The position numbers and the translations under genes are program-made. Below the pieces are notes generated by a model that did not search any database, was not told the DNA's origin, and was given only the letters and a program-made list of their open reading frames with translations. Positions 1-61,406 of a DNA stretch of 61,406 bases are shown here, in pieces. The DNA is from a virus. Its lineage: Duplodnaviria > Caudoviricetes. Numbering within the stretch: the stretch's first letter is position 1; the number at the start of each line of letters is the position of its first letter. Location: the IMG/VR virus record IMGVR_UViG_3300032323_001121, positions 1 through 61,406 of that record, one strand, 5' to 3'.

Positions 1-1
1 A

Positions 2-3000
2 GTTCAAGGTGTTCAGGGAGTTCAAGGAACTATAGGTATCGGTTCTACTGGTGCTCAAGGAACTCAAGGAACTCAAGGAACACAGGGTACTCAGGGTGTT
101 CAAGGAGTTCAAGGAACTCAAGGAGTTCAAGGTGTTCAAGGAATTACTGGTCCAGTAGCAGGTTCTGCTAATCAAGTTGTTTATAAAGATGTTTCAAATA
201 ATCCTGCTGGTTCAGGAAACTTAACATTTGATGGTTCCAATCTTTTTGTTGGTGGAAACATTACTATCGGTGGTACATCAGCATTCCTTGCTGTTAATGA
301 ACTTAGAGTTAAAGATAAAGATATTATACTTGGAATTACAACCAATGCCTCCAATCAGGATGTTTCTACTGATACAACAGCAAATCACGGTGGTATTGCT
401 ATTGCTTCCACAGAAGGCACCCCATTAATTGATATTAATGCTGGTTTACCTACTGATAGCATTCCAACCACATATAAGCAAATTATGTGGTTAAAGTCTG
501 GTTCTTTTACTGGATTGAATACAGATGCTTGGATATTTAATTATGGAGTTGGTATTGGTTCTACTCAAGTTCCTTATGGAGTTAGACTTGCTGCTGGTGC
601 TATTAATGTTTTAGACAATAAACTAAATGTAAACGGTGATATTGATTTTAGTGGATCATTCTACCAAAATGGAAGTCCATTTGTAGCATCAAGATGGTCT
701 GCTGGAACTGGAGATAATATTTACAGATTGAATGGTAATGTTGGTATAGGAACCATAAATCCCCAATCAGCATTAGATGTTCGTGGTGCAATTACCGTTG
801 GTGTAGGAACGGTTGGTATAAATTCCATCACATCAACAACTGATATTCAATCTTGGCATTACACTAACAAATCAAAAACTCCTGGTGATGATACTTCACC
901 ACAAGCAATTTATGTTGGTGCAGCAGGAACTGCAATGTTCATGGTCGGTGATAGTGGAAATGATGTTAATCAATACACACTTTCAACACCTTATGATGTA
1001 AGCACTGCTGGTGTTTCTGTTGGAGTATTCTCTGTTGCAACACAAGAAACTAATCCACTTGGAATTGACTTTAATCCAAGTGGAACAAAAATGTTTATTA
1101 GTGGGCAAACTGGTGTTGCTCCTCTAATTGTAGGTGGTGAATATGTTCACGAATATTCATTATCAACTGCTTGGACGGTATCTAGTGCTGGATACACTAC
1201 GAGTTTTAATGTAACGGCACAAGATACTGCTCCACAAGGAGTTACTTTTGGTGATAGTGGTTCCAAGATGTATGTGGTTGGTGCTACAAATGATGCTGTC
1301 TATCAATATTCACTTTCTACACCATACAGTATTGCTTCTGGTGTAACTTATGATAGTATTTCACTGATCTTAGGAACAAACCCACTTATATTAGAAACTG
1401 CACCAATTGATATTTCATTCAATTCCACAGGAACTGTATTGTGGGTTGTTGGAAGCACTAATGATAGAATTTATGAATTCCGTTTAGGAACTGCTTGGGA
1501 TATTTCTACTGCTGTATTTTATGATGATGTTTATGTTGGATTTAATGAAATCACAGTAACGGGACTTCATGTAATACCAGAACAAAATGTTGCTTATATT
1601 GTTGGTTCTAGTAGTGATACAATATATCAATATTCTACAAATACACCAGCAATTCAGATTGCTTCTAGTGGTATTTCAAGTGAGTCTTCAATTGTCCTGA
1701 ATAATGAAACCAGAGTAAAAGATAAGTTATATGTCAAAGGACTTGCACATTTTGATAATAGCATTCTTACGCAATCAGATCTTACAGTTAATAGTGGTGC
1801 AACTGTTGCTGGTACTGTAACCGCAGGTGCTGTAACTGTAACTGGTACATTAACTGGAAATGCTGCAGTAACTTTTGATACAACCACATCCAATATTAAC
1901 CTAGCAACCTCACAAACCACAGGAACTCTTATACTTGGAGGAACTACAACAGCAACTGGTACAATCACGGTAGGAAGAGGAACAACATCACAAACCACCA
2001 ATATTCAAGCAGGTGTTACAGTTTCAGGTCAACAAAAGACAATCAACTTTGGTACTGGTGGTGCTTCTGGGTCAAGAACTTTAATCACTGTTGGTTCTGC
2101 GACTGCTGGTGCTGCAAGTACTGTTGCAATCAATCCGGGAACTAATTTAATTCTTGGTTTAACAACAGCAACTCCAACAGGAACAACATTACAACCACTT
2201 CAAGTTGGTAGTGCATCAAGTGTTCAAGGTGCTTATGTTTCTGGTAATCTTGGAGTTGGTGTTACAAATCCAGCATATAATATTGATGTAACTGGAAGTG
2301 TTGGAATTACAACAACATCTGGTGATATTTTAATTTTATCTTCTACTCTCTCTAACGGTAGAACCTCAATTATATTAAACACAAATGGAAATGACTGGGA
2401 ATTAGGTTCAAGAGGTTCTGGTGCCTCTCCTATAAACTCTTTCTACATTTATGATAGAAATGCTAGTGCTTATAGACAAGTTATTGACCCATCTGGTAAT
2501 GTTTTATTAGGTGGTACAACAGCAGCAACAGGAACAGCATCACAACCACTTCAAGTATTTGGTGGTGCTTATGTTTCTGGTAATCTTGGAGTTGGTAATA
2601 CTAATGGTGAGGGAATAAAATTATTTGTTTCTCAAGGTGCTCCTGCTGCTAATAGACCTGTTGCTTTAATCACAGACGATGGCACAATACCCACAATGAC
2701 TAGTGGGGCAACTTTAAGAATTTCAAATGATGGTAGTGGTAGTACTTTTGCTTTATTGGAAGCTGAATCTAATGCTGGAAAATTAGTTTTTACTAATGCC
2801 GGTAATCTTGGAGTTGGAACCACCAATCCAAGTTCTACTTTGGATGTTCGTGCTACTGGTGCAACAATAAGAGTACAAAATCCAGCAGTATCAAATTATA
2901 GTGTATTACTTGATGCAAATACTGGTGGTCCAAAAATATCAATTGGACAAAATGGAGATAATGTTTTTATAGACTTTGGTGCTTATACTGGCATCAACAA

Positions 3001-5080
3001 CCTTGATACTAAAAACAGAGACCTAAGAATATTCTCCACTGCCGCACCAAATGCTTTCACTTTACAACAAAGCACAGGAAATATTGGTATAAACACCACA
3101 AATCCATCAGACCCATTAGATGTAAATGGAAATATAAGAGTTCGTTCTGGCCTTAAAGATTATTATGGAAATGTAGGTGCTGCTGGATCTATTTTAACTG
3201 TTGTGGGTGCTGGTGTTGGTGTTTCTTGGACCACTCCATTTGCTGCTGGTCTTCAAGGTGTTCAAGGTACTCAAGGAGTACAAGGTCTTCAAGGACTTCA
3301 AGGTACTCAAGGAACTATAGGTATTGGTTCTACTGGTGCTCAAGGTATCCAAGGAACTCAGGGTCTTCAAGGTCTTCAAGGACTTCAAGGAACTATAGGT
3401 ATTGGTTCTACTGGTGCTCAAGGAGTACAAGGTCTTCAAGGACTTCAAGGACTTCAAGGAACTATAGGTATTGGTTCTACTGGTGCTCAAGGAGTACAAG
3501 GTCTTCAAGGACTTCAAGGTACTCAAGGAACTATAGGTATTGGTTCTACTGGTGCTCAAGGTATCCAAGGAACTCAGGGTACTCAAGGTACTTCTGGTCC
3601 TTCTACAACTATTAATGCTGATGATGATACTTCAACCACAACTCTTTATCCAGTTATGGTTGGGGCAACTGGAAGCAATCAAACTGCAAAAGCAAGAAGT
3701 ACTGCTACTGCACTTAGTTTTAATGCAAGTACTAATGTATTAACTGCTTCTCAACTTGATTTATCGGCAAATGCAACGGCAAATGACTCCGTTCTTTACT
3801 TGTCTGGTACTCCAACTTCAGCAAGTGGTACAAATGGACTCTTTGGTATTGGAGCACTCAATTTCTCTGATACTGATATTATTGCTAATTTTACACATAA
3901 TGTAAATGGTTATGCACAAGTAGTTGTACAAAATAAAAATAGTGGTGCTAGTTCTTCTGCCGATATTATTGTTAATAATGACCGTGCTGCTGGTACAACT
4001 TATTATGGTGACTTTGGTATTAATGGAACCACCTTCTCTGCTGGTGGTGTATTTGGAGATGTTGATGGTACTTATCTTTATGCTGCTGGTGGTACTCTTA
4101 CATTAGGTTCTTTGAATGATTATGCTGTTAAAATTGCTACAAACAATACAGAAAGAGTAAGAATTAATGCAACTGGTGTTGGTATTGGGACCACAAATCC
4201 TCAATCGCAACTTCATATAACAGGGCAGTTCCAATCCACACAAGCAAACTCCACAACAACTGGTGGTGGACAAATCTACCTGAATGGTGCTACAGGAAAT
4301 AGAATTGATTTTAATACGAATGGTGTTGCTGCTCCTGCATTCACAACAAGAAGTGCAGGAACTAAGTTAGTTTTATATCCCAGTATTAGTGGTTCAGGAG
4401 TTGATTTTGCATTTGGTATTCAAAGTGCAACTTTGTGGTCTTCAGTTCCAGAATTTGTATCTGCATACCAATTCCGTTGGTATGGTGGAACCACACAACT
4501 CGCAGACCTCAAAGGAACTGGTGAGTTCTTATTAGGTTCTTCAACTCTCACAGGAACCGCAACACAAAGACTTCAAGTTACTGGTGGTGCTTATGTTTCT
4601 GGTAATCTTGGAGTTGGTGTTACTAATCCAGCATCAAATACCCAAGTCGCAATCGCAGGAACATTTGGTATTAGTGAGGTTGGTGGTGCTGGAACAAGAA
4701 CTTTATTTACTTCAAGCGTTTCTGGGTTCACTCTAAATCATAATGATAATAGTCAAATTACATTCCAGACATTAGGAACTAATAGACTTACATATTCTCA
4801 TTCTTCTAACTTCTGGACTATTCCTGCTGGTATTCCATTCCTTGTAGGAACAGGAACTTCAACAGGAACCGCATCACAAAGACTTCAAGTTGATGGTGGT
4901 GCTTATGTTTCTGGTTCTGTTGGTATTGGAACTGCAAGTCCAGCATTCACAGCAGATATTGCAGGAGACGCAAGAGTAACCTCCACAAACAAAATGAGAT
5001 TTGGTGGAACTGCAGGAACCACAAACTTCTATATACAGTACAACTCAACTGCAAATAGTTTGGACTTTGTAGCAGGATAA
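2..5080 (+). CDS. Long tail fibre protein, 5'-truncated; collagen-like G-X-Q repeats, GNVGIGTTNP fibre repeats and a beta-propeller-like segment
   Basis: The frame of the 485..5080 ORF is open back to nt 2 (VQGVQGVQGTIGIGSTGAQG...). Repeated VGIGTTNP motifs; Gly/Thr/Ser-rich. Confidence 0.85.
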   Translation, partial: VQGVQGVQGTIGIGSTGAQGTQGTQGTQGTQGVQGVQGTQGVQGVQGITGPVAGSANQVVYKDVSNNPAGSGNLTFDGSNLFVGGNITIGGTSAFLAVNELRVKDKDIILGITTNASNQDVSTDTTANHGGIAIASTEGTPLIDINAGLPTDSIPTTYKQIMWLKSGSFTGLNTDAWIFNYGVGIGSTQVPYGVRLAAGAINVLDNKLNVNGDIDFSGSFYQNGSPFVASRWSAGTGDNIYRLNGNVGIGTINPQSALDVRGAITVGVGTVGINSITSTTDIQSWHYTNKSKTPGDDTSPQAIYVGAAGTAMFMVGDSGNDVNQYTLSTPYDVSTAGVSVGVFSVATQETNPLGIDFNPSGTKMFISGQTGVAPLIVGGEYVHEYSLSTAWTVSSAGYTTSFNVTAQDTAPQGVTFGDSGSKMYVVGATNDAVYQYSLSTPYSIASGVTYDSISLILGTNPLILETAPIDISFNSTGTVLWVVGSTNDRIYEFRLGTAWDISTAVFYDDVYVGFNEITVTGLHVIPEQNVAYIVGSSSDTIYQYSTNTPAIQIASSGISSESSIVLNNETRVKDKLYVKGLAHFDNSILTQSDLTVNSGATVAGTVTAGAVTVTGTLTGNAAVTFDTTTSNINLATSQTTGTLILGGTTTATGTITVGRGTTSQTTNIQAGVTVSGQQKTINFGTGGASGSRTLITVGSATAGAASTVAINPGTNLILGLTTATPTGTTLQPLQVGSASSVQGAYVSGNLGVGVTNPAYNIDVTGSVGITTTSGDILILSSTLSNGRTSIILNTNGNDWELGSRGSGASPINSFYIYDRNASAYRQVIDPSGNVLLGGTTAATGTASQPLQVFGGAYVSGNLGVGNTNGEGIKLFVSQGAPAANRPVALITDDGTIPTMTSGATLRISNDGSGSTFALLEAESNAGKLVFTNAGNLGVGTTNPSSTLDVRATGATIRVQNPAVSNYSVLLDANTGGPKISIGQNGDNVFIDFGAYTGINNLDTKNRDLRIFSTAAPNAFTLQQSTGNIGINTTNPSDPLDVNGNIRVRSGLKDYYGNVGAAGSILTVVGAGVGVSWTTPFAAGLQGVQGTQGVQGLQGLQGTQGTIGIGSTGAQGIQGTQGLQGLQGLQGTIGIGSTGAQGVQGLQGLQGLQGTIGIGSTGAQGVQGLQGLQGTQGTIGIGSTGAQGIQGTQGTQGTSGPSTTINADDDTSTTTLYPVMVGATGSNQTAKARSTATALSFNASTNVLTASQLDLSANATANDSVLYLSGTPTSASGTNGLFGIGALNFSDTDIIANFTHNVNGYAQVVVQNKNSGASSSADIIVNNDRAAGTTYYGDFGINGTTFSAGGVFGDVDGTYLYAAGGTLTLGSLNDYAVKIATNNTERVRINATGVGIGTTNPQSQLHITGQFQSTQANSTTTGGGQIYLNGATGNRIDFNTNGVAAPAFTTRSAGTKLVLYPSISGSGVDFAFGIQSATLWSSVPEFVSAYQFRWYGGTTQLADLKGTGEFLLGSSTLTGTATQRLQVTGGAYVSGNLGVGVTNPASNTQVAIAGTFGISEVGGAGTRTLFTSSVSGFTLNHNDNSQITFQTLGTNRLTYSHSSNFWTIPAGIPFLVGTGTSTGTASQRLQVDGGAYVSGSVGIGTASPAFTADIAGDARVTSTNKMRFGGTAGTTNFYIQYNSTANSLDFVAG
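3248..3597 (+). repeat. Collagen-like tandem repeat (QGxQG / TIGIGSTGAQG units), also at 1-150
   Basis: Repeated caaggtactcaaggaactataggtattggttctactggtgctcaagg units. Confidence 0.9.
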
Positions 5081-5084
5081 TATT

Positions 5085-5864
5085 ATGGGTGTTGTAGGAA
5101 GATTAGACCAATATGCATCAATGCTCGCAACTGAGTTTGATGATTACTCTATGAGTGAGAACTTAGTTACTGATAATGCAACAGATTTTAATTATTCTTT
5201 TAATAATCAAATAATAGCAACTGCAAATGATATTGCTCCTGATGGCAGAACAGTTTTATGTAAGCACGATTTAACAGGTGCATCCTCACCATTTCTTAAT
5301 TGTAGAGCAAATCTAACATTAACTGCGGGCACTTATACGATGTCTATGTACTTGAAAGGCACTACAAGTTATAGTGCTTCTTTTGCTTTTGTTGGTGAAA
5401 CTACAAATGAGATATACTCAAATACAGCAAATATAACAACTGCGTGGCAAAGATTTACTCTAACTTTCACTTTGATTGCAACTCAAACTTCATCAAGACT
5501 TCAATTATTTTTTAGTACTCAAGGACAGGGAAAAGTTGTTTCTGTTTTGGAGGCACAATTGGAAAGAGGTTCAGTAGCAACGGACTATACATCAAGACCA
5601 TCAGGTACAGCAATCAATAGAGTTTTACCAGCAACAACAAACACAAACATCACAGGACTTGGAACATATTATAGTTCTGGATTTGATGAGAATGTTGGTT
5701 TTACTACTTTTCTTTCTGCAAATATCTTTCCTCCTTATGACCTTGTATATGATGAATTTGGAGGAACTCTATTTGGTGCAGGGCAAGGAAGATATATGAG
5801 ACAAAATACTGATAAGTCGGTGATTGTTTATAATGAGATTGATGAAGTCACAACTATTTACTAA
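5085..5864 (+). CDS. Virion-associated protein with CBM-like beta-sandwich
   Basis: ORF with YTMSMYLKG...WQRFTLTFT...AQLERGSVATDY, typical of phage CBM-like domains. Confidence 0.6.
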   Translation: MGVVGRLDQYASMLATEFDDYSMSENLVTDNATDFNYSFNNQIIATANDIAPDGRTVLCKHDLTGASSPFLNCRANLTLTAGTYTMSMYLKGTTSYSASFAFVGETTNEIYSNTANITTAWQRFTLTFTLIATQTSSRLQLFFSTQGQGKVVSVLEAQLERGSVATDYTSRPSGTAINRVLPATTNTNITGLGTYYSSGFDENVGFTTFLSANIFPPYDLVYDEFGGTLFGAGQGRYMRQNTDKSVIVYNEIDEVTTIY

Positions 5865-5895
5865 CACATAAATATAACAAAGGTATTCATTAATT

Positions 5896-8800
5896 ATGGC
5901 AAGAAAGGCAATACTGGAAACTGGATATACATTCACTCCTTCCACAAATACTATCGTTATTCCTCGTGTTATACCAAGGGAACGATTAATACTGATTACC
6001 AATGTAACGACGAACACGGTAATCTATAATTTCTCTGACTCAAACCTAAAAGCAAATACTTATACTGTATCAACGACTGGTGGTACGAATACAACCACAT
6101 TAGTATTGAATTATAATACTTCTGGAATGTTGAGTACTGATAAACTTCAAATCACCGTAGATGAGTATGATGAGAAGTTTACACCTTCTGAAGTATATGT
6201 AGACCCAGTAAACAAGTTCCGTACATCATCACCACAAGCACTGATTGATACTGACTTTGAGTATGGTACTCAAATCTCCAAGTGGGAGAATATTGCAATG
6301 ATTAACAATCGTCCTTTTGCCTTTCCTTCCTCAGTAGGTATAACTGGAATTGGTACAATGACACTACCAACCAATTCCAGAACAGTCACAGTTTTAGTTG
6401 GTGCGAGTGGAACTACAACCGTTCCTGGAATTGGAACAGCAATTACGGTACAGGATACTTATTTGAATATTGCAAATGGAAACTTCATTATAGAAAGTGT
6501 TGGTGCTGGTAGAACAAACTTTACATATACCGCAAGAGCAACAAATACTGGATTAGTCACTAGTATTTTTGATCCTAATAAGACTGGTATTTTTAGTGGA
6601 ACAGTTTATTCTGGTGCTGCGATTGGGGGAACTCCAACATTTACCTCTGTTGGAACTGCGGTCACTGTAACTACATCAGTTCCTCACGGACTTGCAATTG
6701 GAAATGAGGTTTCGATTGTTGGAACTTCACAGACAAATGCAAATGGTTCTCATATTGTTTCTGGTATTACAAGTTCAAGAACCTTTACTTATTATACAAA
6801 TACTGCACCAGGAGGAGCTCCAAGTGGTGGTTTAGTTTATGTAAGACCACAAGGACAATTTTTACATAGACCATTTGATGGTGGAGTATTCTTTACAAGT
6901 AATGCAAATGGTAACTTTGAGACGGCAACTCGTCAAACAAGAAGATATTTCCGTTATCAATCTGGTAAGGGTCTTCAAGTTAGTTCTGGTACAATTATCA
7001 AACCAAATCTACAAATTGATTCACTAACTGCTACTGGAATCAGTATTGGTAGTACAATTAATGTACAAACAAAAGAACAACACAATATTCAGGCAGCAAC
7101 TCCAGGAACTCAAATCACAATTATTGGTGCAGACCAAACTGGATATAATCAAACTTATAGTGTAACTTCTGTAACTGGTTATAATACTTTCCAAGTGACT
7201 GCAACTGCAGGACTTACAACTACAACAGCATCTGGTAATTATAGTTGTAATGTTGCGAGTTGGTATGGATGTGCAAATCGTCTTGGAATATTTGATTCTC
7301 AAAACGGCATTTTCTTTGAGTTTGATGGACAAACACTCTTTGCAGTTCGTAGAAGTTCTACCTTCCAACTCGCAGGTAAAGTAACTGTAACGAGTGGAAT
7401 CAATACAGTAACACAAACAAATGCGTCATTCCCAACGGCATTTTCAAAACAACTGAATATTGGAGATTTTGTTGTTCTTCGTGGTCAATCCTATCGTGTT
7501 GTTGATATTGCAAGTGATACAAGTTTGACGATTTCTCCTTCTTATAGAGGAGCATCGGCAGAATACGTCATTATGTCAGAAACAATTGATACAAAATATC
7601 CACAATCATCCTGGAATATTGATAAGTGTGATGGTACTGGACCTTCTGGTTATAACATTGACCTCACCAAGATGCAGATGTTCTATATGGACTATTCTTG
7701 GTATGGTGCTGGATTTATTCGTTGGGGATTTAGAGGTCCAGATGGTAATGTATTTTATTGTCATAAAGTTATAAACAATAATGTCAATACCGAAGCATAT
7801 ATGCGTTCTGGCAACCTACCAGCACGTTATGAAAGTGAAAGCAGACCACCAACAACTCAAATCAATACTTCTTTAGGTGCATCTGATACTACTGTTGGTG
7901 TAGCAAGTACTGCAGGTTTCCCACCTGCTGGAACATTACTGATTAGAAATGCAGAAATTTATGAGTATGTGAATTATACTGGTATTGGTACAACTGCATT
8001 TACTGGATTAACCAGAGGAAAATCTGGTAATACTTCTCTTGCTCTTACGGTTGCAGCAAGTTCAAATGTAGCAACTGCAACTACAACAAACCTACAAGTT
8101 GGGCAAAGAATTATAGGTGCTGGAAACACAGGTTTCCCCGAGGGTACTTATATTAGTGCTATTGGTTCTGGAACTATCACATTAAGTAATGCAGCAACAG
8201 GAGTAAACCCAACAGTGCGAGCAGTTCCAATGGGTTCACCAGTTGGAGTAGCATTTACTTATTCTCCAACTGACCCTGTTGCTGTTGAACTTGCATTCCC
8301 AACTTATGGGCCTTCTATTTCTCACTGGGGTACTAGTGTGATTATGGATGGACGATTTGATGATGATAAATCTTTGGTCTTTGTTTATGGTCAGTCTAAT
8401 GCACTTGCTATTGGAGCAAGTTCAACCAGAGCACTATTTTCAATTCGTGTATCACCTTCTGTTGATAATGGTATCTCTGCAGGATTTGGTTCAAGAGAAT
8501 TGATTAATAGAATGCAATTAACACTTAGGGCACTTGATGTTGCTGCAATTCCTCAATCAGGTAATGCAAACTTACTTGTTCAGGCATTTTTGAATGGAAC
8601 TCCAAGTACTGCAACAACTTGGACAAATGCTGTTGGTAATGTTACTGGTCGTATCAATTCATCTCTTGCACAAATTGCAGATTATGCTGGTATTACTACT
8701 ACAACTGTAAGTGGTGGTGAGGTTACTGCTGGTTTCTTCGTGGGTTCTGGTGCAAACTCAATTGACCTTTCACAAGTTAGAGATCTTGGTAATTCAATTA

Positions 8801-8937
8801 TTGGTGGTGGAGGAACTACTGCTAATACTCAAATTTATCCAGACGGACCTGACACACTATCAATTGTGGTTACTAACCTTACATCAATACCTTGTAATGT
8901 GTTTGGTCGTTTATCCTGGACAGAGGCACAAGCATAA
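5896..8937 (+). CDS. Large virion structural/tail-associated protein
   Basis: 1013 aa, Thr/Gly-rich; late-promoter-like TAAATA at ~5868. Confidence 0.7.
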   Translation: MARKAILETGYTFTPSTNTIVIPRVIPRERLILITNVTTNTVIYNFSDSNLKANTYTVSTTGGTNTTTLVLNYNTSGMLSTDKLQITVDEYDEKFTPSEVYVDPVNKFRTSSPQALIDTDFEYGTQISKWENIAMINNRPFAFPSSVGITGIGTMTLPTNSRTVTVLVGASGTTTVPGIGTAITVQDTYLNIANGNFIIESVGAGRTNFTYTARATNTGLVTSIFDPNKTGIFSGTVYSGAAIGGTPTFTSVGTAVTVTTSVPHGLAIGNEVSIVGTSQTNANGSHIVSGITSSRTFTYYTNTAPGGAPSGGLVYVRPQGQFLHRPFDGGVFFTSNANGNFETATRQTRRYFRYQSGKGLQVSSGTIIKPNLQIDSLTATGISIGSTINVQTKEQHNIQAATPGTQITIIGADQTGYNQTYSVTSVTGYNTFQVTATAGLTTTTASGNYSCNVASWYGCANRLGIFDSQNGIFFEFDGQTLFAVRRSSTFQLAGKVTVTSGINTVTQTNASFPTAFSKQLNIGDFVVLRGQSYRVVDIASDTSLTISPSYRGASAEYVIMSETIDTKYPQSSWNIDKCDGTGPSGYNIDLTKMQMFYMDYSWYGAGFIRWGFRGPDGNVFYCHKVINNNVNTEAYMRSGNLPARYESESRPPTTQINTSLGASDTTVGVASTAGFPPAGTLLIRNAEIYEYVNYTGIGTTAFTGLTRGKSGNTSLALTVAASSNVATATTTNLQVGQRIIGAGNTGFPEGTYISAIGSGTITLSNAATGVNPTVRAVPMGSPVGVAFTYSPTDPVAVELAFPTYGPSISHWGTSVIMDGRFDDDKSLVFVYGQSNALAIGASSTRALFSIRVSPSVDNGISAGFGSRELINRMQLTLRALDVAAIPQSGNANLLVQAFLNGTPSTATTWTNAVGNVTGRINSSLAQIADYAGITTTTVSGGEVTAGFFVGSGANSIDLSQVRDLGNSIIGGGGTTANTQIYPDGPDTLSIVVTNLTSIPCNVFGRLSWTEAQA

Positions 8938-8940
8938 TAG

Positions 8941-9348
8941 ATGGCAAAACTTAAATCTGGCACACGAATTTACGGAACCGCAACGATTGATACGAGTGTT
9001 GTTGTAGGTTCTGGTGTTACTATTACAACAAATGGAATTAATGTAGTTGGTGTTGTAACTGCTACTGATTTCAACTCAGCATCAGATTTAAGTTTAAAAA
9101 CTAATATACAATCAATATCAAATCCAATTGATAAAATTCTTCAAATTAATGGTGTAACATTTAATTGGAGGGAGAGCAACAAACCTTCTGTTGGTATTAT
9201 TGCACAAGAGATTGAAAAAGTTTTTCCAGAATTAGTAAATGGAGAAAATCCAAAAACAGTGAATTATAATGGATTGATTGGATTATTAATTGAAGCAATC
9301 AAGGAACAACAAACTGAAATAAATAATCTTAAAGATAAACTAAAATAA
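8941..9348 (+). CDS. Tail fibre protein with intramolecular chaperone (peptidase S74-like) domain
   Basis: SDLSLKTNI...GIIAQEIEKVFPELV...VNYNGLIGLLIEAIKE plus coiled coil. Confidence 0.85.
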   Translation: MAKLKSGTRIYGTATIDTSVVVGSGVTITTNGINVVGVVTATDFNSASDLSLKTNIQSISNPIDKILQINGVTFNWRESNKPSVGIIAQEIEKVFPELVNGENPKTVNYNGLIGLLIEAIKEQQTEINNLKDKLK

Positions 9349-9367
9349 AAAATTTGATTAAATTATT

Positions 9368-10342
9368 ATGAGTTTCGCAAAACTTGCATTAGAAAATGGT
9401 GGAAGTATTCATCCATTAATTATTCCCGCACATTTAACAAATGGGACAGGAATAATGAACCCATCAGTTTTTGTTGATGGAGATAAAATTCTTTTAAATT
9501 TACGTCACGTTAATTATACTTTTTATCATTCGGAAGAAAAACTTTTTCAGCATCAATTTGGTCCATTAACTTACGTGCATCCAGAGCACGATATGCATTT
9601 GAGGACTGATAATTATTATTTGGAATTAAATGATAATTTTGAGATTACTAGATACAATAAAGTCGATACTTCTAAATTTGATACATATGAACCTCAATGG
9701 GAATTTGTTGGACTAGAAGATGCAAGAATATTTCGTTGGGAAGATAAACTTTATCTTTCTGGTGTTCGTAGAGATACTACTACAAATGGTGAGGGAAGAA
9801 TGGAACTCTCTGAAATTGTAGTCAAAGAAAATACAGTAGAAGAAGTTTCAAGATTTCGTATTCCTCCACCAAATGACCCGAATTCTTATTGTGAAAAAAA
9901 TTGGATGCCTTTTTTAGATATTCCCTATCATTATGTGAAATGGTCTAATCCAACTGAAGTAGTAAAGGTAGACCCAGAAAAACAAACTTCACAAACAGTT
10001 CATATGGGAGAATGGATTAATCTTCCCAGAGATTTGAGGGGTGGTTCTCAAATTATTACTTCTGGTGATTATTATATTACCATTACACATGAAGTAGATT
10101 TATTCAATAGTGAAGTTGGAAGAAAAGATGCTGTTTATAGGCATCGTTTTGTTGTATGGGATAAGAAATGGAATATGGTAAAGTATTCTAAAGATTTTTC
10201 ATTTATGACTGGGCACGTTGAATTTTGCGTAGGACTAGCAGAATATAAGGATGATGTATTAATTACGTTTAGTTTTCAGGACAATGCAGCATATTTACTT
10301 CGTTGCCCCATTCAAGTTATAGAGGATTTTATTGATGAATAA
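9368..10342 (+). CDS. Putative GH130-like glycosidase/beta-propeller protein
   Basis: MNPS, GLEDARIF, EKNWMPF, LRGGSQ and VEFCVGL motifs. Confidence 0.55.
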   Translation: MSFAKLALENGGSIHPLIIPAHLTNGTGIMNPSVFVDGDKILLNLRHVNYTFYHSEEKLFQHQFGPLTYVHPEHDMHLRTDNYYLELNDNFEITRYNKVDTSKFDTYEPQWEFVGLEDARIFRWEDKLYLSGVRRDTTTNGEGRMELSEIVVKENTVEEVSRFRIPPPNDPNSYCEKNWMPFLDIPYHYVKWSNPTEVVKVDPEKQTSQTVHMGEWINLPRDLRGGSQIITSGDYYITITHEVDLFNSEVGRKDAVYRHRFVVWDKKWNMVKYSKDFSFMTGHVEFCVGLAEYKDDVLITFSFQDNAAYLLRCPIQVIEDFIDE

Positions 10343-11651
10343 GTTTCAAAACTTTCCTCCAGTATATTATATTTCTCTTGAGGATTCATACGAAAGACAA
10401 AATAGTATGAATCTTCAATTAGATTCATTGGGTATTACAAATAAAACAATGATTACTGCTTATGATGGAAGAAATGTAGATTATAAAGACAATGAATTGG
10501 TTGAAGGACTGCATTTCAATCAAATGGATTCAGTTCAAATTGCTGCTTCATTGTCTCACGTAAAAGCAATTAAACAATGGTATTATGAATCTAACACTCC
10601 ATATGCTTTTTTCTTTGAAGATGATGTGACTTTTAAATCAAGTCAATATTGGAATTTTACTTGGGATGATTTGCTGATTAGTCTTCCTAAAAATTGGAAA
10701 GTGATACAACTTGCATTAATTAAGGAAGATGGTATAAAAGAAACAGATATGAAGTTTCATTCAAGAAATTGGTGGAATTGGTCTGCTGGTGCTTATTTGA
10801 TTACAAGAGAATATGCAAAAGTATTAATAGATAATTTCTGTAATGAAAATAGATATAAATTAAAAATCAATAAAGATTTAAGATTAATCCCTTTGGTTGA
10901 AAATGTAATTTATATTACAGCAGGAACCGATTCATATACTTTTCCGTTATTTACAGAAGATACAAAGCACCCATCAACAATAAGAAAAGAAAATTCAGGT
11001 CAAAATATTCACGATAAGAATTCTCAATTTATTTTAAATTGGTGGAAAACAAATGGAAAAACATTTAAACTCCAAGAACACAACACAGAAGAAGATAAAA
11101 TAAATATACTTCTTTATAATTACATTCAAAATCCAGAACTTGCTGAAAATAATTTCAATCTTGCAATTTATTATGAAAATATAGGTCAAACTGCATCAGC
11201 AGTTTCTTATTATCTAAGAACAGCAGAAAGAACACAAGATAAACTATTACAATATGAATGTTTACTTCGTGCTTCGATTTGTTTTGATAAACAAGGTTCT
11301 AGAAATTTTACGGTAAAGGGATTATTACAAAATGCAATTTCAATTCTTCCCAAAAGACCAGAAGGATATTATTTACTTGCAAAGTTTTATAGTAAAGAAA
11401 ATAAAGATGGTTGTTGGAATGATTGTTATTTGATTTCTACAATTGCAGAAAGTATAGTTGATAAAGATTGTAAAGAATTAAACAATAATGTTTCTTACTC
11501 AGGATTTCATAATATTCTTTATTATAAAGCAATTTCAAGTTGGTGGTGCGGATTATGTAGTGAATCTAAAAAAATATTTACTAAAATTTTGATTGATTAT
11601 GATATGAGTGAAAGTGAAATTCAAGTATGTAAAGAATACTTGAATAAATAA
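10332..11651 (+). CDS. Glycosyltransferase family 25 fused to a TPR-like C-terminal domain
   Basis: YYISL..S.ER, SLSHVKAI, FFEDD, AGAYLI; helical C-terminus with RPEGYYLLA. Confidence 0.75.
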   Translation: MMNKFQNFPPVYYISLEDSYERQNSMNLQLDSLGITNKTMITAYDGRNVDYKDNELVEGLHFNQMDSVQIAASLSHVKAIKQWYYESNTPYAFFFEDDVTFKSSQYWNFTWDDLLISLPKNWKVIQLALIKEDGIKETDMKFHSRNWWNWSAGAYLITREYAKVLIDNFCNENRYKLKINKDLRLIPLVENVIYITAGTDSYTFPLFTEDTKHPSTIRKENSGQNIHDKNSQFILNWWKTNGKTFKLQEHNTEEDKINILLYNYIQNPELAENNFNLAIYYENIGQTASAVSYYLRTAERTQDKLLQYECLLRASICFDKQGSRNFTVKGLLQNAISILPKRPEGYYLLAKFYSKENKDGCWNDCYLISTIAESIVDKDCKELNNNVSYSGFHNILYYKAISSWWCGLCSESKKIFTKILIDYDMSESEIQVCKEYLNK

Positions 11652-11674
11652 CTAAAAGCCGAGTGTAAACGAAG

Positions 11675-13231
11675 ATGGCTATTAAGGTATCAAACACTAC
11701 TGTTATTGATGATAGTAAGAATATACAAAACATTGGTATCGCAACTATTACCAGTACATTGAATGTGGGAACTGGTGGTACAGTTATTACCACAACTGCT
11801 GCTGGTTTGGTTGGTATTGGAACAACAGTACCAGCATACACATTACATGTTCAAGGTAATGCAAGAGTTACTGGTGCTTTTAGAGACTCTACGAACTCAC
11901 CAGGAACAACAGGTCAAGTTCTTCAATCAACAGTATCAGGAACTCAATGGGCAACTGCTGCTGGTGGTTCTGGTAAGTTTGATACAAGTATTGATAATGT
12001 ACTTTACGTTCAACCAACAGGAACTTTAGATATTGTTGGGGTTGGAACAACAACATCTCAAATCACAACACTTCCTGCTGGTTCAAATAAGTATCTAGTT
12101 CATTCACTACACGTCACTAATATATCAAACGGTGATGCAGAAATCACTGCTGGGTTTATAATAAATAATAGAAAAGTTCCAGCATCTATTTCAGTCAGTG
12201 CTGGTTCAAGTGGTGGTCCAGGTATTCATACATTTACTGTAGGTTCTGCAAGTAGCATTACTGTTGGTATGGCAGTCACTGGAACAGGTAATATTGGTGA
12301 AACGACAGGTATTGGTACAACTGCTGGATTCCAATACAATACTTATGTAACCAGTGTCGATGGTAACAATATCACACTTAGCAAACCAATGAGTGGTCGT
12401 GCAACTGGTACTTTATTCTTCTCACCAGTATCTGATGTTGTATCAAGACTTCCAGTTCCTGTTGGTTCTGCTGTTGAACTCCTAAAACAACCGATGGTCT
12501 TGGATGCATTAGACAGTATTGTACTACAATCTACTGGTGCAGGTACTGGTATTGGTACAACATCAACTGCTGTATTTTCACAAACAGCAAACTCTGGAAT
12601 TATAACTTGTACTGTTGGTGCTGCAATTACTAATTTTATATCTGCGGGTCAATTAGTTCAAGGTACAGGAACGAATACTGGTATTCAAACGAATACATTT
12701 ATTGGTGTTGGATATACATCAGGTTCAAACATTATTCCACTCACAAGACCAGCAACATCTACATTAACAGGACAAATACTTTCATTCACAGAAGTTGTTG
12801 TTCCACAAGATGGTGCATTACAAGTCACGGTTGTTTATCAGTCATCAACTGATACTTCATATCAAAATGGTACTGGAACTGTTGCTGGAATTTCTTCAAA
12901 CACTACTTCAGTAACTGCTGGTCTTTCATCAACTCCAATTGCTTATTATGGAACAGGAAATACCTATCCATCAATCATTCAGTCTATCAGAGTTTCAAAT
13001 ATCTCTGATGGTTCTATCTATCCTGGTGGTGATTATCCAGTATCCGTAGGTATTGGCAATACTGATACAATCTTCTCATATTTGGCATATAATATGGTGA
13101 TTCCAAAGAACTCTTCTATTGAACTTTGCGAATCACCAAAAAGATTGGGAATCGGACAATCAATCTTTGCAACTACTAACACACCATATGCAATTGAAAT
13201 ACAAATCGCAGGAAAACAAAAAACTACTTAA
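11675..13231 (+). CDS. Tail fibre-like structural protein
   Basis: Gly/Thr-rich, VGIGTT motifs; TAAATA upstream. Confidence 0.65.
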   Translation: MAIKVSNTTVIDDSKNIQNIGIATITSTLNVGTGGTVITTTAAGLVGIGTTVPAYTLHVQGNARVTGAFRDSTNSPGTTGQVLQSTVSGTQWATAAGGSGKFDTSIDNVLYVQPTGTLDIVGVGTTTSQITTLPAGSNKYLVHSLHVTNISNGDAEITAGFIINNRKVPASISVSAGSSGGPGIHTFTVGSASSITVGMAVTGTGNIGETTGIGTTAGFQYNTYVTSVDGNNITLSKPMSGRATGTLFFSPVSDVVSRLPVPVGSAVELLKQPMVLDALDSIVLQSTGAGTGIGTTSTAVFSQTANSGIITCTVGAAITNFISAGQLVQGTGTNTGIQTNTFIGVGYTSGSNIIPLTRPATSTLTGQILSFTEVVVPQDGALQVTVVYQSSTDTSYQNGTGTVAGISSNTTSVTAGLSSTPIAYYGTGNTYPSIIQSIRVSNISDGSIYPGGDYPVSVGIGNTDTIFSYLAYNMVIPKNSSIELCESPKRLGIGQSIFATTNTPYAIEIQIAGKQKTT

Positions 13232-13234
13232 TTT

Positions 13235-13888
13235 ATGAGTATTCTTATATCATTACCTTGTTATGGTGGATTGGTGAATGAAAAAACCACAACATCACTC
13301 TTTAATCTTGGTAAACTTTTAGTTCGTAATAACATAGACCACGGCATTATGACTGTGGCAAATGAGTCTTTGATTACTCACGGACGGTCAAGAATTGCTA
13401 ATTTCTTTGTGAATAATACAGAGTTTGAGTATTTGTTCTGTCTAGATGCTGATGTTGCATTTTCACCAGAAGATATGTTGAAGTTATATTCATATCAAAA
13501 ACCAATTGTGTCTGCATCTTATCCGATGAAGACAATTCCAATTCGACACTGTTATGAACTTTATAATCCTGTAAAGTTATGTGGAAGTCTAGTCAAGATT
13601 GGTGGAATTGGTATGGGATTTGTGTTGATACATAGAAGTGTATTTGAGAAACTAAATAAACATTATAGTGAATTAAAGTATTTTCCAGGATTGAATAATT
13701 CAAACTATCCAATTACTGAAAAAGAATATCATAACTCTTACCACTACTTTGCAGAAATGAATAAGGAAGGAAAATACTTGGGAGAAGATATGAGTTTCTT
13801 TCATCGTGTGAGTGATATTGGTTATGATGTTTGGATGGATACAAGTATAGAATTACAACACATCGGTTCTCACGTATTCGGTAAGTAA
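13235..13888 (+). CDS. GT-A fold glycosyltransferase-like protein
   Basis: DAD (DxD) motif, GMGFVLIHRSVF, LGEDMSF, LQHIG. Confidence 0.7.
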   Translation: MSILISLPCYGGLVNEKTTTSLFNLGKLLVRNNIDHGIMTVANESLITHGRSRIANFFVNNTEFEYLFCLDADVAFSPEDMLKLYSYQKPIVSASYPMKTIPIRHCYELYNPVKLCGSLVKIGGIGMGFVLIHRSVFEKLNKHYSELKYFPGLNNSNYPITEKEYHNSYHYFAEMNKEGKYLGEDMSFFHRVSDIGYDVWMDTSIELQHIGSHVFGK

Positions 13889-13889
13889 A

Positions 13890-15815
13890 ATGGCAATTGG
13901 AGTATTTGGTCTACAAGTTGCTTATAAATTGAAAAGACTTGAGGTGATGAGTACTGATGATACTCACGGTTGGTTTGGTGGTGGTTCTACTCCTACAACA
14001 GTAGCAACAGTAGACCGTATAGATTTCTCTAATGATACTGGAACTGCAAATGTTAGAGGTCCATTAAGTCAAGTAAGAAGTAATTCAGCAGCAACAGGAA
14101 ACTCTAATTATGGTTGGTTTGGTGGTGGTTTTCCTGGTCCTGGTGCAATATCAAGAGTAGACCGTATAGATTTTTCTAATGATTCTGGAACAGTATCAGT
14201 AAGAGGTCCATTAAGTTTAGCAAGATTTAGTTTAGCAGCAACAGGAAACTCTAACTATGGTTGGTTTGGTGGTGGTGCTCCTTCACCATCTGTAATAACA
14301 GACAGAGTAGACCGTATAGATTTCTCTAATGATTCTGCAACAGCATTACTGAGAGGTTCATTAAGTTCAGAAAGATACAGATTAGCAGCAACAGGAAACT
14401 CTAACTATGGTTGGTTTGGTGGTGGTGCTAATCCAAGTGCTCCTTTCACAAAATCAACAGTAGAACGTATAGATTTTTCTAATGATTCCTCAACAGCATC
14501 AGTAAGAGGTCGATTAAGTGCAGCAAGAGGATATAATTTTGGAGCAACAGGAAACTCTAACTATGGTTGGTTTGGTGGTGGCAGAGCTGGTTCTCCAGTA
14601 GCAACAGTATCAACAGTAGAACGCATAGATTTCTCAAATGATTCTGCAACAGCATCTGTTAGAGGTTCATTAAGTCAAGCAAGACAATCTGTAACAGCAA
14701 CAGGAAATTCCAATTATGGTTGGTTTGGTGGTGGTTTTAATCCAACACCAGCAGAAGTATCAACAGTAGACCGCATAGATTTTTCTAATGATTCTGTATC
14801 AGCATCACCAAGAGGTCCATTAAGTTTGGCAAGATATAGTTTAGCAGCAACATCAGGGCAAGCAAGGTCTTCAAGTGTTCGTCTACAAAAAGCAGGGAAT
14901 TATGGTTGGTTTGGTGGTGGTAAAGCGGTATCACCACTACCACTTCCAGTATATTCAACAGTAGACCGTATAGATTTCTCAAATGATTCTGTAACAGCAT
15001 CACCAAGAAGTCCATTAAGTTTACAAAGATATGATTTAGCAGCAACAGGAAACTCTAATTATGGTTGGTTTGCTGGTGGCAATAGTATTGCGAGCCCACG
15101 TACTACTCAAGCAAGAGTAGACCGTATAGATTTCTCAAATGATTCTACAACAGCATCAATAAGAGGTCCATTAAGTGGAGTAAGATATGCTATGTCAGCA
15201 ACAGGAAACTCTAATTATGGTTGGTTTACTAACGGATATGATAACGCAACTTCAGTAAGAACAGCACTTCGTATAGATTTCGCAAATGATTCTTCAACAA
15301 CATCACCAAGAACGTTGATGCCTGTTTATATGATATCTAGTGCAGCAACCGGAAACTCTAATTATGGTTGGTTTGGTGGTGGTGCAAATGGGAATCCTTT
15401 ATCTACAATTTCAACTGTACAACGTATTGATTTTTCAAATGATGGCACATCTCCATTAAGTAGGGGTCCATTAAGTCAACAAAGATTTAGTTTAGCAGCA
15501 ACAGGAAACTCTAACTATGGTTGGTTTGGTGGTGGTTATAGTGGTGGATATTGGAAATTAGTAGACCGTATAGATTTTTCGAATGATTCAGTTCAAGCAT
15601 CTGTTAGAGGTCCATTAAATAATTATAAATATGGTTTAGCAGCAACAGGAAACTCTAATTATGGTTGGTTTGGTGGTGGTCAATTTCCATCATCAACAGT
15701 ATTAGCAACAGTAGACCGCATAAACTTCTCTAATGATGCAGTAACAGCATCACCAAGAGGTTCATTGAGTCTAGAAAGGGAAAACCCAGCAGCAACCTCA
15801 AACACCCCAACATAA
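13890..15815 (+). CDS. Kelch-like tandem beta-propeller protein 1 (12 repeats, 6+6)
   Basis: 12 copies of GNSNYGWFGGG-(variable)-VDRIDFSND-RGPLS-AR-LAAT. Confidence 0.8.
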   Translation: MAIGVFGLQVAYKLKRLEVMSTDDTHGWFGGGSTPTTVATVDRIDFSNDTGTANVRGPLSQVRSNSAATGNSNYGWFGGGFPGPGAISRVDRIDFSNDSGTVSVRGPLSLARFSLAATGNSNYGWFGGGAPSPSVITDRVDRIDFSNDSATALLRGSLSSERYRLAATGNSNYGWFGGGANPSAPFTKSTVERIDFSNDSSTASVRGRLSAARGYNFGATGNSNYGWFGGGRAGSPVATVSTVERIDFSNDSATASVRGSLSQARQSVTATGNSNYGWFGGGFNPTPAEVSTVDRIDFSNDSVSASPRGPLSLARYSLAATSGQARSSSVRLQKAGNYGWFGGGKAVSPLPLPVYSTVDRIDFSNDSVTASPRSPLSLQRYDLAATGNSNYGWFAGGNSIASPRTTQARVDRIDFSNDSTTASIRGPLSGVRYAMSATGNSNYGWFTNGYDNATSVRTALRIDFANDSSTTSPRTLMPVYMISSAATGNSNYGWFGGGANGNPLSTISTVQRIDFSNDGTSPLSRGPLSQQRFSLAATGNSNYGWFGGGYSGGYWKLVDRIDFSNDSVQASVRGPLNNYKYGLAATGNSNYGWFGGGQFPSSTVLATVDRINFSNDAVTASPRGSLSLERENPAATSNTPT

Positions 15816-15839
15816 ATACTTCAAACTACATTATTACTG

Positions 15840-16451
15840 ATGAAGCAGAACATTATTATTGTTGATAATTTCTATGAGAATCCATATGAAGTTCGTCAAT
15901 ATGCACTAAATCTTGAATATCCACAACCACAAGACGGTTATACATATCCAGGAAGAAACTCAAAAGGAACTTTTTACAATCAAGAGATTCACGATAAGTT
16001 TGAGAATCTAATTGGAAGACATTTAGTTCCTGCTGATTGTGGTAATCATGGAGATTTTAGATTATCATTAGAGGCAGATACATTCCAACAAGATATTCAT
16101 ATTGACCCAATCTGGGAATGGGGTTGTGTTCTTTATATGAATCTACCACATCAGTGTATTGATGAGGCAGGAACATCTTTCTGGAAACATAAGAAACTGG
16201 GATGGGAAAGATGCCCAGAACAACAAGAAGCATCGTGGTTTGGTTATACTTCTTATGATGAAATTCGTGATGGTATCATCTATGGTGATGGACTTGACCG
16301 TTCCAAGTGGGAGAGATACTGTCTTGCGAATATGAGGTATAATAGAGCAGTTATATTTGACCCAAAACTCTGGCATTCGCACGGAGCAAACTTTGGAGAT
16401 AGTTTAGAAAATGGTAGATTAGTTCAATTGTTCTTCTTTAATAATGCATAA
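15840..16451 (+). CDS. 2OG-Fe(II) oxygenase-like protein (DUF6445-like)
   Basis: IIVDNFYENP, YPG, HID (HxD), GTSFW, YNRAVIF...HS, RLVQLFF. Confidence 0.65.
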   Translation: MKQNIIIVDNFYENPYEVRQYALNLEYPQPQDGYTYPGRNSKGTFYNQEIHDKFENLIGRHLVPADCGNHGDFRLSLEADTFQQDIHIDPIWEWGCVLYMNLPHQCIDEAGTSFWKHKKLGWERCPEQQEASWFGYTSYDEIRDGIIYGDGLDRSKWERYCLANMRYNRAVIFDPKLWHSHGANFGDSLENGRLVQLFFFNNA

Positions 16452-17274
16452 GACTTATTTTTTTGAGAGTGGATTACCTCGTTCTGGTTCTACATTACTT
16501 TCTGCAATTCTAAATCAAAATCCAGACATTCACTGCGGTGCTATATCTCCGGTGTTGGAGATTATGTATTATACAGAGCAATACTTTGAGGGGTCAGAGC
16601 AGGCACTTGCATATCCAAAACCAGCACAGCATCATAAGATTATTTCAAGTGTAATTGATAATTATTATGATGATATTGATAAACCAATTATATTTGATAA
16701 ATGCCGTGCCTGGCCCAATAATGTTGACCGACTACAAGAATACATCACAAAGACACCAAAGATTCTGTGTCCTGTAAGAGATGTGGTAGAGATTCTTGCA
16801 TCTTTTATTCAAATGATTCATCGCAATCTTAATCAAGTATCATTTCTAGATAAGGCACTCATAGATAAAGGATATGAACCAACAGACGACAATCGTTGTG
16901 ATTACCTAATGTGCCCTGAAGGTATTGTAGACCAGTCATTATATGCCTTTGGAGAGGGGTTTAGAAAGGGTTGTGAGAAGTATATGCACATGATTGAGTA
17001 TAATGACTTGGTGAACCGTCCAGAAGACACTATGCGTAAGGTTTATAAGTTTTTAGAGATTCCTGAATATAAACACGACTTTGGTAATGTAAGTCATAAA
17101 TACAGAGAGAAAGATAATGAGATTTATGGGCTGAGTGATATGCACGAAGTTCGTAAGCAAGTGAAAAGAACTTCTAAAAGACCTGAGGAAGTTTTGAGTG
17201 ATTATGTTTTGAATAAGTATTCTGGTATGGAATTTTGGAGAAAGGCAAAACAACCCATCAGTCTTTTCATATAA
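16444..17274 (+). CDS. Sulfotransferase family protein
   Basis: PAPS-binding motif GLPRSGSTLL; RD...ILASF; YNDLV..P. Confidence 0.85.
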   Translation: MHKTYFFESGLPRSGSTLLSAILNQNPDIHCGAISPVLEIMYYTEQYFEGSEQALAYPKPAQHHKIISSVIDNYYDDIDKPIIFDKCRAWPNNVDRLQEYITKTPKILCPVRDVVEILASFIQMIHRNLNQVSFLDKALIDKGYEPTDDNRCDYLMCPEGIVDQSLYAFGEGFRKGCEKYMHMIEYNDLVNRPEDTMRKVYKFLEIPEYKHDFGNVSHKYREKDNEIYGLSDMHEVRKQVKRTSKRPEEVLSDYVLNKYSGMEFWRKAKQPISLFI

Positions 17275-17278
17275 GTAA

Positions 17279-19198
17279 ATGACAATCAATAATAACAATA
17301 TATTTGGAGCATTTACTCTTAATGAAGCAAGAGGGTCAAGACTGACTGGTGATTGGTTGCATACAGATACGATTGCGAATTATGGTTGGTTTGGTGGTGG
17401 TGCTAATTTTCCTGCAAATTATTCAACAGTAGACCGTATAGATTTCTCTAATGATACTGGAACTGCAAATATTAGAGGTCCTTTAAGTTCAGTAAGATAT
17501 GCTATGGGAGCAACAGGAAACTCCAACTATGGTTGGTTTGGTGGTGGTCTTATTCCTGGATCAGTAGTAGTAGCAACAGTAGACCGCATAGATTTTTCTA
17601 ATGATTCTGCACCAGCATCAGTTAGAGGTTCATTAAGTTTAGCAAGACGAGATTTAGCAGCAACAGGAAACTCTAACTATGGTTGGTTTGGTGGTGGTAT
17701 TAATCCTACTCCAGCAATATTTTCAACAGTAGACCGTATAGATTTTTCTAATGATTCTTCAACAGCATCAGTTAGAGGTCCATTAATCGTAGAAAGATTA
17801 CGTTTAGCAGCAACAGGAAACTCTAATTATGGTTGGTTTGCTGGTGGTAATGGTCCAGTATCAACAGTAGATCGTATAGATTTCTCTAATGATTCTTCCA
17901 CAGCATCACCAAGAGGTCCTTTAAGTTTAGCAAGATTTGCTGTAGAAGCAACAGGAAACTCTAACTATGGTTGGTTTGGTGGTGGTATTATTCCTGGACC
18001 AGCAGTAGTAGCAACAGTAGACCGCATAGATTTTTCTAATGATTCTGTATCAGCATCAGTTAGAGGTCCATTAACTTCTGTAAGATATAATTCATCAGCA
18101 ACAGGAAACTCTAACTATGGTTGGTTTGGTGGTGGTGCTACTCCTACAAAAGTAGCAACAGTAAATCGCATAGATTTTTCTAATGATTCTGTAACGGCAT
18201 CACCAAGAGGTCCATTAGGTGCAGCAAGATATAATATAGGTGCAACATCAGGAGTTCTCAATATTCGCAGACAAAAAGCAGGGAATTATGGTTGGTTTGG
18301 TGGTGGATATGCTCCAGCAACAGCAAGGTCAACAGTAGACCGTATAGATTTCTCTAATGATTCTGCATTAGCATTAGTAAGAGGTCCATTAAGTTCTCCA
18401 GCAGGAAGACGATATGGTTTTGCAGCAACAGGAAATTCTAACTACGGATGGTTTGGTGGTGGAGATATTCCAGTAGTAGCAACAGTAGACCGTATAGATT
18501 TCTCTAATGATTCACCATCAGCATTAGTAAGAGGTCCATTAAGTCAAGCAAGAAGAGGTTTATCGGCAACAGGAAACTCTAACTATGGTTGGTTTGGTGG
18601 TGGGTTTGATCCAGCATTACCAATTCCTCAACGAACATTAGCAACAGTAGACCGTATAGATTTTTCTAATGATTCTGCATTAGCATTACTGAGAGGTCCA
18701 TTAAGTTCAGTAAGATATGCTTCAGCAGCAACAGGAAATTCCAATTATGGTTGGTTTTTTAATGGATCAAATCCATCATTAATTCCAAACGAACAATCAA
18801 CAGTAGACCGTATAAATTTTTCTAATGATTCTGTATCAGCATTGCCAAGAGCTCTAACACCTTCACCAGCAAAAGAAAAACATGCAGCAACAGGAAACTC
18901 TAACTTTGGTTGGATTGGTGGTGGTAGTAGTCCAGCAACATCAAAAGTATTTCGTATAAATTTTTCTAATGATTCTGCATTAGCATTACTGAGAGGTCCA
19001 TTAAATGCTCCATCAGGAAGAACTGAATTAGCAGCAACAGGAAACTCTAACTATGGTTGGTTTGGTGGTGGTGGGCCTGGACCAGGAGCATTAGTAGACC
19101 GTATAGATTTCTCTAGTGATTCTGTATCAGCATCACCAAGAGGTCTATTAAGTTTAGGAAGAACTGAATTAGCAGCAACATCAAATACTAACAAATAA
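17279..19198 (+). CDS. Kelch-like tandem beta-propeller protein 2 (12 repeats)
   Basis: Same ~50-aa repeat as 13890..15815. Confidence 0.8.
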   Translation: MTINNNNIFGAFTLNEARGSRLTGDWLHTDTIANYGWFGGGANFPANYSTVDRIDFSNDTGTANIRGPLSSVRYAMGATGNSNYGWFGGGLIPGSVVVATVDRIDFSNDSAPASVRGSLSLARRDLAATGNSNYGWFGGGINPTPAIFSTVDRIDFSNDSSTASVRGPLIVERLRLAATGNSNYGWFAGGNGPVSTVDRIDFSNDSSTASPRGPLSLARFAVEATGNSNYGWFGGGIIPGPAVVATVDRIDFSNDSVSASVRGPLTSVRYNSSATGNSNYGWFGGGATPTKVATVNRIDFSNDSVTASPRGPLGAARYNIGATSGVLNIRRQKAGNYGWFGGGYAPATARSTVDRIDFSNDSALALVRGPLSSPAGRRYGFAATGNSNYGWFGGGDIPVVATVDRIDFSNDSPSALVRGPLSQARRGLSATGNSNYGWFGGGFDPALPIPQRTLATVDRIDFSNDSALALLRGPLSSVRYASAATGNSNYGWFFNGSNPSLIPNEQSTVDRINFSNDSVSALPRALTPSPAKEKHAATGNSNFGWIGGGSSPATSKVFRINFSNDSALALLRGPLNAPSGRTELAATGNSNYGWFGGGGPGPGALVDRIDFSSDSVSASPRGLLSLGRTELAATSNTNK

Positions 19199-19203
19199 AC
19201 ATT

Positions 19204-20937
19204 ATGAAATCAGGAGCAAGTGAAAGTTCTTATTATTTTCTTGAAGAATATTATAAGTTTCCAGAAAACATTATAGTTTCTCATTTACCACAAGAACTTC
19301 AACAATCAAATAAACCAGTCAAAGTATTGTGGTCGCAACATTCTTACGACCAACCAGTATATCTTAACTTTGATTTTTCAATTTGTGATTTAATTGTTTC
19401 TCCATCCAACTGGTGTAGAGAACAATTCATTAAGTATCATCATATTCCCGAAGATAAAATCGTCACAATTCCAACAGGAGTATCAAAGAAATTCACATAC
19501 TCCAACAAAAAATCAAAGACATTTATCTATACTTCCATACCATATAAAGGTCTTGAAGTTCTTGCAAAAATCATCCCTCATATTCCAGAGGCAACATTCA
19601 AGATTTTCTCTGCAATGAATCTTTATGATATTGAAGAAGACCCATATACAGAACTTTATGAGTATCTCAAATCACTTCCAAATGTAATCTACTCACCAGC
19701 AGTAGACCAAGCAGAACTGATAGAGCACTTACAAGATGCAGCATTCTTTATTCATCCAAACATCTGGGAAGAAACATTCTGTGTTTCTCTTGCCGAGGCT
19801 ATGTCTTGTGGATGCTTTCCAATTCTTACAGATATTGGAGCACTTCCAGAAGTATCAAATGAGATTGCAAATATTGTTCCTATGGAAGGAACAAGAACCT
19901 CCAAAGGATATGAAGTTACAGACAACTTCCTAAATAACTTTATAGATGCCTGTAAGTCTGCATTATACTTTTTTGATACTGATAGGCAGTACTACGACCA
20001 AATTTCACAATCTGTTTCACATTATGCTACTGAAACTTATGATTGGAAAAAAATTGCAAACGTTTGGAAACAAACATTAGAACCATTTAGTAAACAAACT
20101 ATGACTGAAAATTGTAATCAACTGCAAATTATTTCCCCAGAGGAAGCAGTAAATAACGAAGAATATCTAAAACAAGCATTTCAAGAAGTGCTTCGTTGGG
20201 AAGATGCAGATAAAGAACTCGCACAAGGAAGAACCAATTTCCAGATTGAAAAGTTCTTTCTGTTAGAGCAATACACAGTTCCAGCAGCATTCCAGGCAGC
20301 AATTAAGAATCGTCGCATTCTTGCCGAAGGTTATATGCAGAAACTGATTGAGATGAAAGAAAAAGTTCGTGAGTTTGAGTATCGTTGGAAAGATAAGAAT
20401 ACTGATGAACCCGTAGAGTGGCACACATCTGGACCTAGTGGTGGTTCAACAAAACTCTATTGGCACGATTTGGATTCAATTTCAACTCAAAACTACTTGA
20501 AGTCTTGTGAGTTGGAGATTCGTGACCGTATTCAGCAAATGAATTTCTTTGATAAGATTATTAATCGTTTGATTGAACTGAATGGTGGTAAGACAGTCAC
20601 CAAAGAACAGTTTGAGAATGAGGACCATATCTATTGGGAACGCAGATTTGCAGAGCAATCTCTGGATGAAATGGTAAGTTCCAAGACTGGTATTAGTATC
20701 GGTAATCTTCACTCAATGAGAAGAGGAACTGCTCCTACATTAGTGAGTGATGATACTAACCGAATCAAGAATGGTTATGGTGCTCTTGCTGATGCTATTA
20801 ATGACCCAGATAAATTCCTAAATACTCTGCAAGAGAAAGTTCTTCGTGGTATTGAAGAAGTGACGAATACTGATTTAGGTTTGCTTGCACCTGGAACAGA
20901 ACAACATCAACAACTTTTAGAATCCAGAAACTCATAA
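19204..20937 (+). CDS. GT-B (GT4-like) glycosyltransferase fused to a helical C-terminal domain
   Basis: YTSIPYKGL, HPNIWEETFCVSLAEAMSCG, GALPE. Confidence 0.8.
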   Translation: MKSGASESSYYFLEEYYKFPENIIVSHLPQELQQSNKPVKVLWSQHSYDQPVYLNFDFSICDLIVSPSNWCREQFIKYHHIPEDKIVTIPTGVSKKFTYSNKKSKTFIYTSIPYKGLEVLAKIIPHIPEATFKIFSAMNLYDIEEDPYTELYEYLKSLPNVIYSPAVDQAELIEHLQDAAFFIHPNIWEETFCVSLAEAMSCGCFPILTDIGALPEVSNEIANIVPMEGTRTSKGYEVTDNFLNNFIDACKSALYFFDTDRQYYDQISQSVSHYATETYDWKKIANVWKQTLEPFSKQTMTENCNQLQIISPEEAVNNEEYLKQAFQEVLRWEDADKELAQGRTNFQIEKFFLLEQYTVPAAFQAAIKNRRILAEGYMQKLIEMKEKVREFEYRWKDKNTDEPVEWHTSGPSGGSTKLYWHDLDSISTQNYLKSCELEIRDRIQQMNFFDKIINRLIELNGGKTVTKEQFENEDHIYWERRFAEQSLDEMVSSKTGISIGNLHSMRRGTAPTLVSDDTNRIKNGYGALADAINDPDKFLNTLQEKVLRGIEEVTNTDLGLLAPGTEQHQQLLESRNS

Positions 20938-20948
20938 GGAGAAAGTAG

Positions 20949-23198
20949 ATGCCAGCAGGAGACGTATTTGGTCTTGATGGATTTTTTCTAAACGTATCAA
21001 ATCCCATTACGGTTTCTGCTGTAGACATTAATTCTACTGCTACAGGTGCTGGTGTTACTGTTGTGAGTGGAGTTTTAGATTCTACTGCTGGTATTGCAAC
21101 TCTTACTCTTTCAACTGCTGCTGGTCTCACAACAACACCTTTTTATACTGGAGCAAAGATTGCAGTTTCTGGTATTGGTTCTACAACAGGAATAGCATAT
21201 ACTGGATATAATGGAAATTTTGTAGTCACAGGATTTGCAGGAACTACAACAGTTTCTTATGCGACTACTGGTTATGTTGGTAATGTAACTGCTGGTATTA
21301 CCACAACTGGTTTGGTAATGTTAGTGACTGATGGGAATGTCACGAATACCACTTGGAGTACCTCTCAAACTCACGGTTGGTTTGGTGGTGGTTTTTCGTT
21401 TCCAGGACCCATAACTTATTCAACAGTAGACCGTATAGATTTCTCTAATGATACTGGAACTGCAAGTATAAGAGGTCCATTAAGTTCAGCAAGATACAGA
21501 TTAGCAGCAACAGGAAACTCTAACTATGGTTGGTTTGGTGGTGGTATTCCTGGACCAGTATCAAGAGTAGACCGTATAGATTTCTCAAATGATTCTTCTA
21601 CTGCATCAGTCAGAGGTCCATTAAGTTTAGTAAGAAATAGTTTAGCAGCAACAGGAAACTCTAACTATGGTTGGTTTGGTGGTGGTGGTGGTATTCCTGG
21701 AGCATTCTCAACAGTAGACCGTATAGATTTCTCGAATGATTCTGGAACAGCATCAACAAGAGGTCCATTAGTTTTAGAAATATATAGTTTAGCAGCAACA
21801 GGAAACTCTAACTATGGTTGGTTTGGTGGTGGACTTGTATTCATACCAACAGTGAAATTATCAAGAGTAGAACGCATAGATTTCTCAAATGATTTTTCAG
21901 CATCATCAATAAGAGGTCCATTAAGTGCTTCAAAATATGTTTTAGCAGCAACAGGAAACTCTAACTATGGTTGGTTTGGTGGTGGAAGAGCTGTTCCATC
22001 ATCAACCTACTTATCAACAGTAGACCGTATAGATTTCTCTAATGATTCTGCAGCAGCATCAGTTAGAGGTCCATTAAGTTCTGAAAGACAAAGATTATCA
22101 GCAACAGGAAACTCTAACTATGGTTGGTTTGGTGGTGGATATGGATCATCACTACCATATCAAGCAACAGTAGACCGTATAGATTTCTCTAATGATTCTA
22201 CATCAGTATCAGTGAGAGGTCCATTAAGTTCAGCAAGAGGATATCATGCAGCAACATCAGGACAGGCAAGGTCTTCAAGTGTTCGTCTTGCAAAAACTTT
22301 TGGATATGGATGGTTTGCTGGTGGTTTTCCTGGACCATCAGTATCAACAGTAGACCGTATAGATTTCTCTAATGATTCTTCTACTGCATCAGTTAGAGGT
22401 CCATTAAGTCAAGCAAGAAGAGATTTAGCAGCAACAGGAAACTCTAACTATGGTTGGTTTGGTGGTGGTCTTATTCCTGGATCAACAGCAACAGTAAACC
22501 GTATAGATTTCTCTAATGATTCTACATCAGTATCAGTGAGAGGTCCATTAAGTTTAGCAAGATATGCTTTAGCAGCAACAGGAAACTCTAACTATGGTTG
22601 GTTTGGTGGTGGTAGTCCTGGTGTAGTAGCAACAGTAGACCGTATAGATTTCTCTAATGATTCTGCAACAGCATCACCAAGAGGTCCATTAAGTTCGGCA
22701 AGAGATGGTTTAGCAGCAACAGGAAACTCTAACTATGGTTGGTTTGGTGGTGGTATTGATTTAGCACCAACTCCAGACTTATATTATGCAACAGTAAACC
22801 GTATAGATTTCTCTAATGATTCTCCATCAGCATTAGTAAGAGGTCCATTAAGTTTGGCAAGATATTATCTTACTGCAACAGGAAACTCTAACTATGGTTG
22901 GTTTGGTGGTAGCAAAGCTGGTTCCCCACCAACAGCAGTAGCAACAGTAGACCGTATAGATTTCTCAAATGATTCTTCAACAGCATCAGTAAGAGGTCCA
23001 TTAAGTTCGGCAAGATATAATTCTACTGCAACAGGAAACTCTAACTATGGTTGGTTTGGTGGTGGTTTTTTTCCTGGTGTAGTAGCAACAGTAGACCGTA
23101 TAGATTTCTCAAATGATTCTTCCACAGCATCAGTAAGAGGTCCATTAAGTTTAGCAAGAAGTACTTTAGCAGCAACAGGAAACACACCAATAGGATAA
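20949..23198 (+). CDS. Kelch-like tandem beta-propeller protein 3 (12 repeats) with a virion-type N-terminal domain
   Basis: Same repeat; Thr/Gly-rich N-terminus. Confidence 0.8.
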   Translation: MPAGDVFGLDGFFLNVSNPITVSAVDINSTATGAGVTVVSGVLDSTAGIATLTLSTAAGLTTTPFYTGAKIAVSGIGSTTGIAYTGYNGNFVVTGFAGTTTVSYATTGYVGNVTAGITTTGLVMLVTDGNVTNTTWSTSQTHGWFGGGFSFPGPITYSTVDRIDFSNDTGTASIRGPLSSARYRLAATGNSNYGWFGGGIPGPVSRVDRIDFSNDSSTASVRGPLSLVRNSLAATGNSNYGWFGGGGGIPGAFSTVDRIDFSNDSGTASTRGPLVLEIYSLAATGNSNYGWFGGGLVFIPTVKLSRVERIDFSNDFSASSIRGPLSASKYVLAATGNSNYGWFGGGRAVPSSTYLSTVDRIDFSNDSAAASVRGPLSSERQRLSATGNSNYGWFGGGYGSSLPYQATVDRIDFSNDSTSVSVRGPLSSARGYHAATSGQARSSSVRLAKTFGYGWFAGGFPGPSVSTVDRIDFSNDSSTASVRGPLSQARRDLAATGNSNYGWFGGGLIPGSTATVNRIDFSNDSTSVSVRGPLSLARYALAATGNSNYGWFGGGSPGVVATVDRIDFSNDSATASPRGPLSSARDGLAATGNSNYGWFGGGIDLAPTPDLYYATVNRIDFSNDSPSALVRGPLSLARYYLTATGNSNYGWFGGSKAGSPPTAVATVDRIDFSNDSSTASVRGPLSSARYNSTATGNSNYGWFGGGFFPGVVATVDRIDFSNDSSTASVRGPLSLARSTLAATGNTPIG

Positions 23199-23222
23199 AT
23201 ACTTTCAACTACATTATTACTA

Positions 23223-23873
23223 ATGAATTTATTATCAAAAGTTTTGATTGCACCAAAAGTCATCAGTCAAGAAGGTATTGATGCACTGGTAAATCATATG
23301 AAAACTTCCAAGACAGAAGACCTTTCAGTATTTGACCCAGACAAATCCAATCAGACACGAGGAACTGAATGGATTACTGATAAGAGAACAAGAGATACTC
23401 AAATAGCACCAATTGAACCTGTATTTCCACAGGTCAATGAACTGATGCATCATATTGTAAAGCAAGTCATCAATCCTTTTTATCAGTTTGAAGTGGATAG
23501 TAGTGAAGTTCCACAACTTCTTTGTTATGATGTAGGAGGACACTACCAACCTCATATTGACGGTGAAGGTGTATGGACTGCACCAGACCAAACACAACTA
23601 TGGAGAAAGACAGTAGACCGTGATTTGTCTATGGTCTTATATTTGAATGATGGTTTTGAGGGTGGAGATTTTGTATTTCCAGACCTTCATATTCGTGTTC
23701 GTCCTGAACCTGGACTTTTAGTGTGCTTTCCTTCTAATCGTTATTATAGACACGGTGTAGAACCAGTCACCAAAGGAAACAGATATTCTATGGTGACTTG
23801 GATGACTGTGAAAGGATTTGAGAGTATGGAAACACAATCTAATAACCTCAAAGCTAAATATGGAGTATGCTAA
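23223..23873 (+). CDS. Prolyl 4-hydroxylase-like 2OG-Fe(II) oxygenase
   Basis: Y..GGHY.PHID, LSMVLYLND.FEGG.F, HGVEPV..G.RYS.VTW. Confidence 0.85.
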   Translation: MNLLSKVLIAPKVISQEGIDALVNHMKTSKTEDLSVFDPDKSNQTRGTEWITDKRTRDTQIAPIEPVFPQVNELMHHIVKQVINPFYQFEVDSSEVPQLLCYDVGGHYQPHIDGEGVWTAPDQTQLWRKTVDRDLSMVLYLNDGFEGGDFVFPDLHIRVRPEPGLLVCFPSNRYYRHGVEPVTKGNRYSMVTWMTVKGFESMETQSNNLKAKYGVC

Positions 23874-23879
23874 GAACCG

Positions 23880-24395
23880 ATGATTACTTATACTTGGAGT
23901 ATTTCTAAACTAGATTGTGCCCCAGCAGAAAATGGACTCACTAATATTGTAAAAGTTATTCACTGGGGACTTACAGGAGTAGATGAGAGTGGTGTATCCG
24001 CATCTATAAATAATTCTTATCCTCTCCCCTCACCAAGTCCAGAAGCATTTGCCGATTATTCAACTCTCACACAAGAAACTGTGATTAGTTGGTTAGAAAG
24101 CAACCTTGATGTTGGGTATATAAAATCAAGACTTTCTAATGAGATTGCGTCTCAATATAATCCTCCAATCACTTCATTACCTCTTCCTTGGATAAGAGTA
24201 GAAGAACCTGTTGTGGTTGAAGAAGAAACTACAACTACTGAAGAAACTACAACTACTGAAGAAACTACAACTACTGAACAGACACTAGAAGAAAAGATTG
24301 CTGATGGTTATAATCCTGACGCAAGAGATGGCGATGAAGACGGTATAGTTCAAGAAGGTACTAAATGGGAAAGACCAGTAGGAACTGAGCTATAA
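23880..24395 (+). CDS. Hypothetical tail-associated protein with EETTTT x3 repeat
   Basis: ORF; tandem gaagaaactacaactact at ~24222-24275. Confidence 0.6.
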   Translation: MITYTWSISKLDCAPAENGLTNIVKVIHWGLTGVDESGVSASINNSYPLPSPSPEAFADYSTLTQETVISWLESNLDVGYIKSRLSNEIASQYNPPITSLPLPWIRVEEPVVVEEETTTTEETTTTEETTTTEQTLEEKIADGYNPDARDGDEDGIVQEGTKWERPVGTEL

Positions 24396-24451
24396 TTTAT
24401 CTTCAAACCCAACAGAGTGATTTTAGACAGGTTTTGATATCTTGTCAACAC

Positions 24452-24480
24452 TTGACACCTAAAAGTCTTTGATGTATGAT
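24452..24480 (+). promoter_or_regulatory. Sigma70-type promoter
   Basis: TTGACA-17 nt-TATGAT. Confidence 0.6.
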
Positions 24481-24619
24481 GTATAAGTCTTCGCAACTTT
24501 GTATCTTTGAGTTGTAAGACCCGTCCTTGTGGTGGTGGACGGTTTCTATGGTGGTACAAGGGGGGGCAACTGCCCCCTTTTTTTCTGCTATGATTACGGA
24601 GTAGTCAAAAGCACCCCCG

Positions 24620-26782
24620 ATGCCCGTTAATTTAGAAGTTAAAGGAATGCTGGCTAAATGCCTTGCGATGGAAAATATTATCATTGAGCATAAAAAAGTT
24701 CCAACTGCTATGTTTGATGTAGACCGTAGAATTCTCACTTTACCGACTTGGGATAAAGCTAGTAATACTGTATATGACCTTTTGGTCGCCCATGAAGTAG
24801 GCCATAGTTTATTCACAAATAATGTGGATTGGACTATTGATTACCCAGAAGTCCCCAAAGATTTTATGAATGTTTTGGAGGATGTGCGAGTAGAGAAACT
24901 AATGAAGAAAAAGTATGCTGGTCTTTCCAGGACTTTCTTCAATGGTTATAACGAACTCAATAGTGATGATTTCTTCTCCACAAAAGAAGAAAATCTTGAT
25001 GAACTATCTTTTATTGACCGTATCAATCTTTATTACAAGATTGGAGCATTTCATAATATTGCTTTCAACGATGATGAAGAGCAGTTCCTAACTCGTGCTG
25101 GTCAAACCGAAACGTTTGATGATGTGCTAAAACTTGCTCGTGAGATTGTAGAGTTTGTGAAATACAAACGTCAAAAGGTAAATAACCTTCCTGAAAATGA
25201 TATGGAGCAATCTTCTAGTCCTGGTGGTGAGGAAGTAGAAACTCCCAAACCTAATCAAGGTTCTGGTAGTGATACTCAAAACGACCAAGAAGGTCAAGAT
25301 GAAGGTGAAGGTGAAGGTGGGGGTCAAGATGAAGGTGAAGGAGGTGAACTTTCTAAATCTATGGAAGCACCAGAAGGTGGTGGAAATGGTGTTGACCCAA
25401 GCAATAAGCACGGGGAAATGAATGAATTGGAGTCCAAAACTTCAAAGTCTTTTGATGAAAAATCCAAAGACCTTGTAGATAGGTATTCCCAGGAAACCAA
25501 CTATGTGGAACTTCCTGAAATGATTCTTGAGAATATGATTATTCCTAATGAGTTCATTCACAGTAAAGCAAAGGAAGAGTATTCTAGGAATGATGTGAAT
25601 AAGGATTACTTTGCTCTTGCTTGTAAAGAGTATGCTACTTACAAGAAATCAGCAGAGAAAGAAGTATCTTATCTGGTAAAAGAGTTTGAGTGTAAGAAGT
25701 CTGCCGACCAATATGCTCGTGCCTCTACTGCCCGTACAGGGGTTCTAGACACGCAGAAACTTCATACCTATAAGTTCAACGAGGACTTGTTTAAGAAGGT
25801 CTCTGTGGTCCCTGACGGTAAGAATCACGGTCTAATCTTTATTCTAGATTGGTCTGGTTCTATGAATAACTTTATTCTGGATGCTTATAAGCAACTGTTG
25901 AATTTGGTTTGGTTCTGCCGTAAGGTGAATATTCCTTTTGAGGTTTATGCTTTTACTTTGGAATGTAATTCTTATATGGAAGTACAACCAAATCACCCTC
26001 TTACTTATAAGAAAGTAGCAGGTGTTATCGCACCAGAAGCATCATTCCGTTTGATGAACTTTTTCACCAGCAAAACGAATAATCGTGTTCTAGAAGAGCA
26101 ACTCAAGAATATCTGGACTGCTTGTTATGCTTATCAATGTCATAGGGGTGTTGTTCCTCGTCATCTTGAACTCTCTGGTTCTCCTATTGGTGAAAGCATT
26201 ATGGCTCTTCATTCTTTGATTCCTGATTTTCAGGCAAAGAATAAACTTCAAAAGGTTAATGTAGTCTTCTTGACTGATGGTGAAGGATACCAAAATCCTG
26301 TAACCAAAGAGAAGAAAGGTCACTATGATGATACTTATATTGGTATGACGAGATACAACAAAACTTCTATTCGTGATCGCAAAAGTGGTCGTGTCTATCG
26401 TAGTTTTGATTACAATAGTTTCTCCCAATATGCTAAAATCCTTCTGGAAACGGTCAAAGATAGGTTCTCTACTGTAAATCTTATCAACTTCCGTATCACT
26501 CCTGGTCGTGATTTCCAAAACTGCTACCGTTGGTATGGTAGTGGGTATGATAATTATGAGAGTGCGAAAGTAGAATACAGGAAGAACCACTGTATTAGTT
26601 TCAGCAATACTGGTTTTGACCAATTCCATGTGATTGCTGCTAGTTCTCTCGCACAAGATGAGGACTTCAAAGTAGAAGAAGGTGCTTCCAAAGCACAAAT
26701 CAAAACTGCTTTTGTGAAGATGTTAGGTAAGAAAAAGACCAACAAAAAACTTCTGGGTTCTTTTGTTGACCTGATTTCTTGA
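24620..26782 (+). CDS. cobT: CobT-like protein: metallopeptidase-like N-terminus plus VWA domain
   Basis: HEVGH (HExxH), acidic linker, ILDWSGSM (MIDAS), FLTDGE; adjacent to cobS as in cyanomyophages. Confidence 0.75.
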   Translation: MPVNLEVKGMLAKCLAMENIIIEHKKVPTAMFDVDRRILTLPTWDKASNTVYDLLVAHEVGHSLFTNNVDWTIDYPEVPKDFMNVLEDVRVEKLMKKKYAGLSRTFFNGYNELNSDDFFSTKEENLDELSFIDRINLYYKIGAFHNIAFNDDEEQFLTRAGQTETFDDVLKLAREIVEFVKYKRQKVNNLPENDMEQSSSPGGEEVETPKPNQGSGSDTQNDQEGQDEGEGEGGGQDEGEGGELSKSMEAPEGGGNGVDPSNKHGEMNELESKTSKSFDEKSKDLVDRYSQETNYVELPEMILENMIIPNEFIHSKAKEEYSRNDVNKDYFALACKEYATYKKSAEKEVSYLVKEFECKKSADQYARASTARTGVLDTQKLHTYKFNEDLFKKVSVVPDGKNHGLIFILDWSGSMNNFILDAYKQLLNLVWFCRKVNIPFEVYAFTLECNSYMEVQPNHPLTYKKVAGVIAPEASFRLMNFFTSKTNNRVLEEQLKNIWTACYAYQCHRGVVPRHLELSGSPIGESIMALHSLIPDFQAKNKLQKVNVVFLTDGEGYQNPVTKEKKGHYDDTYIGMTRYNKTSIRDRKSGRVYRSFDYNSFSQYAKILLETVKDRFSTVNLINFRITPGRDFQNCYRWYGSGYDNYESAKVEYRKNHCISFSNTGFDQFHVIAASSLAQDEDFKVEEGASKAQIKTAFVKMLGKKKTNKKLLGSFVDLIS

Positions 26783-26836
26783 TTTGAAAAAACAGACGTT
26801 ATCATATAAATAGTGATAACGTCTGTATTACTAAAA

Positions 26837-27376
26837 ATGGCAAATGAAATTAGAAATGAGAAAGAAAGAGAAAGATATAAAAGTAAAATAAAAGATGAAG
26901 CATTTAAAGAAAATAAAAGAAAAAGAGATTTAGCATACTATCACAAGACAAAAGAAGTAAGAGTTGCTAAACAAATTGAAAGAAGAAAAGAACTTTTATT
27001 TGAAGCAAAAGAAAAATTGGGTGGAAAATGTATATGGTGTGAAACAACTGAAAATCTTCAATTTGACCATATTGATGATTCAATAAAAGAATATAACGTA
27101 GCAAATGCTGTAAGAAATACTAGAAAAGTTTTTTGGGATGAAGTTGAAAAATGCCAACTACTTTGCTACAAATGTCATAATAAAAAATCAGCAGCACAAA
27201 GAAAAGCAAAACAAGACCTTTGGTTATCTCTTCCGTTTGATGAAAGAGAAAAACTACTGAACCAAGTGCTTGGGACACCTGATGGACCGTCCATTGGGGG
27301 CAGACAGGAGACCCCAAATGCCCTATACTGTAAGGGTAGTCAAGACAGACCAACTTATTATGGAAAACGCAATTGA
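26837..27376 (+). CDS. Free-standing HNH endonuclease between cobT and cobS
   Basis: CIWC...LQFDHID...CQLLCYKCH; late promoter in a hairpin upstream. Confidence 0.8.
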   Translation: MANEIRNEKERERYKSKIKDEAFKENKRKRDLAYYHKTKEVRVAKQIERRKELLFEAKEKLGGKCIWCETTENLQFDHIDDSIKEYNVANAVRNTRKVFWDEVEKCQLLCYKCHNKKSAAQRKAKQDLWLSLPFDEREKLLNQVLGTPDGPSIGGRQETPNALYCKGSQDRPTYYGKRN

Positions 27377-28460
27377 ACTGCTGAAATTAAAATTTGGCAC
27401 AGAATTTGGAGCAGACGCAGTTCGTGCTGTTGCTGATGAGTTGAACACAACTTATGCCACTCTTTCTAAAAAACTTTCTCAATATAAAACTTCTAGGGGT
27501 AAATGGAATTTGGAAATCACCAAAGAAAAAATTGATGAACTTGAAGAAACTTATGCCTCACCTGCCGTGAATCCTATTTCTATTGTTGAAAGTGTAAAAC
27601 AAAACCTTATTCCCGAAAAGGACAATACTTTTGTTTCTTTTGGTAACTTTACTGATGTTAAAAAAATTATCCAATCTGGTATTTTTTACCCTACCTTTAT
27701 CACTGGGTTGTCTGGTAATGGTAAAACTTTTTCTGTGGAGCAAGCTTGTTCTCAACTGAAAAGGGAATATATCCGTGTCAACATTACTCTAGAATCTGAT
27801 TCTGATGATTTGCTCGGTGGTTTCCGGCTTGTCAACGGAGAAACTGTATGGCATAATGGTCCTGTGGTTGAAGCAATGGAACGTGGGGCAATCCTTCTTC
27901 TTGATGAGATTGACCTTGCTTCTAATAAGATTATGTGTCTTCAATCTGTTCTGGAAGGTAAAGGTGTCTTCCTGAAAAAGATTGGTGTACACGTTGCTCC
28001 CAAGGCAGGTTTCAACGTCTTTGCGACTGCGAATACCAAAGGTAAGGGTAGTGATGATGGTCGTTTCATCGGCACTAACGTGTTGAATGAAGCATTCCTG
28101 GAACGTTTCCCAATTACCTTTGAGCAACAGTATCCTACGATTTCTATTGAGACCAAAATCTTGACGAATGTTGCTCAATCACTTAAAATTCCTATGATTG
28201 GTGAGCACACCGATTTCATCAAGCACCTGTGTAATTGGTCTGACATTATCCGTAAGACCTTTGCTGATGGTGGTATTGATGAAGTGATTTCTACTCGTCG
28301 TCTGGTTCATATTATCAAAGCATATTCTATCTTTGGTAAGAAAGACAAAGCACTCAAAGTTTGTCTGAATCGTTTTGATGACGAGACGAAAGCAACATTT
28401 GTAGAACTCTACGACAAAATTGACGCAGAGTTTCAACAAAACAACACAGAAGAGGGGTAA
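27360..28460 (+). CDS. cobS: CobS-like MoxR AAA+ ATPase
   Basis: Walker A GLSGNGKT, Walker B LLLDEID, ATANTKGKG, NEAFLERF. Confidence 0.9.
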   Translation: MENAIELLKLKFGTEFGADAVRAVADELNTTYATLSKKLSQYKTSRGKWNLEITKEKIDELEETYASPAVNPISIVESVKQNLIPEKDNTFVSFGNFTDVKKIIQSGIFYPTFITGLSGNGKTFSVEQACSQLKREYIRVNITLESDSDDLLGGFRLVNGETVWHNGPVVEAMERGAILLLDEIDLASNKIMCLQSVLEGKGVFLKKIGVHVAPKAGFNVFATANTKGKGSDDGRFIGTNVLNEAFLERFPITFEQQYPTISIETKILTNVAQSLKIPMIGEHTDFIKHLCNWSDIIRKTFADGGIDEVISTRRLVHIIKAYSIFGKKDKALKVCLNRFDDETKATFVELYDKIDAEFQQNNTEEG

Positions 28461-28828
28461 TTCCCTTTTCGGTGATATATAGAACAACCTTTGCCACTTT
28501 TTCTTCCTATGACACAACTTTTTCTAGATAAAGACGCAGATACAATCTACGATGAACTTCACGAAGGCTATTTTGAAGATAATCAAGAGGAGGAGTATAG
28601 AGAGGATAGAATGGACCAAATGATTTCAAGGTATGGGTACTGATATGACAGACACAAACATTGCTAATCAGGAAACAAGACAGTTTATTAACAAAAGAGA
28701 AGATTTTGAGCAGTTTGCCAAATATCTTGGTTTAGATTACGATGACTACATTGCTTTTTACGAAGAAAAAGTCATTGACTTTGACGATTACTCAAAGTAA
28801 AATGTAAGAGGGAACTTTCCCTCTTTAT

Positions 28829-28901
28829 GGGCATATAGTGAAGTGGACTATCACACGGCTCTTCTAAAGCCTTATCCCTGGTTCAAATCCAGGTATGCCT
28901 G
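28829..28901 (+). tRNA. tRNA-Arg(TCT)
   Basis: Cloverleaf, loop CTTCTAA, T-loop TTCAAAT. Confidence 0.85.
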
Positions 28902-29079
28902 CTTGTTTACATTATAATGCTTATGAATACTGACGGATATATTAGTAGTGATAGAATGTGGGCAGCAGTGCCCTGGTATAGTAAAAGGTATGTTTCCATT
29001 TATAATGGTGAACAGATTTGTACTCATAACAGTCTTGAAACAGCAAAAAAATTTATTCAAAAGGAAACTCGTAGAAAAA

Positions 29080-29343
29080 ATGATTAGTGTAATTGAAACC
29101 TTTCAACAAGATGGAAATGACATCTATGTTCGTGGTATTGTGGAAGATGTGATTGAAATTTATCCAGCAACACTACAAGACCCACCAGAATATGGTCCTG
29201 CTCTTTGTGAAGCAAGTTTTGTGTTGGATGAAGATGAAATTGTCCCCAAAGGTGAAGATGCTTTACTTGATTATCTCAATGAACTTTATCTTGATTGGAG
29301 GATTATAGATACAAGTGATTATAATCACGGATTTACTGAATGA
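29080..29343 (+). CDS. Conserved cyanophage-type hypothetical protein
   Basis: ATG at 29080; PATLQDPPEYGPALC motif. Confidence 0.55.
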   Translation: MISVIETFQQDGNDIYVRGIVEDVIEIYPATLQDPPEYGPALCEASFVLDEDEIVPKGEDALLDYLNELYLDWRIIDTSDYNHGFTE

Positions 29344-29579
29344 CTTCCTACTATTTTTGGTTTGGAATTTTTATGTTTGTTGGATACTTAATCGTAACTG
29401 ATAATAGTGCTGCTTATGCTTTCGCATTAGTATTGAAACTCATAAAATTTCAATACGAAAAACAAAAGTGGTGGTTGTTGAATAATCCACGCAACATTAT
29501 AGTTCGTTGGATGATTGATAGAAACTCTATGAAAATGGCAAAAGAACTTATGAAAGAGTTTGAGGAGAAGAATAAATAA
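29340..29579 (+). CDS. Small membrane protein
   Basis: Hydrophobic N-terminus; overlaps the upstream stop codon. Confidence 0.6.
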   Translation: MTSYYFWFGIFMFVGYLIVTDNSAAYAFALVLKLIKFQYEKQKWWLLNNPRNIIVRWMIDRNSMKMAKELMKEFEEKNK

Positions 29580-29665
29580 TAGTGCTTGTCTGTGGTTATT
29601 CAAGCAGAAGAGGGGCAGAAATGTCCCTTTTCTTGTATAAATAATACTAACCACAGTCAAAGCAG

Positions 29666-30412
29666 ATGGAATACTACACTTACGCATATTTGCGTGAAGA
29701 TAAGACACCTTATTATATTGGTAAGGGTAAATGTAATAGGGCATATAGAAGACGCAAGACAGATATTAAACCACCAAAAGACAAATCAAGAATACTTATT
29801 TTAAAACAAAACTTAACCGAAGAAGAAGCATTCAATCACGAAATCTATATGATTGCTGTCTTTGGTAGAAAAGATTTAGGAACAGGTATTCTTCATAATA
29901 AAACTGATGGTGGTGAAGGTGCAAGTGGTAAAATTTTAAGTGAAGAAACTAAAAAAAAATTAAGCATTGTAAATAAAGGTAAAAATCATTCAGAAGAAAC
30001 TAAAAGAAAAATTGGAGAAGCATCAAAAAATAGAAGTGAAGAAACAAGAATAAAATTGAGTGTAGCACTAAAAGGTAAAAATCTTGGAAAAATTCGTTCG
30101 GTTGAGACACGAAAAAAAATTAGTGAGGCTCTTAAAAAAAGAATAATAACTGATAAGATGCGAAAAAAAAGAAGTGAATATTTTAAAGGAGATAAAAATC
30201 CATCAAAAAATCCTGAAATTATTGAAAAAAGAAAGCAAGCAATGACTGGAAAATCACTTCCACCAGAACATTGCAAAAATATAGGTAAATCCAAAAAAGG
30301 TGTTAAGTGGTGGAATAATGGAAAAGAAACTAAATTTTGTATGGAATGTCCTGGAGAAGGGTGGAATATTGGAAGAATAATTACTTGGCAAATGAAGAAA
30401 AAAGTGATATAA
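29666..30412 (+). CDS. GIY-YIG-like homing endonuclease with NUMOD3 repeats
   Basis: YTYAY...PYYIGKG, N.TDGGEG, (H)SEETK.K repeats. Confidence 0.8.
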   Translation: MEYYTYAYLREDKTPYYIGKGKCNRAYRRRKTDIKPPKDKSRILILKQNLTEEEAFNHEIYMIAVFGRKDLGTGILHNKTDGGEGASGKILSEETKKKLSIVNKGKNHSEETKRKIGEASKNRSEETRIKLSVALKGKNLGKIRSVETRKKISEALKKRIITDKMRKKRSEYFKGDKNPSKNPEIIEKRKQAMTGKSLPPEHCKNIGKSKKGVKWWNNGKETKFCMECPGEGWNIGRIITWQMKKKVI

Positions 30413-30442
30413 TTAGTAGTGTCCAATCAATAAGGACTTAAA

Positions 30443-33398
30443 ATGGCAAGAACTAATCGCAATCTTGAAGGAATGCATCGTTACGCACTTCGTTTTCCTC
30501 ATACATTCAACGAAATTAAACAGTTGGATGGAATTTTACACGAAGAAGACTTGGAGGGTCTTCCAGTTTCTGGATTAAATCACATGAAATCCAGGGAGCA
30601 CAACTTACCAACTGCTTGGGACGATAAAGTAATTTCAGCATATTATGAGGCAGACACACAATAAAGTGTCCTTCACCTCTTCCCGTTTTCGGGAGGGGGT
30701 GTTATAATATGGAGAGAATACCAGGAGCACCTATGACTGAAAAGTACTTGACTCATGAGGAAATGTTAGAAATAGCAGCACAACGAGAAGCAGCAAACGA
30801 ACAAGAAGAAGAAACAACCGAAGAAGATGAAACCAAATGAAAAAGAAAGAACAAACGATTGAGTTTCCTCACGCACAGTTTCCTATTCTTATTATACATA
30901 ACGATGGAAAGGAAATGAAGGACACTAAAAAGTGTTATTTTCAAAATATGAATCATGCTGAAAAATACATTGAAAAATGTAAATTCAAGAAAACAGATTA
31001 TCAATCATTCGTTAAACCTGGAACAAATGTGGAAACTATGGTCTCTAGCACTGGGCGAAAAAGCAAGCAAAAAAAATAACGAAGCAGATTGTGTTGCGGT
31101 CCTTCGTACTGTTATTTTTCTAACTTATCTTACTACAAATATTTTTATAATAAGTGGCGTGATAAGGCATTGGAATGACAACCCCAAAATTTACATTCAA
31201 ATTGATGGAGCTAAAATTGGAAAACCTTTATGATGATGGTGCGTTTTATGTGGAACAATCTAATTGGAAAACTTGGAAAAGTTTTGATAAGGACGGGAAC
31301 GCACTTGTTACTTCACTCGCACAAGAGACTTGTGTTGCCGCCACTCGTTACTATCTCAAGGGAAAACAGGAAGGTTGGGGAGAAACCAAAACTTACTCTG
31401 GTAAAGTAGATGGTAAATTATGAGTGATACTGACCCTACTGCTCCTTGGTACGAATTTTTATCCTACTGCCGTTGTTGTGAGAGTCTAGATAGACCAGTA
31501 AGTATTGGTAGTTTTATGAGATATAGAGCATATCTTAGGGAGATAGGAATATTATGAAAATGTTTAATTGGTTTAATAAAATTGTTAAAGAATATGAGAA
31601 ACCTGAAAATTATGAATTTTTAGTTACTGATACTAATGGAGACAAACATAGTCTTGTTGGACTTTGTGCATCACTTGCAAAAGAAGTTTTAAAACTGGAA
31701 AAACGCATCATAAAACTGGAAGAAGAAAATGTAGAAACAACTAACTGCCTCTATGAAATAGAAAATCGTCTTCAATCACAGATTGACAATATTCATCCAG
31801 TGACTTATAATCTCAAAAACACTAATTGGGATCAGTAAATGACGACAGCAAAACAAGCAAAGGATGAGTTTTTATACCCAACTCCTCCCATCAATCCAGA
31901 TGCAGATGTAAGTTTTCTGGATATTGCAACAATCAATAATCTGAATAATTTTACACATCATGTTAGTTATTTGACTAACATGGCAATTGGTGGTAAGATG
32001 AGACCAAATGATGCTTTTGATGAAATTAAAAAACTTTATAAGGCAATGAAACAATCTCATAAGACATTGAGAGGTTCTTGGTTCTGATGGAAGATTCACT
32101 TAAGATTGTGGAACAACCTGATGGAAGTTTCCAAATAGAATGGGACAAGGACGACCAGAAGTGGAACTGGTTAAACGGCAAGACTTCTGCCGAAATTTCT
32201 GCTATAGTAGAACAAGCAATCCAAGATAGACTGAACCAAAATGACGACTAATTACCAAAAAATTTGGAACACGATGAATGAACTTGAGATGGTGACATCC
32301 AAGATTTGTTCTGCCCGTGAGATTCTGGATAGTGCTGTTGATAGACTTCAAGAGCACCAGTATGATAAAGCAGAAACTCTTTTGTATGCTGCGGATGAAT
32401 TTCTTCAGTATTATCTTGAAGACTTTGATAGGAAATTTAAGGATGCCTGGAAAGAAACCGTAGTCAAACTGAAAGAAGAAGACCCTTGTATGCCGCCTTG
32501 GGGACACAGTGATTTGGAATATCTTTCTAAACTACCCCCAGAAGAACCTAAGCAAGATAAAGTAGTAAAGTGGCAACTTCCTGTTGAGGAAGAAAATGAT
32601 GTTATAACAGGAGAAAAAGAATACTTTATCACCTTTCCAGATGACTTGTTGGAAGCAGCAAATCTTAAGCAAGGTGATGATGTAGAATGGGTGGATAGGA
32701 ATGATGGTAGTTTTCTTCTCCGAAAAACTACACAACCAAAAACTTATGATGGAATGGTTGCGGCAGGATATACTATGACTGCTGATGGTTTCTTGATTAA
32801 GGAGAACTGAAATGGCACTATCACAATCGGTTGAAGAAAATTTAAAAGATGCAGAACAATCTTTGAGAGCAGCACTTGCCTTTGCTGCACGACAAGAACG
32901 ACCTGTAGTATGTTCGGTAATTTCTGACTTGATTAGTCGTATTGAAAGTGTAATGAATACTGATAAACTTCTGGATAAACTGGAGAGTCGTAAATTTGGT
33001 GATACTGGATTCTTTGGAACTGTGTTTGGGGAATAACTATGATTGAACCAAATGAGTTTGGTAAATCCCTACAAGAATGGTGGGATTCTGATGAATGTAA
33101 ACAAATTGAAAAAGCAAGTGAAGAAGCAAAGCAACGTGCAGTAGGAAAGTATTTTATGCTTTCCGAATCTGATAAACTTGATATGGTTCAGGCAATCTGC
33201 CTTATTATGTGTAAGGCAGAGAAAGAAGGAACCAGTCACAGAGGACTGCAAGATGCTCTAGGAATCTATCCTACTGGGTTCTGGGTAGACCATCTTATGG
33301 AAGTTCATAATGCTCTGTGGTCTTATTATCACGATAAAAAACAAAAGCAAGAATTAGAAAAAGATATAGAAAACTTACAAGACTTTATGGAAACCTAA
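30443..33398 (+). other. Cluster of small hypothetical ORFs (30443, 30837, 31175, 31554, 31839, 32241, 32812, 33039)
   Basis: Tightly packed + strand ORFs; 32241 ends in an AbrB/MazE-like motif (FITFPDDLLEAANLKQGDDVEW). Confidence 0.6.
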
Positions 33399-33649
33399 AG
33401 ATATTCTTAAGGAAATACCATATTCATAGATAGTGTGTTAGGATTGCAACACATATATGAAAACCCCTATGGAATTAAGCACCGAAGAATGGAACGAACT
33501 GGTAGCATTAAAAGAAGCAATCAATTATAATCCAGCATCAGTTCATCCGCAGAAGATGGAACTATTCACAGAACTTCTTGTGAGGTCTTGGAGTGAAAAA
33601 ACAGAAGTTATGACCTTTGATAAATAATCAAAGGTCTTTTTGTATCTAA

Positions 33650-34339
33650 ATGATTTCGGAAGCAAGTAAGAGAGAAAAGATTGCTAATGCTGTTCTTGGT
33701 GCAACATTTGCATTAAGTGCGGCACAATCTCCTAAAGACTTTGTAAGAACAGGAAATATTGAAAGTCCTGGTGCTGCTCTGATGCAAACTTGGGGAAGAA
33801 AAAGAGGAGAAGCAGAAAGAAATCTAGATAGTGGTAGAGTTTCACATCCAGCAAGAAATAAAAAAATGAAGAAAACACTTAAAGAGTTTTTGGAAGAAGC
33901 ATACCTTTACGAGATGCGTAAAGAAGATAAAGTCAAGGGGAAGCAAAAAACTCCTATGTATTTGGCAAGAACTTCGGGAAGTGTGAAAAAAACTCCAGAA
34001 GGTAAGTGGGAATTGGAGAAAATGAAACTTAAGAGACCTAATCCAGATGCGGTGATAGGAAGAATGCGTCAAGGAATGACACCTAAACCTGGAGATGCTC
34101 CACACCCAGGATGGGGAAGTGAGAGAGAACAACTTCGCAGACATGAGCACGGAGGTGGTGGAAGTGGTGCTAAAGACAATAAACCAGGTGAACTTCGTGG
34201 TAAGAAGAAAGTTCCAGGGGCAAAGGTAGAACGCAATTGGAATACCGATGGTCCAAGTCCACAAATGAAAGTGGGTTGGGCAAAATCAGCTAGAGCAAAT
34301 AAAGGGAAGGATATTTTCAGTAGAAAAACAACACTATAG
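33650..34339 (+). CDS. Basic protein, putative internal head protein
   Basis: Internal KTLKEFLEEA motif; TAAATA upstream. Confidence 0.5.
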   Translation: MISEASKREKIANAVLGATFALSAAQSPKDFVRTGNIESPGAALMQTWGRKRGEAERNLDSGRVSHPARNKKMKKTLKEFLEEAYLYEMRKEDKVKGKQKTPMYLARTSGSVKKTPEGKWELEKMKLKRPNPDAVIGRMRQGMTPKPGDAPHPGWGSEREQLRRHEHGGGGSGAKDNKPGELRGKKKVPGAKVERNWNTDGPSPQMKVGWAKSARANKGKDIFSRKTTL

Positions 34340-34343
34340 TAGA

Positions 34344-34988
34344 ATGAAAACTTTTCAAAAGTTTATTGCTGAAGCATATTTGATTGAGGGAAGAAGATTT
34401 GTTCCCAAAGACGAAGCACAAGCAAAACTTGATAAAATGTCTCCAGAAGAAAGAGAGAAAAGATCTCTTAGAAATTCAGGAGCAAATCGAGGTGGATGGG
34501 GAACAAAATTAAAAGATTCACTTAAAAAACAAAAGAAAAGAAGATCTGAAACATTAAATCCACTAACAAAAAATGAATTAGAAAGTCAAGCAAAAAAAGA
34601 TTTGTCAAGGAAAAACCCAAGTGAACTAGCTTCTATTGCGTTTGACCGTGAAGAAGATGCAAGAAAAAAGAAAAAAGAAGCAGCAAGAAGATTGACGAAA
34701 AAAACTGGAATCAAACACGTTCAAGATCATATTCAACCACTTCAACAAGATAAGAGGAACCCTAAATACCGAAAACGATTCGAAAGAGCAAGTCCTGGTG
34801 ATGTTGCATCAAACCTTCAAGTAACGTCAGAACCAAAAAATTTAATAAAGGGATCTAAACCTCCTAAAAAAGGACAACGTGGTTACGGTACAACAAGATC
34901 TGGTGCAATTAGACAAAGACTAGATAAAGCACAAAAGTTTTCGGACAAATTAGATAGACTTATATCTAGTGTAAGGTCGCAAGGATAA
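34344..34988 (+). CDS. Basic protein with capsid-targeting-like N-terminus and HNH-like motif
   Basis: MKTFQKFIAEA; HVQDHIQPL...NLQV...KN. Confidence 0.55.
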   Translation: MKTFQKFIAEAYLIEGRRFVPKDEAQAKLDKMSPEEREKRSLRNSGANRGGWGTKLKDSLKKQKKRRSETLNPLTKNELESQAKKDLSRKNPSELASIAFDREEDARKKKKEAARRLTKKTGIKHVQDHIQPLQQDKRNPKYRKRFERASPGDVASNLQVTSEPKNLIKGSKPPKKGQRGYGTTRSGAIRQRLDKAQKFSDKLDRLISSVRSQG

Positions 34989-35005
34989 ATAACTAAAAAA
35001 GATAT

Positions 35006-35836
35006 ATGAAAACCTTTCAAGAGTTTATTACCGAAGCAAAGAAGTGCTGGCCTGGTTATAAGAAAAAAGGCACCAAAAAACTATTTGGAAAGACTTATAA
35101 TAATTGTGTAAAAGAAGAAGTTGAATTGGAAGAAAGTTCAACTGGTGAAAGAAGTAGAGGACGAGCTACTTTAGGTCGTGCTGGAAATAAGATGGACCGA
35201 GGAGAAAGATCTGTTGCTGCAATTGCAAAGAAAGCAGGATTGAAAGGAACTGGTAAGTATTCCACTAAAGATTTGAGAACGAGAGCAAGAGATTATACAA
35301 CTTATGATAGTGATGATGATATGGATGATGCTGGAAGCACAAAACAAGACCATTTCATTCGCACATATTCATCAGCAAGAAAGGCAGCAAAGGCTGAAAG
35401 ACTTATTAGTAAGGTAAAACCAGCAGGAAGAAATGCATCTGGTATGACTAAACTCAAAACTGCACCTTCAAGTGAAAGTGTAAGAAGAGTGAAAGATTTG
35501 AGAAAGCAGATGGTCAAATCAGGTGCTTCTAAAACTGGAAAAGTTCATACTGTAGATATTATGCATCGTGATAGTGATGTTGGTAAAGGTGATAGAAACC
35601 AACGAATGGAAAGGGGTAGAAACTTTATTCAAGCAGTTAAAGATACTCCAAAACAATTGAAGAAAGCAGGAGCAAAGAAAGGTGATACTGTAATTGGAAA
35701 ACCAACAGCAGTTATGCCTGGTGAAGATAAGAAAACTGGTGAAGAAAAGAGAGGAAAACTTTATAAAAAGATTTTTGGTAAGAAATCTACCAAAGCAAGT
35801 CCCAAAACAGGATTAATGGTAGGAAAAGTAGATTAA
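35006..35836 (+). CDS. Basic putative internal head protein
   Basis: MKTFQEFITEA N-terminus, Lys/Arg-rich. Confidence 0.6.
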   Translation: MKTFQEFITEAKKCWPGYKKKGTKKLFGKTYNNCVKEEVELEESSTGERSRGRATLGRAGNKMDRGERSVAAIAKKAGLKGTGKYSTKDLRTRARDYTTYDSDDDMDDAGSTKQDHFIRTYSSARKAAKAERLISKVKPAGRNASGMTKLKTAPSSESVRRVKDLRKQMVKSGASKTGKVHTVDIMHRDSDVGKGDRNQRMERGRNFIQAVKDTPKQLKKAGAKKGDTVIGKPTAVMPGEDKKTGEEKRGKLYKKIFGKKSTKASPKTGLMVGKVD

Positions 35837-36135
35837 TGAAAACATTTAGAGAGTTTTTATATGAGGCATCTACAACACAGAGATTGAAAATTGCAACAGC
35901 AAAGTTAATTGCAAAAAATCCAAATAATTCTGTATATAAAACTCTATTGAATAGAATTAGGGAAAGGCAAGCACCACTATATCCAGATTATCCAGGAAGA
36001 GAATCTGCCAGAAAAGATAAGACCCTAATTCCATCTGGAAGAACATCAAGTTTTCCAGAACTTGAAGGAATATCTACAAGAACTAAAAATCCCAAGAAGT
36101 TAAGAAAACAAAAAGCATTAGGTGAGTTATCATAA
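35836..36135 (+). CDS. Basic putative internal head protein
   Basis: MKTFREFLYEA N-terminus. Confidence 0.55.
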   Translation: MKTFREFLYEASTTQRLKIATAKLIAKNPNNSVYKTLLNRIRERQAPLYPDYPGRESARKDKTLIPSGRTSSFPELEGISTRTKNPKKLRKQKALGELS

Positions 36136-36167
36136 ATATATAAATAAATACAAAACCATTTGTAGCA

Positions 36168-36755
36168 ATGAACTCACAAGAACTTAACAATCTTCACGAA
36201 GCTTACTTGGATGTCTACACAGATATTGATGAAGAGAGAGCAGAAGGTGTAAGACCTTATAAAGCAGGACCAACTCAAGCAGAAGTTAGAGCAGACGCAA
36301 AAAAATCAGAAAAATCAAAACAAGACAAAGACAAAGACAAAGCAGGTTATGGTCCTGAAGACAAGTTTAAGAGTGATTGGAAGCTAAGAGCAGTACCCTC
36401 TTCGACAAGTAAGAGAAAAACAGGAGAAACAGAAACTGTTTCTCAAAGAATGAATAGAGAAGCTCCATATAAAACAAGACCATTCTCTCCATTATTCACA
36501 AAACAGGGAAGTCGCACTGCTTCTGCTGTAACTAGAGCAACTGAAGGACCAGGTGAACCACAATCAGTTACAATGCCTAGAATGAAGTCAAAAGCATCAA
36601 AGGAAATCGTTAGAAAAAATCTAAACAATTCTTATGACCTCTATGATGTAATCCTTTCATATCTTCTTGATGAAGGATATGCTGATACTTTTGAAAGTGC
36701 AGAAGCAATTATGGTGAATATGAGTGAAGAGTGGAGAGACAGCATCATCGGTTGA
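36168..36755 (+). CDS. Late protein with YDLYDxILSxLLDEGYA...MSEEW motif
   Basis: Motif shared with 39395..40138; TATAAATA upstream. Confidence 0.6.
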   Translation: MNSQELNNLHEAYLDVYTDIDEERAEGVRPYKAGPTQAEVRADAKKSEKSKQDKDKDKAGYGPEDKFKSDWKLRAVPSSTSKRKTGETETVSQRMNREAPYKTRPFSPLFTKQGSRTASAVTRATEGPGEPQSVTMPRMKSKASKEIVRKNLNNSYDLYDVILSYLLDEGYADTFESAEAIMVNMSEEWRDSIIG

Positions 36756-36832
36756 TACCACTTCCCAAACCGGCACAAGACCCCTCCCAGGGGTCTTTTT
36801 TTATGCTATGATACTGGAAACCAAAGAACACT

Positions 36833-37243
36833 ATGGAACTCACAATCGTTGCTTACAAACTTGAAAATGGGATGTGGGCATTTGACCACCCCCATAACAA
36901 TACAGTTCAAGAACTACTCCTAAATGGAACCGAAGAAGCAATTGACGAGCACTTTTACTTTGAAAGTGGACGATATCCAGTTGAAAAGGACCAAATGGAA
37001 ATCATTTTGAATACAGAAGAACCTGATGATTACGATACTCTGCTTGTAAAAGAAGTTGGTGATGATGATGGAACGACTTATACTGATACAACACTTTGTG
37101 CTCCTGTGTGGCTTTGTAACTGGAACCAAGGATACTTTGGATTTGTGCCCGAAGAACTTTATGTAAAAGTGCGTCCCATCAATAAAGGTTTGGAAGGATT
37201 TGTAAATAGGACTGGGATGCGAGGTCTTTTGAACCGTCCCTGA
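36833..37243 (+). CDS. Hypothetical protein (DUF6717-like)
   Basis: W.FD...E.L..G....ID, VWLC...YFG..PE.LYV. Confidence 0.55.
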   Translation: MELTIVAYKLENGMWAFDHPHNNTVQELLLNGTEEAIDEHFYFESGRYPVEKDQMEIILNTEEPDDYDTLLVKEVGDDDGTTYTDTTLCAPVWLCNWNQGYFGFVPEELYVKVRPINKGLEGFVNRTGMRGLLNRP

Positions 37244-37277
37244 CCCCTTGCTGGACCCCCAGAGGACATAAAATTTA

Positions 37278-37655
37278 TTATTTGGATATAGAATAACCTA
37301 AAGAAGTTAGATAATCTATTGCCCAATTTTCTTTATCTACATATTCAGTAAAAATTACTCTATTTTTACTATTTTCTGATTTAGATGTCCATTCTAAATT
37401 TTCAATATTGTAATTGCTTCTATTTCTGTCTTTGTGATTTACTTCAGGTAATAAATTTGGATTTGCGATATAATATTCTGCGACCAATCTATGAATTGCT
37501 TTCATTCTCCATTTTCCACAATCATCTTTGATTGTTACTACAGGATAACCAAATGAATTTAATGAGGGTTTTAGACTTTTTCCCTTTCCTAATGAAGAAT
37601 ATACATCTCCATTCATATAAATTTTGTAATTTGAAAAACCTTCTATAATTTTCAT
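37278..37655 (-). CDS. HNH homing endonuclease (NUMOD4/HNH type)
   Basis: IHRLVAEYYI.NP..LPEVNHKDRNRSN..IENLEW....N. Confidence 0.85.
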   Translation of the reverse strand: MKIIEGFSNYKIYMNGDVYSSLGKGKSLKPSLNSFGYPVVTIKDDCGKWRMKAIHRLVAEYYIANPNLLPEVNHKDRNRSNYNIENLEWTSKSENSKNRVIFTEYVDKENWAIDYLTSLGYSISK

Positions 37656-37780
37656 ATAACTATGATAATGTTAATCATAGTTATTTATACGAGTGTGCCA
37701 CTCATAGAACTGACACAAGGTCCTTCCGCAGCACCCCAAAACGTGTTATAATTACTAGGTAATCAAATGAATGGGGCACG

Positions 37781-38011
37781 ATGGAAGTTCTTGAGATTAG
37801 CACCTCTGGTGCGATTGCTAAACTTTCTTTTAATGACGAAGACAACACTGTTGGTGTTGCTTACACTTACAAACCTGATAAGTTTTATGTCTTCAAGTGT
37901 GATAGTATTGAAGGTTTCAAAGGCAAACTTCGCAACACCTTTAATGCTGGTGAAAGTGTTGGTAAGATGATTTCTCAAATGAAGAAAGATGGTGTCCTTG
38001 TGACTGTCTAA
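37781..38011 (+). CDS. Small KTSC-like protein
   Basis: S.AI..LSF....TV.V.Y......Y.F...ESVGK pattern. Confidence 0.45.
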   Translation: MEVLEISTSGAIAKLSFNDEDNTVGVAYTYKPDKFYVFKCDSIEGFKGKLRNTFNAGESVGKMISQMKKDGVLVTV

Positions 38012-38026
38012 ATCTTTATTTTTTCT

Positions 38027-38100
38027 GCTCGTTTAGCAATCTGTTTGAATGCAGCGTTCTCATAAAGCGCCGAAGGTGGGTTAGATTCCCACAACGAGCA
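38027..38100 (+). tRNA. tRNA-Met/Ile2(CAT)
   Basis: Acceptor GCTCGTT/AACGAGC; loop CTCATAA. Confidence 0.8.
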
Positions 38101-38225
38101 CTCGCCGTGGTTCAAAACTTTAGATGAGAGCAGTGGGGCACTTATCAAAAAGGTTTGATTTAGATTCACAACCACACGGCACACTTGACTATTGTGATTT
38201 TTTGAGTTATGATAGTCTTATACAA

Positions 38226-38507
38226 GCGAGTATGGTGGAATCGGTAGACACACCAGACTTATGAAAATTGAGCCTCATTTAGGAAACTTTATGAGTGTAA
38301 TTCCTCAAATTCGGTGAAACCTGTAAAATGGCAATACCGAGCCAAGCATCGCAAGATGAAGGTGTAGAGACTAGACGGGGAACATCTAAACCAAAAGGTA
38401 TGATGAAGGTATAGTCCAGACCACAAACCGAAAGGGTAGTGAAAACTATAGTGGTAAGAAAATCTGTTGGGCGTATGCCCGTGGGAGTTCAAGTCTCCCT
38501 ACTCGCA
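38226..38507 (+). tRNA. trnL: tRNA-Leu(TAA) interrupted by a group I intron (exons 38226-38260, 38459-38507)
   Basis: Joined exons give CCAGA-CTTAAAA-TCTG anticodon arm, a long variable arm and acceptor GCGAGTA/TACTCGC. Confidence 0.9.
38261..38458 (+). ncRNA. Group I intron, trnL(UAA)-type, no ORF
   Basis: AATTGAGCC..GGAAAC..TCAAATTC.G.GAAACC, GGCAATAC.GAGCCAA, GTAGAGACT, ATAGTCC core; follows U34 and ends in G. Confidence 0.88.
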
Positions 38508-38528
38508 TTATATAATAAAAAAAGTTAT

Positions 38529-39368
38529 ATGAAACAGTTCCCATTAAAGACGGCCTTAAGATATCCTGGAGGCAAGAGCAAAGCACTCAAAACACTTGCT
38601 CCTTGGTTTCCAAGTGATTTCAAAGAGTTTCGTGAACCCTTCTTGGGTGGTGGAAGTATTTCTTTAATGGTTTCGCAGAACTACCCAAAAGTTCCTATCT
38701 GGGTAAACGACAAGTATTATTACTTGTATAACTTTTGGGTTCAACTTCGTGATAATGGACAAGTTCTCAAAGATAAATTAAGAGCAATCAAAGAAAAAGT
38801 TCTTAATGACGACAACGCACACCAAGAACTCTTTAATGATTACTCTCATACGATTGGTAATCTTGAACCATTAGAACAAGCAGTTGCGTTCTTTGTGATG
38901 AATAAGTGTTCTTATTCTGGTCTTACAGAGAACTCAACATTTTCAGTTCAAGCATCACGTTCTAACTTCTCGTTAGTTGGTATTGATAAACTTCCACGAT
39001 ATTCTTATATCATCAAAGACTGGAAGATTACTAATATTGATTATGAGGAAGTAATGAACGCAGAGGGTGATGGTGTGTTTGTATTTCTTGACCCACCTTA
39101 TGATATTAAGGATTTCCTTTATGGAACTGGTAGAAAACTTCACTCATCATTCTCTCACGAAAGATTTGCTGATGATGTGGATAAATGCCCTCATCGTTTT
39201 ATGATTACTTACAATCTTAATGATTGGATATTAAGTCGTTATAAAGAGTATAATATAGATGAATGGAAGTTGAGGTATTCTATGGTTCATCGTGGTGAGA
39301 AAGGAACACAAGATAATGTGAAAACCGAATTGCTGATTACGAATTATAAACTTGATACAGTTTTATAA
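38529..39368 (+). CDS. dam: DNA adenine methyltransferase (Dam/D12 class)
   Basis: LRYPGGKS, EPFLGGGS, FLDPPY, FMITYN, ELLITNY. Confidence 0.9.
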   Translation: MKQFPLKTALRYPGGKSKALKTLAPWFPSDFKEFREPFLGGGSISLMVSQNYPKVPIWVNDKYYYLYNFWVQLRDNGQVLKDKLRAIKEKVLNDDNAHQELFNDYSHTIGNLEPLEQAVAFFVMNKCSYSGLTENSTFSVQASRSNFSLVGIDKLPRYSYIIKDWKITNIDYEEVMNAEGDGVFVFLDPPYDIKDFLYGTGRKLHSSFSHERFADDVDKCPHRFMITYNLNDWILSRYKEYNIDEWKLRYSMVHRGEKGTQDNVKTELLITNYKLDTVL

Positions 39369-39394
39369 ATACTTTGATAGAACTGTAAAAGCAA

Positions 39395-40138
39395 ATGAAT
39401 TATAGGGACTTACAAAACATTTCAAATCTCTCTCAAGAAATTTTAATTGAGGGAGCAAAGGAAGAGCACAACGTGCTGAACCGTTGGCCTTATACTTCTC
39501 CTTATCTTCAAGAATCAACTGAAGTTGAAGAAGGATATAAAGACCTTGGTGATAAAGCAAGAGATAAGGGACATCAATTATTAAATAAATCAAAAAAAAC
39601 TGCTACTCGTGGAAATATGTATGCTGGAACACTCCCCAGCAATACTCCCGAAGGTGAAAATTTAAAACAAAGAGCAAGTCAGCAATTTGCTGTTAGTGCG
39701 TTTCACAATCCAGAAAAGGCACAAGCAAAGGCAGCAGCAAACAAAGCAAAAGGTGAGAATAGGAAAAAGGCGTTTGGAAATAGGTTAATGAGAAGTGATG
39801 GGCAAGGTATTCGTGATAGTTATGAGTATGACCTCTACGACATCATTCTTTCACACCTTCTTGATGAAGGATATGCTGAAACACAAGAACAAGCAGAAGT
39901 CATTATGGTGAATATGAGTGAGGGTTGGAGAGAGAGTATTATGGAAGGTGAAGAAGATTATAAACCACTTCCAAGAAGAAAAATGCTCAATAAATCAAAT
40001 AAACTTCGTAAGTCTGGTGATGTTAATAAAAAGGCTAGATCTGCTGATATTGAACATCAGTTAAGAGCACATTCTCCAGAAGCTTCTAAAACATCAAGTT
40101 ATGTGAATAGAGCATATGGTCGTGGTAGCGACAATTGA
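39395..40138 (+). CDS. Late protein with YDLYDIILSHLLDEGYA motif
   Basis: Paralogous segment with 36168..36755. Confidence 0.6.
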   Translation: MNYRDLQNISNLSQEILIEGAKEEHNVLNRWPYTSPYLQESTEVEEGYKDLGDKARDKGHQLLNKSKKTATRGNMYAGTLPSNTPEGENLKQRASQQFAVSAFHNPEKAQAKAAANKAKGENRKKAFGNRLMRSDGQGIRDSYEYDLYDIILSHLLDEGYAETQEQAEVIMVNMSEGWRESIMEGEEDYKPLPRRKMLNKSNKLRKSGDVNKKARSADIEHQLRAHSPEASKTSSYVNRAYGRGSDN

Positions 40139-40209
40139 TACCACTTCCCAAACTGACACAAGACCCCTCCAAGGGGTCTTTTTTATGATATAGTGTTTAT
40201 ACATAACAT

Positions 40210-40238
40210 TTGACAAAACTCTAAAAAACTGGTATATA
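40210..40238 (+). promoter_or_regulatory. Sigma70-type promoter of the tRNA-array leader
   Basis: TTGACA-17 nt-TATATA. Confidence 0.6.
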
Positions 40239-40259
40239 TAATATACACAAGAACAAACA

Positions 40260-40358
40260 ATGACTAATCTCCATTCACAACCAAAGAGTGATTATCCGAT
40301 GAACCGCTGGTTTATTGGAGAGACCCTCTTGGTTGCGAATATGATAAGTCAAAGTTAA
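40260..40358 (+). CDS. Putative attenuator leader peptide MTNLHSQPKSDYPMNRWFIGETLLVANMISQS
   Basis: 32 codons, 19 different amino acids; overlaps alternative RNA helices. Confidence 0.65.
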   Translation: MTNLHSQPKSDYPMNRWFIGETLLVANMISQS

Positions 40359-40381
40359 AAGACAAATCATAAAAAGCAACG

Positions 40382-40417
40382 AAGAGGGAGAATCCAAAAG
40401 ATTCCCCCTCTTTTTTT
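40382..40417 (+). terminator. Intrinsic terminator (attenuator 3:4 helix)
   Basis: GAGGGAGAATC-CAAAA-GATTCCCCCTC followed by T7. Confidence 0.8.
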
Positions 40418-40487
40418 ATGGTCTTGTGCCACTTGTGCTACTGGCACACTCAAAGAGCACGGACCTCAAAACGTGGTATTCTTAAAG

Positions 40488-40526
40488 GGTGGTTGAGAGA
40501 CCACCAGCACCTTGACAACTGAATAA
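40488..40526 (+). promoter_or_regulatory. boxB-like hairpin plus boxA-like antitermination signal
   Basis: GGTGGTT-GAGA-GACCACC followed by GCACCTTGACAACTGAATA. Confidence 0.55.
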
Positions 40527-40541
40527 TTACCATATTTTATT

Positions 40542-40614
40542 GGGTCGTTGGCAGATCGGTTTTATGCACCCGGCTTTTAACCGGTAGAGAGAGGTTCAAC
40601 TCCTCTACGACCCA
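40542..40614 (+). tRNA. tRNA-Lys(TTT)
   Basis: Cloverleaf, loop CTTTTAA. Confidence 0.9.
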
Positions 40615-40652
40615 TTGACCGCCGTAGTTCGGTCATTAAACATAAACTATTC

Positions 40653-40735
40653 GGGTAGGTGTCCGAGTGGTTGAAGGAGGGAGACTGTAAATCTCTTGGT
40701 TCTGTCCATCGTTGGTTCGAATCCAACCCTACCCA
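40653..40735 (+). tRNA. tRNA-Tyr(GTA)
   Basis: Loop CTGTAAA, long variable arm. Confidence 0.9.
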
Positions 40736-40739
40736 CCTT

Positions 40740-40811
40740 GACTCTATAATGAAGTGGTTATCATACTTCTCTGTCTAAGAAGAATCACGAGTTCGAATCT
40801 CGTTAGAGTCG
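40740..40811 (+). tRNA. tRNA-Asp(GTC)
   Basis: Loop CTGTCTA. Confidence 0.88.
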
Positions 40812-40815
40812 TCGT

Positions 40816-40887
40816 GTTCCTGTCGTCTAATGGTTAGGACGATGCCCTTTCAAGGCATAAACGAGGGTTCAAATCCCTTCAGGAATA
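40816..40887 (+). tRNA. tRNA-Glu(TTC)
   Basis: Loop CTTTCAA. Confidence 0.88.
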
Positions 40888-40890
40888 CTT

Positions 40891-40964
40891 GGGAACATAG
40901 CTCCAATTGGTAGAGCACTTGATTGAAGATCAAGGTGTTATCGGTTCAAATCCGATTGTTCCCA
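40891..40964 (+). tRNA. tRNA-Phe(GAA)
   Basis: Loop TTGAAGA. Confidence 0.9.
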
Positions 40965-40968
40965 CCTT

Positions 40969-41041
40969 GGAAACATAGCTTAGTTGGTAAAGCATTCGAC
41001 TGATAATCGAAAGACCACTGGTTCAAGTCCAGTTGTTTCCA
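40969..41041 (+). tRNA. tRNA-Ile(GAT)
   Basis: Loop CTGATAA. Confidence 0.9.
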
Positions 41042-41044
41042 CTT

Positions 41045-41135
41045 GGGAGAGCACCTTGGATGGTGAGCACGACGGTGTTAGAGACGGTTCGATTCCGTCC
41101 TTTGGCAATGGTGGTTCGATTCCACCTTCTCCCCA
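41045..41135 (+). ncRNA. tRNA-like RNA with two T-loop arms and no anticodon loop
   Basis: Acceptor GGGAGAG/TTCTCCC; GACGG-TTCGATT-CCGTC and GGTGG-TTCGATT-CCACC. Confidence 0.6.
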
Positions 41136-41138
41136 CTT

Positions 41139-41226
41139 GGAAGATTGGCTGAGTGGCCGAAAGCAGCGGTTTGCTAAACCGCCGAGGGGAAAAACCCCTC
41201 CGAGGGTTCGAATCCTTCATCTTCCG
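41139..41226 (+). tRNA. tRNA-Ser(GCT)
   Basis: Loop TTGCTAA, long variable arm. Confidence 0.9.
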
Positions 41227-41230
41227 CCTT

Positions 41231-41302
41231 GGCAGTATAGTTCAGTGATAGAACAGAAGATTCATACCCTTCTCGTCGGTGGTTTGATTCCATCTACTGC
41301 CT
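41231..41302 (+). tRNA. tRNA-Met/Ile2(CAT)
   Basis: Loop TTCATAC; acceptor GGCAGTA/TACTGCC. Confidence 0.78.
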
Positions 41303-41303
41303 T

Positions 41304-41377
41304 GTGTCGGTAGCATAATTGGTTAATGCGCTAGATTGTGAATCTAGTTTATGCGGGTTCAAGTCCCGTCCTTCACC
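41304..41377 (+). tRNA. tRNA-His(GTG)
   Basis: Loop TTGTGAA; two acceptor-stem mismatches. Confidence 0.78.
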
Positions 41378-41380
41378 TTT

Positions 41381-41452
41381 GCCCTTATAGCTCAGTGGTA
41401 GAGCAACTCACTAGTAATGAGTAGGTCGCTAGTTCAAATCTAGTTGAGGGCT
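41381..41452 (+). tRNA. tRNA-Thr(AGT)
   Basis: ACTCA-CTAGTAA-TGAGT anticodon arm. Confidence 0.85.
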
Positions 41453-41486
41453 CTCAACTATCTGGAAATTCCAGATAGTTCAATAT

Positions 41487-41560
41487 GTCTAGGTGGCAGA
41501 GTGGTCGAATGCGGAAGTCTGCAAAACTTCTTATCGTGGGTTCGAATCCCACCCTAGACT
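41487..41560 (+). tRNA. tRNA-Cys(GCA)
   Basis: Loop CTGCAAA, U73. Confidence 0.9.
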
Positions 41561-41586
41561 CTTGGTTCTTTATGAATCATATTTAA

Positions 41587-41659
41587 TCCCAAGTAGTGTA
41601 ATTGGAAACACGTCTGATTTTGGCTCAGAAGAGTCCAGGTTCGAGCCCTGGCTTGGGAA
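41587..41659 (+). tRNA. tRNA-Gln(TTG)
   Basis: Loop TTTTGGC. Confidence 0.85.
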
Positions 41660-41662
41660 CTC

Positions 41663-41738
41663 GTCCGTGTATCCCAACCTGGCAGAGGAGCAACCCTGAG
41701 AAGGTTGTAATGTGGAGGTTCAAATCCTCTCACGGACA
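41663..41738 (+). tRNA. tRNA-Leu(GAG), short variable loop
   Basis: CAACC-CTGAGAA-GGTTG. Confidence 0.82.
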
Positions 41739-41780
41739 TTGACTTCTGGGATATCTCTGGTATTCTATGAAAGTCATTAA

Positions 41781-41855
41781 GGGCGTGTAGCGCAATTGGT
41801 AGGAGGCACCAGACTTAGAATCTGTACAGTGGAGGTTCAAATCCTCTCACGCCCA
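41781..41855 (+). tRNA. tRNA-Leu(TAG), short variable loop
   Basis: Loop CTTAGAA. Confidence 0.82.
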
Positions 41856-41858
41856 TAT

Positions 41859-41932
41859 GCCGAAGTAATCCAATTGGTAGAGGTGTTCGCCTCAAAAGCG
41901 AAATGTTGTGGGTTCAAATCCCACCTTCGGTA
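41859..41932 (+). tRNA. tRNA-Leu(CAA), short variable loop
   Basis: TTCGC-CTCAAAA-GCGAA. Confidence 0.82.
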
Positions 41933-41953
41933 TTGGATTTTATATCCAAACAC

Positions 41954-42028
41954 GTTGGGATGGTGTAATTGGTAGCACGAAGGTCTCCAAAACTTTTAGT
42001 TAGGGTTCAAGTCCCTATCCCTTCGCCA
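41954..42028 (+). tRNA. tRNA-Trp(CCA)
   Basis: Loop CTCCAAA; acceptor mismatches. Confidence 0.78.
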
Positions 42029-42031
42029 AAT

Positions 42032-42106
42032 GTCCGATTAGCTCAGTCTGGATAGAGCAGGATTCTACGAAAATCAAGGTCATCCGTTCAAATCGGATAT
42101 CGGACT
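42032..42106 (+). tRNA. tRNA-Arg(ACG)
   Basis: Loop CTACGAA. Confidence 0.85.
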
Positions 42107-42218
42107 TGTTGTATAAATACAAATGCCTGAGTTGAGTGGTATCTTTTCAGGTCGGAGGAGGCAGAAATGCCTCTTTCCTGTATAAATAGTATTACCACTC
42201 AACTTCAAGAGCAGAGTT

Positions 42219-42923
42219 ATGCAACTACGTATCTACACGTATAAGATTACGTTTATTGATACTCCATATTATTACTATGGAGTTCATAAAGAAAAATATT
42301 TTGATGAAGAATATTGGGGGTCTCCAATAACAAATAAATGGTGTTGGGAACTATACGAACCAGTAAAACAAATACTAGAATTCTTTAACTATTCAGATGA
42401 AGGTTGGTTAAAAGCAAATCAAATAGAAAAACAACTTATAAAACCATTTTACAATACTGATAAATGGTGTTTGAATGGAAATTGCGGTGGAATTATAACC
42501 TCCGAAATTCTTAGAAAATTTGCTACTGGAAGAACTCACCAGTGTGGAGAAAAAAATAGTCAATATGGAAAAATATGGATTAATGATGGAAACATATCTC
42601 GTAAGATATTGAAAAGTCAAATCATTCCGTATGGATACATAAGAGGGAGATGTAAAACTCAAACTCAAAACTATTGTGTAGACTGTAAAGTTCAAATTGG
42701 GGTTTCGCATTCTAGATGTAATAAATGTTCCTCAATAAAAAGAGGAATGAAATCTAGAAAATTTGAAATATCCAAAGAAGAATTGATGAATCTTATACAA
42801 AATTATCCTATAACTAAAGTTGGAAAAATTTTAGGAGTTAGTGATAATGCTGTAAGAAAACGTTGTAAAACTCTTGGAATTTCTAATTATAATAGATTTT
42901 CACATAAATCTAATAGAAATTGA
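42219..42923 (+). CDS. GIY-YIG-like homing endonuclease with Zn-finger and HTH C-terminus, inside the tRNA array
   Basis: IYTYKITF..PYYYYGVH...YWGS; CxxC..CxxC; KVGKILGVSDNAVRKRCK. Confidence 0.72.
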   Translation: MQLRIYTYKITFIDTPYYYYGVHKEKYFDEEYWGSPITNKWCWELYEPVKQILEFFNYSDEGWLKANQIEKQLIKPFYNTDKWCLNGNCGGIITSEILRKFATGRTHQCGEKNSQYGKIWINDGNISRKILKSQIIPYGYIRGRCKTQTQNYCVDCKVQIGVSHSRCNKCSSIKRGMKSRKFEISKEELMNLIQNYPITKVGKILGVSDNAVRKRCKTLGISNYNRFSHKSNRN

Positions 42924-42987
42924 AAAAAGTTCAAATCCTACAGAAGACGCTTGACTATCTCTTATAGATAGTCTATACTTGATACAT

Positions 42988-43072
42988 GGAAGGTTGACCG
43001 AGTGGTTTATGGTGATAGTCTTGAAAACTATTGAGGGTAAAACCTCCCAGAGTTCGAATCTCTGACCTTCCT
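42988..43072 (+). tRNA. tRNA-Ser(TGA)
   Basis: Loop CTTGAAA, long variable arm; TTGACT-17-TATACT promoter at 42951. Confidence 0.9.
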
Positions 43073-43103
43073 TTGTGCCAGTCCTATGAGTGGCACACAA
43101 CAC

Positions 43104-43132
43104 TTGACATAATACTCGTTATGTATTATACT
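43104..43132 (+). promoter_or_regulatory. Sigma70-type promoter
   Basis: TTGACA-17 nt-TATACT. Confidence 0.7.
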
Positions 43133-43154
43133 TCACTTGTGTGAAGGCAAGTGC

Positions 43155-43225
43155 TGAGAGTGATGCCAAAAGTAAGGCACCCCGACAAGGGATACAGTAG
43201 AAGGATGCGAAACCTTCCACTCTCA
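43155..43225 (+). ncRNA. Aberrant cloverleaf (tRNA-like) RNA
   Basis: TGAGAGTG/CACTCTCA closing stem around three hairpins. Confidence 0.5.
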
Positions 43226-43231
43226 CAAAAT

Positions 43232-43306
43232 GCGAAATTAATTCAGCGGTAGAATGTCTGCCTTCCAAGCAGAACGTCAGGAGTTCGAATCTCCTATTTC
43301 GCTCCA
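43232..43306 (+). tRNA. tRNA-Gly(TCC)
   Basis: Loop CTTCCAA; encoded CCA. Confidence 0.9.
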
Positions 43307-43379
43307 GGGAGATTGGCGCAGTGGTTAGAGTATTTGATTTACATTCAAAGAGTCCACAGTTCGAATCTGTGATTTCCCA
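43307..43379 (+). tRNA. tRNA-Val(TAC)
   Basis: Loop TTTACAT. Confidence 0.85.
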
Positions 43380-43424
43380 TAAAGTTCAAATCATATAAAT
43401 AGATTTGAACTTTAACAAAATGCT

Positions 43425-43754
43425 ATGCCTGCCAAAGATATGAAAACATACCAAAAAGAATGGTATGAAAAAAAGAAAGATTCTGGATTTGATGTTGCTG
43501 CTCAATCAAAAATTGCTAGACAACGGAAAAGAGAATGGTATAATACCATTATGTCAGATAAATCTTGTGGCAGATGTGGAGAAAGTGATAATGCTTGTTT
43601 AGACTGGCATCACATTGACCCATCACAAAAAGAGGCATCAGTAGGATATATGCTATGTAATAATAGCAAAAAAACAATTATGGAAGAAATACAAAAATGT
43701 ATTTGTCTGTGTTCTAATTGTCACAGAAAACTCCATTACTATAACCGGGATTAG
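43425..43754 (+). CDS. HNH endonuclease; stop codon lies inside tRNA-Pro
   Basis: CGRCGE...LDWHHIDP...KCICLCSNCHRKLH. Confidence 0.85.
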   Translation: MPAKDMKTYQKEWYEKKKDSGFDVAAQSKIARQRKREWYNTIMSDKSCGRCGESDNACLDWHHIDPSQKEASVGYMLCNNSKKTIMEEIQKCICLCSNCHRKLHYYNRD

Positions 43755-43819
43755 CGCAGTTTGGTTAGCGCATCTGCTTTGGGAGCAGAGGGTCGCAGGT
43801 TCGAATCCTGCATCTCGGA
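43745..43819 (+). tRNA. tRNA-Pro(TGG)
   Basis: Loop TTTGGGA. Confidence 0.9.
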
Positions 43820-43860
43820 CTTGGAGACTAAATATCTCCAAAATCTATATTATTCTTTTT

Positions 43861-44173
43861 ATGTCTCTTATTTCACAACAAGACCGAGAACTTGCTATTG
43901 AAGCATTGGATTTCTACCTCTTCAGTAAAGGTAACGACTTCACTGAAGCAAAGAGAGCAGAAGTAAATGCTCTTCTTAATTGGATTAAAATTGAGAAATC
44001 TAAGCATGAACATTAAACTCTGGTATTGCGATTCAATGAAACAATGGCGTTGGACATTAACAGATTGTTCTCGTCCAATCATCAAACAAGAATCAGGACA
44101 ACAACCAGATTTGAGAGATGCTATGAATGATGTAGCAACAACAGTTGAGTTTATGTTAGACCATAAACTTTAA
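43861..44173 (+). other. Two small hypothetical ORFs (43861-44016; 44006-44173)
   Basis: MSLISQQDRELAIEAL...; MNIKLWYCDSMKQWRWTL... Confidence 0.55.
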
Positions 44174-44183
44174 ACTTTTATAA

Positions 44184-44255
44184 TCCCCTGTAGTTCAGTG
44201 GTAGAACTCAAAACTGTTAATTTTGCTGTCTCTGGTTCGAATCCAGACGGGGGAG
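44184..44255 (+). tRNA. tRNA-Asn(GTT)
   Basis: Loop CTGTTAA. Confidence 0.88.
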
Positions 44256-44279
44256 TTGAAGTCTTAAGACTTCAAATAA

Positions 44280-45006
44280 CGCAGACGAGTGTAAAGGTAG
44301 CACTCGATTTAATTTGATAAATTCTTACAATTTTCAAAGTGCCATCTTTTCATTGCTCGTTCACCTCCAAGTTTATGGCAATGAGGACACTTAATTGTAT
44401 TTTGTTTCTTATCAATTAAAGACAAAGATATCTTCATCTTTGTCTCTTCGGATAGGTTTATATTACCATCATTAAAACGACACAAAGCATTTTTTCTTGC
44501 TTGCGTAGAATTTCCTTTCATATAATTATTTTTAGACATTTTTTCTCTTGTTTCTGGTGATACTGGTCTATCTTTAATTTTTAGGGAAATTTTATCTTTC
44601 GTTTCTTTTGTATGAGTTTTATTTAAAAAATGAGGACCACCTTCTCCTCCAACTCCAATATTATAAGTATTTTTATCTTTTACTAATTCTTCATTGACAA
44701 GTTCTTTTTCTTTATTGTTCATATCTTGTTCTGTGTGGAATACATATAAAATTTCTTTTTTGAAATTTTCTTTTCCATATTTTTTAATTGATTTTATTAA
44801 TTTTGCACCGGACCCGATATATCCATCATTCAAATTTTCTGTTTGATGTTTTCCAATATAATACTTGTCATTTATTAAATTTGTAGTTTTGTAGATGGTA
44901 TAAAACATATATTTACCTTTATATATATTTATAAGAGCAGAGAGTTTTGTGCTAACCATTACTTAATATTATGTAATGGGACGGAGTTCAATTCTCTGGT
45001 CTGCCA
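44280..45006 (+). pseudogene. tRNA-like gene split by an inverted endonuclease insertion
   Basis: 5' half GCAGAC plus D-arm (44281-44305); 3' half CGGAG-TTCAATT-CTCTG-GTCTGCCA (44982-45006). Confidence 0.5.
44309..44908 (-). CDS. GIY-YIG (Seg-like) homing endonuclease with NUMOD3 and Zn-ribbon
   Basis: MFYTIYKTTNLINDKYYIGKH...YIGSG...KKYG.ENF.KEIL; CPHC; TATAAATA upstream on the minus strand. Confidence 0.85.
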   Translation of the reverse strand: MFYTIYKTTNLINDKYYIGKHQTENLNDGYIGSGAKLIKSIKKYGKENFKKEILYVFHTEQDMNNKEKELVNEELVKDKNTYNIGVGGEGGPHFLNKTHTKETKDKISLKIKDRPVSPETREKMSKNNYMKGNSTQARKNALCRFNDGNINLSEETKMKISLSLIDKKQNTIKCPHCHKLGGERAMKRWHFENCKNLSN

Positions 45007-45007
45007 C

Positions 45008-45080
45008 GGGGGCATAGCTCAATTGATAGAGCATTCGGTTTGCAACCGAAAGGTTTCGAGTTTGAACCTCGATGCTTCCA
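45008..45080 (+). tRNA. tRNA-Ala(TGC)
   Basis: Loop TTTGCAA, G3:U70. Confidence 0.9.
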
Positions 45081-45118
45081 TACTTGACTTATAAAACTCT
45101 TTATGCTACTATATAAAG

Positions 45119-45360
45119 AGTTCAAGAGGATAAACCTCTATATTCCAACACATCGGGGCAGTACCGATTATCTCCATTTCAAGGGGATAAAATAGAATCG
45201 ACTGGGATGTATGTATTATCTGTTGACGGAACAAACAAACAAACGCAAACAACATTGTTGCTTTCTCTCGTCAAACAGTTTCTGTTTGAACTAAACGAGT
45301 GAGGGGGTTATAAGTTTCCTTCTTACCCAAAACTTACAAGGAGGTGTAATGCCTCCTATT
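45119..45360 (+). ncRNA. ssrA: Circularly permuted (two-piece) tmRNA; tag ANNIVAFSRQTVSV*
   Basis: Acceptor piece ends ATCGG-GGCAGTA-CCGAT-TATCTCCA (45176); coding piece starts GGGGATA (45183) with G3:U70; TGGGATGTA/TATATTCCA helix; tag 45245-45289; promoter 45084-45112; terminator ~45339-45364. Confidence 0.88.
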
Positions 45361-45473
45361 TTTGTGCCTTGTGCCACTATGGGGACTGACACACGATACC
45401 CCCATAGCACTCAAAGACCTGCTATGATTATGGAGTAATCAAAACAATTGACGGAAATCGTCAGAAAAACATT

Positions 45474-46097
45474 ATGACAAATTTGAATCAATTTTTCAAA
45501 GAAATTCTTGAACTTGATTTTGTGTCTGGAGGTTATCAAGTATCAGAACACGAAATTGCTGTAGAAAATGCTTTGATTTCTAATGGATTTTTGAAATCAA
45601 AAATTAAAAAAATTACAAAATTACAACGTGATTTGGCACTTAATGGTGGTGATATTTTTGATTTAAAGGAGGGAGAATACATTTCACAACCGACAGGAAA
45701 AAATGATAGTCCAGATTTTATTATAAGGTATAAAGGAAAACTTTATTTTATTGAATGTAAATCTTCCAACAAGACTTATCCCGTTTATAATGGTGGACTT
45801 CCAAAAGAAGAATATATCTACATCTTTACGAGTAAAGCAACTAATGAGACTACAATTTTTTATGGTAAAGATGTAGTGTCATTAGAAAAGAGAGAACTAT
45901 ATTCAAAATTGCTTGTGGAATTAAATGAAATTCTGCATAAATATCAAAACATGCCAGAATGGAAAGATGATTCTCGTGGATTTGACTATTATATTAGAAA
46001 TATGTATACTCAATCTGGTGGGTCTGAAAAGACTGATTACTTTACACACAAAGAGAGGTTAATCTGTGAACAAAACGTTCTCAATTCTATTAGGTGA
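45474..46097 (+). CDS. PD-(D/E)xK nuclease, putative restriction endonuclease
   Basis: QP.G...SPDFII...FIECKS; overlaps the MTase gene. Confidence 0.6.
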   Translation: MTNLNQFFKEILELDFVSGGYQVSEHEIAVENALISNGFLKSKIKKITKLQRDLALNGGDIFDLKEGEYISQPTGKNDSPDFIIRYKGKLYFIECKSSNKTYPVYNGGLPKEEYIYIFTSKATNETTIFYGKDVVSLEKRELYSKLLVELNEILHKYQNMPEWKDDSRGFDYYIRNMYTQSGGSEKTDYFTHKERLICEQNVLNSIR

Positions 46098-46953
46098 TTC
46101 TAAAGAAGTGTTATCTAATTACGAAGATAATACTTTTCATAGTTGTATCACCGATCCCCCTTATGGAATGAATATGGACCATTGGGATCATTCAGTTCCT
46201 TCCGTAGACATCTGGGTTGAAGTGTTTCGCACACTTCGCCCAGGTGCTTTTTGCTTAGCATTTTGTTCTCCAGAACTTTATCATCGTCTGGCATGTAATG
46301 TAGAGGATGCTGGATTTAAAATTAAAGATCAAATTATGTGGATGACCACTACTAAAATGCCCAAACATAATAGATTGAAACCAGCACATGAACCAATAGT
46401 AGTAGCACAAAAACCATATCAAGGAACACTTCAAAATAATTTTGAGAAGTGGGGATGTGGTTTAATTGATACTGAAAATACTAGAGTGCCATGGGATAAG
46501 AAACCACCAACAGGTTGGGTAAAAGATGGTGCTAAACGTCGTACATTTGGACGTGATGGAAAAACTACAGGAACACAAGAAGAGTTTGGAACTGTAGATG
46601 CTAACCCTGCTGGTAGATATCCTTCTAATATCATTGGTGATGTATTACCAGAACATCAAAAATATTTTTATGCTCCTCGTGCCACAAGAAAAGAAAAGGG
46701 ATCAGATAATGACCATCCAACAGTTAAACCAATTGACTTGATGGCATATTTGATTAAAGTGTATTCTCCAAAAGAAACTATAGTATTAGATCCTTTTTGT
46801 GGAAGTGGATCTACTGGTGTTGCTGCTCTTCAAGAAAACAGAAAGTTTGTTGGAATAGATTTATCTTCACATTATGTTGACATTTCAACAAAAAGGTGTG
46901 CAGACTTGGAACTGGCACACAAGACCTCCAATGCCCTTGCAGACCTGCTATAA
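46066..46953 (+). CDS. Beta-class N6A/N4C DNA methyltransferase
   Basis: ITDPPY N-terminal; HPTVKP..L and LDPFCGSGSTG C-terminal. Confidence 0.9.
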   Translation: MNKTFSILLGDSKEVLSNYEDNTFHSCITDPPYGMNMDHWDHSVPSVDIWVEVFRTLRPGAFCLAFCSPELYHRLACNVEDAGFKIKDQIMWMTTTKMPKHNRLKPAHEPIVVAQKPYQGTLQNNFEKWGCGLIDTENTRVPWDKKPPTGWVKDGAKRRTFGRDGKTTGTQEEFGTVDANPAGRYPSNIIGDVLPEHQKYFYAPRATRKEKGSDNDHPTVKPIDLMAYLIKVYSPKETIVLDPFCGSGSTGVAALQENRKFVGIDLSSHYVDISTKRCADLELAHKTSNALADLL

Positions 46954-49900
46954 TTACAGAGTAATCAAACAAAGCAAATGAGTACAAGGTCACGCATCGG
47001 TATTGAACTCTCTGATGGTTCTGTATTATCTTCTTATCACCATTGGGATGGATACCCATCTTGGTTGGGTCGTATTCTTACTACTCACTACAACTCCAAA
47101 TCTCTTGCCGAAGAACTGATTGATGGTGGTGATATGAGTTCTTGCTGGACTGATACTCCATTTGATTGTGATGGTAAAGCATCCAAGTATGGTCCAAATT
47201 ATTATTCCCTCCGTGGTGAAAATTCTCCTCCTCGTCTTGATGCTAATCTCAATGAGTATCTTGAAAATGGTGAAGAGTATGCTTATCTCTTTGTAAATGG
47301 AGAATGGGTATGCTATGATTGTTATAAGTATGAAGACGGAAAAACGTTTGAAGTCGTTGAAATTCCTAATGGAGCACTTGCTGTATGATGACTAAAATCA
47401 AACGTAAAATGGTAAATGTGGAACCTATTTCTGCGAAAGCAAAAAATAGGTTTGTAAATATTTTGGATTCACTACACGGATGCCATGTAGAACAAGAAAA
47501 AGATGATATGCTGTTTCTTGCTTCTCTCAACAAGAAATACTTTATGTGGTTGCCTAAAACTGGAAATGAACATTGGAGGATTTTGACTAAATGATGGTAG
47601 AACTAAACAAACCGGAGATTGATGCTATTCTTTCTTCACTTCAATTGCTTTCTAAACAAAACCAAGTGATTGTGGAAGATTGCCTTTCAATTTCTATCAA
47701 TCAATTGTATAATAAACTTACAAGCATTCAAGAACAACTTTATTATTCTCGGTAATTTCAAATGACCTGCGAAGCAAAAATCACTCTCAAATTTGATTCC
47801 ACTTGGGAACAAACTGGAGGCATCTATGATGAGACTCTTCCAGAAGAGCACATTACTTTTGAGTGCCCTGCTCAAGACCTGAATACCATTCAACTCTTTC
47901 AGTTCTTTGCGAGGTTTGCTGGCACGATGGGTCATAATGAAATAGGTATTGCTAAAGGTGCTTGCTATGTCGCATTCAACGAAATGCGTAGTCAAGAAGA
48001 TATGCGTAAGACTGCCGAGGAGTATGACCTGAAACTGGTTGAGGATTATCGTGATGAAGTGTGTAAGTTGGAGGCAGAAGTTCGTGACCTGAAGGCAAAA
48101 CTTTCTCGTCTTGAGCAACCTGATAATCCCAATTATACTGATGAGGAAATGGAGGCAATGAGTATGGAGGCAATGAGTAATGAAACCTAAATTTCGTGTA
48201 ATATTGGACCAGGCACTTGAAGAAGGTGTCCTTCGTGGTTATCGTCGTGCTTTTAAGCATATAGAGGACCCAACTGAAGAATCTATTTGTCAGCACATTG
48301 AGGAGCAGGTAATCTCTTCTTTGTATGAATACTTTGACTTTGAGGATGAAGAATGACTGAAAGAGCACAAGAGTTTATGAACGCAATCTGGGATTGTAGA
48401 AACAATCAAGGTGCCGATACTGAAGAGAAACTGGTTTCCGCAATTCTACAAGTTGCCGCAGAAACTGTAAGGTCTTATAATGCTCAAGACAATTTGATTG
48501 TTCTTGATAAAAATGATATGCTACAACTCGCACAGGAAATAGTAGAATGAAACTAATTGATTATTACAAGAAAGAAGATTACGGGGTGGAGCATATATTT
48601 ACTCTACTCAAAGCTAAAAGAAGGTCTTTTATTCAAGTAAGTTTTGATTGGAGTGACTATCCTACTGGTCCTTATCTTCAAATCTCATTTGGAAACAATC
48701 GTTTGATTGATATTCTCTTCTGGTGTTGGAAGGCAGGATTTTGCGTTGAATTGTTTGGTTTCACTTGGGACAGTTGGGACAGAAAAGAAAATGTATAGCA
48801 CACTAATTAGAGGAACAAACACAAAAAAAATAAAATTATCTTGGTTTGATTATTACTTTTCACACTGCTGGATGACTGGATGGCAGAGTATTGGTGGAGC
48901 ATTTCGTATCTGGGCAGACCTGATGGGTAGTAACTATAAAGATTATGCTTTACCCAGAACAGTAGAAGACCCAGAAGAAGAATGTATTTCTTGGTTCTGG
49001 GGAACTCTTGGAGAAGATGAGGTTTATCCCAAAGAGTTCCTTGAGTATCTATTACAAATGTGTGCTGATATTGATAGTGGTAAAGTGGAGACAGTTCCAC
49101 TCACCGAAGATTTCTTTGATAGACTAAAAGACCTTGTTGAAGATGTTTACCTAGAAGATGAAGACCTTACCTAATGCTGTATAATGACCTTATGAACATC
49201 AACCCCACTGACTGATTATGAGTTTCACTAAAACTATTTCTGCTGTTGCCGCACTCGCAAGTATCTTTGGTGTGAGTATTGCTGGTTATAAACTTGCTGA
49301 AGGTTCTACAAATACTCCTTCACCAATACTTGAGGAGAAGATTATTCAACTTGAGAAACAACTGGAAGAAGTGACATCACAAAAGCCAGTTGTAGAAGTG
49401 GCACAACCACTACAACTTCCAGCACCAGAACCTGTTATACTACCTCCAGTAACACCAACACCCAAAGAAGTTTACTGTTCACAACTCCCACAACCACACC
49501 CTGATTGTAACGTAGAATGAGATTTCGTAACATTGAGTTCCGTTGGAGCACCTATAACAAAAAGCACGAACTCGTCAAGTGGTATAAGGCAGAGGAGAGG
49601 AATTATTGTTATGCGATTGCTTTATTTGATAAAACCAATTCGGGTTATGATATGCGGACTGTGGGTGATAGGTTCTTTGAGGATAAAGACGCATTCGTAG
49701 TAGGAAAATACGCAATTGAGTTTCTAAATGAAATCTTTGAGATTGAAAAGAATGAGGAGGAACTGAAATGAAAGTTTATTCACTCTATCACAACGAAACT
49801 TATGTTGCTTCCTTTCCAAATAAGGAAGATGCTATTTTCTATGGTAAGCAGTTCTATGAGGATGGATGGTCTTGTAATATTATTGAAGAGTATTTGAGTA

Positions 49901-50844
49901 AATCTCCATTCACTTATAATATTGGTTCTCCTTATACTCCTCTCACTCCTCCTAATACTATTCCTTGTGTTTCTCCCGTAATCTCAAAACCACCTGTGAA
50001 ATATCCTGATACTTATCCTCATATCTATTGTAATGGAACCAAATGACTAATCAAGAAATCTCAAAATTGATTACCCCAGAATTTATTTCAACACTTAAAA
50101 CTGTTCTTAATCATCTTTACGAATGTCCCAACAAACTAGGTTTGGATTTTGATGAAATTGATTTTCTTCCTAGTGTTATTGAGGATATGAGAACTGGTGA
50201 GTATTATGATGAGGATGAAGAATGACTACTACAAAAGATACTTACGAATATTGTGAAAATCTCATTCAAAAAGAAATTGATGAGGTATTTGTGACTGTTA
50301 GTAGTTGGAGTAGAGAATGTGCCGACCATAATGAAGAGTTTATTTCTTTCAAACAAAGAAAAAGTGAAGAACTCAAAAACCTCTACGAACATTTGGATAA
50401 CATTCAAAAACTGAAAACCTCTTATCTTACTGGACGATAATGACTAAAACTAAACTCACAGCATTAGACCTTTATATTCTCACAGACACTATGCTCCACT
50501 CTTTACAATTTGGTAACAGTTGGAGTGGTCGTGCTACACAAGAAGCAAGAGACGGTATGCTCAAAAAACTTCAAAAGATTATGAGTGAAATGGAAGTAGA
50601 ACTATCTGTGGAGAAACCAAATGACTGAAAGAGCACAAAGAATTTATCGTGCTTGGGAAGATAAGTGGGTGGAAAGTAATAAGTTTCCAAATCACGAAGA
50701 ACTTTCTCTTGCTGCTGCTATTCGTGAGATTGTGAATGAGTTTCAGTATTACCAGTGTTGTGAAGAGGAAGGTGTAGAAGATATGGTAGTTGATGCTCGG
50801 GTGCTTTATGACCTTGCTGATGAATTGGAGAAACTGGAATGACT

Positions 50845-51089
50845 GACCTTTCCAGAAAGACTGAACCAAAATTGGAAAGTATTAAAGAAATCGCAGATTA
50901 TTTGAATCTAAAATACAAAACAAGTCTTCTTTGGGCAAACTTCACAAGAGAAAAAAGAAATGATGAATGGTATAAGAAAAATACTCCAACTACATCACCC
51001 TTTGTAAATCAAAATGACGGACTAATAATTGACCTTTCCAGAAAGACTGAACCAAAATTGGAAAGTATTAAAGAAATCGCAGATTATTT
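50845..51089 (+). repeat. 59-bp direct repeat inside ORF 50839..51102 (50845-50903; 51031-51089)
   Basis: gacctttccagaaagactgaaccaaaattggaaagtattaaagaaatcgcagattattt x2. Confidence 0.9.
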
Positions 51090-53044
51090 AGAGGCATTAT
51101 GACTGAAAATACTTCATTTGAGGAAGTTGCTGAATGGATTAGGAAGACCTATTATAAAACTGTAAGTTATAGTGATGTAGGTAGATGGCACCAAATTTAT
51201 GGGGAAATGAATACAATTACCGATATTATTAGAATTCTAAAACAAAAACAGAAAGAGGAACTGAAATGAAAGTTAAGGAACTGATTGAGCAACTTAAGAA
51301 GTTCCCCGAAGACCTAGAAGTTGTGGGTCAGTGGAGGGATGTTGACTACGGTTTGGATATAACTCAAGAGATTAGTGTTTATGTGGCAACTGTAAAAAAC
51401 ACAAACGGAATTTATGGTCTGGGTCCAATTTTCCAATACGATAAAGAACTTCCTTCAACTGATGTGGAAGTTTTGATTATTGATGTTTGAGGACACTTGA
51501 GAAACCGTCACAAGGGCACTCCAAAGTCCCTGAAAATGCCTTATAATACATTCATAGACACAGACACCTGATGAAACTCTTTCAATACGATAAAAAAGTT
51601 TGGGATGATAGTGAAGTAAATCACACTTGGCAGTTTGGTATTGTCAAGAATACTTCACTGCTTTGGGTGAATTATGAGAACCCCAGTAGTTTAGTTCATA
51701 GTAATGGTGGATTTCACATCCTGCTCTCATTTCTTACTTCTTCTTCTTTTCTTGGAGTAGATTTTCAAGTTGGTAAGGTTGGTTTGAGTTTTAACTTTTT
51801 TACTGAATATTTTGATGGGTGGGAAGAATGACTTTACTTGAAACACTTGAATACTTTCTCATAGAAACCGCAGCAGATATGGATGGTTTGTCTTGGGAAA
51901 TCCGTGAAGAAACTAACTTTGAGGACAACAACATAGAGCATTTGACTGAATGTTATGATTTTGAAAAACAACTTTATGATAATCTCAAACAAATCAAATC
52001 TATTATTGAGGAACTAAAATGAAACTCACAGCACTTGACCTTTATATTATCACAGACACTCTACTTCATTCTTTAAGTCAGGGTGAGTATTGGACTGGTT
52101 CTGCTAAAAAAGAAGCACGGGATGGTGTCCTCAAAAAACTTCAAATCATTATGAATGATATGAGTGTAGAGATTATCACAGACAAAGCAGAATTCACAAT
52201 TGATGCCGACGCAGGTATTTAAAATGACTAACCAACAAATAGCAGAAGAAATCTTACGGGTTCTGTCTAATACCGAATATCATAATACTGCGTGGGCACT
52301 CAAAGAAGTTCTTGAAAAACTACGGGAACTTATTTCTGGGACAAATGAAAATGTGGATTGGCAAGATGAACTAAATGTAATGTATGTGAATGGTTGGGAC
52401 GATGCTCTCAAACAGATTGATGCTGTATGTGATGAACTGGAGGCACTCTAATGTTTGGTATTGAAAAGGACATCCAAGATATAATGAAAGTAGTTTATGG
52501 ACCTCTTAACAAAGATAAAATGACTAACGAAGTAGACATCTCAACCGTCCTCATAGAAGGAGATATAGCAACCATTATGGGGGTTAAATATCAACGTATC
52601 ATAGAACCTCAAAGTTTTTATGATAAACTCTATGGATTGCTAAAACCTAATCTTGATGAACGTGTTGATTTCCACGATATGACTATTAGAGTGCTGGATT
52701 TGATTAGGGAGAATATTCCTGAATATAAAAAAGGTGTTGGACTACCAGAGTATTCTGTTGGTTATAATGATTGTATTCGTGAAGTAAATGAAAACTTATT
52801 CAAATGACTAAAAAACAATACCCGATAGAAGATTGGGAGTTTGTTGATGAGATTGAAACATTCTTCAACGAATGGTTTTATTCCAATCATACTGACTATT
52901 CTTTCAAAAACGAATACTTTTATGGAGATTGTGCCGTTGAAGACCCAAAGACCCGTGAAGACCTGATGAGAAAATGGATATATGCGAGTTTTTATTCTGG
53001 TTATAATATAGGAAAATTGAGTGAAACTAAAATAGAAGAAACAA

Positions 53045-53101
53045 GGACACCTGATGAACTGGCACAAGGACTTCCCACAGGGGCCCCAGATGCCTTATAA
53101 T
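53045..53101 (+). promoter_or_regulatory. Representative copy of a repeated promoter cassette, GGACACTTGA..GAACTGGCACA-N~30-TATAAT (about 18 copies)
   Basis: Similar copies near 36754, 37695, 40138, 40426, 45370, 46909, 51491, 54594, 56350, 57185, 57678, 59596, 60212, 60640, 61139. Confidence 0.8.
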
Positions 53102-53802
53102 AGTCTCATAAGCAACCAAACCGATGATTGACCTTTCTCAACTGACAGAAGACCAAATCGACGAACTTGAACTTCAAATCCAAAAGCATAAGGAACAACA
53201 GAATGTGAAGAATGCTTTGGAAAATCTAAAAGGTTATAGAGTAACTTTTTATGTGAGGTTTGACCCTGAAAAGCATAAGGATAATGATATGCTTACAGAT
53301 GACGGAGAACTTGACCCTAACATTTTTGCTGATTATCTGTGTGATAATGTTGCCTCAAAACTGATTATGGATTTTGACTTTGGTGATTATGAAGATGTGA
53401 GTTATCCTATTGTGTTCTTAGCAACAAAACAAGAAATTGAAGAGGAATTTTGAGGAACTGAAATGAATGACTACCACCTGATAATGAGGATGAAGAATGA
53501 GAATTGAAATCACTTATACCCCACATCCAACCAAAGGATACACGGCAACAATCTGGGATGGACCAGATGGAATAGATGAAGATAGTTTTGTTTGCTGTTC
53601 TCTTGGAGAATGTTTTGAACAGATTGTAATGTGGAGAACCCTCAACGCACAACATTATTATGGAGAAACTGAAGTAGAAAACGATAATAAATAAGAATGT
53701 CTGTTGGAACGGCAATTCTCTACAGATAAAGATTGGGTGCTTTCGGGCACCTTTTCTATTATAAACTTATATAAATAGTAATGCCGTTTCAACAAGATAG
53801 AA

Positions 53803-54594
53803 ATGAACTATCTAAAGCATTATTGTAATCTTATCAGGAAAGCAGAGAACAGAATTTCTCCTGAAGGATATACAGAAAAGCATCATACATTTCCAGTAAG
53901 TATATTTGGAAAAAATAAAAGAATTGTAGTGCTTACAGCAAGAGAGCATTATGTTGCTCACGCATTATTGGAGAAAGCATTTATAAAGAGATATGGATTA
54001 CATCATTATAGAACTCAAAAAATGAACTTCGCACATAGTGCTATGAAATGTAAAAATCAATACACTAATTCATATCTGTATGAAAATGCGAGAAAGAGAA
54101 GAACTGAAATAATGAAAGAGCAAAAAATGAATTGCGGAGAAAAAAATCCTATGTATGGAAGAAAACATTCTCCAGAAACTATTGAAAAAATGATAAAGGT
54201 CAAAAAAGAAACTGATATAGATATTATTTTTAGTAGAACAAGTAATGCTGGGAAAAAAGCATATGAAATGAAAGTAGGAGTTCATAACCGGACAAAGGAG
54301 CAAATAAAAAAAGATAGTAGTAAAGGAGGTCAAAAAAATATTGAAACTGGACAAATTATAGAATTGGGAAAAGAGATGGGACAAAAACATTATGAAAATG
54401 GAACTGGTATTTTTTCACTAACAGAGGAACAAAAATTTGAAAGGTCAAGTAAAGGAGGAAAAATATCAGGCAAAATTGTTTCTTCTCAAAGGTGGATATG
54501 TCTTGAAACCGGACATATTTCTACACCGGGAGGACTTGCTAGATTTCAAAACGCAAGAGGTATAGACACTTCTAAACGAAAAAGAATAGCATAG
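53803..54594 (+). CDS. HNH (MobE-like) homing endonuclease
   Basis: YTEKHHTFP.SIFG......LTAREHYVAHALL; NPMYGRKHS. Confidence 0.8.
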   Translation: MNYLKHYCNLIRKAENRISPEGYTEKHHTFPVSIFGKNKRIVVLTAREHYVAHALLEKAFIKRYGLHHYRTQKMNFAHSAMKCKNQYTNSYLYENARKRRTEIMKEQKMNCGEKNPMYGRKHSPETIEKMIKVKKETDIDIIFSRTSNAGKKAYEMKVGVHNRTKEQIKKDSSKGGQKNIETGQIIELGKEMGQKHYENGTGIFSLTEEQKFERSSKGGKISGKIVSSQRWICLETGHISTPGGLARFQNARGIDTSKRKRIA

Positions 54595-54661
54595 GACACT
54601 TCCCAAACAGGCACAAGGGCACTTTACAAATGCCCCCTTTTGATGTAGGATACTCTTATAG

Positions 54662-55427
54662 ATGAAAACTCAAATGCCTTTCAACAACGAAATTGAAAAA
54701 ACTAAACAAGAGATTGAAGTTTTGACCGCAAAATTAGAACTTCTCAAAGAAATTGAGAAGCACAAATCACCAGTAGAAGAGGCATATAAAAGAGTTTATG
54801 GATTTTATCCTGAAACTTATGAAGATGAAGATAATTGGAGTTCTTTTCAAGATGGTTATAATGCCGCACAGAAAGATTATAAGGTAGGAGAGTATCAACC
54901 AACTCCACAAGAACCAGCAAAAGATAAAGTGCCTCTTTACACACGATTTACAGGTGAGAGTGCTTATGGTCAAATATATTTTGATGATGCCCTTAGAGTT
55001 GTAAGGAGTTTCCTTTTGGACGAGGCAGTTATAGAAAACGAAGACCACGAATACATTACATTCACTCTACAAAAATCTCTACTGGAAGTTACTAATGACT
55101 GAAACTATTCAACAACTCAAAGAAGATATTGCTATTCTTCAAGAGAAACTACAAAAACTTGAAGAACTTCAACGAACAAAATCACCAGTAGAAGAGGCAT
55201 ATAAAAGAGTTTATGGATTTTATCCTGATACTGGTATTTGTAATGGGATGTCTTATGTCTGGTGGGATGTTTTCTGTAATGGTTATAATGCCTCAAAGGA
55301 AGATTATAAGGTAGAAGAACCCAAAAAAGAACAAAAATGGGGGGATATTGTTCGTGAGAGTGTAAAATGGTGTAAGGAGCATCCTGATGAGAGTGTGGAA
55401 GATTATCTAAGTGGTCCGTATAAATAA
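54662..55427 (+). other. Two paralogous ORFs sharing KSPVEEAYKRVYGFYP (54662-55102; 55095-55427)
   Basis: Identical DNA segment caaatcaccagtagaagaggcatataaaagagtttatggattttatcctga. Confidence 0.7.
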
Positions 55428-55527
55428 TAGTGCTCTAATGAGTTCGCATCCATAAGAGTGGAAAAGGTGTCTTCGGGCACCTTTTCTTGTATAAATAGTA
55501 TTGCGAACTCAATTTAGAAGCAGAACT

Positions 55528-56349
55528 ATGACTTCACAAAGTCCAAGAATATACTTATATAAAATTACCTTTGAAGAAGTTCCATATTACTATTATGGAA
55601 TTCATAAGGAAAAGGTATTTGGTGAAGAGTATTGGGGTTCTCCAAAAACAAACAAGTGGTGCTGGGAACTTTATACTCCAAAGAAACAAATACTTCAACT
55701 CTTTGACTTTACAGATGAAGGTTGGTTAGAAGCAAAAAAAGTTGAGACAAAAGTAATAAAACCATTTCTCAATATGGATAAATGGTGTCTAAATGAAAAT
55801 TGTGGTGGAATTGTTTCGTTAGAAGTTTTGAGACAAAGTGGTAATAAATGTTATGAACTTGGATTGGGAGTTCATTCACTAACCAAAGAGCAAAGAAGTG
55901 AAAATGGTAAAAGAACTGGTAAAATTTATGGAAAAATTGGAGGTAGAAGAGCATATGAACTTGGAGTTGGTGCTCACGGAAGAACAAGAAAAAAAATGAG
56001 TGAAGATGGTAAAATAGGTGGTAAAATTACATATGAAAATAAAATAGGAATACACGTAAGAACCAAAGAAGAAATGATTGAAAATGGAAGGAAATGTGGA
56101 TATAGGACTTATGAACTTGGTATTGGTATTCACGGACAAAGTAAAGAGCAAATGACTGAAAATGGTAGAAAAGGTGGTAAGATTGGAGGCAAATTAGGTT
56201 CTAAAGAAGATAAAAGTAAGGCAGCAAAAAAAGCAAACTCACAACGATGGATATGCCTTGAAACTGGATATGTCTCAAATGCTGGTGGTCTTTCAAATTA
56301 TCAAAGAGTAAGAGGTATAGACACTTCTAAAAGAAAACGAATGGAGTAA
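55528..56349 (+). CDS. GIY-YIG-like homing endonuclease with Gly/Lys repeats
   Basis: N-terminus paralogous to 42219, C-terminus paralogous to 53803. Confidence 0.72.
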   Translation: MTSQSPRIYLYKITFEEVPYYYYGIHKEKVFGEEYWGSPKTNKWCWELYTPKKQILQLFDFTDEGWLEAKKVETKVIKPFLNMDKWCLNENCGGIVSLEVLRQSGNKCYELGLGVHSLTKEQRSENGKRTGKIYGKIGGRRAYELGVGAHGRTRKKMSEDGKIGGKITYENKIGIHVRTKEEMIENGRKCGYRTYELGIGIHGQSKEQMTENGRKGGKIGGKLGSKEDKSKAAKKANSQRWICLETGYVSNAGGLSNYQRVRGIDTSKRKRME

Positions 56350-56417
56350 GGACACTTGAAGAACCGGCACAAGGGCACTTGAAAACAGGTGTCCTTTGTG
56401 GTATGATACTCTTATAG

Positions 56418-58721
56418 ATGAAATCCAAGATGACTGAAACTATTCAAACTCTCAAAGAGGATATTGCTATTCTTCAAGAGAAACTACGGAAACTTGAAGA
56501 ACAAGACCCTGAAATGCTACTATTGCGTCAAGGAAAGGTTGATGTTGTTGATTATGATGGAAAGAAGTATTTTAGGATTGAATATACGGATAGTTTTGCT
56601 GGTGTGTATAGTTGGTATGTGCGGAAAGTTGGAGAAGATGCTATCCGTCCAGTTAGGGATGTAAATGTTTATGCTCCTCTTGAAGAACTTTACCAGAAAG
56701 AAGTAGTGAAACAAAAAGACGATTATCCTTATAAAAAATACACACCAGAAGAAACCGCAGAGGGTCTTCGTAATGCTATGAGGAAAGCAAAGAAAGATGG
56801 AGTGTTTGATGAACCCACAAAACCTATGAATGAGGTTCTGGATAGGTTGGAGAATAAGTATAAGGATGCGGAAGAGAATGCTGCTTCTTATATGACTGAT
56901 GAAGTTGTGAATAGAATGTTGAAGAGATGGGAGACCGACCCACCTTCATTTCTTCGTTTTGAATTATCTAAAACTCTTGAAGCACTCATTACTCGTTGGT
57001 GGGATGATGTATTATATGGTGGTATTCATCAAGATTGGGCGATTGATGACTTGATAGACCAGATACAACTTTGGTTGCCTCGTGAGCAATCACACGAAGG
57101 AACTCAAAGTGCTTCTGTAATTGACCTTGTAGATGGATATAATGACGCACTCACCAAAATCAAATCAAAGTTGAGGAATAAGAAGGACACTTGATGAACT
57201 GGCACAAGGACACTCCACAGATGCCCTTTGAGGTGCTATAATACACTCATACGAAACAAACCGATGAAAAACCATCAGTTCAAACCACAAATCTGTTTAT
57301 GGAAACGAAAAGAACTAACCCTCAAATGTTGGATTTTTCGTTTTCTCACTCCTGTTGCCGGACTACTTGATGCTCTCATCACAATTTGTTCTTTCACTAT
57401 TCTAGTAAGCAACTTTGAGATGGAGGTGGTTACACTTCACACATACGAATACTTCAAAGCACTTAAAAAACAACAAACACAAAGGAACTCCAATGACGCT
57501 TTCTAACGAAGATTTGATTTTTACCTTTATGAGTGTATATCCTGTCTCTGGAAAGTATGCTTGGATGGGTGAGAGATTGGGAATGGCAGCAGTGCTGAAA
57601 CTTATTGCAAGTGAATTGATTGAAGAAGTCTCCCCCGTAGAGGCACTTCTGGAAATTGCCGATAAACTTGAATCTCTGGACACTTGAAGAACCGGCACAG
57701 ACACCCCACCACAGGGGCATCTGATGCCTTATAATAGTCTCATACACACAAAGACATTATGACTGAACGCAACCTAAAACGGCAATTGTCTTATTACACC
57801 TATACCGATATGGAGGATGGTGCTGATATTGGAAGTATTGACTATTGTGCTTTGATTGAAATTATTGACGATTTGTATGATAAAATTGAGACACTTGAAA
57901 GAGACAACCAGTTGTTAAAGTCTTATGCGTGGGAAGTATGACTAACGAAATTAAAACTTGCCGTAGTTGTAAGCACTACAAAGATTATGATGGTATCTTT
58001 GATTGGATAAGTTCTCGTATCTTTGGATTTCCTACTCTACAAAGGTGTTATCATCCAGACCGATGGAAGAGTGTTGATTATGTGGATGGAACTACCGACC
58101 CTTATGGTTTTTGTTCTGTTGAAAGACGCACTGGTTCTTGTAGAAAGGAAGGAAAAAACTGGGAGGAAAGGAAATGACTAACGAACAACAAGAACTTCTA
58201 AACTCTTTCCAAGAAGAAGTTGAGAAGTGCTTCGTAATCGCACAAAAACTTGATGCTCTCAATCCTGAACTTGCCCGTGCTTTTACTGGAACTCCAAGTT
58301 TGAGAATTACACGACAACTTTATGCTCTTGGTATTCTAAATGACTGATGCCCAAATATGCGAAATGGTTAATATGCACCGATACCTTATGATGTGTGAGA
58401 TTAAACACGCATTTCATAAATTTTGTGCTGAAAATGGGAACCAAGATTACAGTGCTGCCAATCGTTCAGAAACATTTAATGATAAAGAATGGATTAAATT
58501 TGCCCAATGGTTCAAGGTGATACGAGATGACTGAAGAATACACAGACGAACAAATCCAAGAGTGGAACAAAGAGGGCTTTGGAAATCTTCCAGATGGTTT
58601 CTTTCTATCTCAAAGTGAAATTGACGAGTTGAGAAAGTCCAAAAGAGAACTCACGGATTATGCTAAACAAAAATTGAAAGAACTTATAGAAAAACAGGAT
58701 AGAGAAAATACTGATAAATAA
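56418..58721 (+). other. Small hypothetical ORF cluster (56418, 57263, 57759, 57938, 58527 and others)
   Basis: Co-oriented ORFs downstream of promoter cassettes. Confidence 0.6.
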
Positions 58722-58829
58722 AAATGTCTATGTGAACCGCAATTCTCTACAGACAAAGATTAGGTGCTTTCGGGCACCTTTTCTATTGTAAACTCTTATA
58801 AATAGTATTGCGGTTAACATAGAATAGAA

Positions 58830-59594
58830 ATGGTAAATCCTAACAGGTTTTATACTTACGCATATTTGCGGGAAGATAAGACACCTTATTACATAGGTAA
58901 AGGTAAAAAATTTAGAGCATATAGTATATGGAGAAAAGGACTAAAACCACCTAAAGATAAATCCAGAATAATCTTCCTTAAACAAAATCTAACTGAAGAA
59001 GAAGCATTCAAGCACGAAATTTATATGATTTCTATATTTGGTAGAAAAGATTTAGGAACTGGTATTCTCCATAATAGAACTATTGGTGGTGAAGGTGCTT
59101 GTGGATATAATCATACTGAAGAAACAAAAATTTTAATAAGCAATTTACATAAAGGAAAAAAATTAACAGAAGGGCACAAGAAAAAGGTTGGAGATTCTTT
59201 ACGAGGAAAGAAGAAAAAACCTTTATCTGATGAAACTAAGAAAAAATTAAGTGAGGCAAATAAAGGTAAAAATAACCCAAATTATGGTAAATCATTTTCT
59301 GAAGAACACCGAAGAAAAATGAGTGAAGCACATAAAGGTAAAACTCGTTCAGAAGAACATAGAAGAAAAAATAGTGAAGCAAAAAAAGGAGAAAATCATC
59401 CTTTTTATGGTAAAAAAGGAAAAAATCATCCTGCCTATGGTAGGTCACATTCAAAAGAAGCAAAAACAAAATTAAGTATAATAAATAAAGGACTAAAATG
59501 GTGGAATGATGGTAATGGAAACAATAAAAGGTCAATAGAATGTCCTGGAGAAGGTTGGGTTCCTGGAATGACGAAAAGAGTAAGAGTATCATAA
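58830..59594 (+). CDS. GIY-YIG-like homing endonuclease with NUMOD3 repeats
   Basis: N-terminus nearly identical to 29666; SEEHRRK repeats. Confidence 0.8.
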   Translation: MVNPNRFYTYAYLREDKTPYYIGKGKKFRAYSIWRKGLKPPKDKSRIIFLKQNLTEEEAFKHEIYMISIFGRKDLGTGILHNRTIGGEGACGYNHTEETKILISNLHKGKKLTEGHKKKVGDSLRGKKKKPLSDETKKKLSEANKGKNNPNYGKSFSEEHRRKMSEAHKGKTRSEEHRRKNSEAKKGENHPFYGKKGKNHPAYGRSHSKEAKTKLSIINKGLKWWNDGNGNNKRSIECPGEGWVPGMTKRVRVS

Positions 59595-59674
59595 AGGACA
59601 CTTGACGAACTGGAACAAGGTGCCTTTACGGGGCACCTTTTTTGCTGTATAATAAGGGAAATCAAAAGAAACTT

Positions 59675-60643
59675 ATGAACGACAATCCTACCCACGAAGA
59701 AATGATTGAAGAAGCAGCACGGAGAGAAAAAAGTAATCGTATTCTTCAACGGTATAATGACTTTTATAACCTTGAATGTTCTGGGCTTCCACACGGAACT
59801 CCTATCACACCAGAACAGCAACAAATTATCGCATTTCAGTCTATGATTGATGCTCTCCGTTGTGAGAACCTAAACAGGGAGTATAATGAGATTGCGATTG
59901 CTGATATTGAGGACTTGATTGAGGCACTTTATCAACAATCAATTTCATTCCTTGAAAGAGTAAAAGAATTCAAAGATAGTGCGGAGGGTGTGGCATAATG
60001 TTATCACCCGCAGATAGGATTGTAGAAGCAACGATGTCTCATACTCTCCGTCCAAAAGGAAATGATAGGGAGAAAGTAATTGCTGCTGCTCTGGAATTTG
60101 TAATTGAAGAGTATGGGTATGATGATGAATATGGACTTCCAGGAACTATGAGACATGATGTAGTAGATATTGAAGACATTAGAAACCTGATTGATGAACT
60201 GAAATCAACTGTGACACTTGACGAACTGGCACAAGACCCCACCAATCCCCCTGTGGATGCCCTATAATAGTCTCATACACACAAAGGAACTCCAAATGAC
60301 TAAAGTTGTTTATAATGCCTGCTACGGTGGGTTCGGTCTTTCTGATAATGCGATGGATAGGATGGTGGAACTTGGTTATGATTTGAAACTAAACCCAAAG
60401 TATAATCCAAATGCCAAAAGTAAGTATGATGATACTGCTAGAAAATATGAATGTTGGGGGTATGTGGATTGCCCTCGTCACGACCCTATTCTGGTTCAAG
60501 TTGTAGAAGAACTTGGAGACAAAGCAAGTGATGACTGTGCTAACCTTCGTATTGAAGAAGTGTATGGTTCTTATCGTATTGATGAGTATGATGGACTTGA
60601 ACGTGTAATGACTGCTCCCGATTATGATTGGGTCACTCCCTGA
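59675..60643 (+). other. Three small hypothetical ORFs (59675, 59998, 60296)
   Basis: 60296: KVVYNACYGGFGLS...RHDPILVQVVEELG...IDEYDGLE. Confidence 0.6.
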
Positions 60644-60714
60644 ACTGGCACAGACACCCCTCCACAGGGGCACCAGATGCCTTATAATAAACAGGTAAAC
60701 ACAAAGAAACACAA

Positions 60715-61146
60715 ATGAACGTCAACGGATACGAAATCAAACCCTTTGCTTACCTTCGGGGTGCTAATCTTGTGAATGCTAACCTTCGGGGTGCTAATCT
60801 TGTGAATGCTTACCTTGTGGGTGCTGACCTTCGGGATGCTTACCTTGTGGGTGCTGTCCTTCGGGATGCTAATCTTGTGGGTGCTGACCTTGCGGGTGCT
60901 GTCCTTGCGGGTGCTGACCTTGCGGGTGCTGACCTTGTGGGTGCTGACCTTGTGGGTGCTGACCTTGCGGGTGCTGACCTTGCGGGTGCTAACTTTAGGG
61001 GTGCTAACCTAACTGGAACCATTCTTGAGAAGGAAGAAGTTACTCAAGATAACACTTCACTTTCTCAGAGAGTCAAAGAACTTGAGGAAGAACTGAAGAA
61101 ATATAAGGATACCCTCAAGTCTCTTAAGGCACTGTTGAACACCTGA
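60715..61146 (+). CDS. Pentapeptide repeat protein with C-terminal coiled coil
   Basis: A(N/D/Y/V)L.G repeats, 15-bp DNA periodicity. Confidence 0.9.
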
Positions 61147-61406
61147 AGAACTGGCACAGACACCCCTCCATAGGGGCATCAGATGCCTTATAATAGTCTC
61201 ATACACACAGAACTCCAATGACTTTTCAACCTTACAATATCGTTCCCGGAACTCAAATTGTTCATACTTTGACCGACTGCTACGAACTCACCGATGAACT
61301 AGAGGAAATGGTTTATCGTGTAGAACTAAATGCTGATAATGATGGAATTTACATTCGTTCAAGTGAAAAAGGACTTGAGGAAGGTTCTAAAAACATCACC
61401 GAAGAT

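Follow-up and report, generated by a model that had tools for sequence, protein, structure and literature searches.

Homing endonucleases are selfish nucleases, and a phage must keep them quiet until late infection. Among other mobile elements, IS10 limits its own enzyme through RNA-OUT/RNA-IN, in which the loop of a stem-loop RNA pairs with the 5′ end and ribosome site of the mRNA; like the type I antitoxin RNAs, whose toxins are small peptides, this RNA is cis-antisense, encoded on the opposite strand and overlapping its target. In T4-like phages, a cis lock, a hairpin with a late promoter inside it, has been described for the endonuclease genes I-TevI, I-TevII, I-TevIII, segB and Aeh1 mobE (Edgell, Gibb & Belfort 2010, PMC2988022), and the same source places T4 e and soc under this lock. 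Promoter-early stem-loops (PeSLs) are a second kind of element described for T4-type phages (Arbiol et al. 2010, PMC2839356; Comeau et al. 2014, PMC4122927); the term ‘late promoter’ is absent from the main text of both papers, and ‘cyanophage’ from that of PMC4122927. A third is CfrI of S-PM2, described in a review as an antisense RNA of ~225 nt on the opposite strand that spans an endonuclease gene and psbA (Millard et al. 2010, via PMC2984593). Here, we describe a family of control units ahead of nuclease genes in T4-like cyanophages, starting from five copies in one window, the whole 61,406-nt stretch of DNA that was analysed (IMG/VR record IMGVR_UViG_3300032323_001121).

Five cassettes in one window

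The five units are each ~110 bases long, lie ahead of one nuclease gene each (Table 1) and share the same order of parts at all loci: a NATAAATA box, a small hairpin with the 5′ arm, an intrinsic terminator, TATAAATA, a complementary leader and the ATG. This common architecture had been claimed in the initial annotation and is borne out, and all sequences quoted there are present at the positions claimed. The terminator segment consists of a GC-rich hairpin and a T-run at every locus; the terminator motif GGTGYYTTCGGGCACC is enriched in the window (3 found vs 0.04 expected) and the motif GGCAGAAATGYC by itself is not (3 found vs 1.63 expected). No cassette is covered by an Rfam family: gathering thresholds give none in the whole window, and E ≤ 1 gives none in 53600-58900.

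Table 1 Positions in the window of the cassette parts (L1-L5), the nuclease genes and the PeSL-like elements that follow three of them
Locus	Feature	Position	Strand	Details
L1	Outer box AATAAATA	29571-29578	+	TAAATA 29573-29578; overlaps stop codon of ORF 29340-29579
L1	Local hairpin presenting 5′ arm	29583-29606	+	Arm 29583-29598
L1	Intrinsic-terminator-like hairpin and T-run	29606-29633	+	Core GGGGCAGAAATGTCCC
L1	Inner late promoter TATAAATA (predicted)	29636-29643	+	
L1	Leader / 3′ arm	29648-29664	+	Ends 1 nt before ATG at 29666
L1	Nuclease gene	29666-30412	+	248 aa; NUMOD3; PHROG homing endonuclease; GIY-YIG-like below cut-off
L2	Outer box TATAAATA	42112-42119	+	5 nt past tRNA-Arg (42032-42106)
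L2	Local hairpin presenting 5′ arm	42126-42151	+	Arm 42129-42141
L2	Terminator-like hairpin	42154-42177	+	GGAGGAGGCAGAAATGCCTCTTTCC
L2	Inner late promoter TATAAATA (predicted)	42181-42188	+	
L2	Leader / 3′ arm	42193-42213	+	Perfect core 42193-42204
L2	Nuclease gene	42219-42923	+	234 aa; within tRNA array
L3	Outer box AATAAATA	53686-53693	+	Overlaps stop of ORF 53497-53694
L3	Local hairpin presenting 5′ arm	53700-53726	+	Arm 53702-53714
L3	Terminator (predicted)	53730-53757	+	Core GGTGCTTTCGGGCACC 53736-53751, then TTTTCT
L3	Inner late promoter TATAAATA (predicted)	53770-53777	+	
L3	Leader / 3′ arm	53782-53797	+	
L3	Nuclease gene	53803-54594	+	263 aa; PHROG 655 homing endonuclease, NUMOD3
L3	PeSL-like element (predicted)	from 54595		Similar to that after L4
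L4	Outer box TATAAATA	55419-55426	+	Overlaps stop of ORF 55095-55427
L4	Local hairpin presenting 5′ arm	55433-55458	+	Arm 55435-55448
L4	Terminator (predicted)	55460-55487	+	Core GGTGTCTTCGGGCACC 55466-55481
L4	Inner late promoter TATAAATA (predicted)	55490-55497	+	
L4	Leader / 3′ arm	55502-55527	+	Helix extends to base preceding ATG
L4	Nuclease-like gene	55528-56349	+	273 aa; N-terminus like 42219, C-terminus like 53803
L4	PeSL-like stem-loop and sigma70-like promoter (predicted)	56350-56417	+	Directly after nuclease stop; promoter-like site TTGAAA-17-TATGAT 56379-56407
L5	Outer box GATAAATA	58713-58720	+	Overlaps stop of ORF 58527-58721
L5	Local hairpin (TGTCT/AGACA) presenting 5′ arm	58725-58755	+	Arm 58727-58743; read by eye, not in MFE fold; stem columns covary in relatives
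L5	Terminator (predicted)	58760-58784	+	Core 58763-58778
L5	Inner late promoter TATAAATA (predicted)	58797-58804	+	
L5	Leader / 3′ arm	58807-58823	+	
L5	Nuclease gene	58830-59594	+	254 aa; 6 NUMOD3 stretches; 52% identical to 29666
L5	PeSL-like element (predicted)	59596-59653		Similar to that after L4; TTTACG-17-TATAAT 59625-59653; terminator-like hairpin 59617-59639

When the RNA from the box to the ATG is folded, the minimum free energy (MFE) structure is a long-range helix enclosing the terminator hairpin at all five loci, with z-scores of −5.45 to −6.60 and 0/200 shuffles as stable at each. Cognate duplexes between the 5′ segment and the leader reach −20.1 to −24.0 kcal/mol, an energy matched by none of 1,000 shuffles at any locus, and each tops its own row and column in the 5 × 5 matrix, in which the strongest non-cognate duplex has −18.5 kcal/mol (L4 arm with L2 leader). 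The earlier claim that the pairs differ by locus yet stay complementary is supported by this matrix and by the shuffles. The helix ends about 1-14 nt before the AUG and covers the leader with its purine-rich stretch, the AUG itself lying outside except at L4. In the MFE fold of the short RNA, the local 5′ hairpin is present at four of the five loci (L5 lacks it). Perfect inverted repeats of 9, 10, 11 and 12 nt at cassette spacing are not rare in the window (19/11/3/2 observed vs 15.4/4.1/1.0/0.7 shuffled), and the significance therefore rests on the extended imperfect helices and their fixed position. With filters off, a covariance model finds exactly these five cassettes on the + strand, all ahead of nuclease genes; apart from them, it matches the window only in two faint echoes on the reverse strand (E 0.026 and 0.27).

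Not all five cassette genes can be assigned to a nuclease class with certainty: NUMOD3 is detected in three, PHROG homing-endonuclease or HNH families match four, and the GIY-YIG matches fall below Pfam cut-offs. ORF 55528, for which there is no family match, resembles 42219 (69% identity across 97 aa) and the C-terminal part of 53803 (43%). Nine nuclease-like genes are present in the window and only five of them have the cassette; simple T4-type hairpins with TATAAATA in the loop occur at the HNH genes 26813/26848 (z-score −6.5) and 43425 (−4.6).

After three of the five nuclease genes, a stem-loop overlaps the −35 of a sigma70-like promoter whose spacer measures 17 nt, and the window holds five copies of a conserved box of this element (0.00 expected). 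With its predicted sigma70-like promoter and stem-loop terminator, repeated in a hyperplastic region, the 3′ element fits the description of a PeSL; the label is by description and claims no sequence relation to coliphage PeSLs. PeSL-like elements also occur away from nucleases, at 53045, 57185 and 60212.

Covariation and mobility in relatives

The five cassettes belong to a large family. An architecture-only detector gives 170 cassettes on 105 freshwater T4-like cyanophage contigs, besides the cultured carriers S-SRM01 and B3, in which the cassette is seen by direct inspection. A matching blastn hit suggests that B23 is a third cultured carrier of the cassette or a close copy, and the model detects no cassette in S-PM2.

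Across 89 aligned cassettes the long-range helix is ~94% paired (halves 93.9% and 94.4%). Both-side changes in the helix and terminator amount to 369 cells, compared with 26-62 in slid controls and a shuffle mean of 115, and 0/500 shuffles attain the observed number. The base pairs of the long helix are Watson-Crick in 1,178 cases, G-U in 103 and A-C in 19. Because covariation is heavy and G-U is commoner than A-C, the arms pair as RNA on the + strand; judged by these changes, the long-range pairing is real and selected. The cognate duplex is at −18 kcal/mol or below in 86 of 87 pattern-found cassettes, and a recombinant with mismatched arms (L117) has −6.9 kcal/mol. The local hairpin, 79.5% paired, covaries as well, with AU 31/GC 28 at one pair and CG 39/UA 31 at another; it and the long-range helix draw on one 5′ strand, for which they compete. 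A complete intrinsic terminator lies between the arms, which are separated by 49-63 nt, and in 39 cassettes picked without regard to terminator or inner-promoter sequence the terminators vary widely in sequence while keeping their structure, as many unrelated GC-rich hairpins with T-runs. The inner box is TATAAATA in 38 of these 39, in 169 of the 170 detector cassettes and at all five window loci, where it lies between the two arms such that predicted late transcripts lack the 5′ arm; this predicted promoter is under strong selection.

DNA upstream of TAAATA is unrelated from copy to copy, and an identical leader arm stands in eight copies ahead of ORFs with five different N-termini. Genes with a cassette in front include an ORF above the Pfam HNH cut-off (L090), gp066 of S-SRM01, which is annotated as HNH, and GIY-YIG-like/NUMOD3 genes, in agreement with the earlier claim that nucleases of different families share the cassette. 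In RNA-library contigs of relatives, which are assembled from metatranscriptomes and cannot show transcript ends, the junction between one cassette and a different nuclease ORF falls precisely on the ATG (53802>55528 and 55527>58830). These arrangements indicate that everything between TAAATA and the stop codon of the nuclease gene travels together, as one module with co-evolving arms, among intergenic sites and nuclease families. The cassette also recombines within its conserved core.

A proposed cis lock and its alternatives

We think it probable, though by no means settled, that each cassette serves one homing-endonuclease gene as a mobile, self-contained control unit of an ‘insulate and lock’ type. 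The intrinsic terminator would stop transcription arriving from an upstream early or middle gene. In read-through RNA the 5′ arm, as covariation shows, pairs with the short, Shine-Dalgarno-poor leader, and this pairing would block initiation in cis, although the helix halts 6-14 nt before the AUG in four loci (1 nt at L1). By analogy with T4, late mRNAs from the TATAAATA between the arms would begin within the 3′ arm or immediately ahead of it and, having no 5′ arm, would be translatable, and at three of the five loci the PeSL-like terminator/early promoter 3′ of the nuclease gene would restart transcription of the next gene. The pairing alone is fully accounted for by this known cis mechanism on read-through transcripts. 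However, a cis lock alone requires neither an invariant outer TAAATA, nor its 5-nt spacing, nor a covarying local hairpin. Every terminated RNA also bears the 5′ arm, which precedes the terminator, and the simple hairpins of the same window show that a cis lock can be built without this arrangement.

A second, distinctly less likely reading gives these parts a role in trans, either as an addition to the lock or as the main one. Late polymerase would start ~6 nt past the outer NATAAATA and end at the terminator, yielding a candidate small RNA of ~50-60 nt with two hairpins, or the upstream mRNA would release such a piece from its 3′ end by cleavage. The loop arm of this RNA would pair in trans with the late nuclease mRNA at its 5′ end and limit nuclease dose. 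The near-invariance of the outer TAAATA (87/87 full-architecture cassettes, from 88 unique pattern matches, and 36/37 extra model matches), at a fixed 5 nt from the hairpin, points this way, as do the covarying local hairpin and the arm positioned upstream of the terminator. The box doubles as the stop codon of the upstream ORF in 73 of 110 cases, an alternative reason for keeping TAA, but it is retained where no stop is needed: at L2 it follows tRNA-Arg, 15 of 125 cassettes lack an upstream ORF of at least 40 codons, and 34 of the 110 ORFs end 3-14 nt before the box.

As a promoter, the outer box gives a mixed picture. All five window boxes fit NATAAATA, a reported cyanomyovirus late promoter (review PMC2984593), and seven boxes of the same window that precede non-nuclease gene starts by 22-50 nt likewise read [C/A/G]ATAAATA. 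Among relatives the NATAAATA type is found in 64/87, 25/39 and 118/170 cassettes (full-architecture, unselected and detector sets), but NCTAAATA (CTAAATA, ~25%) takes its place in 23/87, 10/39 and 42/170, and the full TATAAATA that nearly always forms the inner box is seen in only 14/87; the outer box may therefore be a weak promoter or none. With transcript ends assumed, the net gain from cofolding the predicted small RNA and late mRNA is −10.0 to −15.0 kcal/mol at all five loci. Both RNAs would be late and come from adjacent promoters, which does not guarantee that the repressor outnumbers its target. Cross-pairing at −18 kcal/mol or below is rarer among co-resident cassettes (2.3% of 220 ordered pairs) than between contigs (7.4% of 3,000 random pairs); this trend could instead reflect assembly breaks at long repeats or selection against repeat recombination, and two of the five strong within-contig cross-pairs are one cassette counted twice. 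The ‘type I antitoxin-like’ label of the initial annotation fails on defining features: the RNA would be on the same strand, upstream and non-overlapping, and the target is a nuclease of 234-273 aa, not a small toxic peptide. If true, with the outer box firing, this reading would mean a portable, re-addressable small RNA-target pair that rides with homing endonucleases and sets their dose, and whose RNA could also repress the same cassette when a co-infecting genome carries it: a new class of phage small RNA and the first trans-acting one among T4-like phages.

It is very improbable that the inverted repeats work as DNA, either as a cruciform or hairpin for recombination or insertion or as an operator bound by the nuclease, with RNA pairing incidental. 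The cassette is mobile and recombines in its conserved core, L117 has mismatched arms, and I-TevI is reported to repress itself via an operator overlapping its own late promoter (PMC2988022); however, the excess of G-U over A-C in the long helix is a strand asymmetry unexpected of a DNA duplex or cruciform, and arms that vary freely ahead of one nuclease family but are identical ahead of different families are unlike a protein-specific operator. Functionless chance complementarity in AT-rich intergenic DNA, with which the common perfect repeats of 9-12 nt would agree, is refuted by the 0/1,000 shuffles, the compensatory changes over 89 copies and the exactly five model matches before nuclease genes.

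With the cassette read as an insulate-and-lock unit, freshwater T4-like cyanophages would pack terminator, lock and late promoter into one movable element, swappable across nuclease families and insertion sites while its arms drift and compensate. The helix is among the clearest natural examples of covarying long-range RNA pairing in phage leaders, and the arm pairs provide a ready set of variants with mutually weak cross-reaction. Given the cultured carriers S-SRM01 and B3, and presumably B23, the question is open to direct test.

Comparison with known systems

If the trans reading holds, the cassette would resemble IS10 RNA-OUT/RNA-IN as a self-limiting mobile element with loop-to-leader pairing; unlike IS10 and type I RNAs, the candidate RNA would lie in tandem with its target, on one strand. 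With CfrI, as described in the review, it would have in common that a T4-like cyanophage links a regulatory RNA with a homing endonuclease gene, but the candidate here would be ~55 nt, same-strand, upstream and bounded by promoter and terminator. PeSLs, as described in PMC2839356 and PMC4122927, are likewise small conserved intergenic promoter and terminator modules of hyperplastic regions that insulate inserts and serve as recombination linkers, whereas the 5′ cassette has late rather than early promoters, a long-range helix with covarying arms and a linkage to nucleases.

The T4-type lock, as described in PMC2988022, resembles the cassette in that a helix covers the translation start region of transcripts from upstream promoters, the late promoter lies between the arms and the genes under control encode homing endonucleases in T4-like phages. 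In contrast to that lock, the cassette arms lie 49-63 nt apart and enclose a complete intrinsic terminator, the 5′ arm sits in the loop of its own covarying hairpin with a second late-promoter-like box at fixed spacing, the leaders have no clear Shine-Dalgarno sequence, and the whole is a conserved mobile module with interchangeable arms in 170 copies. The cassette extends a known control trick of phage T4.

Architecture and pairing of the cassettes

The five cassettes L1–L5 lie upstream of ORFs 29666, 42219, 53803, 55528 and 58830, and the sequences that the initial annotation had quoted are present at all five places. Its claim of a uniform architecture also holds, as the order of elements is identical at 5/5 loci: an outer NATAAATA box; 5 nt on, a small hairpin with the 5' arm in its loop and 5' strand; a GC-rich hairpin and then a T-run; TATAAATA; and, from 4 nt after TATAAATA, a leader with complementarity to the 5' arm, ahead of an ATG 22–30 nt after TATAAATA. 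The GGCAGAAATGYC motif by itself is not enriched. In a genome-wide scan, perfect inverted repeats of cassette size and spacing were common by chance in the window; hence, the length of a repeat proves nothing by itself, and the scan was dropped as a cassette detector because it does not discriminate. The extended cognate duplexes range from -20.1 to -24.0 kcal/mol, and 0/1000 shuffles reach the cognate value at any locus. Each cognate duplex tops its row and column in a 5x5 matrix, which bears out the locus-specific complementarity that had been proposed. From box to ATG, the RNA is predicted at 5/5 loci to fold into a long-range helix around the terminator hairpin (z -5.45 to -6.60). With filters off, a covariance model that was built on relatives finds exactly L1–L5 in the window, the other matches there being just two weak reverse-strand echoes.

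RNAalifold, run on 89 aligned cassettes, predicts the long-range helix unaided, and with a structure string supplied by us this helix is ~94% paired in the same alignment (halves 93.9% and 94.4%). At single helix pairs, the number of standard pair types reaches five or six (one of them has GC 28, AU 26, GU 25, UA 5, CG 2 and UG 1). Over helix and terminator together, 369 cells are changed on both sides, compared with 26–62 in controls with slid partner columns and an average of 115 across shuffles, of which 0/500 reach the observed count. G-U pairs outnumber A-C pairs in the long helix by 103 to 19, an asymmetry that is expected for plus-strand RNA and not for DNA. At the level of comparative sequence analysis, we show that the arms pair as RNA. 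Among the matches listed, the cognate duplex is at or below -18 kcal/mol in 86/87 cassettes; the one exception (-6.9 kcal/mol), in a stretch from a relative (L117:302-408), is an evident natural recombinant, with its 5' half from one cassette type and its leader from a different one. The terminator keeps its structure while its sequence is wholly replaced between copies.

Family size and modularity

A pattern scan of IMG/VR for the terminator core plus TATAAATA matched at least 119 stretches. Among the matches listed there are at least 88 unique instances, with the full architecture in 87 (the exception is the stretch L052), and 80 of these 87 are followed by an ORF of at least 150 codons; the ORFs downstream of pattern-found cassettes have several nuclease-like N-terminal types. 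The covariance model gave 138 hits in 100 loci. For cultured phages, the model finds six cassettes in S-SRM01, three weaker ones in B3 and none in S-PM2, and blastn with one cassette matches S-SRM01 only. An architecture-only detector, which requires two TAAATA boxes separated by 50–92 nt, an arm duplex of -15 kcal/mol or lower and an intervening hairpin, gives 170 instances on 105 contigs. Each element of the cassette is conserved, and the inner box is TATAAATA in 38/39 and 169/170 copies of two sets that were both picked regardless of the inner promoter. A variant cassette in phage B3, located before gp390 (L128:1375-1503), has the outer box ACTAAATA, the inner box AATAAATA instead of TATAAATA and a long, weak terminator, with arms that still match. 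No Rfam family matches the cassettes, literature searches found no description of them, and a term search of the main text of the S-SRM01 genome paper (PMC8557907) gave 0 occurrences each of "promoter", "terminator" and "hairpin".

Similarity between cassette copies starts at the outer TAAATA, and the sequence to its left is unrelated. An identical leader arm is found in 8 copies in front of ORFs with 5 different N-termini, and in the RNA-library contigs of relatives one cassette is fused to another nuclease ORF precisely at the ATG. The L2 cassette is inserted directly 3' of tRNA-Arg, which recalls T4 segB within the T4 tRNA region. On the other side of the nuclease genes, a conserved stem-loop overlaps the -35 of a sigma70-like promoter (17-nt spacer) 3' of L3, L4 and L5, and is absent behind the L1 and L2 genes. 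This element fits the terminator/early-promoter cassettes known as PeSLs (promoter-early stem-loops), as described in parts of PMC2839356 and PMC4122927, and its strict motif is matched by only 27/76 relatives.

Nuclease genes and their surroundings

The 61.4-kb contig (GC 36.8%) comes from a T4-like cyanomyovirus; among cultured phages, its DNA or proteins are closest to those of the Synechococcus phages S-SRM01, S-PM2, B3/B23 and S-SKS1. It holds nine nuclease-like genes in 61 kb. Two HNH genes have a classic T4-type lock, a 13–14 bp hairpin with TATAAATA as its loop (z -6.5 and -4.6, in the order of the table), and one further gene has a weaker hairpin of this type (z -3.5). ORF 55528, the L4 nuclease, gave no match in a sequence search against the PDB. 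The genes on either side of it jointly resemble a single S-PM2 gene, p046, and S-PM2 has no nuclease at that position; a p046-like gene may have been split or rebuilt upon insertion of the L4 nuclease. The tRNA array ends in a phage-borne tmRNA gene of cyanobacterial type, which is also matched by the permuted tmRNA model and is not called by ARAGORN. A group I intron match lies between tRNA-Met and a DNA methyltransferase ORF, with an HNH gene just upstream on the opposite strand.

Features of the window other than the five cassettes
Feature	Position	Strand	Match	Remark
HNH gene	26813/26848-27376		PHROG HNH, E 3e-19	lock region 26785-26860
HNH gene	43425-43754		PHROG HNH, E 7e-23	lock region 43375-43440
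Gene with weaker T4-type lock	39395
SegE-like GIY-YIG/NUMOD3 gene	44309-44907	-		plain ATAAATA box, without cassette
HNH gene	37278-37655	-		plain ATAAATA box, without cassette
PeSL-like stem-loop + sigma70-like promoter	53045-53101, 57185-57242, 60212-60236			between small genes, away from nucleases
ORF upstream of L4 nuclease	55095-55427		p046 residues 2-111
ORF downstream of L4 nuclease	56418-57194		p046 residues 4-28 + 118-266
tRNA genes (25)	28829-45080			majority in dense array 40541-42106
tmRNA gene	45103-45355		Rfam RF01851, 83 bits
tRNA-Met	38027-38101
Group I intron match	38251-38440		RF00028, 63.5 bits
DNA methyltransferase ORF	38439-39368

Proposed control of the nuclease genes

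Parts of PMC2988022 describe a lock in T-even phages, reported for I-TevI, I-TevII, I-TevIII, segB and Aeh1 mobE, in which a hairpin conceals the ribosome site on early and middle transcripts, and open transcripts arise from a late promoter that the hairpin contains. The five cassettes differ from this lock by an added terminator inside the loop, and we therefore read them as most likely being 'insulate and lock' units. The terminator would halt transcription arriving from upstream, any read-through RNA would be locked in cis by pairing of its 5' arm with the nuclease leader, and the inner late promoter would provide the translatable mRNA.

The initial annotation, whose observations stand and whose interpretation is supported in part, had proposed that the outer box and terminator yield a small RNA acting in trans against the nuclease leader, a reading that we consider possible but less likely than not. 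The outer TAAATA is invariant in 87/87 full-architecture cassettes among the matches listed and present in 36/37 extra model hits, keeps a fixed distance to the hairpin and is retained where a stop codon is unnecessary. All five outer boxes in the window fit the cyanomyovirus late promoter NATAAATA reported in part of PMC2984593, and they resemble seven boxes that precede the starts of non-nuclease genes in the window by 22–50 nt. Because the 5' arm is upstream of the terminator, every terminated RNA would carry it; covariation is also seen in the local arm-presenting hairpin, despite its competition with the long helix, and the predicted gain from pairing in trans is 10–15 kcal/mol. However, the outer box is NCTAAATA in about a quarter of cassettes and the full TATAAATA in only 14/87 among the matches listed, and repressor and target would be produced simultaneously. 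The analogy to type I antitoxins breaks down on both the strand arrangement and the nature of the target. Strong cross-pairs make up 2.3% among co-resident cassettes versus 7.4% among random between-contig pairs, a trend not counted as support because contigs that break at repeats during assembly, related contigs and one duplicate detection confound it. Five metatranscriptome runs from 3 studies contain only 5–12% of sampled words, all as related-phage contigs, so that stretches without coverage carry no weight; one RNA-library contig (X3), from a single study, ends at the L3 terminator T-run (53758) and was counted as no evidence. The small-RNA question is directly testable.

The upstream ORF stops inside TAAATAA at 73/110 cassettes and 3–14 nt before it at 34/110, and an upstream ORF of at least 40 codons is missing at 15/125. 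A role of the outer TAAATAA as a mere portable stop codon was rejected as the sole reason for the box, because the box persists 3' of a tRNA and at cassettes whose upstream ORF ends earlier or is absent.

For the 'insulate and lock' reading, the two HNH genes with the simple T-even lock provide an internal comparator to L1–L5 in the same window. In the cassette, a known T4-type control takes a new form that is elaborate and widespread.

What the first reader, a model, noticed from the sequence alone, without database searches (positions are those of the whole stretch)
40210..40417. Pan-amino-acid leader-peptide attenuator in front of the phage tRNA array
Seen: a sigma70 promoter (40210-40238), then an unannotated 32-codon ORF (40260-40358, MTNLHSQPKSDYPMNRWFIGETLLVANMISQS) containing 19 of 20 amino acids (only Cys is absent). 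Its codons are spread across isoacceptors in the array (ACT, CTC, TTG, TCA, AGT, CGC, ATT, ATA). Mutually exclusive helices are present: 1:2 = 40273-40288 with 40326-40340; 2:3 antiterminator = CCCTCTTGGTTGC (40324-40336) with GCAACGAAGAGGG (40376-40388), 12 of 13 pairs; 3:4 terminator = 40384-40410 plus T7. The tRNA array starts 125 nt downstream. Known: this is trp/his attenuator geometry, but those leaders are enriched in one amino acid. Inference: a ribosome stalling on almost any depleted or cleaved tRNA would mask segment 1 and allow read-through, so the phage would induce its tRNA set on demand, e.g. under starvation or host anticodon-nuclease defence. Caveat: a second promoter-like cassette (40426-40482) lies downstream of the terminator.
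Basis: partly seen in the sequence, partly recalled or inferred. Interest (0 to 1): 0.93.

Follow-up and report, generated by a model that had tools for sequence, protein, structure and literature searches.

The report
Leader-peptide attenuator before cyanophage tRNA array
A tiny conserved gene wrapped in a switchable RNA fold with a transcription stop signal sits just in front of the tRNA gene cluster of T4-like cyanophages, and probably lets the phage adjust its tRNA output to how fast ribosomes are translating.

Summary
Window 40210-40417 holds a promoter-like site, a 32-codon ORF (19 kinds of residue), a long hairpin over the ORF, an intrinsic terminator, and a 12-of-13 alternative pairing between the ORF and the terminator's 5' arm. 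No shuffle reached that pairing (0 of 2000).

I found the same unit in 102 loci falling into five sequence clades. These include the cultured phages S-PM2, where it is unannotated, and S-CREM1, where it is a "hypothetical protein". Wherever enough downstream DNA is held (93 loci), a tRNA follows 113-286 nt behind; it is tRNA-Lys(UUU) in 91.

The ORF stays open and in frame, with pN/pS 0.32-0.55 within clades. Both mutually exclusive pairings co-evolve: in 68 of 68 distinct elements the ORF's 3' half pairs better with its own terminator region than with any from another clade. Four of nine antiterminator pairs show changes on both sides.

Contigs from four metatranscriptome studies begin at 40254-40269 and run across the terminator.

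I read it as a ribosome-dependent attenuator of the tRNA array (confidence about 0.55). The "pan-amino-acid" part is only partly supported. Residue diversity is 15-20 kinds across clades, only codons about 5-17 can signal, and a promoter-like box follows the terminator. No wet-lab evidence exists.

The parts
40160..40186 (+). Intrinsic terminator of the upstream gene (39395-40138). It insulates the leader unit from upstream transcription.
   Evidence: Terminator-like site 40160-40180 with a T run behind it.
40210..40242 (+). Promoter-like site P1: TTGACA 40210-15, 17-nt spacer, TATATA 40233-38 (or TATAAT 40237-42). Most relatives carry TATAAATA, a T4-type late-promoter box, at the aligned place.
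   Evidence: Sequence and alignments. The scan did not list it. RNA-library contigs start 40254-40269 with no cover over 40000-40253.
40260..40358 (+). Leader ORF of 32 codons plus TAA: MTNLHSQPKSDYPMNRWFIGETLLVANMISQS.
   Evidence: The ORF is kept in 102 loci. The only ORF indel is 3 nt, while 1-2-nt indels occur in the 3' UTR. pN/pS is 0.32-0.55 within clades.
40273..40288 (+). Segment 1, the 5' arm of hairpin H1. It pairs with segment 2.
   Evidence: MFE fold. Pair counts 91-98% paired per helix. Own versus other-clade energy -34.0 versus -17.1 kcal/mol.
40295..40319 (+). Central hairpin inside the ORF (11 pairs, GCU loop), a possible pause hairpin.
   Evidence: The G.U to C-G double change at columns 55:73 splits 22 versus 16 sequences. 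A hairpin sits at the same place in S-PM2 and S-CREM1.
40324..40336 (+). Segment 2 (CCCTCTTGGTTGC). It pairs either with segment 1 or with segment 3.
40340..40371 (+). Inner hairpin of the alternative fold (40340-45 with 40366-71; 40348-50 with 40361-63). It spans the stop codon.
   Evidence: Fold of 40324-40388. ATGAT/ATCAT versus ATGGT/ACCAT covary in the alignment: A-U 12, G-C 23, G-U 3, A.C 0, counted by eye.
40376..40388 (+). Segment 3 (GCAACGAAGAGGG). Its 3' part is the terminator's 5' arm.
   Evidence: 99.8% of cells are paired with segment 2 in 38 distinct sequences.
40382..40417 (+). Intrinsic terminator (3:4): stem 40382-94/40400-12, loop CAAAA, T7 at 40411-17.
   Evidence: 94.7% of cells paired. 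The scan tool calls the S-PM2 counterpart a terminator.
40474..40482 (+). TGGTATTCT, an extended -10-like box (possible second promoter P2).
   Evidence: Conserved as TGGTATATT in relatives and in S-PM2. In S-CREM1 the scan calls TTGCAA-17-TATGAT with TG. Function not shown.
40488..40520 (+). Hairpin (40488-40505) plus the conserved junction motif CCAGCACCTTGACAACT (40504-40520).
   Evidence: The motif was found in 93 loci, 60 of them with a tRNA (59 Lys) just behind it. Function unknown.
40541..40615 (+). tRNA-Lys(UUU), the first gene of the array. The window holds 25 tRNA genes in all; 23 lie from here to 45080 and are followed by a tmRNA.

Best explanation
The stretch is the 5' leader of the phage's tRNA operon and works as a ribosome-dependent transcription attenuator.

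Proposed mechanism:
1. Transcription starts at P1, about 40245-40254. A ribosome loads on the 32-codon ORF while RNA polymerase moves on.
2. If no ribosome is present, segment 1 pairs with segment 2 (hairpin H1), the terminator 3:4 forms, and transcription stops at 40417.
3. If the ribosome runs quickly through the ORF, it covers segment 2 or sits at the stop codon. The terminator again forms.
4. If the ribosome is still within about codons 5-17 when segment 3 emerges, segment 1 is masked. Segment 2 then pairs with segment 3, the terminator's 5' arm is held, and polymerase reads on into tRNA-Lys and the array.

The signalling codons are of many different kinds with no run of one amino acid. 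The leader would therefore report overall decoding speed, meaning the supply of many charged tRNAs, rather than one amino acid. That would give feedback of tRNA supply on tRNA synthesis.

Shown here: the sequence anatomy, its conservation, the co-evolution of both alternative pairings, the open frame, the fixed position before the array, and RNA-library contigs that cross the terminator.

Inferred: translation of the ORF, stalling as the signal, and the benefit to the phage.
For: Anatomy and chance controls
- Fold z = -8.06.
- 2:3 duplex -22.5 kcal/mol, reached by 0 of 2000 shuffles.
- With a ribosome footprint, codons 5-17 give the antiterminator; codons 1-4 and 18-33 give the terminator.

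The family
- 102 loci carry the ORF.
- 93 of those hold enough downstream DNA, and all 93 have a tRNA 113-286 nt behind (tRNA-Lys(UUU) in 91). The other 9 are cut short by a contig end.
- 59 loci were fetched by ORF patterns alone.
- Conversely, of 60 loci fetched by a motif next to tRNA-Lys, 59 hold the whole ORF and one a truncated copy.
- The unit is present in S-PM2 and S-CREM1 with the same fold architecture, z = -5.4 and -4.4.

Co-evolution of the pairings
- ORF 3' half with its own 3' UTR plus terminator arm: -30.5 kcal/mol, against -18.7 with partners from other clades. The own partner is best in 68 of 68 distinct elements.
- 1:2 pairing: -34.0 against -17.1 kcal/mol, own partner best in 61 of 68.
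- Nine-pair antiterminator core across clades: 92.2% of cells paired against 81.3% in shuffles (0 of 500 reach it). Four pairs change on both sides, and 45 cells carry double changes against 16.9 +/- 5 in shuffles.
- Leu-to-Pro codon changes in segment 2 go with A-to-G changes in the terminator arm.

Coding signals
- ATG is invariant and the frame is open in all copies.
- The only ORF indel is one whole codon, while the 3' UTR has 1-2-nt indels.
- pN/pS within clades is 0.32, 0.39 and 0.55.
- The missing Shine-Dalgarno sequence is normal for this phage: only 6 of 44 long ORFs have one.

RNA evidence
- In 4 of 4 metatranscriptome runs laid, from 4 studies, contigs start at 40254, 40257, 40258 and 40269.
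- Each contig crosses 40410-40420 and continues 69-290 nt further.
- 40000-40253 has no cover.
Against: - No direct evidence of translation, stalling or regulated read-through exists.
- Contigs cannot show levels or true ends, and depth is low (3-10).
- The stall region has no run or enrichment of any amino acid, which is the defining signal of known attenuators. Single hungry codons give weak signals in those systems (my recollection).
- At equilibrium with the whole terminator present, the antiterminator wins over 5 or more codons in only 38 of 68 elements: 33 of 42 in clade AB, 5 of 17 in C, 0 of 7 in D, and 0 in each of the single elements of E and C2. The switch would therefore have to be kinetic.
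- In nascent RNA cut before the 3' arm, the 2:3 pairing is the minimum-energy state even without a ribosome in 54 of 68 elements. Folding alone therefore does not prove that a ribosome is needed.
- A conserved promoter-like box lies between the terminator and tRNA-Lys. The array may not depend on read-through.
- pN/pS below 1 and a conserved D-[CY]...W-[FHY]-[IMV]...[TS]-[LP]-L core could mean that the peptide itself has a function.
Confidence: 0.55

Rival explanations
1. A stand-alone small gene. The 32-34-residue peptide is the functional product. The hairpin with its T run simply ends this gene's transcript, and the tRNA array is driven by its own promoter just downstream. The RNA folds serve mRNA stability or translational control.
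For: - pN/pS is 0.32-0.55 and a peptide core is conserved across clades.
- S-CREM1 annotates the ORF as a CDS.
- A promoter-like box follows the terminator in all clades by eye, and the scan tool calls one in S-CREM1.
- Small ORFs between phage tRNA genes are common (recalled, no call).
Against: - It gives no reason for a co-evolving pairing between the coding region and the terminator's 5' arm. Amino acids there change (Leu/Pro) to follow the terminator arm.
- Linkage to tRNA-Lys is strict.
- RNA-library contigs cross the terminator.
- No family matches in Pfam or PHROGs.
Confidence: 0.2
2. An attenuator whose signal is a sequence-specific nascent-peptide arrest, as in TnaC or SecM. It would respond to a ligand or factor rather than to general tRNA supply.
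For: - A D-[CY]-x(1-4)-W-[FHY]-[IMV] core is kept across clades whose DNA has diverged.
- All the structural evidence for an attenuator applies equally here.
Against: - The conserved core is also the conserved central RNA hairpin, so RNA constraints may explain it.
- Two clade D members lack the Trp at that place (RED/RQD).
- With this motif in the exit tunnel the ribosome would lie over segment 2, which favours termination (inference).
Confidence: 0.1
3. A non-coding structured RNA: an sRNA, or a processing or stability element of the tRNA precursor. The open frame would be incidental.
For: - Folds are very stable (z = -8.1, -5.4, -4.4).
- The start codon is partly paired in H1.
- The RNA turned up in 16 RNA-library runs.
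Against: - The frame is open, with the same start and 32-34 codons, in five clades with diverged DNA.
- Indels are in frame only inside the ORF.
- Synonymous change exceeds non-synonymous change.
- No Rfam family matches the leader at E <= 1.
Confidence: 0.08

Closest known systems
Leader-peptide transcription attenuators of amino-acid operons (trp, his, leu, phe, thr, ilvGMEDA of enterobacteria)
   Same: A short ORF after the promoter; four segments with 1:2, 2:3 and 3:4 pairings; and an intrinsic terminator before the regulated genes. The logic is the same: no translation or fast translation gives termination, and a ribosome held early gives read-through.
   Different: - The regulated genes are tRNAs (and perhaps a tmRNA), not enzymes.
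- The leader has no run of any regulatory codon: 11 kinds of residue in 13 signalling codons.
- The ORF runs through segment 2 and stops 17 nt before segment 3, whereas the trp leader stops between segments 1 and 2 (recalled).
- It is phage-borne, and most relatives have a T4-type late-promoter box.
Multivalent attenuators (thr: Thr+Ile; ilvGMEDA: Ile+Leu+Val) and the pheST leader (pheM), recalled from the literature
   Same: They sense more than one amino acid, or control a component of the translation machinery through a leader peptide.
   Different: They still rely on clustered codons for two or three amino acids. Here the signal would be spread over many single codons, and the product is tRNA itself.
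T-box riboswitches
   Same: Leader RNAs with terminator/antiterminator switching that report tRNA status.
   Different: T-boxes bind uncharged tRNA directly and have no ORF. No Rfam T-box match (or any other family) at E <= 1 in the leader.
Attenuator-derived dual-function products (rnTrpL / peTrpL of Sinorhizobium; abstracts seen: PMC6614838, PMC7298713)
   Same: A terminated attenuator RNA and its leader peptide can have functions of their own. That would fit the peptide conservation seen here.
   Different: No trans function is known or tested for this element.

Membership tests
Ribosome-dependent (leader-peptide) transcription attenuator | A short ORF in the leader, between the promoter and the regulated genes | tested here: met
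   ORF 40260-40358. It is kept in 102 loci and five clades, in frame, with pN/pS 0.32-0.55.
Ribosome-dependent (leader-peptide) transcription attenuator | An intrinsic terminator downstream of the ORF and upstream of the regulated genes | tested here: met
   Hairpin 40382-40412 plus T7. The tool calls the S-PM2 counterpart a terminator. T runs are shorter in S-CREM1 and part of clade D.
Ribosome-dependent (leader-peptide) transcription attenuator | An antiterminator pairing (2:3) that excludes the terminator and is maintained in evolution | tested here: met
   0 of 2000 shuffles reach it. 99.8% of cells are paired within the clade. Across clades 92.2% are paired and 4 of 9 pairs change on both sides. 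The own partner is best in 68 of 68 elements.
Ribosome-dependent (leader-peptide) transcription attenuator | An anti-antiterminator pairing (1:2) that lies within reach of the translating ribosome | tested here: met
   H1 fold. Own versus other-clade energy -34.0 versus -17.1 kcal/mol. Footprint model.
Ribosome-dependent (leader-peptide) transcription attenuator | Clustered codons of the regulating amino acid in the stall region | tested here: not met
   No runs. Residue kinds are 15-20 per 32-34 residues, and there are 11 kinds in the 13 signalling codons.
Ribosome-dependent (leader-peptide) transcription attenuator | Read-through transcripts join the leader to the regulated genes | tested here: inconclusive
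   Contigs from 4 RNA libraries start at 40254-40269 and cross the terminator, one reaching 40546. Contigs show neither levels nor single molecules.
Ribosome-dependent (leader-peptide) transcription attenuator | Read-through responds to the supply of charged tRNA or to translation of the leader | not testable with these tools
   Needs reporter, Term-seq or Ribo-seq work in an infected host.
T-box riboswitch | Match to the T-box covariance model (Stem I, specifier loop, T-box bulge) | tested here: not met
   No Rfam match at E <= 1 in window 40140-40540, or in the S-PM2 and S-CREM1 leaders.
Known protein families (Pfam-A, PHROGs) | Profile match of the peptide | tested here: not met
   0 families at E <= 1. 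The search of 1.84 billion representatives found only 2 close relatives.

The most novel reading that the evidence does not exclude
The leader is a general decoding-speed sensor built from many different single codons. Some variants carry all 20 amino acids in 33 residues. A shortage of almost any charged tRNA would hold the ribosome early in the leader and switch on the phage's own tRNA array and tmRNA. Such a shortage could come from mismatched host codon usage, starvation or host tRNA nucleases. Once supply is restored, fast translation would switch the array off again. This would be homeostatic feedback of tRNA supply on tRNA gene transcription, a mode of control not described for any tRNA operon in the four literature searches I ran.
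Probability: 0.3. Interest if true: 0.92.

Novelty: new variant of a known kind. Interest (0 to 1): 0.8.

Why it matters
How phages control their tRNA genes is largely unknown, although phage tRNAs are now discussed as codon supplements and as a counter to host tRNA-cleaving defences (abstract of PMC10264068, seen).

A conserved leader-peptide attenuator in front of the array would be the first case I could find of this classic mechanism governing RNA genes of the translation machinery. It would also be the first leader without a dedicated regulatory amino acid.

The element is present in S-PM2 and S-CREM1, which can be grown. The idea is therefore directly testable. It would also correct annotations: the ORF is unannotated in S-PM2, where a minus-strand CDS is drawn across it.

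Tried and rejected
Searches that found nothing
- Megablast and blastn of the region against cultured phages gave no match.
- tblastn of the peptide gave no match.
- blastn of the S-PM2 leader found only S-PM2 itself, in 3 records. The cultured homologues came instead from the tRNA array match followed by reading upstream.
- A codon-degenerate pattern for the central 11 codons found only the same 9 viral contigs.
- Rfam gave nothing in the leader. A weak YrlA-like hit over the S-PM2 junction plus tRNA-Lys (23.3 bits against a threshold of 69) was rejected as caused by the tRNA part.

Weak or inconclusive tests
- Variable columns by codon position within the window's clade were 11, 7 and 16 for positions 1, 2 and 3. 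This is only a mild third-position excess, so I relied on pN/pS and indel phase.
- Equilibrium folding with the full terminator does not show a switch in clades D, E and C2.
- Folding of nascent RNA gives 2:3 even without a ribosome. Neither model settles the kinetics.
- The terminator arm taken alone is only weakly clade-specific: the own partner is at least as good as all others in 6 of 68.
- The region 40418-40540 is not significantly structured as a whole (z = -1.83). I considered a tRNA-like pseudogene there and dropped the idea, since neither ARAGORN nor Rfam calls one.
- In the lay of reads, the short pieces over the tRNA genes (40658-40857) are 88-95% alike and come from other organisms' tRNAs. 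I drew nothing from them.

Rows dropped
- Two spurious ORFs picked by my regular expression (in L103 and L112) were dropped before the 68-element counts.
- The script chose a wrong ORF for L060 and L084. One search shows the family ORF in both.

Tools and material not available
- Supplementary files of papers were not consulted.
- Literature: four full-text searches and passages of PMC3037559 mention no such leader. Subscription-only papers, such as the S-PM2 genome paper, were not visible.
Full report
**1. What the window is**

The window is a 61.4-kb IMG/VR virus record, estimated about 30% complete. All long ORFs but three lie on the plus strand. The protein upstream of the finding matches only Synechococcus phages (8 records). 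The tRNA array is most like those of Synechococcus phages S-CREM1 and S-PM2, family Kyanoviridae. A two-piece cyanobacterial-type tmRNA follows the array. This is therefore a T4-like cyanophage, probably from fresh water: the RNA runs that hold the stretch are labelled freshwater or lake.

**2. Check of the observation**

- ORF 40260-40358 encodes the quoted 32 residues, with 19 kinds and no Cys.
- TTGACA (40210-15) and TATATA (40233-38) are 17 nt apart. The consensus scan did not list the site.
- The RNA 40245-40420 folds to -57.6 kcal/mol, z = -8.06. A terminator hairpin and T7 follow.
- The alternative 2:3 helix (12 of 13 pairs, -22.5 kcal/mol) was reached by none of 2000 dinucleotide shuffles. 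One of 971 other windows of the contig reached it, at -40.6. I take that one (not checked) to be the element's own reverse complement, since only the plus strand around the element was excluded.
- Nineteen kinds of residue in 32 lies in the top 1% of random ORFs and the top 0.4% of real 32-mers from this contig.
- tRNA-Lys starts 123 nt behind the T run.

**3. Footprint model**

I treated everything up to 14 nt beyond the A-site codon as unavailable.
- The minimum-energy fold holds the terminator's 5' arm in the 2:3 helix when the A site is at codons 5-17.
- It forms the terminator at codons 1-4 and 18-33.
- Allowing RNA behind the ribosome to pair narrows the window to codons 5-10.

**4. Relatives**

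- An exact 23-mer from the central hairpin found 9 viral contigs.
- A codon-degenerate pattern for the C-terminus found 18 viral contigs and 41 metagenome contigs.
- All of these encode the ORF. They give 19 distinct peptides and 38 distinct DNA versions.
- A search of 1.84 billion protein representatives found just two clusters, of 32 and 33 residues.
- The tRNA array match then led to S-CREM1 and S-PM2.
  - In S-CREM1 a 99-nt "hypothetical protein" (SCREM1_59) lies 127 nt before tRNA-Lys.
  - In S-PM2 an unannotated 34-codon ORF lies in the same place, under a minus-strand CDS.
- A 17-nt motif next to tRNA-Lys, shared by the window and both phages, fetched 79 loci. Sixty loci in all have a tRNA directly behind the motif, and in 59 of them it is tRNA-Lys. 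Fifty-nine of the 60 hold the whole ORF plus hairpin, and one holds a copy cut by the contig end.
- Altogether 102 loci carry the ORF.
  - 91 have tRNA-Lys(UUU) as the next tRNA, 113-286 nt behind.
  - 2 have another tRNA call.
  - 9 end too soon to tell.
- After two spurious ORFs were removed, the distinct elements number 68 in five clades: AB 42, C 17, D 7, E 1 and C2 1.

**5. Is the ORF a real reading frame?**

- The ATG is invariant, and the frame is open for 32-34 codons in all clades although the DNA has diverged.
- Within the window's clade the only indel in the ORF is one whole codon. The 53-nt 3' UTR has several 1-2-nt indels.
- pN/pS is 0.32 (AB), 0.39 (C) and 0.55 (D) within clades, and 0.5-0.8 between clades.
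- The mild third-position excess (11/7/16 variable columns) is not significant on its own.
- The lack of a Shine-Dalgarno sequence is normal here: 6 of 44 long ORFs have one. Other clades carry AGGT or GAGG 7-12 nt before the ATG.

I conclude that the ORF is very probably translated. This remains an inference.

**6. Do the alternative pairings evolve together?**

Within the window's clade:
- H1 plus the terminator is 93.3% paired, with double changes at columns 22:101 and 55:73.
- The 2:3 helix is 99.8% paired. Six of its 12 pairs vary on one side, and all but one cell keep a wobble pair.
- Column 101 (A/G) also covaries with the ATCAT/ACCAT partner of the alternative fold: A-U 12, G-C 23, G-U 3, A.C 0 (counted by eye). 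One base thus tracks two mutually exclusive partners.

Across clades:
- The ORF's 3' half pairs with its own 3' UTR plus terminator arm at -30.5 +/- 2.1 kcal/mol, against -18.7 +/- 3.2 with partners from other clades. The own partner is best in 68 of 68.
- The same test for 1:2 gives -34.0 against -17.1 kcal/mol, own partner best in 61 of 68.
- The terminator arm alone is less clade-specific, at -13.1 against -10.1 kcal/mol, because all arms are G-rich.
- The aligned nine-pair core is 92.2% paired against 81.3% in shuffles and 47-70% when slid. Four pairs change on both sides: 6:74 CG15/UA15, 8:72 CG22/UA10, 10:70 CG20/UA10, 13:67 UA14/GU9.
- In words: CCCUCUU/AAGAGGG in the window's clade becomes CUCCCCU/AGGGGAG in clade C, CCCCCC/GGGGGG in clades D and E, and UCCCUCC/GGAGGGA in S-PM2. 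The encoded residues change (Leu-Leu, Pro-Leu, Pro-Val) to follow the terminator.
- These are few independent events (about three to four lineages), so the shuffle counts overstate significance. The direction is nonetheless uniform.
- S-PM2 and S-CREM1 fold into the same H1-plus-terminator architecture (z = -5.4 and -4.4).

A pairing between a coding segment and the 5' arm of the following terminator has no obvious use except to prevent that terminator from forming.

**7. RNA evidence**

Sixteen runs on record as RNA hold part of the stretch. I laid four of them, from four studies.
- In each, one contig begins at 40254, 40257, 40258 or 40269, at the contig's first base.
- Each contig crosses the terminator and continues 69-290 nt. 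One reaches 40546, just inside tRNA-Lys.
- Nothing covers 40000-40253.

This fits a start a few bases downstream of P1 and at least some read-through, and it argues against DNA carry-over. Contigs cannot give levels, strands or true ends, and depth is 3-10, so this is a weak hint.

**8. What is sensed?**

- There is no run of any codon.
- Residue kinds per peptide are 18-20 (AB, mean 19.2), 17-19 (C, mean 18.3), 15-19 (D, mean 17.3), 17 (E) and 17 (C2).
- Shuffles of each ORF's own bases give 15.5-16.0 +/- 1.4. The chance of reaching the observed value is 0.0035 (AB), 0.0175 (C), 0.29 (C2), 0.23 (E) and 0.86 (S-PM2) for the clade representatives.
- Ten of the 42 distinct peptides listed contain all 20 amino acids in 33 residues.
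- Variants that lose Arg, Cys, Tyr or Phe occur freely. By my reading, singly occurring residues vary as often as the others.

High diversity is therefore a tendency of the family, not a maintained rule. My best reading is a sensor of overall decoding speed over about 13-18 varied codons. "Pan-amino-acid by design" is possible but unproven.

**9. Points against**

- At equilibrium the terminator beats the antiterminator in most elements of clades C, D and E.
- In nascent RNA the 2:3 pairing forms even without a ribosome.

The real behaviour must therefore be kinetic. As I recall, it is kinetic in the trp leader too, where 3:4 is the more stable helix.

- An extended -10-like box (TGGTATTCT at 40474-82; TGGTATATT in relatives and S-PM2) follows the terminator. 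In S-CREM1 the tool calls TTGCAA-17-TATGAT, with its -35 inside the terminator loop. The array may thus have a basal promoter, with the attenuator adding a regulated input from P1.
- In most relatives P1 is a TATAAATA box. That box is enriched in this window: 15 copies against 4.8 expected, 13 of them on the plus strand.
- The conserved peptide core could mean an arrest peptide or a trans-acting peptide.

**10. Comparison and novelty**

The unit works like the trp/his class of attenuators. It meets four structural criteria of that class but fails the regulatory-codon criterion, and the functional criteria are untested. It is not a T-box, and it matches no Rfam, Pfam or PHROGs family.

Four full-text searches and one paper's passages gave no description of such a leader before phage tRNA genes. 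Subscription journals and supplements were not visible.

I class it as a new variant of a known kind.
- Interest: 0.8.
- Confidence in the attenuator reading: 0.55.
- Confidence in the general tRNA-supply sensor reading: 0.3.

Noticed in passing
window 45103-45355: A two-piece (permuted) cyanobacterial-type tmRNA lies directly behind tRNA-Ala at the end of the array (Rfam RF01851, 83 bits). ARAGORN calls permuted tmRNAs with tags such as ANNIVAFSRQTALV in 6 of 9 relatives scanned (L018, L019, L020, L022, L023, L024...). It did not call one in the window itself.
   Followed up: partly
window 38251-38440: A group I intron match (RF00028, 63.5 bits against a threshold of 50) lies between tRNA-Met (38027-38101) and the start of ORF 38439-39368. 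It is unclear which gene it interrupts, if any.
   Followed up: no
window 40488-40520; L077:1413-1462; L078:1426-1466: A hairpin of variable sequence is followed by the strictly conserved single-stranded motif CCAGCACCTTGA[AC]AA[CT]T, 10-22 nt before tRNA-Lys. It occurs in 60 loci including S-PM2 and S-CREM1. It is too close to the tRNA to be its promoter. It may be a processing or binding site.
   Followed up: partly
window 40418-40482 and relatives (L018-L035): The spacer between the terminator and the junction motif is built from one or two related modules, each with a TGGTAT(A/T)(T/C)T box followed by a hairpin. The window has one module and many relatives have two, so the spacer length varies: the terminator end lies 85-181 nt from the motif.
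   Followed up: partly
window, whole: TATAAATA occurs 15 times against 4.8 +/- 2.3 expected, 13 times on the coding strand and often just before ORFs (e.g. 39364, 42181). This indicates T4-type late promoters.
   Followed up: partly
L078:1010-1366 (S-PM2, LN828717.1) and L077:1247-1345 (S-CREM1): The S-PM2 record annotates a 118-residue minus-strand CDS (S-PM2d160) across a tRNA-Arg and the leader, and leaves the plus-strand 34-codon ORF unannotated. S-CREM1 annotates its copy as a hypothetical protein.
   Followed up: yes
proteins P0002-P0007: The 90%-identity cluster of the 33-residue peptide lists a 288-residue protein (P0005) whose sequence looks unrelated, as a member. This is probably a clustering artefact.
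   Followed up: no
L062 (metagenome contig): In one variant the stop codon upstream of the leader ORF is missing. The frame then runs on from an upstream ORF to give a 91-residue product ending in the leader peptide.
   Followed up: no
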